A DNA stretch of 31,900 nucleotides from positions 1 through 31,900 of the IMG/VR virus record IMGVR_UViG_3300025018_000389, one strand, 5' to 3'. Under the pieces are notes generated by a model. That model was not told the DNA's origin, did not search any database, and saw only the letters and a program-made list of their open reading frames with translations. Both the position numbers and the translations under genes were made by a program. Below are positions 1-31,900 of the stretch, piece by piece (positions within the stretch are counted from its first letter, which is position 1; every line of letters begins with the position of its first letter). This DNA comes from a virus. Its lineage: Duplodnaviria; Caudoviricetes.

Positions 1-246
1 CCAGTTGATTTGAGATCCACTTTGGATATAAAAAAATTTAGTTGTTCCGTCATCTTGTCTCTCGTTCACAATATGAGTTTGACCAGAACATCTATATCCG
101 TTTTTACATTCACACCCAAAATCTTTCCGTAGACCATTTATGCGCGCATTATATTGAGTTATTTTTGCTTCAAATGCGAGAGTTGATGGGTGAACACCAT
201 CGGGATGATTTTTGAGAATGGTTAGTATCTTCTGCTCCTGTGTCAT
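1..246 (-). CDS. Winged-helix/HTH DNA-binding protein (partial, runs off window start)
   Basis: Not in the ORF track. Hand translation from ATG 246: MTQEQKILTILKNHPDGVHPSTLAFEAKITQYNARINGLRKDFG..., resembling phage wHTH proteins. ATGA overlap with the upstream gene stop. Confidence 0.6.
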   Translation of the reverse strand, partial: MTQEQKILTILKNHPDGVHPSTLAFEAKITQYNARINGLRKDFGCECKNGYRCSGQTHIVNERQDDGTTKFFYIQSGSQINW

Positions 247-707
247 AAAAATTTCAAATAACTTTTATTGTTGTACACACTCCACGCATGATATCCATTC
301 CATGAATTTCTTATCTCTTTTGCAATTTTTATGCTCGTCTCACAATCATAAAAATCTGCATTCGGATATTTATTCCGATGTATATCATTTATCTGGAATA
401 GTCCGTGATCATACGTTCCATTATTATTTTCGACATATGACCTCTTCCCGCAACTTAGCCCACTTTCAGCAGTTGCAATAGCAATAGCCATTTTGCATTC
501 TTCTCCAAACTCTCTACAAATCAGATCGCGGATTTCGGATTGTGAGTATACTTTCTTCTCCATTTTTTTAGGAGGATTCAAGCGCTCTTCAACCTGATGA
601 ACGACCTCATATACACCGCTTATCTCGTATACTTCGATTTGGGATGCAAATACAATATTTGCAGTGCTAAAAAGAAGCGCGATAATAATTGGTAATATGA
701 TTTTCAT
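243..707 (-). CDS. Lytic transglycosylase (SLT/lysozyme-like) with N-terminal signal or membrane anchor
   Basis: AIATAESGL (catalytic Glu), DHGLFQIN motif and hydrophobic N-terminus MKIILPIIIALLFSTA. Confidence 0.85.
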   Translation of the reverse strand: MKIILPIIIALLFSTANIVFASQIEVYEISGVYEVVHQVEERLNPPKKMEKKVYSQSEIRDLICREFGEECKMAIAIATAESGLSCGKRSYVENNNGTYDHGLFQINDIHRNKYPNADFYDCETSIKIAKEIRNSWNGYHAWSVYNNKSYLKFL

Positions 708-1429
708 GTTCGTTTGTAAAATACAGCAAAATAATATTTAACCTTTGCCTCATCATTTGATAGTTTTAAAAAGGGCTCATAATCGGTAAGGTATGAAACA
801 GTTGAGTCGGTTTTTGTTCCAGGATTTTTCTTATAGAAGTCAAGCCATCTTTTTTTTAGATCTTCAGATAAAGAAATCTTCAAGTATTCCGCATGTCTAA
901 ATGCCTTATCTTGCCAATCTTTTGTGATTCCGGTACTTTTAGGTATTTTTTCTAAATCTTTCTTTTTTTTATTCAGAGTTTCACTCAATGGGGAATTTGA
1001 AAAATTCCCATTATTCTTTTCTATTCTATTCATTTCTATTCTATTCATTTCTATTCTATTAGGAGTGAACGTTCCATGATCGTTCAATGAACGTTCAATG
1101 AATGGTGGATATTTGCTCTCTGACGGTCTATTTATCTTCTGATACTTCGTCCAATTCCTCAATTGTATGTATTCTTTGCCATCAACCTCATATAAAAGTA
1201 CTGATTTCATTTTTTTCAGTATTTCTCCTCTAATATTTAGAGATTCATTTTTTTCAAGGTCTTTCCAAGGAAAAATCACAGACGATAAATAAAGAGAGTT
1301 TCCAGGTAATCTTCCCTCATCATCTGCATTACTCATAATCCCGATATACATGACCATCGCCTGATATGTTAATGTGCCAAAGTCTTCATCAGCCCATATT
1401 GTAGGATCAAGCATTCTTTTACGAGCCAT
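704..1429 (-). CDS. Phage replication initiator (replisome organiser-like)
   Basis: N-terminus MARKRMLDPTIWADEDF...NADDEGR...NWTKYQKINRPS is typical of phage replication proteins. Central NRIEM repeat linker and internal DNA repeats. Confidence 0.8.
   Translation of the reverse strand: MARKRMLDPTIWADEDFGTLTYQAMVMYIGIMSNADDEGRLPGNSLYLSSVIFPWKDLEKNESLNIRGEILKKMKSVLLYEVDGKEYIQLRNWTKYQKINRPSESKYPPFIERSLNDHGTFTPNRIEMNRIEMNRIEKNNGNFSNSPLSETLNKKKKDLEKIPKSTGITKDWQDKAFRHAEYLKISLSEDLKKRWLDFYKKNPGTKTDSTVSYLTDYEPFLKLSNDEAKVKYYFAVFYKRT
1021..1104. repeat. Putative replication origin: 11-bp iterons plus 15-bp AT-rich tandem repeats inside the initiator gene
   Basis: GTGAACGTTCC (1065), ATGATCGTTCA (1076), ATGAACGTTCA (1087), partial ATGAATG (1098). 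CTATTCTATTCATTT about 2.7 copies at 1021-1060. Confidence 0.6.
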
Positions 1430-1443
1430 AGTTTTTTATTTGC

Positions 1444-1600
1444 TTGTCGCCTACAATTCGCAGATAGCAGTTCGATTATTCGAAAAACTTATCCGCGACT
1501 TACAAGCGACAAACTTAATTTTTAAAGTACTACCGTCGTCCCCACGCGGCAGAACTTTGCCCCTTAGTCTCACGATTAAGGGGCTTTAAGCTTGCAGAAC
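1444..1600 (-). ncRNA. Structured intergenic RNA/leader upstream of the replication initiator
   Basis: Long hairpin 1444-1512 with 4 G-U pairs on the minus strand, GNRA-capped (GUGA) hairpin 1559-1584, small hairpin 1532-1550. Confidence 0.5.
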
Positions 1601-1830
1601 TAATTGTTAATACTTCGTGATCTATCCAACTCCTTTTTACTAACCTGAAATTTATAAATCATCTCCTTGTTTCGTATCGTGTACATCTTCACTGGCATAG
1701 TCTCCTCATTTTTTACTATTTGACAGGCTATGCAAAGCGCCTCTCCTCGAATCCTTGTACCGTTAAACCACATGGCGTAAGATATTCTTTCACTGCACCT
1801 ATCACACTTATATGATTTAATCTCATTCAT
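1600..1830 (-). CDS. Small C4 zinc-finger protein
   Basis: CDRC...CIAC. Start moved to ATG 1830, giving an ATGA overlap with the ERF stop. Confidence 0.6.
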   Translation of the reverse strand: MNEIKSYKCDRCSERISYAMWFNGTRIRGEALCIACQIVKNEETMPVKMYTIRNKEMIYKFQVSKKELDRSRSINN

Positions 1831-2384
1831 ACAATGTCCCCCTTCTGATACTTTTTTCTGCAATTAAAGCAATATGTTTTCCCAAAAATCTTATTGCTCT
1901 CTTCAACAACTTGATCAGATAGCCCCTTTATAGAGCAACCTTGCTCCTGACAATCTTTTGAAAGTCCTGTAGATGTCTTTTGTGGTACTGCACTTTTTGG
2001 CGATGGCTTTGAAGCTTGCGCGCCGTCATCATCTTCGGCTGGTAAAAGGACCATGCTCTGCAAGCCGTAGCGCTTTGCGTATGTGATAGCAGATCCCAAA
2101 GCTTGTGGATTATGCTCATCCTTTGATACGATCGGGGTACTGCTTGAGAACCATTCGCCACTTACATGAATAAGTACAGTTTCCACAGTCATTCCCTCAA
2201 TTGGCTGAAGTATTGTAATTTCTTCTGCGTTCAACTTATCTTTGCACGCATCAATAACTGCCTTATGAGAAGCAAAGGTATTTCCGAAATGTGGATTCTT
2301 AGCATCTTTTATCGCAGAGTCAATTTTCTTCTGCGCGCTTAGAAATGCTTCCGTTATTTTTACAATCGATTCAGATGTTTTCAT
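1827..2384 (-). CDS. ERF-family ssDNA-annealing protein with C-terminal zinc finger
   Basis: KDAKNPHF and QALGSAITYAKRYGL...EDDDG ERF signature. C-terminal C..C...CFNC. Confidence 0.9.
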   Translation of the reverse strand: MKTSESIVKITEAFLSAQKKIDSAIKDAKNPHFGNTFASHKAVIDACKDKLNAEEITILQPIEGMTVETVLIHVSGEWFSSSTPIVSKDEHNPQALGSAITYAKRYGLQSMVLLPAEDDDGAQASKPSPKSAVPQKTSTGLSKDCQEQGCSIKGLSDQVVEESNKIFGKTYCFNCRKKYQKGDIV

Positions 2385-2538
2385 GTAATCTATTCAAATT
2401 ACTAACATGTTTCTTCATTTTTTCTTCCCATTCATCGATACCATTCCATAGATTGTTTATTTTCTCCTCAATGACATCAAGCTCTTTTTTCTGATCTTTG
2501 AGAAAGTTGAGGTAATCATTCATTTCTTTGGTGTTCAT
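2371..2538 (-). CDS. Hypothetical 55-aa coiled-coil protein
   Basis: Not in the track. MNTKEMNDYLNFLKDQKKELDVIEEKINNLW... fills the gap and overlaps both neighbours. Confidence 0.55.
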   Translation of the reverse strand: MNTKEMNDYLNFLKDQKKELDVIEEKINNLWNGIDEWEEKMKKHVSNLNRLHENI

Positions 2539-2777
2539 AGAATTGCTCCTTCGGCTGGTGCATTTTTCCCTGCCTGAACTTCTAAGTCATTAAACACGTA
2601 TCTTATGTTTTTAAAGCATGATGCGATGCTATTTACCATAATGACCTTATCAATTGGATCATCGGCATTCATCATCTCGTAGGCAATATCAATACCTGCC
2701 TCGATCTCGGTGTTGATTTTTTCCTTAAAATCTGTTAAATTTGTCATACATTTTTCTGAAATTTCTAATATAAGCAT
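2535..2777 (-). CDS. Hypothetical protein
   Basis: ORF in the tightly packed early operon. Start codon uncertain. Confidence 0.55.
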   Translation of the reverse strand: MLILEISEKCMTNLTDFKEKINTEIEAGIDIAYEMMNADDPIDKVIMVNSIASCFKNIRYVFNDLEVQAGKNAPAEGAIL

Positions 2778-2794
2778 TCTTTACAAGAGGATGC

Positions 2795-3034
2795 TTATTT
2801 TTTTATAGACACAGTAAACTTTCCTTCTTTCCGGATTTTTTCTATATTAAATCCCTCAAGTTCTCGGTAATCCTCATGTGCCACTCTCAGTGCATTTGCA
2901 TACGCTTTAACGCGTGGCTTAACATACAAAGATATTCCTAATATTCCTACAAATATTCCTCCTATTAAAAATCCAATAAGATATTCCTTTGTAGTTTTAA
3001 TTTTGTTTTTGATATTACTCATGTATATATTCAC
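2795..3034 (-). CDS. Hypothetical single-TM membrane protein
   Basis: Hydrophobic segment YLIGFLIGGIFVGILGISLYV. Confidence 0.6.
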   Translation of the reverse strand: MNIYMSNIKNKIKTTKEYLIGFLIGGIFVGILGISLYVKPRVKAYANALRVAHEDYRELEGFNIEKIRKEGKFTVSIKK

Positions 3035-3195
3035 CCCCTCAATCCTTGTAAACTTCTAAACTGCGTATATGTAATCTTTTCTGAGACAAACTGACCCTTA
3101 TCATTTCTTTTAAATCTATCTTCTATTTGATCAATACAGACATAAATGAATGAAATGATTGTTATGGATAAAATAGTGATTGATATAGGGCTCAT
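3031..3195 (-). CDS. Hypothetical 54-aa membrane-anchored protein
   Basis: Not in the track. MSPISITILSITIISFIYVCIDQIEDRFKRNDKGQF... fills the gap exactly. Confidence 0.5.
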   Translation of the reverse strand: MSPISITILSITIISFIYVCIDQIEDRFKRNDKGQFVSEKITYTQFRSLQGLRG

Positions 3196-3196
3196 G

Positions 3197-3415
3197 TTAT
3201 TTTTCAGTTGAATAACGAGTAATATGTCGTGATAGATTTTTCTGATGAACTTTCACAACATCTGCAATATCGGTCCAACCCATACCACGTCTGTGAAGAC
3301 GAACTGCAATATCTGCAGTTATCTGATTTTTTATAGAAGAAAATAAACGATTGAAGGAGGTGTTGGTGGCCTGTGAGATTTTGAATTTTTCTGTGGTATA
3401 ATTTCGCAAATTCAT
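3197..3415 (-). CDS. Small HTH protein (Cro/excisionase-like position)
   Basis: AVRLHRRGMGWTDIADVVKVHQKNLSRHI is an HTH pattern. First gene of the leftward operon. Confidence 0.65.
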   Translation of the reverse strand: MNLRNYTTEKFKISQATNTSFNRLFSSIKNQITADIAVRLHRRGMGWTDIADVVKVHQKNLSRHITRYSTEK

Positions 3416-3450
3416 ATTATTTTTATATGTTTGCGTGAAGAGTTGTGAAG

Positions 3451-3488
3451 AAAAAAAAGACTTCCCTTTTACCTAAAGGAAAGTCTTT
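3451..3488 (-). terminator. Intrinsic terminator/attenuator in the leader of the early operon
   Basis: Minus strand AAGACUUUCCUUU...AAAGGGAAGUCUU stem (one G-U) followed by a U-run. The upstream GGAAAGUC is complementary to its 5' arm. Confidence 0.75.
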
Positions 3489-3597
3489 CGTGAGTGTGAC
3501 CCCAAGGGGGGTCATACCCGCGACTTTCCAGAAGTAAAATGAGCTTTTTTCTCTTCTATAGCTCTAAACACGCAGACTAATTTTCAATGATGATTTT

Positions 3598-3626
3598 AAT
3601 ATATCAGAAAATTATGCCCCTGTCAA
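3598..3626 (-). promoter_or_regulatory. Leftward sigma70 promoter
   Basis: TTGACA (3626-3621), 17-bp spacer, TATATT (3603-3598). Confidence 0.75.
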
Positions 3627-3633
3627 TCCACAT

Positions 3634-3650
3634 TTGCGGTATATACGCAA
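3634..3650. promoter_or_regulatory. Imperfect palindrome, possible operator between the divergent units
   Basis: TTGCG-GTATATA-CGCAA immediately upstream of the leftward -35. Confidence 0.35.
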
Positions 3651-3717
3651 GCTATACACATAACATACATATAATTTTAAGTTTTCGAGTTAAGTTGTGC
3701 TAAACTCGAACCCTAAA

Positions 3718-4734
3718 ATGAAACATACTTTTGTTGAATTTTATTCAAAATTTGTCATATTCCTTGAGGACGAGTACCATGTATCGCCCACTTCATTTAT
3801 AAAAAGCGCTTGTAAGTACCTTTTTTTGCATTTTTCAATTAATAAAATAGATAGCAAGTTACTTCGAGATATTTTATATACGCTAAGAACAGAAGGAAGA
3901 AATGGAAAAAAAATCGGAAAATCAACCCTAAATAAGTACATTCAAGTTGCAAAGTATATGGATCGATACTTTGAATACAATCTTCTTGCAGATTTTAGAG
4001 GATACAGAAACGTTGAGTCAAAAAAAGAGAAGATCATCATGTCCGATAAGCAGATGAAAGCTATTGCCGAGTGCTATGTGTCAAAGCCAGGATGTGTCAA
4101 GCATTCAGAATATGAGCTGGCATATAACCACAAGTTTAAGACAATATTTCAGCTTCTCAGGTTTTCAGGAATGCCGCCTGATGATGTGTGTTGTCTTACC
4201 TGGAGTAATTATCATGGAACACATCTTTCGGTATACAGAAATAAAACAGGAAAAAAAAGAATTGTTCCCCTTCCTGAGTTTGTCTCAAAGATGTTTGACC
4301 AGATGGAAAGATACGATAATGAATATATTTTCGGATCAGCGCGTGGAAAGTTGAAGCCCGCGACAATTAACCTTGAACTGAAAAAAAGACTGAAAAAGCT
4401 GAAAATGAATGAATCAATAACTGCATATAATTTTCGATATTCATTCGATACGTTGTGCGCTCTTGGTGGCGGTGAGGCAACGCTTCCACAAATTGCAAAA
4501 ATCTCAGGGCATAGTATTAGCACTATGTACAAATATTACCTACAGTATGACGTTCAAAATCTTGCAGATGCACTGGACTCATCCCATCCAGGTCTTAGAA
4601 AGTATCAATCAATAGATGCAATGAAGCGCGTCGCAATTGAAGTACTTAAAAAAATAGTAGATATGAGCAAATACAACATTCACTTGGAAATAACCTACAA
4701 GGAAAAGCATACCCGTGAAATCACCTTATCATGA
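3718..4734 (+). CDS. Tyrosine recombinase/integrase-family protein with atypical catalytic residues
   Basis: KSTLNKY core-binding region, LLRFSGMPPDD (box I), NKTG, TAYNFRYSF and ISGHS...YKYY. ATG 3718 preferred over GTG 3697. Confidence 0.85.
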   Translation: MKHTFVEFYSKFVIFLEDEYHVSPTSFIKSACKYLFLHFSINKIDSKLLRDILYTLRTEGRNGKKIGKSTLNKYIQVAKYMDRYFEYNLLADFRGYRNVESKKEKIIMSDKQMKAIAECYVSKPGCVKHSEYELAYNHKFKTIFQLLRFSGMPPDDVCCLTWSNYHGTHLSVYRNKTGKKRIVPLPEFVSKMFDQMERYDNEYIFGSARGKLKPATINLELKKRLKKLKMNESITAYNFRYSFDTLCALGGGEATLPQIAKISGHSISTMYKYYLQYDVQNLADALDSSHPGLRKYQSIDAMKRVAIEVLKKIVDMSKYNIHLEITYKEKHTREITLS

Positions 4735-4743
4735 TGGTATAAT
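4715..4743 (+). promoter_or_regulatory. Sigma70 promoter with extended -10
   Basis: GTGAAA (4715), 17-bp spacer, TATAAT (4738) with TG at 4735. Confidence 0.6.
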
Positions 4744-4842
4744 AGAGACGCAGAGCTGAACTTATGAATAAGTGAATACAAAAAAACAGCCACCTTATAA
4801 CACATATACTCTCTCCTTCATTAGCACTTCATATATCTTCAT

Positions 4843-5055
4843 ATGAACTCAGGATCACTCATAATCTGCCCTATTTGCCGAGATAAAAAGCCTGTTCTTG
4901 GTCGTCTCACAGAAACTGGTCAATTTGTCATACTTCGCTTCCATCATGGTACAACTGTTATATCTTCAAGCGAGTTTTCTATTATGTGCGGATGTGGGTA
5001 TACAGTGAATGTATCTCATGGATCAGTAATTACAAGTACTCCCCTATCGTCATGA
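4843..5055 (+). CDS. Small zinc-ribbon protein, Mu Com-like
   Basis: ICPIC...VLGR...IMCGCG in 70 aa. First gene of the rightward unit. Confidence 0.55.
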   Translation: MNSGSLIICPICRDKKPVLGRLTETGQFVILRFHHGTTVISSSEFSIMCGCGYTVNVSHGSVITSTPLSS

Positions 5056-5891
5056 ACAAACGTGCACTTGTCACGGGATCATCTGGCTTTATCGGGTCGC
5101 ATCTTGTGGCTCGGCTTAAAAAAGAAGGATTTGAAGTAATAAAAATACCGCACAATAATTTGAAATCTATCCATTATTTAAGGGGATATATGGAGGCAAT
5201 CAATCCTCAGTATATATTTCATTTCGCCGCATACGGCAATATGTCACACCAAAAGGATGAAAATGAAATGGTGCAAGCAAATTATATAAACACGTACAAT
5301 CTTTTGCAGGCAACAAAGAGATTGCCCTACGTACTTTTTGTTAATTGCTCAACGTCCTCAGTATACGGACGCACTTATCGCAAGATGAAGGAAATACATA
5401 GATTAAAGCCCGACACGCTATACGCTGCAACAAAAGCAGGAGCTGAGTATTTGTGTCGGTATTTTCGTAAAAACTATCACAAGGTTATTGTCAACATACG
5501 CCCATTCTCAGTATATGGTCCAGGGGAAGCAGACTTTAGATTTATTCCAACGCTCATAAAAAATGACGATAAAAATATTGCAAGCGAAGTCATAAATGGA
5601 AATCACGACTGGATATATATAGATGATTTTATAAACGGCGTCATGAAGATTGTCGAAAATTCGGGATTTTTGCCTCATCGAACATTTAATATCGGTACAG
5701 GAAGGATGACAAGTAATGAGCAAGTTGCAAAAATGATAACAAAAGACTACAACTTGTCGCCTGAGGTAAAAATACAAGATAGTGAGATGTGGGTCGCAGA
5801 TACTGAGCGGATAGCTTCACTCAATTGGCAACCAACAACTGAGCTTGCGGAAGGAATAGAAATTGTAAAAAAACATGAGATCCCTGCATAA
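5052..5891 (+). CDS. NAD-dependent NDP-sugar epimerase/dehydratase/reductase (extended SDR)
   Basis: VTGSSGFIG, STSSVYG, YAATK, RPFSVYGP, DWIYIDD and FNIGTG. Start at ATG 5052 (ATGA overlap). Confidence 0.92.
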   Translation: MNKRALVTGSSGFIGSHLVARLKKEGFEVIKIPHNNLKSIHYLRGYMEAINPQYIFHFAAYGNMSHQKDENEMVQANYINTYNLLQATKRLPYVLFVNCSTSSVYGRTYRKMKEIHRLKPDTLYAATKAGAEYLCRYFRKNYHKVIVNIRPFSVYGPGEADFRFIPTLIKNDDKNIASEVINGNHDWIYIDDFINGVMKIVENSGFLPHRTFNIGTGRMTSNEQVAKMITKDYNLSPEVKIQDSEMWVADTERIASLNWQPTTELAEGIEIVKKHEIPA

Positions 5892-6507
5892 AAGAATAAT
5901 TGACATATCATATCGTTTGGGACTATCACACATAGGAAGTAATCTTACAGCAGTAGATATCATTGATCGCATATACAACGAGCGCGGATATAACGATCCA
6001 TTCATACTGTCCAGTGGTCATGCGGGACTTGCATTGTATGTCGTGCTCGAAAAGTATGAGGGAAAAGACGCAGAAGAGCTATTTCACAAATATGGAGTAC
6101 ACCCAGAGCGAAGTATTGAAGATCGCATATACTGCTCAACTGGATCTCTCGGTCATGGAATAGGAATCGCAGTCGGGATGGCACTGTCTGATAGGTCGCG
6201 GGCAGTACACGTGCTTCTCTCAGACGGCGAATGTGCAGAGGGATCAGTATTTGAAGCATTCAATATCATAAGAGAGCAAAAGCTCGGAAATATGAAGGTG
6301 CATATCAATTTCAACTCGTATGGAGCATATCGGAGGATTTTTATTCGATCAATATACCCGCTCACGCAAATTATCGAATCATCGTGTGACCTGAAAGTAC
6401 ATAATACGAAGTTTTTACCTGTCCCATATATGACTGGACTACAAGCGCATTATCATGTGTTGAATGAGAAGGAATATAACCAATTGATGAATATTTATGA
6501 GACGTGA
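5875..6507 (+). CDS. Transketolase-like N-terminal (TPP-binding) subunit
   Basis: SHIGS, FILSSGH, STGSLGHG and SDGECAEG...N TPP motif. Confidence 0.92.
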   Translation: MRSLHKRIIDISYRLGLSHIGSNLTAVDIIDRIYNERGYNDPFILSSGHAGLALYVVLEKYEGKDAEELFHKYGVHPERSIEDRIYCSTGSLGHGIGIAVGMALSDRSRAVHVLLSDGECAEGSVFEAFNIIREQKLGNMKVHINFNSYGAYRRIFIRSIYPLTQIIESSCDLKVHNTKFLPVPYMTGLQAHYHVLNEKEYNQLMNIYET

Positions 6508-6973
6508 TTTTTTTGAATATCTGTATAACAAAATGAATGAAGACGATAGGATATATGCAATAGCAATTGATCTCGGATATGGAGGATTTGATCTTATTGC
6601 TCAACACCATGAAAAGAGATTTATAAATACAGGGGCAGCAGAGCAAGCAGCGCTCGACATGGCATGCGGTCTTGCAATTGATGGGAAGATCCCTTTTGTA
6701 TATTCAATTACACCATTTCTTTTATATCGTGGATTTGAAACGATACGCACATATATAAATCATGAGAAGTTGAATGTGAAACTTATTGGATCGGGAAGAG
6801 ATGGCGATTATAAGCATGATGGATTTTCACACTTTGCAGGAGATGATGATATGTTTATAAAGAACTTCGAGAATGTGAAATCGTTTTGGCCGGATGATGC
6901 CGAAGAGATGAAAAGAATCGTTGATCAGATGATTGATGATGAAAATCCTTATTATTTGAATTTGAAGAGATGA
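6497..6973 (+). CDS. Transketolase-like pyrimidine-binding subunit (short)
   Basis: DLGYG, RFINTGAAEQ, GLAIDGKIPFVY, GFSH and PYYLNL. Confidence 0.9.
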   Translation: MRRDFFEYLYNKMNEDDRIYAIAIDLGYGGFDLIAQHHEKRFINTGAAEQAALDMACGLAIDGKIPFVYSITPFLLYRGFETIRTYINHEKLNVKLIGSGRDGDYKHDGFSHFAGDDDMFIKNFENVKSFWPDDAEEMKRIVDQMIDDENPYYLNLKR

Positions 6974-7125
6974 AAGAGCATAGGCACAAATTTGTAAAAA
7001 AAATAATTGATAAAAAAGGCAAAGCTAAGGTAGAAATAACCATCTGTTCTTGTGGATATCTAAAGCAATATAATGCATGGGATACAGAAGGAACGCATAG
7101 AGTTATAATCGGCGAGATTGAATAA
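6970..7125 (+). CDS. Hypothetical 51-aa protein with HxH...CxC possible metal site
   Basis: Not in the track. MKEHRHKFVKK...ITICSCGYLK..., with an ATGA overlap with the previous stop. Confidence 0.5.
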   Translation: MKEHRHKFVKKIIDKKGKAKVEITICSCGYLKQYNAWDTEGTHRVIIGEIE

Positions 7126-7223
7126 AGACGAGTAAAATCATATAATAGAATAGAACCAGACGTACAGAGCTGGCACGCGGGGAGAATTAGAAGTCACCGA
7201 GATTATCAAGGTGACTTTTTTTT
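7118..7223 (+). promoter_or_regulatory. Repeated late leader, copy A (promoter, hairpin, AGAAG, terminator) before terS
   Basis: TTGAAT-17-TATAAT; CCAG-acgtacagag-CTGG-CA; AGAAG; AAGTCACC/GGTGACTT stem with the T-run abutting ATG 7224. Confidence 0.8.
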
Positions 7224-7598
7224 ATGAAGTATTTTAAGTATTCTCCCGAAAGAGTTGAGGAAATCTGCAAGTACATATCTGAGGGGCTGTCCCAGAAGGA
7301 CGCCGCCATCCTCTCTGGTATCGGTGAATCTACTTTATATTATTGGAAATCTGAAAGCAAAGAAAATCCTAGCCCTCTTTCTGAAAAAGATAGACTAGCC
7401 CTACTAGAGTCATTAAAAAGGGCAGAAGCTGAAAATAAAAGACGGCACATAATAAATATCGACACGGCAAGTAATAAATCATGGCAAGCCTCGGCATGGT
7501 GGCTTGAAAGAAAATACAAGGATGAATTTGCAGTAAGAAGTGAAGTCACAGGAGGAGACGGCGAGAAATTGCAGATCGTTCTCGACATGCCGAAATAA
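7224..7598 (+). CDS. terS: Terminase small subunit
   Basis: N-terminal HTH, SWQASAWWLER motif, EVTGGDG tail. Directly upstream of TerL. Confidence 0.85.
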   Translation: MKYFKYSPERVEEICKYISEGLSQKDAAILSGIGESTLYYWKSESKENPSPLSEKDRLALLESLKRAEAENKRRHIINIDTASNKSWQASAWWLERKYKDEFAVRSEVTGGDGEKLQIVLDMPK

Positions 7599-9085
7599 TG
7601 AAACAATCATTTTACAAACTAGCAGGTTTTGAAAAAAACGATAGACAGATCGAAGCATACAAAACGCTCTTTGACAATCAGTGTAAGTATCTACTCTATG
7701 GAGGAGCCGCGCATGGTGGCAAATCATATTTTTTGAGATGGATTGCGATTGGACTTGGAATATATTACAGCACAAAGTACAACATTAAAAATGTACCGAT
7801 TGGACTGTTTTCCGAGGATTATCCGACGCTAAAAGATAGACAGATTGCGCGCATAAAGCATGAGTTTCCGCCATGGCTTGGGAAGCTTATTGAAGACCGT
7901 GATGAAGGGTATATGTTCAAAGCACGAGATGAGTACGGAGGATTTCGTATCTTGCTCCGCAATCTTGACGATCCATCAAAATATGCATCTGCTGAGTTTG
8001 CAGCGATTCTTGTTGAAGAACTGACTAAAAACCCTGTTGAAACATTTGAGGATTTGAGATTTAGGTTGCGGTACACAGGAACACGAGACATATTGAAAAA
8101 CGGGGAAAAGATAGGAGAAGAAAAGGTGATGATCGATGATCCGAAGTTTGTCGGTGTTACAAATCCTGGACAAATTGGTCATGCATGGGTCAGAAAGTTT
8201 TGGATCGAACCTGATCCGAGAAACCCTGATCCTGAGCAGGATAGATTCTTTTTCATAAGGTCGCTCCCTGAGGACAATCCATACACAACCGGCGAATATA
8301 TGAAGCAGCTTGACTCAATGCCTGAGTCAAAGCGTAAGGCGTGGAGAGATGGATCATGGGACGTATTTGAAGGACAGGTATTTGCAGAATGGAACAGAAA
8401 TATCCATGTTGTGAAACCGTTTCAGATACCTCCTGAATGGAGGCGATATATTGCAATGGACTGGGGATCGAATAAACCTTTTGCAATCGGTTGGTACGCA
8501 CAGAATTATGATGGTCAGTCTTATTTATATAGAGAGCTTTATATGAATAAGATTGACTTTGAGGCGCGCTATCATCAACCGCTCACAGCACGAAGGCTTG
8601 CAAGGCTCGTCTTGGATACGACGAAGAAAGCGGGAGAAGATTATGAGTATATGGTCGCCGATCCATCCATGTGGAATAAGATTTTACTTGGAGAAGATAG
8701 CAAGAAGCCAGAAGGAGAGTCATACGCTGAGATCATGATAGATGAAGGACTGAGAATGGTAAGAGCAGACAATGATCGAATGAATGGTTTGAATAGATAT
8801 CAGGAAGCGCTCGCCATTAAAAACGGAGTGCCAGAATATAGGGTATTTAGTACGTGTTACGACACGATACGGACAATACCAGCTCTCGTCTACAGCAAGA
8901 CAAGAGTTGAGGACGTAGATACGGACGCTGAGGATCATACATATGATCGTGATAGATATTATTTCATGTCACGACCAATAGCGGCAGATAGACAAGATGA
9001 AAAATTATCAGTTGTTGCAAAACACTTGAATGAAATCAAAAGAAATAGAGACCAAAACGACTGGGATCAAATCGAAGTCGTTTAG
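7598..9085 (+). CDS. terL: Terminase large subunit
   Basis: Walker A GGAAHGGKS, Walker B ILVEE, TNPG coupling motif, nuclease motifs AMDWG, ADPS and EDHTYD. Confidence 0.95.
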   Translation: MKQSFYKLAGFEKNDRQIEAYKTLFDNQCKYLLYGGAAHGGKSYFLRWIAIGLGIYYSTKYNIKNVPIGLFSEDYPTLKDRQIARIKHEFPPWLGKLIEDRDEGYMFKARDEYGGFRILLRNLDDPSKYASAEFAAILVEELTKNPVETFEDLRFRLRYTGTRDILKNGEKIGEEKVMIDDPKFVGVTNPGQIGHAWVRKFWIEPDPRNPDPEQDRFFFIRSLPEDNPYTTGEYMKQLDSMPESKRKAWRDGSWDVFEGQVFAEWNRNIHVVKPFQIPPEWRRYIAMDWGSNKPFAIGWYAQNYDGQSYLYRELYMNKIDFEARYHQPLTARRLARLVLDTTKKAGEDYEYMVADPSMWNKILLGEDSKKPEGESYAEIMIDEGLRMVRADNDRMNGLNRYQEALAIKNGVPEYRVFSTCYDTIRTIPALVYSKTRVEDVDTDAEDHTYDRDRYYFMSRPIAADRQDEKLSVVAKHLNEIKRNRDQNDWDQIEVV

Positions 9086-9455
9086 TCACCAACAGTTACT
9101 CGACGCTTTGTATTACATAGACGATGTGCTCTCTCGTGGAGCCATCCCCTATTTTGTCATAAAAGAGACAGCAGAATCGATTATACGTGGAGGTGAGCTA
9201 TCAGGTGACGGGATATATCTTGGTGTGAGATACACAGATTGGATCTCAAGCGGGATGGATATCGTGAGTCTTGTTGCTGACGCAAAAGACATATCAAAGA
9301 AGCTTATTGAATATGATCATTTAGGTGTGCCGATAACAATTGAGATATTCAAAAAAAATCATTCATGTATTGAAAGCACGGATCCCCTTCCCTACGCAAT
9401 GGAATATTTCTATGTCCCTAATCCTTATCAAACATTCAAAAAACTATATTTATGA
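9030..9455 (+). CDS. Hypothetical protein, possible degenerate LicD-like nucleotidyltransferase fold
   Basis: IPYFVIKETAESIIRGGELSGDGIYLGV echoes the LicD pattern, but the catalytic DxD is incomplete. Confidence 0.4.
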   Translation: MKSKEIETKTTGIKSKSFSHQQLLDALYYIDDVLSRGAIPYFVIKETAESIIRGGELSGDGIYLGVRYTDWISSGMDIVSLVADAKDISKKLIEYDHLGVPITIEIFKKNHSCIESTDPLPYAMEYFYVPNPYQTFKKLYL

Positions 9456-9697
9456 CAGACATAATACTCGGAGTAATAATTGTAGGTTTGATCGCAGAAC
9501 GATACCTATATGCTCGTCAGGTCAACAAACAGCAAGATCATTATATGCAAGCGCTGATTGCTAAAAATACAAATGAGTTTTTATCAATGAAAGAATCAGA
9601 AAACAAAAAAGATATACCGTTCAAAGAAAGTGACGAAATACCACTCGATCAAGCAAGTGACGAGACCTTTAACAAATTTATTAAAGAAACAGCATGA
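9452..9697 (+). CDS. Small membrane-anchored protein
   Basis: N-terminal TM IILGVIIVGLIA. Coupled overlaps on both sides. Confidence 0.65.
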   Translation: MTDIILGVIIVGLIAERYLYARQVNKQQDHYMQALIAKNTNEFLSMKESENKKDIPFKESDEIPLDQASDETFNKFIKETA

Positions 9698-11781
9698 ACC
9701 TGAAAGATTTCAAATTAACAAGAGAATTGAGTTTTCTAAAATCGGATTCAATTGGTGCGACGCTTGACGAACTAATAGGGCAAGCAATCGATCAAAGACG
9801 ATCGCACGAGCGACGATGGTTTGAGAATAATTACTTTGACGATGGATATCATTTCAAAGTAATATCAAAAAAGACTGGAAAAACCATTGATCATGTAGGA
9901 GGCACGGGAAACTATGTAGAGCGTGCAATCCCTCGCGCAAGTCGTCAGATCCGAGGAGTATCCAATCTGTTATTTGCAGCAGAGCCCTACCCTGTTGTAT
10001 ATCCGGCACGTGTTACAACTGCAAACTTTATTGATCCTCAAACGGGTCAAGTTGATATGCAAGCATATATGCAAGAGGTTGAAAAATCAAAGATGATTGC
10101 GCGAAAACAAGGCACATGGCTCACGACAGAATGGGAAGATAATCAAGACCTCGACATCAAGCTCATAAACATGATGTTAAAAGCTGCACGCAATTCGATT
10201 TCATACATTCAGATATGGAGCGATACAGAAAAACAGAAAATACATACAGAAGTCTATGATGCATTTGATATCATCCTATATGGAGATAAAGAAGAGTTGA
10301 AGCACTGTCCATTCATCACAAAGACACGAAGCCGTGTCATTAAAGACATCATGGCAGATGAGGCATACAAAAACGCAAATACAGAGAGATTGCAGCCCGA
10401 CAACAGATATGCAACGTCCGAGGTGAAGCAAGCATATATGGTGTCACGATATGGATCAAAGACCAATACAGAGAAGGAAGGCACAATCATGGAGAAAGAA
10501 ACATTTTTGAAAGAGAAGCTATCCGAATCCAACTGGAAAGATGCCGTCAAAAAAGGATCTGATACTGGTGCAATGGAGGGAAAATCAAAGGGAGATGATA
10601 TTATGCGCCATGTATTTTCAGCAGGCGGTGTCACACTTCTTGATGAATACATAAACTACGATAATTACCCATTTGCAGAGTTTAGATTCGAGCCAGGGTA
10701 TTTATACCAAAAACCATTCATTGAAAATTTCATCCCACAAAACAAGTCGCTCGATGTGATAATAACTCGTCTTGAAAAATGGATTAATACAATGGTTGTT
10801 GGTGTATATCAGAAGCAAAAGAATGAAAACTACAAAGTATCAAATATTCCAGGCGGTCAGATGATTGAATACGAAAGTATTCCCCTTCGTCAGATGGAAA
10901 CTTCAACTTTGGGAAACACGCCATTCAACATGGTTGAGCTACTTGACAAATATATTGAAGAGCAGGGATCATCGACATCTGCACTCAATCAACTACCATC
11001 AGGAGTCAAATCAGGAGTAGCTATAGAGTCGCTCAAGGCAACAGAATACGCAAACTTGAAAATTGCAACAAAGATGCTCAAAAAGACAATTCGAGACGTT
11101 GCAAATCTTATGCTTGAGCGCGCGGACAAAGACTTTCTTGAGCCTGTAGAGGTTGAGTACATGAATGACGGAGAGCCTGATTACTTCGATATCATAGGTA
11201 AAAGAGGGTATCAACTCTCACAACAAGTTGGGAAAGAATTACCACAAGATGTAGTCGTTATAAATAAAAAAGCAAAGGTGCGAATTGAAATTGAGCCAGG
11301 CTTAGGTCTCACGATGCAGGGTAAGCGCGAAGCAATGCAACAGATCATTACATTCATGGCTCAGTTTGCGGAGCTTGGAAAGATCCCACAAGAAGCACTC
11401 AATATGGTCATAAAGAAATTCCTTGAAACATTTGGGTATGGAAATACTCAGGAGTTTATGGAGTTACTTGATGACGGACTCACAACTCAAGAACTTGATC
11501 AAAATGCAATAGATAAGATAAAACTTGCTGTCGCAGAAACGATGAAAGACTTGGGAGCAGTAGGCGCAGAAGCAGATCAAAAGATGGTTGAGACGACAAA
11601 GCTCGGAGTTGCCGAGGCAATGCGCGATCTTGGGATGGTAAACAAGGAAAAGCCACAAGAGAGAAATAAGGTATCAATTTCATATAAAGATTTGCCACCA
11701 GAGGGCAAGGTACAGGCAGCGGGTCAAGCAGGGATTGCAATTGATGCAGGATCAGCAGCTCAGTCAATGGGGACAGTTTGA
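9694..11781 (+). CDS. Portal protein
   Basis: 695 aa, between TerL and scaffold/capsid. SGVKSGVAI resembles P22-like portals. Confidence 0.85.
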   Translation: MNLKDFKLTRELSFLKSDSIGATLDELIGQAIDQRRSHERRWFENNYFDDGYHFKVISKKTGKTIDHVGGTGNYVERAIPRASRQIRGVSNLLFAAEPYPVVYPARVTTANFIDPQTGQVDMQAYMQEVEKSKMIARKQGTWLTTEWEDNQDLDIKLINMMLKAARNSISYIQIWSDTEKQKIHTEVYDAFDIILYGDKEELKHCPFITKTRSRVIKDIMADEAYKNANTERLQPDNRYATSEVKQAYMVSRYGSKTNTEKEGTIMEKETFLKEKLSESNWKDAVKKGSDTGAMEGKSKGDDIMRHVFSAGGVTLLDEYINYDNYPFAEFRFEPGYLYQKPFIENFIPQNKSLDVIITRLEKWINTMVVGVYQKQKNENYKVSNIPGGQMIEYESIPLRQMETSTLGNTPFNMVELLDKYIEEQGSSTSALNQLPSGVKSGVAIESLKATEYANLKIATKMLKKTIRDVANLMLERADKDFLEPVEVEYMNDGEPDYFDIIGKRGYQLSQQVGKELPQDVVVINKKAKVRIEIEPGLGLTMQGKREAMQQIITFMAQFAELGKIPQEALNMVIKKFLETFGYGNTQEFMELLDDGLTTQELDQNAIDKIKLAVAETMKDLGAVGAEADQKMVETTKLGVAEAMRDLGMVNKEKPQERNKVSISYKDLPPEGKVQAAGQAGIAIDAGSAAQSMGTV

Positions 11782-11894
11782 CAAAAATAGATAAAAAATA
11801 GATAATATAAGTAGCGGTAAAAATGACCGCCATAACAAGCGAACAATAGAAGGCTTGGAAATCCAACAAAGTTTGGGTCTCCAGGCCTTTTTTT
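11778..11894 (+). promoter_or_regulatory. Repeated late leader, copy E, before scaffold/capsid
   Basis: TTGACA-17-GATAAT; GCGGT-aaaaatg-ACCGC-CA; AGAAG; AGGCTTGGA...TCCAGGCCT stem followed by T7. Confidence 0.75.
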
Positions 11895-11956
11895 GTTGGG
11901 TATACATTATCAATTACACAGCGTGTATATAAGCACGACTGGTAACTTATACGATT

Positions 11957-12685
11957 ATGGATAACCCAGATCAAGGTACAGAAGTGGCACCGATAGAAGC
12001 CCCTTCAAATATTGTTATAAACGGTGAGGAGTATTCACCAGATGAAGCTCAACAGCTTGTCGGTCTTGGAAAAAAGACACGTGAGTATGAGCAGAAATGG
12101 AATACATCACTAGATAAGGTTTGGCCCGAATATGGTCGTATAACTCAAGAGCATAAGACTGCAACGACTGAACTTGCACAGGCGCGTGAACAGCTTGCTA
12201 AATTCTCTGAAAAGAAGGATTTAGGAACTGAGACCGCAACTGATACAACGAAGGCGCGTGAAGCAGCTCGAAAGCTCGGAATTATCTTCAATGAGGATCT
12301 TGAGCAATCAGGATATATCAAAAAGGATGATTTACCAAAGTATTTTCAGCAATTTTCAGCAGAACAAAAAGCTGTTGAAAAAATCCTTGGGGATGCTGAT
12401 AGATATGAGGGGGAGATCACAGGAGCAGATGGACGACCGCCATTCAATAAGAAGGCTGTACTTGCATACATGCAAGCGTACAGCATTGAGGATCCGATGA
12501 AAGCATATGAAGATATGTACGATCCTCAACTCAAATCATGGAAAGACCAGCAGGTAACTGCTAAGAAAAACCCATCTTTGAGGACTATTGATAAGCCAGA
12601 AGGTAAGAAAGAGCCAAAACCTGTCAGAGTCACCGATGATAACGTAATGGATTTACTATCAGAGCGATTAGGCTCGAAAAATTAA
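11957..12685 (+). CDS. Capsid scaffolding protein
   Basis: Acidic, helical 242-aa protein between portal and major capsid. Confidence 0.7.
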   Translation: MDNPDQGTEVAPIEAPSNIVINGEEYSPDEAQQLVGLGKKTREYEQKWNTSLDKVWPEYGRITQEHKTATTELAQAREQLAKFSEKKDLGTETATDTTKAREAARKLGIIFNEDLEQSGYIKKDDLPKYFQQFSAEQKAVEKILGDADRYEGEITGADGRPPFNKKAVLAYMQAYSIEDPMKAYEDMYDPQLKSWKDQQVTAKKNPSLRTIDKPEGKKEPKPVRVTDDNVMDLLSERLGSKN

Positions 12686-12702
12686 TAATTAAATAAATTT
12701 AC

Positions 12703-13968
12703 ATGGCAACGACATCCTTTTCTTTGTCAGATTTTGATGCAGCTTTGAAAGAAGTGGTACAGCCCTATATTCAGGACAACGTACCGAAGCAAGCAAAACT
12801 GATGCAAGTTATTAAAACCAATGACGGTGTGGAATATATGAACGATGAGTTCATTGTACCTATCCGATCAAACCGACACACTGGTGTAGCAAACTTGGGC
12901 GGAGCAAACAACAAGCTTCGAACTGGTTCGTCTACAACAACTCGTGGTACGGTCTCTCCTAAATACCTCACTGCAACATTTGATATTAACGATGTTCTTA
13001 AAAAAGCATCTGAGAATCGAAAGGGCGCAGTTGAAAGTGCAATGTCATTTCAGATGAAAGCAATCAAAAATGATTTCGTGAAATCTGTTAATCGACAATA
13101 TGCATCTGATGGTATCGGAATTGTTGCGCAAGTTGCAGGCTCAGTCGGAGCTGGAACTTTAACCGTGCAATATCCTGATGCAAATCTTGATGATGCACGA
13201 TCTGAAAACTGGTACGGAACCATCAATGGAGATATTAAACCAACAAAGTATTTGTCGGTCGGAACTCCAGGTATGGCAATCGGAATCGGTACAGGTGTAG
13301 CTGATGTTGGAACAATTACTTCAATTGCATACAATCGTGGAAACGCGACTGGAACAATTGTCGTGACTGGTTCACCGGCAATCGTTGCAAATGATTCTGT
13401 TTACATTGTCGACGGCGACGAAGCAGGATCAAACAACGAAATTCAAGGATACGCAGCAGCTCTTGCAAGTGGAACGGGAACATATGCAGGACTCGCACGA
13501 ACACTTGATGTCTGGGCTCCACAAACAATGGGAACAGCAGCTAATGCAGCTCTTGCCATTGCAGATATGGACTCAGTCTACATGGATGCTATCGAATACG
13601 CCGAAGAGGGCGATCGTTATGCATGGTTCATGAACAAGAGTCTTTACACCAAATACGGCAATCTTTTGTCAGCGATGCGTCGCACGGTCAATAAGATGGA
13701 ACTCGTATCTGGTTGGTCAGGTATTGAGTACGAAGCTGGTCAAGGATCAGTCGGAGTATATCTTGACTATGAAGTGCGAGACGGAGAAGCAGTGCTTCTT
13801 AATCTTGACACATGGACTGTCGCGCAAGTTGCAGACATGAGCTTCATTGAAGACGGTATGCCACGAAGAAGTGACTATATCACCTTCCAAAAGGTGTTCA
13901 CATGGTACACCAATCTCTTCTGTAAAGCACCAGCTGCTAATGGAAGATTATTCAGAAGGACAAAATAA
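12703..13968 (+). CDS. Major capsid protein
   Basis: 421 aa, positioned after the scaffold. N-terminal DAALKE and a G/T-rich central insertion. Confidence 0.85.
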   Translation: MATTSFSLSDFDAALKEVVQPYIQDNVPKQAKLMQVIKTNDGVEYMNDEFIVPIRSNRHTGVANLGGANNKLRTGSSTTTRGTVSPKYLTATFDINDVLKKASENRKGAVESAMSFQMKAIKNDFVKSVNRQYASDGIGIVAQVAGSVGAGTLTVQYPDANLDDARSENWYGTINGDIKPTKYLSVGTPGMAIGIGTGVADVGTITSIAYNRGNATGTIVVTGSPAIVANDSVYIVDGDEAGSNNEIQGYAAALASGTGTYAGLARTLDVWAPQTMGTAANAALAIADMDSVYMDAIEYAEEGDRYAWFMNKSLYTKYGNLLSAMRRTVNKMELVSGWSGIEYEAGQGSVGVYLDYEVRDGEAVLLNLDTWTVAQVADMSFIEDGMPRRSDYITFQKVFTWYTNLFCKAPAANGRLFRRTK

Positions 13969-13971
13969 CCT

Positions 13972-14325
13972 ATGCAAACCAGTGAACTAGACCCAAAGGA
14001 TTATAAATACATCGTCGCAAAACCTGATTCGTCATTTAGCGTTGATCGCAATAATGCGATTATAGCTGAGACTATAAAGGAAGCCGATATATTTCATAGT
14101 ACGTCAGGACTAGCCATTGAGGAGGCACTTGGAGAACGCATTGAGGCGGTATCAGCATATGCCTGCTACCGTCTCAATCGCGGTTACAAGAATATAAAGG
14201 ATTATCTCGGAGATAGACTTTATAAAGAAATGATAGGTGAAAAGATTTTGTCAAAAATCCGTGTCGCAGACACGGTCAATAGGCTGAATGGCAATCAAAA
14301 GCTACGCAGACCTATATTGTTATAA
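13972..14325 (+). CDS. Hypothetical protein
   Basis: ORF within the head module. Confidence 0.65.
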   Translation: MQTSELDPKDYKYIVAKPDSSFSVDRNNAIIAETIKEADIFHSTSGLAIEEALGERIEAVSAYACYRLNRGYKNIKDYLGDRLYKEMIGEKILSKIRVADTVNRLNGNQKLRRPILL

Positions 14326-14342
14326 ACATTCAATAATTACAT

Positions 14343-15005
14343 ATGTCAGGACTTAAAACACATGAACCTGCATTGCAAGCTGGATACCAAGTATCCCCTG
14401 ATGAGATGGACATGTATCGACAATACGTCATACTTAATCCGTCAGTCTCCGCTTCCTTCTTTGGAACAGTTGAGACAGCATCAGCAGCAGCAATTGTAGC
14501 AGTAAACACTCGGACGACATACCCTCGTAATCTTCTTCTCTCTGTGACAGGTGTTGCAGGTGGAATGGGAGGAACGGCGGTTGTCAACGGGAAAGATCAA
14601 TTCGGTGCACCAGTATCTGAAACGCTCGGATTTGGTAGTGCAGCGGGTGGTGGAACAGCAGCAGGTACGAAAGTATTTGCAACATTTACAAGCGGTACAT
14701 TCACGCCAGTTGGCGTAGGTGGAACAGCAGTCGGAACCGTAGCACTTGGTTTCCAAATTGGAACATCATCAACGGGCCCATTATTCGGACTTCCCGACAA
14801 ACTCGGTGGAACTTCGGATGTGAAGGCTGTTGCATGGATTGATGCAGACACAGAAAAGCAGCATAATGCAGCTTCTCATGTTGATCTTGCAAACAATGCA
14901 ATCAGAATTGAAGTTGCTGGCGGAATTGCAGCAGCTGATAGTTTTGTTGTATGGTACAAGCCATCAAAAGACTTGTCATCTCAAGGATTGCAAGCAAAAA
15001 TCTAA
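14343..15005 (+). CDS. Putative capsid decoration/virion surface protein
   Basis: G/A/T-rich beta-like sequence with 9 Gly-Thr dipeptides, in the capsid unit. Confidence 0.6.
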   Translation: MSGLKTHEPALQAGYQVSPDEMDMYRQYVILNPSVSASFFGTVETASAAAIVAVNTRTTYPRNLLLSVTGVAGGMGGTAVVNGKDQFGAPVSETLGFGSAAGGGTAAGTKVFATFTSGTFTPVGVGGTAVGTVALGFQIGTSSTGPLFGLPDKLGGTSDVKAVAWIDADTEKQHNAASHVDLANNAIRIEVAGGIAAADSFVVWYKPSKDLSSQGLQAKI

Positions 15006-15028
15006 AAAATAAAGTTATTTTTAGTGAG

Positions 15029-15057
15029 AAATACCCGTAGCAATGCGGGTATTTTTT
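15029..15057 (+). terminator. Intrinsic terminator ending the capsid unit
   Basis: AAATACCCGTA-GCAA-TGCGGGTATTT followed by a T-run. A TATAAT follows at 15061. Confidence 0.85.
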
Positions 15058-15094
15058 GTGTATAATACCCATGCAGAACAAACCTATGAAATAA

Positions 15095-15748
15095 GTGTCA
15101 AAACTACAAGCATTTTATTTTCAAGATTTCAAAAACTCATTCCTTCCTCACATACTTAAAGAGGTATATCTCGATAGAATTTACGATCAGTATACTCACG
15201 GCAAGAAAGACCTCACAATCGTTGATTTGGGAAGTAATATAGGGATCACGAACTTCTACTTCAAAGACTACGCAAAAAGACTCATTGCGGTTGAACCTTC
15301 AAAAGATCACATAGAGACATTAAAGGCAATGCACGCACAAAACGATATGAATAATGTCGAGATATATCCGTATGCAATATCTTCAAAAAATGGCACTGAG
15401 ACGTTTTATCATAATTCAAATACCACAATGTTTTCTCTTCGCGGAGAGGTGAATAATCAAGGGATTTCTGAGAAAGTTGAGACAAAGACACTTTACCAGC
15501 TCATGGATGACTTGAAGATCAAGCATATCGATATACTCAAGATGGATATCGAAGGCTCTGAGTATGATCTTATCGTATCTGACGGCTTTGCAAAGGTGAA
15601 GGATAAAATCGATCTCATTTTGGGTGAGTTTCATACATGGAGTGGTGTCAATCCACAGCAATTTGCAACGTGTTTTATGGACTATGGTTATGAGTTCAAA
15701 TGGATGAATGCCACGGCGGCGAGTACATTTGTAGCGAAAAGGAAATGA
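15095..15748 (+). CDS. FkbM-family SAM-dependent methyltransferase
   Basis: VDLGSNIG, IAVEP and IDILKMDIEGSE motifs. Confidence 0.92.
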   Translation: MSKLQAFYFQDFKNSFLPHILKEVYLDRIYDQYTHGKKDLTIVDLGSNIGITNFYFKDYAKRLIAVEPSKDHIETLKAMHAQNDMNNVEIYPYAISSKNGTETFYHNSNTTMFSLRGEVNNQGISEKVETKTLYQLMDDLKIKHIDILKMDIEGSEYDLIVSDGFAKVKDKIDLILGEFHTWSGVNPQQFATCFMDYGYEFKWMNATAASTFVAKRK

Positions 15749-15864
15749 ATAGAGAGGATTATATAATAATTGGCGTAATGGTCGGATTTGTCGCATATAT
15801 TACAGTACAAATAGCCATTGGATTTACTTATTTTATTAAATTTCTCGTATATTCAACACTATGA
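15745..15864 (+). CDS. 39-aa hydrophobic peptide
   Basis: Not in the track. MNREDYIIIGVMVGFVAYITVQIAIGFTYFIKFLVYSTL, with ATGA overlaps at both ends. Confidence 0.5.
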   Translation: MNREDYIIIGVMVGFVAYITVQIAIGFTYFIKFLVYSTL

Positions 15865-16058
15865 AAAAAGAAATACTTAAAGTAATTTCACCTGAAGGAT
15901 ACGAGATAGTATACATAAGTGAATATTTTTTTAATGTTTTAGAAAAGGAATTAAAGAGAATATCTAGGCATGGTGGGGAATATGATGGTTCAATAATGAC
16001 ATGTCTAAGAGATGAGCTTGCAATGATTGAATTTAGAAGTTTATATCGTAAAATATGA
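15861..16058 (+). CDS. Hypothetical protein
   Basis: Translationally coupled 65-aa ORF. Confidence 0.55.
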   Translation: MKKEILKVISPEGYEIVYISEYFFNVLEKELKRISRHGGEYDGSIMTCLRDELAMIEFRSLYRKI

Positions 16059-16867
16059 AAAAACCAGTAATCGCCGTAACAATTGCAGATGAGAAGAATA
16101 TGAAGTATGCGAAGATGCTTGAAAACTCACTTCGTAAATTTCATACAGAAAAGGAATTACCACTCAAAATCATATCAGGTGAAGATTTGAAAGCAGAGCT
16201 TGCAAATGATCCTCACTTCTTTTATCGAGCAACGCCTGTCATTGGCGAGAAGCTACTGAAAGAATACGATCTTGTACTAAAGTTAGACGCAGATCAGATA
16301 GTGACGGGGGACCTCAACTATATACTAAATACAAAAGATTATGACGTGGGAACCGTCCTCAATTGGAATAGAATCGATCCTCAAACGTATGGACTTGTTC
16401 AGGGATGGGGTATATCCCCTGTTGAGTACTTTAATTGTGGACTTGTAGCAATGAGAAGTGAGAAGTTTGTACATCACTGGGCGGTAATATGCTTTACTCC
16501 GCAATTTGAAAGCGAAAGCTTGCAGTATAAAGAGCAGGATTTGCTCAATATATTGTGCTATTACGGGAATTATAATGTGAGATGTTTTGATCATGGAGAT
16601 GGGATAGCAAACTACTATTCATGGCATGGACTTATAAGCAAAGGTGAATGGCTTCGTGCTGAGATGAAAGGTGATAAGATAGTCGTCCCCCCAGACACAT
16701 CAAGCAAAAGCGCATTTGCAAGAGAGTGGCAAATAAGAGTCATACATTGGGCTGCAGGGAGTGGGTCAGCGGATAAAATGAACTATAAGACTAAGTTTAG
16801 TGAAGACGTAATAAAGAGACTGGATTACTTAGTTGGTGATAAAAATGAAAAAAATACCACTAAGTAA
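16055..16867 (+). CDS. GT-A fold glycosyltransferase (GT8-like)
   Basis: LKLDAD (DxD), YFNCGLV, EQDLLN and IHWAAG. Confidence 0.85.
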   Translation: MKKPVIAVTIADEKNMKYAKMLENSLRKFHTEKELPLKIISGEDLKAELANDPHFFYRATPVIGEKLLKEYDLVLKLDADQIVTGDLNYILNTKDYDVGTVLNWNRIDPQTYGLVQGWGISPVEYFNCGLVAMRSEKFVHHWAVICFTPQFESESLQYKEQDLLNILCYYGNYNVRCFDHGDGIANYYSWHGLISKGEWLRAEMKGDKIVVPPDTSSKSAFAREWQIRVIHWAAGSGSADKMNYKTKFSEDVIKRLDYLVGDKNEKNTTK

Positions 16868-17345
16868 GGGTAAATTTGCAATAGTCGACGACGATGATTT
16901 TGAATATTTAAGTAAATTCAAATGGTATTATGTTTTTAAGAAACGCTCAAGAAACGGATATGCTGTAAGGGATTTTTCTAGAAATATAGAAATTATAAAA
17001 GAGTTTGGAGTAAGCCATGTTACAATGCATAGATTCATTATAAAACCGTCGAGAAATAAACTGGTCGATCATGTTAATGGAGATGGTTTAGATAATAGAA
17101 AATCTAATCTTAGAGAATGTACGCATACTCAAAATAATGGTAATTTTCTATTAGGTAGTAGGAATAGAAGCGGATATAAAGGTGTATCTTGGCATAAAAC
17201 TACAAAAAAATGGAGAGCAAGTTTAATGACGAAAGAAAAACAAATATATTTAGGTTTATTTATAAATCCTAAAGATGCTGCTGCAGCATATAATCGAGAA
17301 GCGATAAAGTATTTTGGCGACTTTGCTAGAATAAATCAACTATAA
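16845..17345 (+). CDS. HNH endonuclease with C-terminal AP2 domain
   Basis: VDHVNGDGLDNRKSNLR; SGYKGVSW...KWRA...YLGLF...AAAAYN. Start at MKKIPL. Confidence 0.92.
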   Translation: MKKIPLSKGKFAIVDDDDFEYLSKFKWYYVFKKRSRNGYAVRDFSRNIEIIKEFGVSHVTMHRFIIKPSRNKLVDHVNGDGLDNRKSNLRECTHTQNNGNFLLGSRNRSGYKGVSWHKTTKKWRASLMTKEKQIYLGLFINPKDAAAAYNREAIKYFGDFARINQL

Positions 17346-17353
17346 AATTCATA

Positions 17354-17431
17354 GTCAGACTACAGGGCTGACCACGTTTGCCGAATTACAGAAGGGCATA
17401 CATATATAAATTCAATTATATTTGTATGTCT
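17354..17431 (+). promoter_or_regulatory. Repeated late leader, copy F; second hairpin buries the GT4 start codon
   Basis: GTCAG-actacaggg-CTGAC-CA; AGAAG; GGCATACA...TGTATGTC stem containing ATG 17426. No T-run. Only TAAAAT (17343) upstream, without a clear -35. Confidence 0.65.
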
Positions 17432-18580
17432 AAAAAAGACAAATCTTTACGACTTTTTATAAACAGTAACGCCCCTTGGTCTATATCAGGATACGGTCAA
17501 CAGATGGCGGAGCTTGTGCACCGTGTGCGAGGTGAGGGCTATCCACTTGCAGTATCTGCATTCTACGGTCTTGAAGGTGGGATACTGAGCATGAATGATA
17601 TCGTATATTATCCAAAAATAAATCACGTATATGGATCGGATTCACTTGTGCACCATGCAAAAGACTTCAACGCTGATATTGTGTTCACTCTTCAAGATAT
17701 ATGGATCCTTCATCCGGACGACTTGAAACAGGTAAAAAAGTGGATACCCATTGTGCCTATCGATCATGAGCCCGTGCCACAACAGATAATAGACCGACTA
17801 AAGATGGCATATCGTATCGTGACATACTCTAAATTTGGATATGAAGAGCTAAAGCGTAATGGACTACACAGTACATATATCCCACACGTAGTAGATACAA
17901 AGGCATATGCGCCGCAAGATAAGAAGAAAAGAAAGATTGAAGCGGGGCTTCCAGAGGATGTATTCTTGTGTGGGATGGTATCTGCTAACAAAGACAATCC
18001 ACCTCGTAAGTCATTTCAGGAGGCAATGGAGGCATTCAAGATGTTTCTTGAGAAAGTGCCAAAGGCAATGCTGTATATTCATACATTTCCCGATTTCCCC
18101 GGTGGATTCCCGATTAAGGAGTTTGCACAGTTTCTCGGTATAAAGGATAAAATTATATTTCCGAACGAATACCTCATGAACTACAAGTATGGGAAAGAAC
18201 AGATGTCAAATGTATACAACACATTTGATATGCTCCTTTGTCCTTCTACAAATGAGGGATTTGGAGTTCCTATTATTGAGGCACAGTCATGCGGAGTGCC
18301 TGCAATAGTCAATAACTTTACCTCAATGCCTGAACTTGTGAAAAATCACATAACGGGTGAGATATGCGATATCGGATACAAAAGGTATGATCAGCTCGGA
18401 TCATATGTTGCGACACCTGATGTAAAGTCACTCTATGACTGTATGATGAGGATTTACCAGTCAAATAGAGAGAAAATGAGCATAGCTGCAAGAAAGCATA
18501 TTATAGAAAATTATGACTGCGAGACGGTATTCAAAGAAAAGTGGATTCCATTTCTTTCACGTCTTGAAGAAGAGGTGTAA
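17426..18580 (+). CDS. GT-B fold glycosyltransferase (GT4-like)
   Basis: SGYG, RKS and PSTNEGFGVPIIEAQSCGVP (E-x7-E). Start at MSKKDK. Confidence 0.92.
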   Translation: MSKKDKSLRLFINSNAPWSISGYGQQMAELVHRVRGEGYPLAVSAFYGLEGGILSMNDIVYYPKINHVYGSDSLVHHAKDFNADIVFTLQDIWILHPDDLKQVKKWIPIVPIDHEPVPQQIIDRLKMAYRIVTYSKFGYEELKRNGLHSTYIPHVVDTKAYAPQDKKKRKIEAGLPEDVFLCGMVSANKDNPPRKSFQEAMEAFKMFLEKVPKAMLYIHTFPDFPGGFPIKEFAQFLGIKDKIIFPNEYLMNYKYGKEQMSNVYNTFDMLLCPSTNEGFGVPIIEAQSCGVPAIVNNFTSMPELVKNHITGEICDIGYKRYDQLGSYVATPDVKSLYDCMMRIYQSNREKMSIAARKHIIENYDCETVFKEKWIPFLSRLEEEV

Positions 18581-18662
18581 AAAATATATAATGTAAGTGC
18601 AGTATACGGGACTGCCATATTGTGTTTAAGAAGGCACTGAAACTATTATCAGTGCTTTTTTT
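18564..18662 (+). promoter_or_regulatory. Repeated late leader, copy B, before the neck/tail block
   Basis: TTGAAG-17-TATAAT; GCAGT-atacggg-ACTGC-CA; AGAAG; GCACTGA/TCAGTGC stem followed by T7; ATG 18669. Confidence 0.8.
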
Positions 18663-18668
18663 ATACCT

Positions 18669-18977
18669 ATGGCATTATTACTCACAACTCCTTTAGTTTT
18701 CGATTACTCACGTATTGGAACAGTGGCTGGTACGACTACAATTTCTGAGGAATCATACTACCTTCATTCTTTGACAATAACCCATCGCGCGGCGTCAGGT
18801 CAATTTATTCTCTACGACAGTGCGGGAACATCAGGTACTGTAGTCGGGACAATCGTGCTTGGTACAAATACAACAGACGATTCACAATCTTCATACGTTT
18901 TGGACGTTCGAACAAAGAATGGTCTAACAATTGCGAATACAACTAACCTTGGTTGTGTCGTATCAGGAGGAAGATAA
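18669..18977 (+). CDS. Small virion structural protein
   Basis: T/G-rich beta-type sequence with 6 GT dipeptides. Confidence 0.65.
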   Translation: MALLLTTPLVFDYSRIGTVAGTTTISEESYYLHSLTITHRAASGQFILYDSAGTSGTVVGTIVLGTNTTDDSQSSYVLDVRTKNGLTIANTTNLGCVVSGGR

Positions 18978-19031
18978 TGAACGTCACGATTAAAGTAAAA
19001 CCAATCAAAATATCAATTTCTAATAAAAAAA

Positions 19032-19454
19032 ATGGCTGATGTAATATACAACAGTTTCAAAAAACAATTACTTAATGCAGGTATAAACTTTGGGACAAGC
19101 ACGGTAAAACTAATGCTTGTTACATCGACATATACTCCAAACCAAGATACTGACGACTTTCAAAACGATGTCACAAATGAAGTGGTCGGGACAGGGTATG
19201 TAGCAGGAGGAACCGCGCTTGCAAGTGGAACCGTGACACAAGATGATACGGATAACGAAGCCGTCTATGATGCGGCTGATGTCACATGGGGAACCTCGAG
19301 CCTTACTGCACGAGCTGCCGTTCTGTATAAAGATACTGGTGTCGGATCGACAAGCCCACTTATTGCATATATCGACTTTGGATCTGATCAGACATCATCG
19401 ACTGGTAATTTCACAATTCAATGGAATACAGAGGGAATTATCAATTTAGGATGA
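19032..19454 (+). CDS. Virion structural (tail/fibre-associated) protein
   Basis: TNEVVGTGYVAGG...DAADVTW...ARAAVLY...LIAYIDFG, a pattern familiar from phage structural proteins. Confidence 0.7.
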   Translation: MADVIYNSFKKQLLNAGINFGTSTVKLMLVTSTYTPNQDTDDFQNDVTNEVVGTGYVAGGTALASGTVTQDDTDNEAVYDAADVTWGTSSLTARAAVLYKDTGVGSTSPLIAYIDFGSDQTSSTGNFTIQWNTEGIINLG

Positions 19455-19458
19455 CGTA

Positions 19459-20232
19459 ATGGCGAACATTTCCTACAATCAGACAGGCTTTACATACAAC
19501 GAGCAGTATTCTTCCTATCATGGATTCAAATCAATTGATAACTGCACGACATACAACGAGATTGGGCTCTCATATAACGAGATCGGATACCCATATCATG
19601 GAATATGCAACATAACGATACTCCCTGAATCGATGGATATGACGATTAGCCTCCCCGATTCTGATATAGTATTTGTCGTCACTTTTCAAGCAAATGTACT
19701 AAATCTACTACTTTCTCAGCCGATAGCAGATATTTCAACAACAAGTAATGTATCTCTATCGCCGAGCGCACTTTCACTTGTGCTTTCTCTCCCCGCATCT
19801 CAAGTATCGCTTCCCAAGCTCGTCTCGGTAAACCCGCTGACGCTCACGCTTTCAACGCCTTCAAGCACGGTTGAGGCAATACGCGATGTATATCTCTCAC
19901 CCGATGTGCTAGCTCTTTTACTAAGCCTGCCACAGTCCAGTATTGAAGCAATCCAAAACTTAAACATATCTATTATTCCGAGGATGTCAGGAGCGGAAGT
20001 AAAACCACATTTATTTGTACAGGATGTTGCACTCAAAAGCATGATTACGTCAGTAAAGCTTGTGGTCAATGCGGCGGCGACTAATTCTCGTATTTATGAT
20101 CAGGGATTTACGTACAACGAGGCGGGATATACATACAATGACATGGCACTTTCTTATGAGGGTATATACGGAGACCAATACGTAAAGAGGGCTCCACAAA
20201 TAGTTAAAAACATTAGACCAATATTTTCATGA
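19459..20232 (+). CDS. Repeat-containing structural protein
   Basis: Y(N/D)xxGxx heptads at both ends and about 21-23-aa LxLxLSxP repeats centrally. Confidence 0.65.
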   Translation: MANISYNQTGFTYNEQYSSYHGFKSIDNCTTYNEIGLSYNEIGYPYHGICNITILPESMDMTISLPDSDIVFVVTFQANVLNLLLSQPIADISTTSNVSLSPSALSLVLSLPASQVSLPKLVSVNPLTLTLSTPSSTVEAIRDVYLSPDVLALLLSLPQSSIEAIQNLNISIIPRMSGAEVKPHLFVQDVALKSMITSVKLVVNAAATNSRIYDQGFTYNEAGYTYNDMALSYEGIYGDQYVKRAPQIVKNIRPIFS

Positions 20233-21368
20233 TATTAAAAGTACAAAATAATCTCGACCAACAAGCATTGTATAGCTACTCATCTGTCAATATTTCCTCT
20301 GGCGGGACAACGGTACCAGTCAAGAATATAAATGCATTTACGACACAACATGCGGTGCAGCTTGGTAAGACTGGCGAAGAGCAAGCAGAGATTGTGCTAC
20401 TTGCATCAGGCGCTCCATCAGGAACCGCTCTAAACACAGCGGGAACACTTAGATTTGACCATGCAATAGATACCCCCATTTATGACGTAAATTACAATCA
20501 AATAATTTTCAAGAGGTCAACGTCAGGGACAGCAGGGACGGCAACAGGTATCGCCACCGTAAGTATCACTCCTGATTCGCAATATACAGAGTACGATGAT
20601 ACGTCAGGCGCAACGACATACGCTTACATGACACGATTCCGAAACTCTGCAACAGGTAGTGAGTCGTCAGACTCGGATTGGTTTGTACCAGGCGGGCCGA
20701 CATTCTACAGCAAGGCAAAACTTAGAAACAGAATAAAAGAAAGACTATTTGATACGGGATACATCAAGTCAGACGATGTAATAGATGACTGGGTCAATGA
20801 ATGGCTCGAAGAGATGAATACGGCAGCGGTCAAGGTAAATAACGGCTACCTTCTCGGTACAACAACTGTCGCGATCGGAACAACAGGACTTGGCACAATC
20901 ACTGCGTCAGACTTTATGTATGCAGAAAAGATTGAAGTGACTGGTGACGGAATCAACTATACACGCTCTACTAAAACAGACATGACACGATTCGATGATA
21001 ATACATCATTCTCTGGCGCAGATCCTTATCATTCTTGGCAGGGTGATAATCTCATCCAATTCTTGCCAAAAAGTATTGGTGGAACAGCTCAGATAATATA
21101 CTCAAAAGGTCATGCAATCCTTGACGAAGAGGGTGACGAGCTTCCATATCCGATGCGAAGATATACGCGCGGATTTATCGAGTACGGACTGTACTGCGCT
21201 TACGACAATGATGAAAAAGCAGACACGTCAGACAGGCACTACTCGAAGGCTCAAAAGATTAAGTCGGACTTTATTAACGAAATTACTCCACGAGACAGAA
21301 CAGGAATACAGATGATGGATATAGATGAGGCTGTATCTGGCTTTGACTCAGGAGAAGAATATATATAA
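20229..21368 (+). CDS. Putative head-tail adaptor with N-terminal extra domain
   Basis: C-terminal half LRNRIKERL...IDDWVNE...ELPYP resembles adaptor proteins. Position fits. Confidence 0.55.
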   Translation: MILKVQNNLDQQALYSYSSVNISSGGTTVPVKNINAFTTQHAVQLGKTGEEQAEIVLLASGAPSGTALNTAGTLRFDHAIDTPIYDVNYNQIIFKRSTSGTAGTATGIATVSITPDSQYTEYDDTSGATTYAYMTRFRNSATGSESSDSDWFVPGGPTFYSKAKLRNRIKERLFDTGYIKSDDVIDDWVNEWLEEMNTAAVKVNNGYLLGTTTVAIGTTGLGTITASDFMYAEKIEVTGDGINYTRSTKTDMTRFDDNTSFSGADPYHSWQGDNLIQFLPKSIGGTAQIIYSKGHAILDEEGDELPYPMRRYTRGFIEYGLYCAYDNDEKADTSDRHYSKAQKIKSDFINEITPRDRTGIQMMDIDEAVSGFDSGEEYI

Positions 21369-22780
21369 TGGCACAACAATACTTTAATTTAGGAGGAATA
21401 AACACATACATCAATCCGCTTCTCAATGACGGATCACTGATCCATAGTGTCAATATGGATTCATCCCCATTTGGCGCAAAAACAAAAAGAAGTGGGTATG
21501 TGTCTTTTCTTGGGACTCCTGATACATCACAAGTAAACTCGCTTTTTTCATTCGATAAAAATGATGGAACTACACAGTATTTATACAGAAAATCAGGAAC
21601 ACTCCTGTATTCTAGCTTTCAGGGAACAGGAGCATGGACTCTCACTGGAAATGGAACAGTAGACGCATCATCATATGTCGGCAATACAATACTGAATAAC
21701 ACGCTCATTGTCGGAGATGGAGTCGGATCTACAAGATATACGACAAGCGGGACAGCATTCACAAATGGCACGCTTGCTCCTGTTGCTCCGTTCTTTGAAG
21801 AATATCAAGGGCGCATATATGCATCTGGCACGTCTTCATCTCTCTTTTACTCAACATCAAACGACGCAACAAACTGGAACACAAGCGGGACATCTGATTC
21901 GTCATCTCTACAGATACCAGGTGCGGGAAAGCTTTCGCGCATATTCAAGGCTCAGGATAAGCTCATTGCGACAAAAAATAGCGGGATCATGAATAAATGG
22001 GACGGATACGCACGCATTGATATGTCAACAAACTATGGCCCATCGAGCCCATACTCTGTTGCGCGAACTGAGGACTATTGGTTCTTTGCCAATCAGTATG
22101 GCATTTTTGGTCAGGGCGGTGGTAAGCCTCAGCTAATATCTAATCCAATTCAGAGGCAAATATACAATGCGTCAGGGTCAGGGATTGTGGGGACTATTTT
22201 CCCTACTCTTCAAGCAGAATGTCATAAATATGACTATCTACTTGCAGTCGGGAGCATAACAGATGATTTTGTCGGACGAACAATCAGTAATGCAATCATA
22301 AAATACGACTATCAAAAGAATGAATTTTTGAATTATTCATTCGCAAATAACCCCACTTCTTTTCACTCATATACAGATACAGGCAAAGAAAGACAGCTCA
22401 TATTTGGAGATGCAAGCGGTCAGTGCTACAAGATCGCGGGAACTGCAACTACCGATAATGGTGCAGTTATCGCATCTGAAATGATCTTTGTCTATCACTA
22501 CGGATCACCAGAGTATGAGAAGAAATGGAACTGGTATAGGGGGATATTCAATCCAGGATGTCAAGCACGGGTACAAGTCGCATGCGTAAACACATATCAA
22601 GACGTTGACACGCTCCCGTGGAAGGATCTCGGAGATTGTACGCGTGGAGTATGTGAGTATCGTTTCCCCGCAGGAAGTAAATCGAATTTATTATTTGTTC
22701 GCATCACAGAGTCAAGTAAGAACGCAAAGTATACGTATTATGGGTGCGCTCTTGATGCGGCAGTTGATGTCAAATCATGA
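21368..22780 (+). CDS. Putative tail nozzle/stabilisation protein (beta-propeller-like)
   Basis: FNLGGINT N-terminus, beta-rich, follows the adaptor as in podoviruses. Confidence 0.6.
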   Translation: MAQQYFNLGGINTYINPLLNDGSLIHSVNMDSSPFGAKTKRSGYVSFLGTPDTSQVNSLFSFDKNDGTTQYLYRKSGTLLYSSFQGTGAWTLTGNGTVDASSYVGNTILNNTLIVGDGVGSTRYTTSGTAFTNGTLAPVAPFFEEYQGRIYASGTSSSLFYSTSNDATNWNTSGTSDSSSLQIPGAGKLSRIFKAQDKLIATKNSGIMNKWDGYARIDMSTNYGPSSPYSVARTEDYWFFANQYGIFGQGGGKPQLISNPIQRQIYNASGSGIVGTIFPTLQAECHKYDYLLAVGSITDDFVGRTISNAIIKYDYQKNEFLNYSFANNPTSFHSYTDTGKERQLIFGDASGQCYKIAGTATTDNGAVIASEMIFVYHYGSPEYEKKWNWYRGIFNPGCQARVQVACVNTYQDVDTLPWKDLGDCTRGVCEYRFPAGSKSNLLFVRITESSKNAKYTYYGCALDAAVDVKS

Positions 22781-23061
22781 ATGATCTAGGGCTTGATATA
22801 TTCTTGCAACCGAAAAACTCCCCGATTGTCAATAATCAGATAATTACCTCTTCATATGATTTTGACGGTCAGTATGAGCGAAATAGTGTGGGGAATAATA
22901 AGATAGCATTTTTATCAGCGGATAAGATCGCGTCAGGTACGGTCATTGTGGGATTAAATTTGGGATCTTCAACAAGTGGATATGTACTACTTGATGGGGC
23001 AAATAATAGAATAGTTGTCAATGATGGGACGACAAATAGAATAGTTATTGGGAGCGTATAA
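22777..23061 (+). CDS. Small tail protein
   Basis: SADKIASGT and NRIVVNDGTTNRIVIG beta-repeat tail motifs. Confidence 0.6.
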   Translation: MNDLGLDIFLQPKNSPIVNNQIITSSYDFDGQYERNSVGNNKIAFLSADKIASGTVIVGLNLGSSTSGYVLLDGANNRIVVNDGTTNRIVIGSV

Positions 23062-23064
23062 ATT

Positions 23065-23421
23065 ATGGGAATGACAATGAGAGTATCCCTACCAGGGTAC
23101 GACTGTTTAACTGATACAACTATCGATAATTACTCGATATATGCAGATACGGACAATATTCTTATCAAAGAAAAGACAAGGGGGACGATAAGCGTTGCAA
23201 ATATTGCAAACGGCACAATCGCTCATAGTTTGGGGTATATTCCACTATATTTTACATATTGCCAAGTCTCATCGGGAAGATATCGACTATCAACATATAG
23301 AGATTTGCTCGGAGACACATGGAGAACGTATGTAGATACCTCAAATCTATACATACAAAACAGGCAGGGAACAGCCGGTACAGCGGTGAGATATTATATT
23401 TTTCATGACGAATTAACATGA
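23065..23421 (+). CDS. Tail protein, paralog 1
   Basis: MRVSLPGYD...TIAHSLGYIP...RYYIF. Confidence 0.65.
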   Translation: MGMTMRVSLPGYDCLTDTTIDNYSIYADTDNILIKEKTRGTISVANIANGTIAHSLGYIPLYFTYCQVSSGRYRLSTYRDLLGDTWRTYVDTSNLYIQNRQGTAGTAVRYYIFHDELT

Positions 23422-23813
23422 CCGAAACTATTAGAGTATCAAAGCAAGGTGTCGATGTTTTGGGTACTGCTGGGACAGTTCCCAACAATACTATAGTTGA
23501 TACTAATCTGAATACGTTTAAGATTCTTTCGCAGGGTACTGTTGCGTTGTCATTTGGAACAGCAGGTGGCACAACAACCATCGCGCATGGACAAGGTCAA
23601 ATAATTTCTGCATACGCATTTTTTAAATTTTCGAGTGGATATGTCACTCTGCCGGCACAAGGAGACAAAGGAACTGCATCAGGAGGTGATTTTAGTGGTA
23701 TATGGGATCTGGAAATGGATTCCACAAATTTATACATGGTATTTGGGGCATCGTCTTCTGTAAATTACAATGGAACAGCAAAATATTTAATATTTGAAGC
23801 CCCAGCATCATGA
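23418..23813 (+). CDS. Tail protein, paralog 2
   Basis: IRVSKQGVDVLGTAGT...TIAHGQG...KYLIF. Confidence 0.65.
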   Translation: MTETIRVSKQGVDVLGTAGTVPNNTIVDTNLNTFKILSQGTVALSFGTAGGTTTIAHGQGQIISAYAFFKFSSGYVTLPAQGDKGTASGGDFSGIWDLEMDSTNLYMVFGASSSVNYNGTAKYLIFEAPAS

Positions 23814-24259
23814 ACCAAATAATTAGAGTGTCGAAGGATAATATTGATGTACTCGGTACTGCAGGTACTGCACCAAACAATCTGAACTACTCATCTGACT
23901 ATAATACACTAAAATACTATGCGGATGGAACACTACAAATAGTGGTGAATAGAGCCAACTATTACGGCACAGCCGCGGCATTCCCGAGTGGTACTGCATA
24001 CTACAATATCGGGTATGGAACAGTAACACATAATCTTGGATATTATCCATTCTATACAGCATTTGTGCAGTCGGGGACAACTGGTCAGTGGAATATGGCT
24101 CCACAATTTACTGGCGATTCAGGATTCTTCTCGAGGCATGAGGCTTTTGCAGGAACATCAAAACTTGAGTTTCAATTTCACTTTAATACAACATTTAATA
24201 GTGGATTTTCAACTGCAGATTTTAAATACAAAATATTCAGAAACAATCTTGGTTTGTAG
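23810..24259 (+). CDS. Tail protein, paralog 3
   Basis: IRVSKDNIDVLGTAGT...VTHNLGYYP...KYKIF. Confidence 0.65.
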   Translation: MNQIIRVSKDNIDVLGTAGTAPNNLNYSSDYNTLKYYADGTLQIVVNRANYYGTAAAFPSGTAYYNIGYGTVTHNLGYYPFYTAFVQSGTTGQWNMAPQFTGDSGFFSRHEAFAGTSKLEFQFHFNTTFNSGFSTADFKYKIFRNNLGL

Positions 24260-24260
24260 C

Positions 24261-24358
24261 TTGAAGTAATAGACTAAAAACAATATAATATAACTACCAG
24301 ACATACGGGGCTGGCATACGTGATAAAGAAGACACTGTAATTACAAGTGTCTTCTTTT
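24261..24358 (+). promoter_or_regulatory. Repeated late leader, copy C, before the ejection proteins
   Basis: TTGAAG-17-TATAAT; CCAG-acatacgggg-CTGG-CA; AAAGAAGACACT/AGTGTCTTCTTT stem; ATG 24363. Confidence 0.8.
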
Positions 24359-24362
24359 ATAC

Positions 24363-25334
24363 ATGGCAGGACTCAATGTATCTCAAATAATAGATCGTGC
24401 AAAACAAACTGGCGTCAATCTCTCGAACGAACAAGCAGATGGGATCCTCAAGCAGACTTTTAGCCAAAGCATATACGGCGCAGATCCTGGCAAAGTAGAT
24501 GCATTGATCCGCACAAATTATTCAACACCTTCATACGGGTCATCCAATCAATCTTCAGGTGGGGGCTTCTCATCAACAAATACTTCAAATCCTCAATCAT
24601 ATATCGACGCTGCAATGGCTTCATATAAAAAAGCAAATGAGCCAGCAATAGCAAACCTCAAAGCCTCAATTCCTGAGCAACAAAAAGCATTCTCGAATGA
24701 GCGCACGAGACTTCAAGGACAAGAGGGAAGTATCAAAGATAGATATACAAATCTAATCGACTCAATAAAAGGAAATCAGAAGCTCTCAGAAACTCGCCAG
24801 ACAACAACGACAAATAATGAACTTGCTCGTCGTGGAATAACAAATGATTCAGGTGTGTATGAGCAAGAAATGACAAATACTCTCAATCCGATAACTCAAC
24901 AATATACAGGACTCGCAAAGGATGCGGCAATTTCTCAAGAAGCAGACCTCAAAGACTTGTCAGGTCGTATCACGGGGCTCACTGATCAGGAGAGCGCAGC
25001 AATTCGGTCAATCCTCGGCAATATCGCAGGTCTTGAATCAGGTGCAGGAAATAATGCAGTATCGACGGGACTCAATATGTTTTCACAAGATAGATCACGA
25101 GAAGACAGCACAAGAGCAATGGAAGCAGAGAAGGTACTACAAGAAGCAGATCGAGCATTCAAGGAAAAGCAATTTAATGAAAGTATCAGGCAGTTTAATA
25201 CGCAAGAGGGACGGCTAGGTAAGGCCACAGCAACCGACCCATTCGCATATCTTAAATCGGGGACAACTGTAAATAATAAGCCACTAACATCAAAGCCAAC
25301 ATCGAAGCCAACAGTTTATCAGTCGAGACAATGA
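24363..25334 (+). CDS. Putative internal virion/DNA-ejection protein
   Basis: Q/S/A-rich helical protein with LARRGI..SG and QFNE..RQFN motifs. Position fits. Confidence 0.55.
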   Translation: MAGLNVSQIIDRAKQTGVNLSNEQADGILKQTFSQSIYGADPGKVDALIRTNYSTPSYGSSNQSSGGGFSSTNTSNPQSYIDAAMASYKKANEPAIANLKASIPEQQKAFSNERTRLQGQEGSIKDRYTNLIDSIKGNQKLSETRQTTTTNNELARRGITNDSGVYEQEMTNTLNPITQQYTGLAKDAAISQEADLKDLSGRITGLTDQESAAIRSILGNIAGLESGAGNNAVSTGLNMFSQDRSREDSTRAMEAEKVLQEADRAFKEKQFNESIRQFNTQEGRLGKATATDPFAYLKSGTTVNNKPLTSKPTSKPTVYQSRQ

Positions 25335-25351
25335 AGAATTAAAAATTAAAC

Positions 25352-25397
25352 AAAAAAAATACGCCGCTTATTTCTTGCCAGAAGCAGCGACGTATTT
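25352..25397 (-). terminator. Hairpin with minus-strand U-run (antisense-oriented terminator)
   Basis: AAATACGTCGCT...GGCA loop...AGCGGCGTATTT followed by a T-run on the minus strand. Confidence 0.55.
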
Positions 25398-25410
25398 AAA
25401 TTCAATCAGT

Positions 25411-25620
25411 ATGAATAGTTTACCACATTTCGAGTATAAGAAACAAGTGTACTCTAACGAAAACAAAATGATAAAGCAATTAGAAAAGATAAACGTTTCT
25501 AAAGCATGGAATTTATTGATAAAGCGATTATTGATTGAGGGATCGCCTTATATATGGTTTCTTTTTACAGCATTAGTTTTAGGAAAAATTATTATTTACG
25601 TTTTTAATTCAATAAAATAA
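25411..25620 (+). CDS. Small protein with C-terminal TM helix (start uncertain)
   Basis: YIWFLFTALVLGKIIIYVF in an AT-rich insert. Stop lies immediately before the next ATG. Confidence 0.4.
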   Translation: MNSLPHFEYKKQVYSNENKMIKQLEKINVSKAWNLLIKRLLIEGSPYIWFLFTALVLGKIIIYVFNSIK

Positions 25621-25621
25621 T

Positions 25622-27997
25622 ATGGACTTACTTTCAAGAATTATACAATTAGGGAAAGCTGGAGGAAAAAAAATAGCACCATTCGTGTTGTCTCCTGTTG
25701 TGAGAGATGTGGCAAAAACCGTTGGAGGAATCGGCGGAATGACCAAAGACTATTTTGAATACAACTCAGCCGGCTCACAACCTGAAAAACAAAAACAACT
25801 TATTGAATATAATCAAAAAAGAAATAATGTGAATAATGTACTCTCAGGTTTTGGTTTCGATGCAAGCAAAACGGGAAATCAATTTGATCCTGTACAGTAT
25901 GGTAAGAAAGTAGGTCTTGGAGGCATCGAGCTTGCTACACAAAGACTTCCTTTTGGTAAAATCCCGGGTGGGATCAATAAAATAGCAAATCCTATTTTAA
26001 AAAATATCGCACGTCTCGGAATAGGATACGGTGTACCCGCAGGATATCAGGCAGGAGCGCAAACTGCATACGACACGGATGGTGATATAAAATCAACATT
26101 GAAGTCAGTGCCTACGGGAGGGCTATTTGGAGCAGGAGTTGCTGGGGCCGGAAAGATTGGAATCGGCGGACTTAATCTCATTACGAAGAATTTTAAAAAC
26201 TTTTCTAGCTCATTAGAAGACATAGCTGCACAATCACTTACAAAGGCTACGCCTCAACAGTATCAGAAGGCAGTAGAAGAGGCGGGGGTAGACATAAACA
26301 AGCTTGTGAAAAAATATATTCCAGCGGGATCGAATTTTGATGATATTGTGGGAGACATCAGTAAACGAGGGAAAGGTGGCGTGGTAAAAGATCTTTTAGA
26401 CAAACAAGAAAGTATTATACAAGGTACGGCTAAGAGGGCTGGATCAACAGTAAAACTCTTTGGTGATGACCTAATAAAATCTCTGAAAAAGGAATCGAGA
26501 ATTATACAGGATGAGCTCGGCGGAGGAAATAGAGATAAGGCAATCAAAAGTCTTGTTGCTGAGGCTGAGAAGAAGTATAAAAATGGAATTACTGTCAAAA
26601 AAGCAGTAGATATATTGAGGCGTGCAAACAAGAAGTTTGGTAAAAATATAGTTGATTCAGATCCAGGGGATGCCATCGCAAATGCAGCACAGAAGCTTGA
26701 GGGGAATGTGATGAGAAAAGCTCTCAAAACAATGTTTCCCGATATGGCAGACGCTCTCGATACGCAATCTGAGCTATTGACTTTACGACCACTTTTAAAT
26801 AGAGCTCGATCAATAAATTCTACGCCAGGATCATCTATAAGGACGGGAACATTGGATGCCTTGGATTTAAGTAAACCATTATCTATTCCAAAGCGACTAA
26901 TGGAAGCAAGAGCTAGTAATCCTGAAACTGCATCGAATGTTATGCAAGGGAAAGATGGTTTTGCAAACTTAACCAATATCTTGGGTAAAATACCAGAGAT
27001 AGACAGCAATAGTGGTATACAATCACTCCTTTCGAGACTTGGAGCTAGAGCTGCCTCCGCTATAAATACTCCCGATCAAAACAAGAACAATGCACAGAGC
27101 TATCCAAATAACGTACCCCTTAATAACGAAGTTGACAATGAAATCAATCAAAGTAGTAATTTAAATACTAATACCCAAATTTTACCACAAAACACAGAAA
27201 GTCAAGGGGGTTTTGATCCTGAATCACTCATGAAGCAAGGATATCAGCAGTCTCAAGATGGCCAGTACTTGATAAATCCACAGACTCAAGATGCTTTATC
27301 AACAGATGGACAGTGGAAATTTGACTATGAACAGAATGACTGGGTACCAAATCCTCAAGCATCTCAGCCACAAGGAAATGCACAGCTAGATGATATTTCC
27401 TCACAACTAGAGCAAGGGATGATAAATGCACTTAATGCAGGGGATTATAAAGCCTTCTCACAACTCCTTGATATGAGCAATAAGACTGGCTCGATGGGTG
27501 GAGTAAATAAAGATCAGATATCAGGAGAAACCGACTTGAGAAAAGAGTTTGTAGGTAGAGCAAAGGAATTTGACGTCATAAAGCAGTCTTATGACAAAAT
27601 TTCAAACGCCTCACCGAATCCACAAGGGGATATGTCGCTTATATTTGCATATATGAAAATGCTTGATCCTGGATCTACGGTACGCGAAGGAGAGTACGCA
27701 AATGCAGAAAGCACAAGAAGTGTACCAGAAGAGGTAAGAGCGTCATACAATAAAGCGCTGAAAGGTGAAAAGCTTTCTGAAGGTCAAAGAGCAGGTTTTA
27801 AAAATGAGGCAGCTGTAATATACAATAGCGCATTAAATCAGCAACAGACTTTGATGGGAGAATACGAAGGGCTTGCTGGACAATATGGGCTTGATCCATC
27901 GAGGATTGTGGGTCAAAGCTACAAAGAACTAAAAAAGGCTGAAAAAATGCAAGTACCACAGGAGCGAAATATATTGCAGCAAATTCTAGGGCTATAA
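25622..27997 (+). CDS. Large putative internal virion/DNA-ejection protein
   Basis: 791 aa with Gly-rich hydrophobic helices, an N/Q-rich linker and C-terminal KMLDPGSTVREGE. Podovirus ejection-gene position. Confidence 0.6.
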   Translation: MDLLSRIIQLGKAGGKKIAPFVLSPVVRDVAKTVGGIGGMTKDYFEYNSAGSQPEKQKQLIEYNQKRNNVNNVLSGFGFDASKTGNQFDPVQYGKKVGLGGIELATQRLPFGKIPGGINKIANPILKNIARLGIGYGVPAGYQAGAQTAYDTDGDIKSTLKSVPTGGLFGAGVAGAGKIGIGGLNLITKNFKNFSSSLEDIAAQSLTKATPQQYQKAVEEAGVDINKLVKKYIPAGSNFDDIVGDISKRGKGGVVKDLLDKQESIIQGTAKRAGSTVKLFGDDLIKSLKKESRIIQDELGGGNRDKAIKSLVAEAEKKYKNGITVKKAVDILRRANKKFGKNIVDSDPGDAIANAAQKLEGNVMRKALKTMFPDMADALDTQSELLTLRPLLNRARSINSTPGSSIRTGTLDALDLSKPLSIPKRLMEARASNPETASNVMQGKDGFANLTNILGKIPEIDSNSGIQSLLSRLGARAASAINTPDQNKNNAQSYPNNVPLNNEVDNEINQSSNLNTNTQILPQNTESQGGFDPESLMKQGYQQSQDGQYLINPQTQDALSTDGQWKFDYEQNDWVPNPQASQPQGNAQLDDISSQLEQGMINALNAGDYKAFSQLLDMSNKTGSMGGVNKDQISGETDLRKEFVGRAKEFDVIKQSYDKISNASPNPQGDMSLIFAYMKMLDPGSTVREGEYANAESTRSVPEEVRASYNKALKGEKLSEGQRAGFKNEAAVIYNSALNQQQTLMGEYEGLAGQYGLDPSRIVGQSYKELKKAEKMQVPQERNILQQILGL

Positions 27998-28381
27998 TAG
28001 ATCAAAAGGCTCAACATTGTACTTAGAAAGACATAATCTAAAAAGTATATTTCCAAGTTTTTCATATTCTTCAATTGAGATGCCTCCTCCGGCCTGTATA
28101 TTATTTCGTAAATTACTTGAACAATGAGAAACGACATCTTCTTTTGATAGATATTGTAAATATTCAAAATCAATTTCTAATCCGTCCCTGATCATACTTC
28201 TAATTGTTGTGGAATTTCCCTCCATATCCTCGATTGGTTGATCGATGATTAATTTGTTGATCGTTACGATAGGCTTTCTGGTAGTTTTGCGAACTTCTTT
28301 TTTTGAAATCAATTCTTGTGAAAAAAAACCCAAGATAAAAATTACTAAAGCAACGACCAAAATAGATAATTTTCTATACAT
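27992..28381 (-). CDS. Antisense-oriented membrane-anchored protein (moron-like)
   Basis: MYRKLSILVVALVIFILGFF anchor. GAGGGG precedes ATG 28381. Confidence 0.6.
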   Translation of the reverse strand: MYRKLSILVVALVIFILGFFSQELISKKEVRKTTRKPIVTINKLIIDQPIEDMEGNSTTIRSMIRDGLEIDFEYLQYLSKEDVVSHCSSNLRNNIQAGGGISIEEYEKLGNILFRLCLSKYNVEPFDLL

Positions 28382-28409
28382 CCCCTCAATATACATCCAT
28401 ATTTCAAAA

Positions 28410-28511
28410 TTTACAATAATGTCATAAAAAGGTATAATAGAAGTACCGCATAAAGAGGGCGGCAATATGTGTTCATAGAAGACACTGCATTATCAGTCAG
28501 TGTCTTTTTTT
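28410..28511 (+). promoter_or_regulatory. Repeated late leader, copy D, before the fibre/lysis block
   Basis: TTTACA-17-TATAAT; CCGC-ataaagagg-GCGG-CA; AGAAG; GACACTG/CAGTGTC stem with T7 abutting ATG 28512. Confidence 0.8.
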
Positions 28512-29087
28512 ATGAGTACAAACTATCCAGGTACGATCAACACATTCACAGATCCATCAGGTACATCTCCCCTTGCGTCAGGCCCAGATCATGCTCAACT
28601 TCATACAGATGTCAATGATACCCTCGAAGCAGTACAAACAACTCTCGGAACAACCGCGGGGACAAGTGTACTTAAAGATTTCTCAGCGGGACAATTCCCC
28701 GTAAGACATACAGGAGGTACTTTGCAACAAGTCATAGCCGCAGGTACATACACAACAAGGGTAATTGGAAGTGCCGTTTATCAAGGAACAGTTTCAGGAA
28801 CGACAACGATTGATTTATCTACTGCAACGCGACACCTTGTCAATATGCCAAACAGCGCAGGCGCTGTCACTCTTGCAGTATCAAATGTAGTCGTAAATAA
28901 GCCATTTATGATTGAAGCACTTCAAGGAACTGCGGGTCTTGGAACGATTACATGGTTTTCCACAATTCGTTGGGCAGGGTCAGCTACTCCAACTCCAACC
29001 GCAACAGCAAGTCGCAAGGATACATTTGGATTTATACCAACAGGTACAGCGACTTTTGACGGTTATATAGTTGGACAAAATATTTGA
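28512..29087 (+). CDS. Tail fibre/spike-associated protein
   Basis: MSTNYP..I..F...HAQLH..VND.LEAVQ..LG attachment-like N-terminus and ITW...IRWAG...PT...DTFGF C-terminal module. Confidence 0.7.
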   Translation: MSTNYPGTINTFTDPSGTSPLASGPDHAQLHTDVNDTLEAVQTTLGTTAGTSVLKDFSAGQFPVRHTGGTLQQVIAAGTYTTRVIGSAVYQGTVSGTTTIDLSTATRHLVNMPNSAGAVTLAVSNVVVNKPFMIEALQGTAGLGTITWFSTIRWAGSATPTPTATASRKDTFGFIPTGTATFDGYIVGQNI

Positions 29088-29157
29088 TGACCATAACAAT
29101 TTCACAATAAAAATATATGGGAGTTGGACCAACATCATAACAAATTAAAACAAAACT

Positions 29158-29853
29158 ATGGCAGTAGATGACAGTAACACAAAAGCACTTCTCCACATGG
29201 ATGGGGCAGATGCTTCAACAACATTTACCGACGAAAGTGGTAAGACATGGACACCAGCAGGATCAGCGCAGATAGATCAAGGATTTCAGAAGTTTGGTAC
29301 TGGATCGGGGATGTTTAATGGAAGTAGTGATTATTTAACAACACCAGATAGTACTGATTTTGATTTAGGAGAAGTTTGGACTATTGATTTCTGGGTACGA
29401 TTTAATTCACGAACAGGTAATCAGTGCTTTCTACACCAATACGAAGGTGGATTGAGATTTTATACGTTCAGAATAGATGCGACAAATAATAATCTTAGAA
29501 TGAGATTTTATTATGGCGCAGAGTATGGACAATGGGTAACGTCTACCAATCCAACTATAAATACAAACACATGGTATCACATAGCTTACGTGCGAAATGG
29601 TGCAAGTAGATATATTTTTCTTGATGGAGTATCACAAGCACTCACAACAGTAAATGCTCATGTCGGAAATATTACTTTAGCAGGACAAGCAAATCTGGCA
29701 AGAAATCAAGACTTAGGTGGAGAGTATATCAATGGTTGGATAGATGAGTTTAGATTATCAAAAGGAATAGCACGATGGACTGCTAATTTTACACCTCCAA
29801 CAAGTGCATATGGAATAGTTCCAAGTACGGGAGCTTTTTTTCAATTTCTTTGA
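29158..29853 (+). CDS. LamG/concanavalin A-like domain protein (putative receptor binding)
   Basis: LLHMDG, WTIDFWV, WYHIAYVR and GWIDEFRLSKGIARWTANFTPP. Confidence 0.85.
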   Translation: MAVDDSNTKALLHMDGADASTTFTDESGKTWTPAGSAQIDQGFQKFGTGSGMFNGSSDYLTTPDSTDFDLGEVWTIDFWVRFNSRTGNQCFLHQYEGGLRFYTFRIDATNNNLRMRFYYGAEYGQWVTSTNPTINTNTWYHIAYVRNGASRYIFLDGVSQALTTVNAHVGNITLAGQANLARNQDLGGEYINGWIDEFRLSKGIARWTANFTPPTSAYGIVPSTGAFFQFL

Positions 29854-29869
29854 CAATTTTTATAAATAT

Positions 29870-30790
29870 ATGAATATCATACAAGACCAATCACCAAACT
29901 ATTCAACAGACAGAGCAGGAAAGACTATAAATACTATTGTTCTTCATTCTACATATGGCTCATATTTAGGATCAGTCGCATGGCTCAAAAATCCAGCATC
30001 TAAAGTATCATCCCACTACATCATCAGTCGAGAGGGTGAAATCAGAAAGCTTGTAAGTGAATCAAATACGGCGTGGCATGCGGGGAACTTTTCTGTTAAT
30101 CAGGAAAGTATCGGTATCGAAACGACTGACAACAAACAAAAAGATATAACGCAAAAAGCAAAAGATGCACTCATCTGGTTGGTTGCAGATATCAAATCAA
30201 GATACAACATTCAAAATATCAAATTTCATCGAGAGATAGTACCTACTGCCTGTCCATATTTGAACATTGATAAGGCATGGTTTAACATTTTACCCAATAC
30301 TATGGAAATATCAAAAGAACTGTATGAGTCATTAGTCGAAGGTGCTACCAATTGGAAGGAAACCGCACTGTATTTACACGTTGAATCAATGGGTGCAAAG
30401 CAGTACGAAAAAGCAATTGCCAAAATCAAAACACTTGAGAAATCTTTGCGTGGATGGGATATCAAACTTTCAGAATCCAGTAAGTTAGTTAAGCAGTTGG
30501 AGTATGAAGTTGAAAGATTGGAATCAGACCGCACCAGAGCCCTAGATGCACTTGAGGAATCAGGCAAAAAGATTATCAGTCTTAACGAATCTCTGCTAAA
30601 AGCACAAGAACAGATAGACAAACTGTCAGAAAAGCCAGAACCAAAGCCAGAGACGCCTTATGAGAGACTGTTTAATGAGTGTGTAACTGATAAAGAAAAA
30701 CTTGAAAATGAATACTCACAAAACTTTGTGAAAAAATCAAACCATAAGGGGATCGCACGAATTCAGGAGATTTTATCAACACTTATATAA
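29870..30790 (+). CDS. N-acetylmuramoyl-L-alanine amidase (Amidase_2) endolysin with C-terminal coiled coil
   Basis: IVLHST, SSHYII, AWHAG, SIGIE and HREI..TACP. Confidence 0.9.
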   Translation: MNIIQDQSPNYSTDRAGKTINTIVLHSTYGSYLGSVAWLKNPASKVSSHYIISREGEIRKLVSESNTAWHAGNFSVNQESIGIETTDNKQKDITQKAKDALIWLVADIKSRYNIQNIKFHREIVPTACPYLNIDKAWFNILPNTMEISKELYESLVEGATNWKETALYLHVESMGAKQYEKAIAKIKTLEKSLRGWDIKLSESSKLVKQLEYEVERLESDRTRALDALEESGKKIISLNESLLKAQEQIDKLSEKPEPKPETPYERLFNECVTDKEKLENEYSQNFVKKSNHKGIARIQEILSTLI

Positions 30791-30797
30791 TTAACAA

Positions 30798-30998
30798 ATG
30801 AACAACAATAAATCACAAGAATACGGAGAATTCAAAGGTAAAACAGAAGCTATCCTTACTGACATACTGGGAGAGATCAAAGGTTTGCGACATGACGTAG
30901 ACAGTCTCAAAGGTTGGAAATCATACACAATAGGAATAGGAGCAATGGCGGGATTAGTGGCGGCTTTTTTAAAGGATTTTATTAAAATTAAAATTTAA
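30798..30998 (+). CDS. Small coiled-coil plus TM protein (lysis cassette, XhlA-like)
   Basis: Coiled N-terminus and C-terminal hydrophobic helix, after the endolysin. Confidence 0.55.
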   Translation: MNNNKSQEYGEFKGKTEAILTDILGEIKGLRHDVDSLKGWKSYTIGIGAMAGLVAAFLKDFIKIKI

Positions 30999-31036
30999 TA
31001 ATTTCAGAAAAGAATTAAAAGTTATAATCAAAAACC

Positions 31037-31228
31037 ATGAAAGACATAAAAAATAGGCTAACCAGCCGTAAGCTCTGGATGACAATAGGGGGATTAGTAG
31101 GATTACTCTTGGTAGGTGCTACAGGTCAGATGGAGTGGGCAGATGTGTTTGATAAGCTCACCATCTTGATCGTGGCGTATATTGGTATTGAGGGTGGCAA
31201 TGACATCCTAAAAACTATCAAAAAATGA
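31037..31228 (+). CDS. Putative holin
   Basis: RLTSRKLW start, two TM helices and AYIGIEG..D. Confidence 0.7.
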   Translation: MKDIKNRLTSRKLWMTIGGLVGLLLVGATGQMEWADVFDKLTILIVAYIGIEGGNDILKTIKK

Positions 31229-31240
31229 TAAAATATAAAT

Positions 31241-31447
31241 ATGGAATATGATTATGTACCACCAGTCAAAGAATTTCAAAACGATCAAGGATTTTGGGAG
31301 GCTGTAGCTCCTGCACTACTCTTTCGACCTATTGATGAAGTAATAAATGTTGCCGCATCTGTGGGAGCATGGGACATCCAGAGACAAGCCTTAAAGGATA
31401 AAGGGTATTTGACAGGAACTTTACAAACACCGGAAACTTATGTTTGA
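31241..31447 (+). CDS. Hypothetical protein
   Basis: 68-aa ORF overlapping the next gene. Confidence 0.5.
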   Translation: MEYDYVPPVKEFQNDQGFWEAVAPALLFRPIDEVINVAASVGAWDIQRQALKDKGYLTGTLQTPETYV

Positions 31448-31760
31448 AAGAGACAGAAGATTGGACATACCAACTATAGCAATGGCAGGGATGTTTTCTG
31501 TAGCTATGCTTGGTATTGTTGATTCCGACTTATATATCCCACCGGCAATGGCGACACCCTTTGGCATTATCAACTTTGAAGATGTGAATCCGCTTATACA
31601 AGCTCATGAACAAGCTCATATGAGGCATTATCAATCAGGAGATCTTGATTTTTGGAAATATTTAACAAATAAAAATTATAGATGTGCTGAGGAACAGAAA
31701 GCAAATTTAGAAGCAAAAATATTTCCTATAAATGATCATCCCGCATGTTATAACAAATAA
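31440..31760 (+). CDS. Small HExxH metallopeptidase-like protein with N-terminal hydrophobic segment
   Basis: AHEQAH motif and downstream AEEQKA. Confidence 0.55.
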   Translation: MFERDRRLDIPTIAMAGMFSVAMLGIVDSDLYIPPAMATPFGIINFEDVNPLIQAHEQAHMRHYQSGDLDFWKYLTNKNYRCAEEQKANLEAKIFPINDHPACYNK

Positions 31761-31900
31761 ATATATATATATAGTTATATATACAAAACGCTACATGGCA
31801 CATACAGTTGTAACGATCTAAATCGATATTTATATAAAAATTAATCAAAAAATAACTACGTAAATAAATATATATGGAACGATTCACTCCTACTCAAAAA

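Follow-up and report, generated by a model that had tools for sequence, protein, structure and literature searches.

The window analysed here, the whole 31,900-nt stretch, comes from a temperate phage and carries six copies of one leader on its plus strand, each before one of six blocks of virion genes and each located where the initial annotation had placed it (Table 1). A close relative of the phage was found within a Ca. Roizmanbacteria contig, and the host group is the ultra-small candidate-phyla (CPR) bacteria. About 9 kb of the phage genome, including part of the early region, may be missing, since a 40.7-kb contig is present in the same capsid cluster.

The -35 and -10 hexamers, spaced by 17 bp as had been claimed, were found again in five of the six leaders (7118, 11778, 18564, 24261 and 28410), and the copy at 17354 is the one with no recognisable promoter. 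The first hairpin (P1), with a stem of 4 bp and a loop of 9-10 nt, starts 6-9 nt after the -10 hexamer, close to the 5-9 nt given before, and its stems are present exactly as quoted (CCAG/CTGG, GCAGT/ACTGC, CCGC/GCGG, GCGGT/ACCGC and GTCAG/CTGAC). The word AGAAG is invariant in the window (6/6 copies). The CA after P1 is likewise present in all six window copies and the TACRG loop in four of the six, but among relatives only the C of the former is near-invariant (55/56) and the latter is not conserved. The spacer before AGAAG measures 10-15 nt, against 10-17 nt in the initial annotation, and it is not merely variable as described there: it pairs with the bases just 3' of AGAAG to give another hairpin (P2), of which it is the 5' strand. 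A U-run follows the third hairpin (P3) in five of the six copies; the scaffold AUG lies about 65 nt further on, and the GT4 copy has no U-run, its AUG at 17426 being inside P3. A hairpin with a U-run of the ordinary type also follows the head block and suggests, as far as its letters can tell, that the late blocks end separately; 3' of it, a -10 hexamer stands 4 nt before the ATG at 15071, which opens an FkbM methyltransferase gene.

Table 1. Leader copies and associated features in the window
Feature	Position	Strand	Parts	Context
Promoter-like site	4715..4743	+	extended -10	upstream of zinc-ribbon gene
Zinc-ribbon gene	4843..5055	+	70 aa, four-cysteine, CxxC..LG..R-F-H..CxCG	
Leader 1	7118..7223	+	-35 7118; -10 7141; P1 7156-7173; AGAAG 7189-7193; P3 terminator 7193-7215; U-run to 7223	before terminase small subunit, ATG 7224
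Leader 2	11778..11894	+	P1 11814-11830; P2 11836-11857 (5 bp); AGAAG 11848-11852; P3 terminator 11852-11887, then U-run	before scaffold (by position) and major capsid block, ATG 11957
Hairpin with U-run, terminator-like	15031..15073	+		after head block
Leader 3	17354..17431	+	P1 17354-17372; P2 4 bp; AGAAG 17390-17394; P3 17394-17431	before GT4 glycosyltransferase
Leader 4	18564..18662	+	P1 18599-18615; P2 4 bp; AGAAG 18629-18633; P3 18633-18656; U-run	before neck/tail block, ATG 18669; SU10-type adaptor downstream
Leader 5	24261..24358	+	P1 24297-24314; P2 3 bp; AGAAG 24327-24331; P3 24331-24351; U-rich tail	before 24363, putative ejection proteins by position only
Leader 6	28410..28511	+	P1 28446-28462; P2 4 bp; AGAAG 28477-28481; P3 28481-28504; U-run	before fibre, LamG and amidase block, ATG 28512

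The full architecture was matched five times in the window and in none of 200 shuffles, and a descriptor of its core gave seven matches in the window against a mean of 0.175 over 200 shuffles. The seventh core match, at 3499, was rejected as a leader, its stem being broken in the close relative L002; we take it to be a degenerate tRNA 3' half or an att site on the minus strand. The motif had been judged to lie outside known families, and a scan of the window with Rfam 15 bore this out, yielding no family and three sub-threshold matches (E 0.4-0.72), one of which touches only the scaffold terminator stem; in five related loci, the same scan picked up a host tRNA, a tmRNA fragment of 18 nt and nothing else. 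Scans of viral contigs with a DNA pattern (120 and 116 stretches) returned essentially chance matches, the descriptor adding to the phages already known just one chance match of high GC content, and no match to the capsid or the zinc ribbon was obtained in a collection of isolated phages. A published description of the leader was not found in the full-text literature, nor was there a match in the three of six supplements searched of a catalogue of viral candidate RNAs (PMC10690425). A term search of a 2025 review of RNA-binding antiterminators (PMC12591593) found neither "phage" nor "zinc".

Both covariation and conservation were found in related phages. In 66 copies aligned by a covariance model, which fits them to the structure, 98.5% of the P1 cells were paired, with two-sided changes at all four pairs. 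P2 was part of no model, and its pairing was compared with shuffled spacers and with swapped partners. In 38 curated copies, P2 had a mean of 4.13 consecutive pairs, compared with 2.71 for shuffled spacers and 2.95 for swapped partners, and in 28 held-out copies 3.71, compared with 2.57 and 2.83, respectively; the observed pairing was reached by 0 of 2000 draws in each null for either set. When a single copy per phage was retained (25 phages), the value was 4.09 against 3.03 (0 of 1000 draws). P2 is not equally strong throughout, having only two or three consecutive pairs in two window copies and fewer than three in 8 of the 28 held-out copies; that of leader 1 has two, and four in its orthologues in L001 and G004. 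The predicted folds with P1 and P2 are not clean in every copy either. Inspection by eye of one alignment (A5) revealed no consistent pseudoknot joining the P1 loop to the spacer. A broad descriptor of P2 and P3 was given up, as it missed known copies. AGAAG is displayed in the P2 loop, which is 6-16 nt long (6 nt in only 1 of 38 copies), and the two loops end alike, with an A six nt before the closing G-C pair, followed by purines; in P1, this A, six nt from the 3' end of the loop, is kept in 37 of the 38 curated copies.

P3 also covaries, with loops that are not conserved, and it shares the 3' strand of P2, the two hairpins being mutually exclusive. In all six window copies, the state with P3 is predicted to be 8-16 kcal/mol more stable than the state in which P3 is forbidden. 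AGAAG pairs with the U-run in the predicted P3 folds, and a Shine-Dalgarno-like word precedes only 3 of the 34 window genes; both would fit AGAAG being a mere A-tract that makes the terminator stronger, or a displaced ribosome-binding site that the hairpin moves close to the AUG, with constitutive and leaky expression. We regard this as most improbable, because AGAAG persists in copies lacking a U-run and in those whose AUG is 50-80 nt away or has a Shine-Dalgarno-like site of its own, and because P1, P2 and the joint loss with the zinc-ribbon gene described below would be left unexplained.

P3 takes two output forms, a predicted terminator in five window copies and a hairpin that buries the AUG in the sixth (GT4), and AUG-burying copies were seen in several phages. 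Since there are copies that lack a terminator and bury or adjoin a start codon, the element is predicted to act on translation as well as on transcription. The suggestion of the initial annotation, late control distributed over the operons and off by default, is supported by the covariation, the conservation, the strand bias of the matches and the absence from Rfam, and its interpretation as a whole is partly supported. The other possibility raised there, that what each copy serves to make is the short promoter-to-terminator RNA itself, acting in trans as a small RNA or as a protein decoy, is very unlikely in our judgement. Five copies would indeed yield discrete RNAs of 60-85 nt from strong promoters, and an orphan copy in the host genome G109 has no long ORF behind it; however, 67 of 68 model matches lie on the coding strand, the copies stand in sense orientation directly before late genes that have no other evident promoter, the P3 loops are unconserved, and several copies are devoid of a terminator or a promoter and overlap the AUG.

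The leader is conserved across relatives of this phage, and its presence follows that of a small zinc-ribbon gene. In 18 of 19 loci with this gene, and in none of five without it, a terminator precedes the scaffold ATG by no more than 130 nt, using thresholds relaxed after a first pass (13/19 and 1/5); the informative loci were 24 of 79 portal loci and are related to each other. On the portal tree, the five loci without the gene are scattered over five separate positions. Four of these five contigs were examined whole, and both the gene and the leader were absent from them, while the neighbouring epimerase gene was retained in three of the four. Matches to the model R2 were obtained in 13 of the 19 loci with the gene, partly training loci and some weak, and in none of the five without it. 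Among 2967 ORFs, no other ORF family tracks the leader, the zinc ribbon being present in 17 of 17 leader-bearing sequences and, by construction, in none of the five negatives, which were defined by absence of the gene. In all 16 portal loci where both were matched, the gene lies upstream of the first leader. The correspondence has a limit in phages with divergent zinc ribbons (G005, G156, G157, L319, L337 and L343), which have different or one-hairpin leaders; P1 is therefore not shared by all, and the R-F-H motif follows the leader imperfectly. In the first 11 phages, R-F-H had looked clean as a strict indicator of this leader type, but it failed in the larger set.

The switch could be real and yet have a host protein or a small molecule as its reader, the zinc ribbon being a passenger of the packaging/sugar region. 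A conserved sensor with a terminator or start-codon output is a riboswitch-like architecture, and one orphan copy does reside in a host genome (G109, beside a tRNA-like remnant). Such a reader seems improbable to us, given that the zinc ribbon is lost together with the leader while the epimerase stays, that sequence conservation is low for a small-molecule pocket, and that the host-genome searches gave only the G004 prophage and that orphan. Each of the two large host searches, in which only 34-35 candidates per genome were scored, gave matches in 3 of 151 genomes, and the other three matches look like chance. The zinc ribbon itself was present in 1 of 401 genomes of the host class.

The zinc-ribbon family comprises 209 representatives at 50% identity. 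In 102 homologues, C9, C12, C49 and C51 are conserved in 97-102 and Arg32 in 92, and the protein would, on this pattern, bind zinc. No Pfam, PHROG or NCBIfam family was assigned to it. Its predicted structure (pLDDT 86) is small and all-beta; no PDB chain was matched at Z>=5, the best matches in a viral structure library were uncharacterised small cysteine-rich phage proteins (E 0.013-0.06), and fold searches gave nothing clear, with ESM Atlas matches being unnamed clusters. Behind the promoter-like site upstream of the gene, no leader of the present family was detected. The 70-aa zinc ribbon is likely to be the reader of the leaders.

We consider it probable that the leader is a cis-acting RNA switch, off by default and turned on by this protein. 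Host polymerase would start at the near-consensus sigma-70 promoter and produce first P1 and then P2. In unbound RNA, the more stable P3 would displace P2 through the common 3' strand. Together with the U-run, P3 would stop transcription once about 60-85 nt had been made; in copies with no U-run, it would hide the AUG. By binding both loops, the zinc ribbon would hold P2 and thereby prevent P3 locally, and each late block would need its own copy, as the effect would be local. In this scheme, the transcription starts, termination, binding, stoichiometry and timing are what we infer. The hairpins might instead serve to load an antiterminator that acts processively by modifying RNA polymerase, following the logic of lambda N/nut, HK022 put, Q or AlpA, with the zinc ribbon or another phage protein acting on polymerase. 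The element begins close to +1 of strong promoters, its loss together with the zinc ribbon would fit equally, and small zinc-finger phage proteins acting on polymerase exist (TraR/Orf73, PMC9239242). This is nevertheless unlikely, as a loading site needs neither a covarying P2 nor its sharing of a strand with P3, copies with no promoter or terminator bury the AUG, and a processive factor would have no need of six copies within 21 kb.

The routes known for late control in temperate phages are mainly DNA-directed activators, processive antitermination of the Q type and phage polymerases. An RNA switch in each operon with a 70-aa zinc-ribbon reader would add a further route, would assign a function to an unannotated phage protein family, and would reveal how genes are regulated in phages whose CPR hosts are uncultured, for which it would be the first late-gene switch defined. 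The chances seem to us about even that it represents a widespread undescribed class, in which tiny zinc ribbons read tandem RNA loops in leaders before each virion block and switch terminators and buried start codons, the protein and the RNA code diverging together between clades like N/nut pairs. Since the parts are small (an RNA of about 70 nt, a 70-aa protein and sigma-70-type promoters), the proposal can be tested in E. coli or in vitro despite the unculturable host, and, if true, it could provide a compact, host-independent on-switch for synthetic use.

Among known systems, lambdoid late control works through Q at pR'-tR', and through N/nut. The leaders resemble the Q arrangement in having a constitutive host-type promoter, a short leader and a terminator before late genes, and the gene for the candidate activator precedes the first of the late promoters; they differ in that five promoters replace the single late promoter and the signal covaries as RNA. 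No Q, N or NusG-like family was detected by PHROG and Pfam among the 51 window ORFs, part of the early region being missing. BglG, SacY and LicT are PTS-regulated proteins that act on a single RAT stem. These proteins stabilise an antiterminator hairpin overlapping a terminator (PMC3369931), as is proposed for the leader, whereas the RAT-type protein family is absent here. Q and AlpA (PMC9371919) read promoter DNA and act processively at one or a few promoters, and here an RNA structure is repeated for each block and has translational variants.

Com of phage Mu (PMC6483171) is a small four-cysteine zinc protein that binds a hairpin beside a structure hiding the start codon and activates mom translation. 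The zinc ribbon is likewise a small four-cysteine phage protein, here presumably zinc-binding, and AUG-burying forms of P3 are predicted, with binding known for Com and predicted for the zinc ribbon. Com, however, has one mRNA with a CC(N)2-3GAG hexaloop, in contrast to six targets, mostly terminators, and a two-hairpin site. No Com Pfam match was found among the 102 homologues at E<=0.01, and hhalign of the zinc ribbon with Mu Com gave a probability of 10.5, aligning only a 10-column cysteine knuckle.

The ANTAR proteins (EutV, NasR and AmiR; PMC3369931 and PMC8934654) recognise a pair of small hairpins whose loops are alike, the downstream one sharing bases with a terminator's 5' strand, in several copies per pathway, some of which overlap translation starts. 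The loops described there are hexamers with A1 and G4, whereas those of P1 are 9-10 nt and those of P2 mostly 8-13 nt. The candidate reader here is a small all-beta zinc ribbon with phage late genes as targets, and no ANTAR domain was matched by Pfam among the 51 window ORFs of this incomplete genome or the 102 homologues. The leader nonetheless has a tandem pair of hairpins with stems of 3 bp or more, and its second hairpin likewise overlaps the terminator's 5' strand; both systems are repeated, with some copies at translation starts. The exclusion of P3 by P2, together with P3 as a terminator or an AUG-burying hairpin, thus points to a putative default-off, dual-hairpin switch of ANTAR-like design.

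The six copies of the leader, which consists of a hairpin (P1), a C or CA, a spacer, AGAAG and a downstream hairpin (P3), were borne out as the initial annotation had described them. A descriptor of stem, CA, spacer and AGAAG matched the window 7 times, compared with an average of 0.175 over 200 dinucleotide-shuffled sequences, and 5 matches were obtained when a -10 box and U-run were added, compared with 0 in all 200 shuffles. The seventh match, at 3499, was rejected as a leader copy, being an att-like degenerate tRNA half with the stem broken in a related locus (L002). The motif had not been recognised as a known family, and a search of Rfam returned no matching family. The leader is, then, a real feature uncatalogued in Rfam.

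Relatives were gathered by searching on the capsid, terminase and portal. A first covariance model (R1), derived from 21 leader copies, gave 40 matches in 28 sources; another 72 portal loci contributed 34 matches, each of them on the coding strand, and the rebuilt model (R2) gave 67 of 68 matches on the coding strand among 98 sources. The covariation and conservation of P1 in related phages, for which a check had been proposed, were found in a 66-copy alignment fitted to the structure, in which pairing reached 98.5% in P1, whose four pairs all showed two-sided changes, and 89.3% in P3. The CA and AGAAG had been described as invariant; the C after P1 was near-invariant (55/56 copies across phages) and AGA(A/G)G was kept, but the other base of CA was not among the positions kept across phages, which were limited to these, a P1-loop A lying six nt from the 3' end of that loop (37/38 curated copies) and a purine at loop position -2. 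The P1 picker favoured the loop A and the C in the held-out set, so their counts there are not independent.

The spacer, annotated as variable, did differ in sequence between copies, but it is also the 5' strand of a further hairpin: it is complementary to the 4-6 nt after AGAAG and therefore closes P2, in whose loop AGAAG occupies the 3' end. Across 38 copies curated by hand (R1 matches, GT4 copies and the G109 orphan described below, leaving out L002 duplicates, one antisense match and the divergent G004 fibre copy), P2 had a mean of 4.13 consecutive pairs, whereas shuffled spacers gave 2.71 and swapped partners 2.95 (0/2000 null draws each), one mis-anchored copy being undercounted. The values for 28 held-out copies (the 34 matches minus 2 used in training, 2 lacking an anchor and 2 duplicates) were 3.71, 2.57 and 2.83 (0/2000), with 8 of the 28 below 3 pairs by this strict measure, and one copy per phage in 25 phages gave 4.09 versus 3.03; P2 was part of neither model, although the R1 sequence consensus could still favour it, which the swap control covers in part. 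P2 and P3 are mutually exclusive, since the strand that forms the 3' side of P2 also forms the 5' side of P3. In the six window copies, the P3 state exceeded the best P3-free fold in stability by 8-16 kcal/mol, and predicted folding of the nascent RNA placed P1 and P2 before the completion of P3 in most copies. Furthermore, the loops of P1 and P2 have similar ends, each carrying an A six nt ahead of the closing G-C pair, and may thus be tandem sites for a single protein. The leader is very probably a cis-acting two-state switch, a reading that is well supported.

Two outputs can be distinguished. A U-run follows P3 in five window copies, whereas the GT4 copy has neither promoter nor U-run and carries the AUG within the P3 stem, a layout shared by the GT4 copies of L001 and L004 and the portal or neck copies of G001 and G002, all relatives; in some other copies P3 ends 3 nt before the AUG. 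Of the 34 genes in the window, no more than 3 have a Shine-Dalgarno-like word, so a hairpin located around the start codon would be predicted to prevent initiation. The presence of an ordinary terminator after the capsid region points to separate ends for the late blocks and to local relief. The FkbM gene probably begins at 15071, driven by a leaderless promoter, and relatives also have an ungated promoter before it.

Features of the window and related genomes
Feature	Position	Strand	Remark
Leader, terS	7118		
Leader, scaffold/capsid	11778		
Leader, GT4	17354		
Leader, neck/tail	18564		
Leader, ejection	24261		
Leader, fibre/lysis	28410		
Gene order			leftward replication-initiator + Erf, integrase, sugar cluster, terminase, portal, capsid, glycosyltransferases, SU10-type adaptor, fibre, amidase
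Leftward promoter-like site	3626-3598	minus	strongest leftward; reads via tRNA half into terminator, ahead of early genes
Att-like degenerate tRNA 3' half	about 3495-3530	minus	
Terminator	3489-3455		
Zinc-ribbon gene	4843-5055	plus	70 aa
Sugar cluster (late region)	4986-6973, 15071-18580		epimerase, split transketolase-like pair, FkbM methyltransferase, GT8, GT4; kept across phage clade
51-aa ORF	6970-7125		His and Cys pairs; overlaps -35 box of leader 1; conservation not found among clustered relatives
Ordinary terminator	15031-15057		
Terminator, then -10 hexamer	15031-15073		hexamer 4 nt before ATG 15071 (FkbM)
HNH-AP2 endonuclease gene	16833-17345		inserted between GT8 and GT4 leader; absent from close relative L001
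134-aa ORF	27992-28396	minus	antisense, between ejection block and leader 6; predicted N-terminal membrane stretch; moron-like, without family
Sister-clade leader type	G156:C1 about 15200-15300, 27180-27250		two copies
Another leader type	G157:C1 about 39000-39100		also in L026, L027
Inverted block	G004:C2 about 468200-483100 (L276, L277)		scaffold to last ejection-type gene, relative to window
G109 orphan leader	L282:1501-1588 (G109:C35:7058-7145)		complete, with promoter, 6-bp P2, terminator

As a candidate reader, gene clustering of ten related sequences identified a conserved ORF with four cysteines (zinc ribbon); in the window a promoter-like site of its own accompanies it. Its family numbers 209 representatives at 50% identity and has near-invariant residues C9, C12, L19, G20, G26, R32, C49 and C51, and a confident all-beta model (pLDDT 86); Pfam, NCBIfam and PHROGs held no family for it, with only scattered generic zinc-finger matches. 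A homologue was present in 29 of 79 portal loci, 4.0-7.8 kb upstream of the portal. Among 24 distinct loci with a visible scaffold gene and known gene state, 19 had the zinc ribbon and 5 did not (no match in at least 8.5 kb upstream). R2 matched 13/19 versus 0/5 of these partly training loci (Fisher p 0.011); a model-free terminator test in a 230-nt window gave 13/19 versus 1/5, the single positive having its terminator upstream of the promoter, and 130-nt criteria relaxed after that pass (0-2 nt allowed before the U-run) gave 18/19 versus 0/5 (p 1.4e-4), these p-values ignoring the relatedness of loci. On a portal tree made with FastTree the five gene-less loci occupied five separate positions, three of which adjoined leader-bearing sister rows. 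The whole contigs of four gene-less phages, two with direct terminal repeats, contained no zinc-ribbon homologue, R2 match or U-run gap before late genes, and three kept the epimerase that flanks the zinc ribbon in the window. A screen of 2967 ORFs, drawn from 17 sequences with the leader and 5 negative ones, showed the zinc ribbon as the sole family present in 17/17 and 0/5 (the latter by construction), and no rival family tracked the leader. The gene was also present in every one of the 13 leader-bearing loci for which 8.5 kb or more of upstream sequence was available. This co-occurrence makes the zinc ribbon a probable reader of the leader.

Phages with divergent zinc ribbons count against a simple pairing of the two. 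Their leaders are of other types (G156, G157), consist of P2 only (L337, L319) or, in G005, amount to one degenerate copy, which restricts P1 to particular clades and leaves P2 as the possible core of the leader. Sister clades have different promoter-hairpin-terminator leaders and zinc ribbons differing at the R-F-H turn, which are candidate alternative specificity pairs. In the full mechanism, the leader would act as a local switch opened by the zinc ribbon for each late block, which we consider likely on balance.

The phage, represented by the entire 31.9-kb viral contig, is temperate. Its host is probably a CPR bacterium because its capsid protein is 86% identical to a prophage protein on a 487-kb contig (L012, G004) titled Ca. 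Roizmanbacteria bacterium UBA1450; a second genome with a capsid match, a 34.7-kb contig that is phage throughout and titled Aquaspirillum, is taken as misbinned. A similar tRNA-like half flanks the integrase in the G004 prophage, and integration would likely separate the leftward promoter from the early operon. The inverted G004 block, either an inversion or a misassembly, leaves the scaffold leader back to back with the fibre leader, which is a divergent variant there. The sugar cluster may serve virion glycosylation or cell-surface modification. As a host regulon, the leader was not found in 151 genomes of G004's order searched with R1, where the 3 matching genomes were accounted for by the prophage, the G109 orphan and one chance match in a coding region, or in 151 of the phylum searched with R2 (3 matching, two apparently by chance). 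The orphan, which lies about 500 nt from a degenerate stretch resembling a tRNA and is followed by no long ORF, is likely a prophage remnant.

Lambda Q and N serve as comparisons for late control. The literature searched contained no description of the leader or zinc ribbon, the supplements of PMC10690425, a possible listing, being covered in part. By hypothesis, the zinc ribbon would work like Mu Com (PMC6483171), with homology between them not detectable. As in ANTAR antitermination (PMC3369931, PMC8934654), the leader comprises two hairpins, the stem of the second overlapping the terminator, and has translational variants, whereas its loop size and protein family place it outside ANTAR. The leader would represent a new variant of protein-assisted attenuation, serving phage late control.
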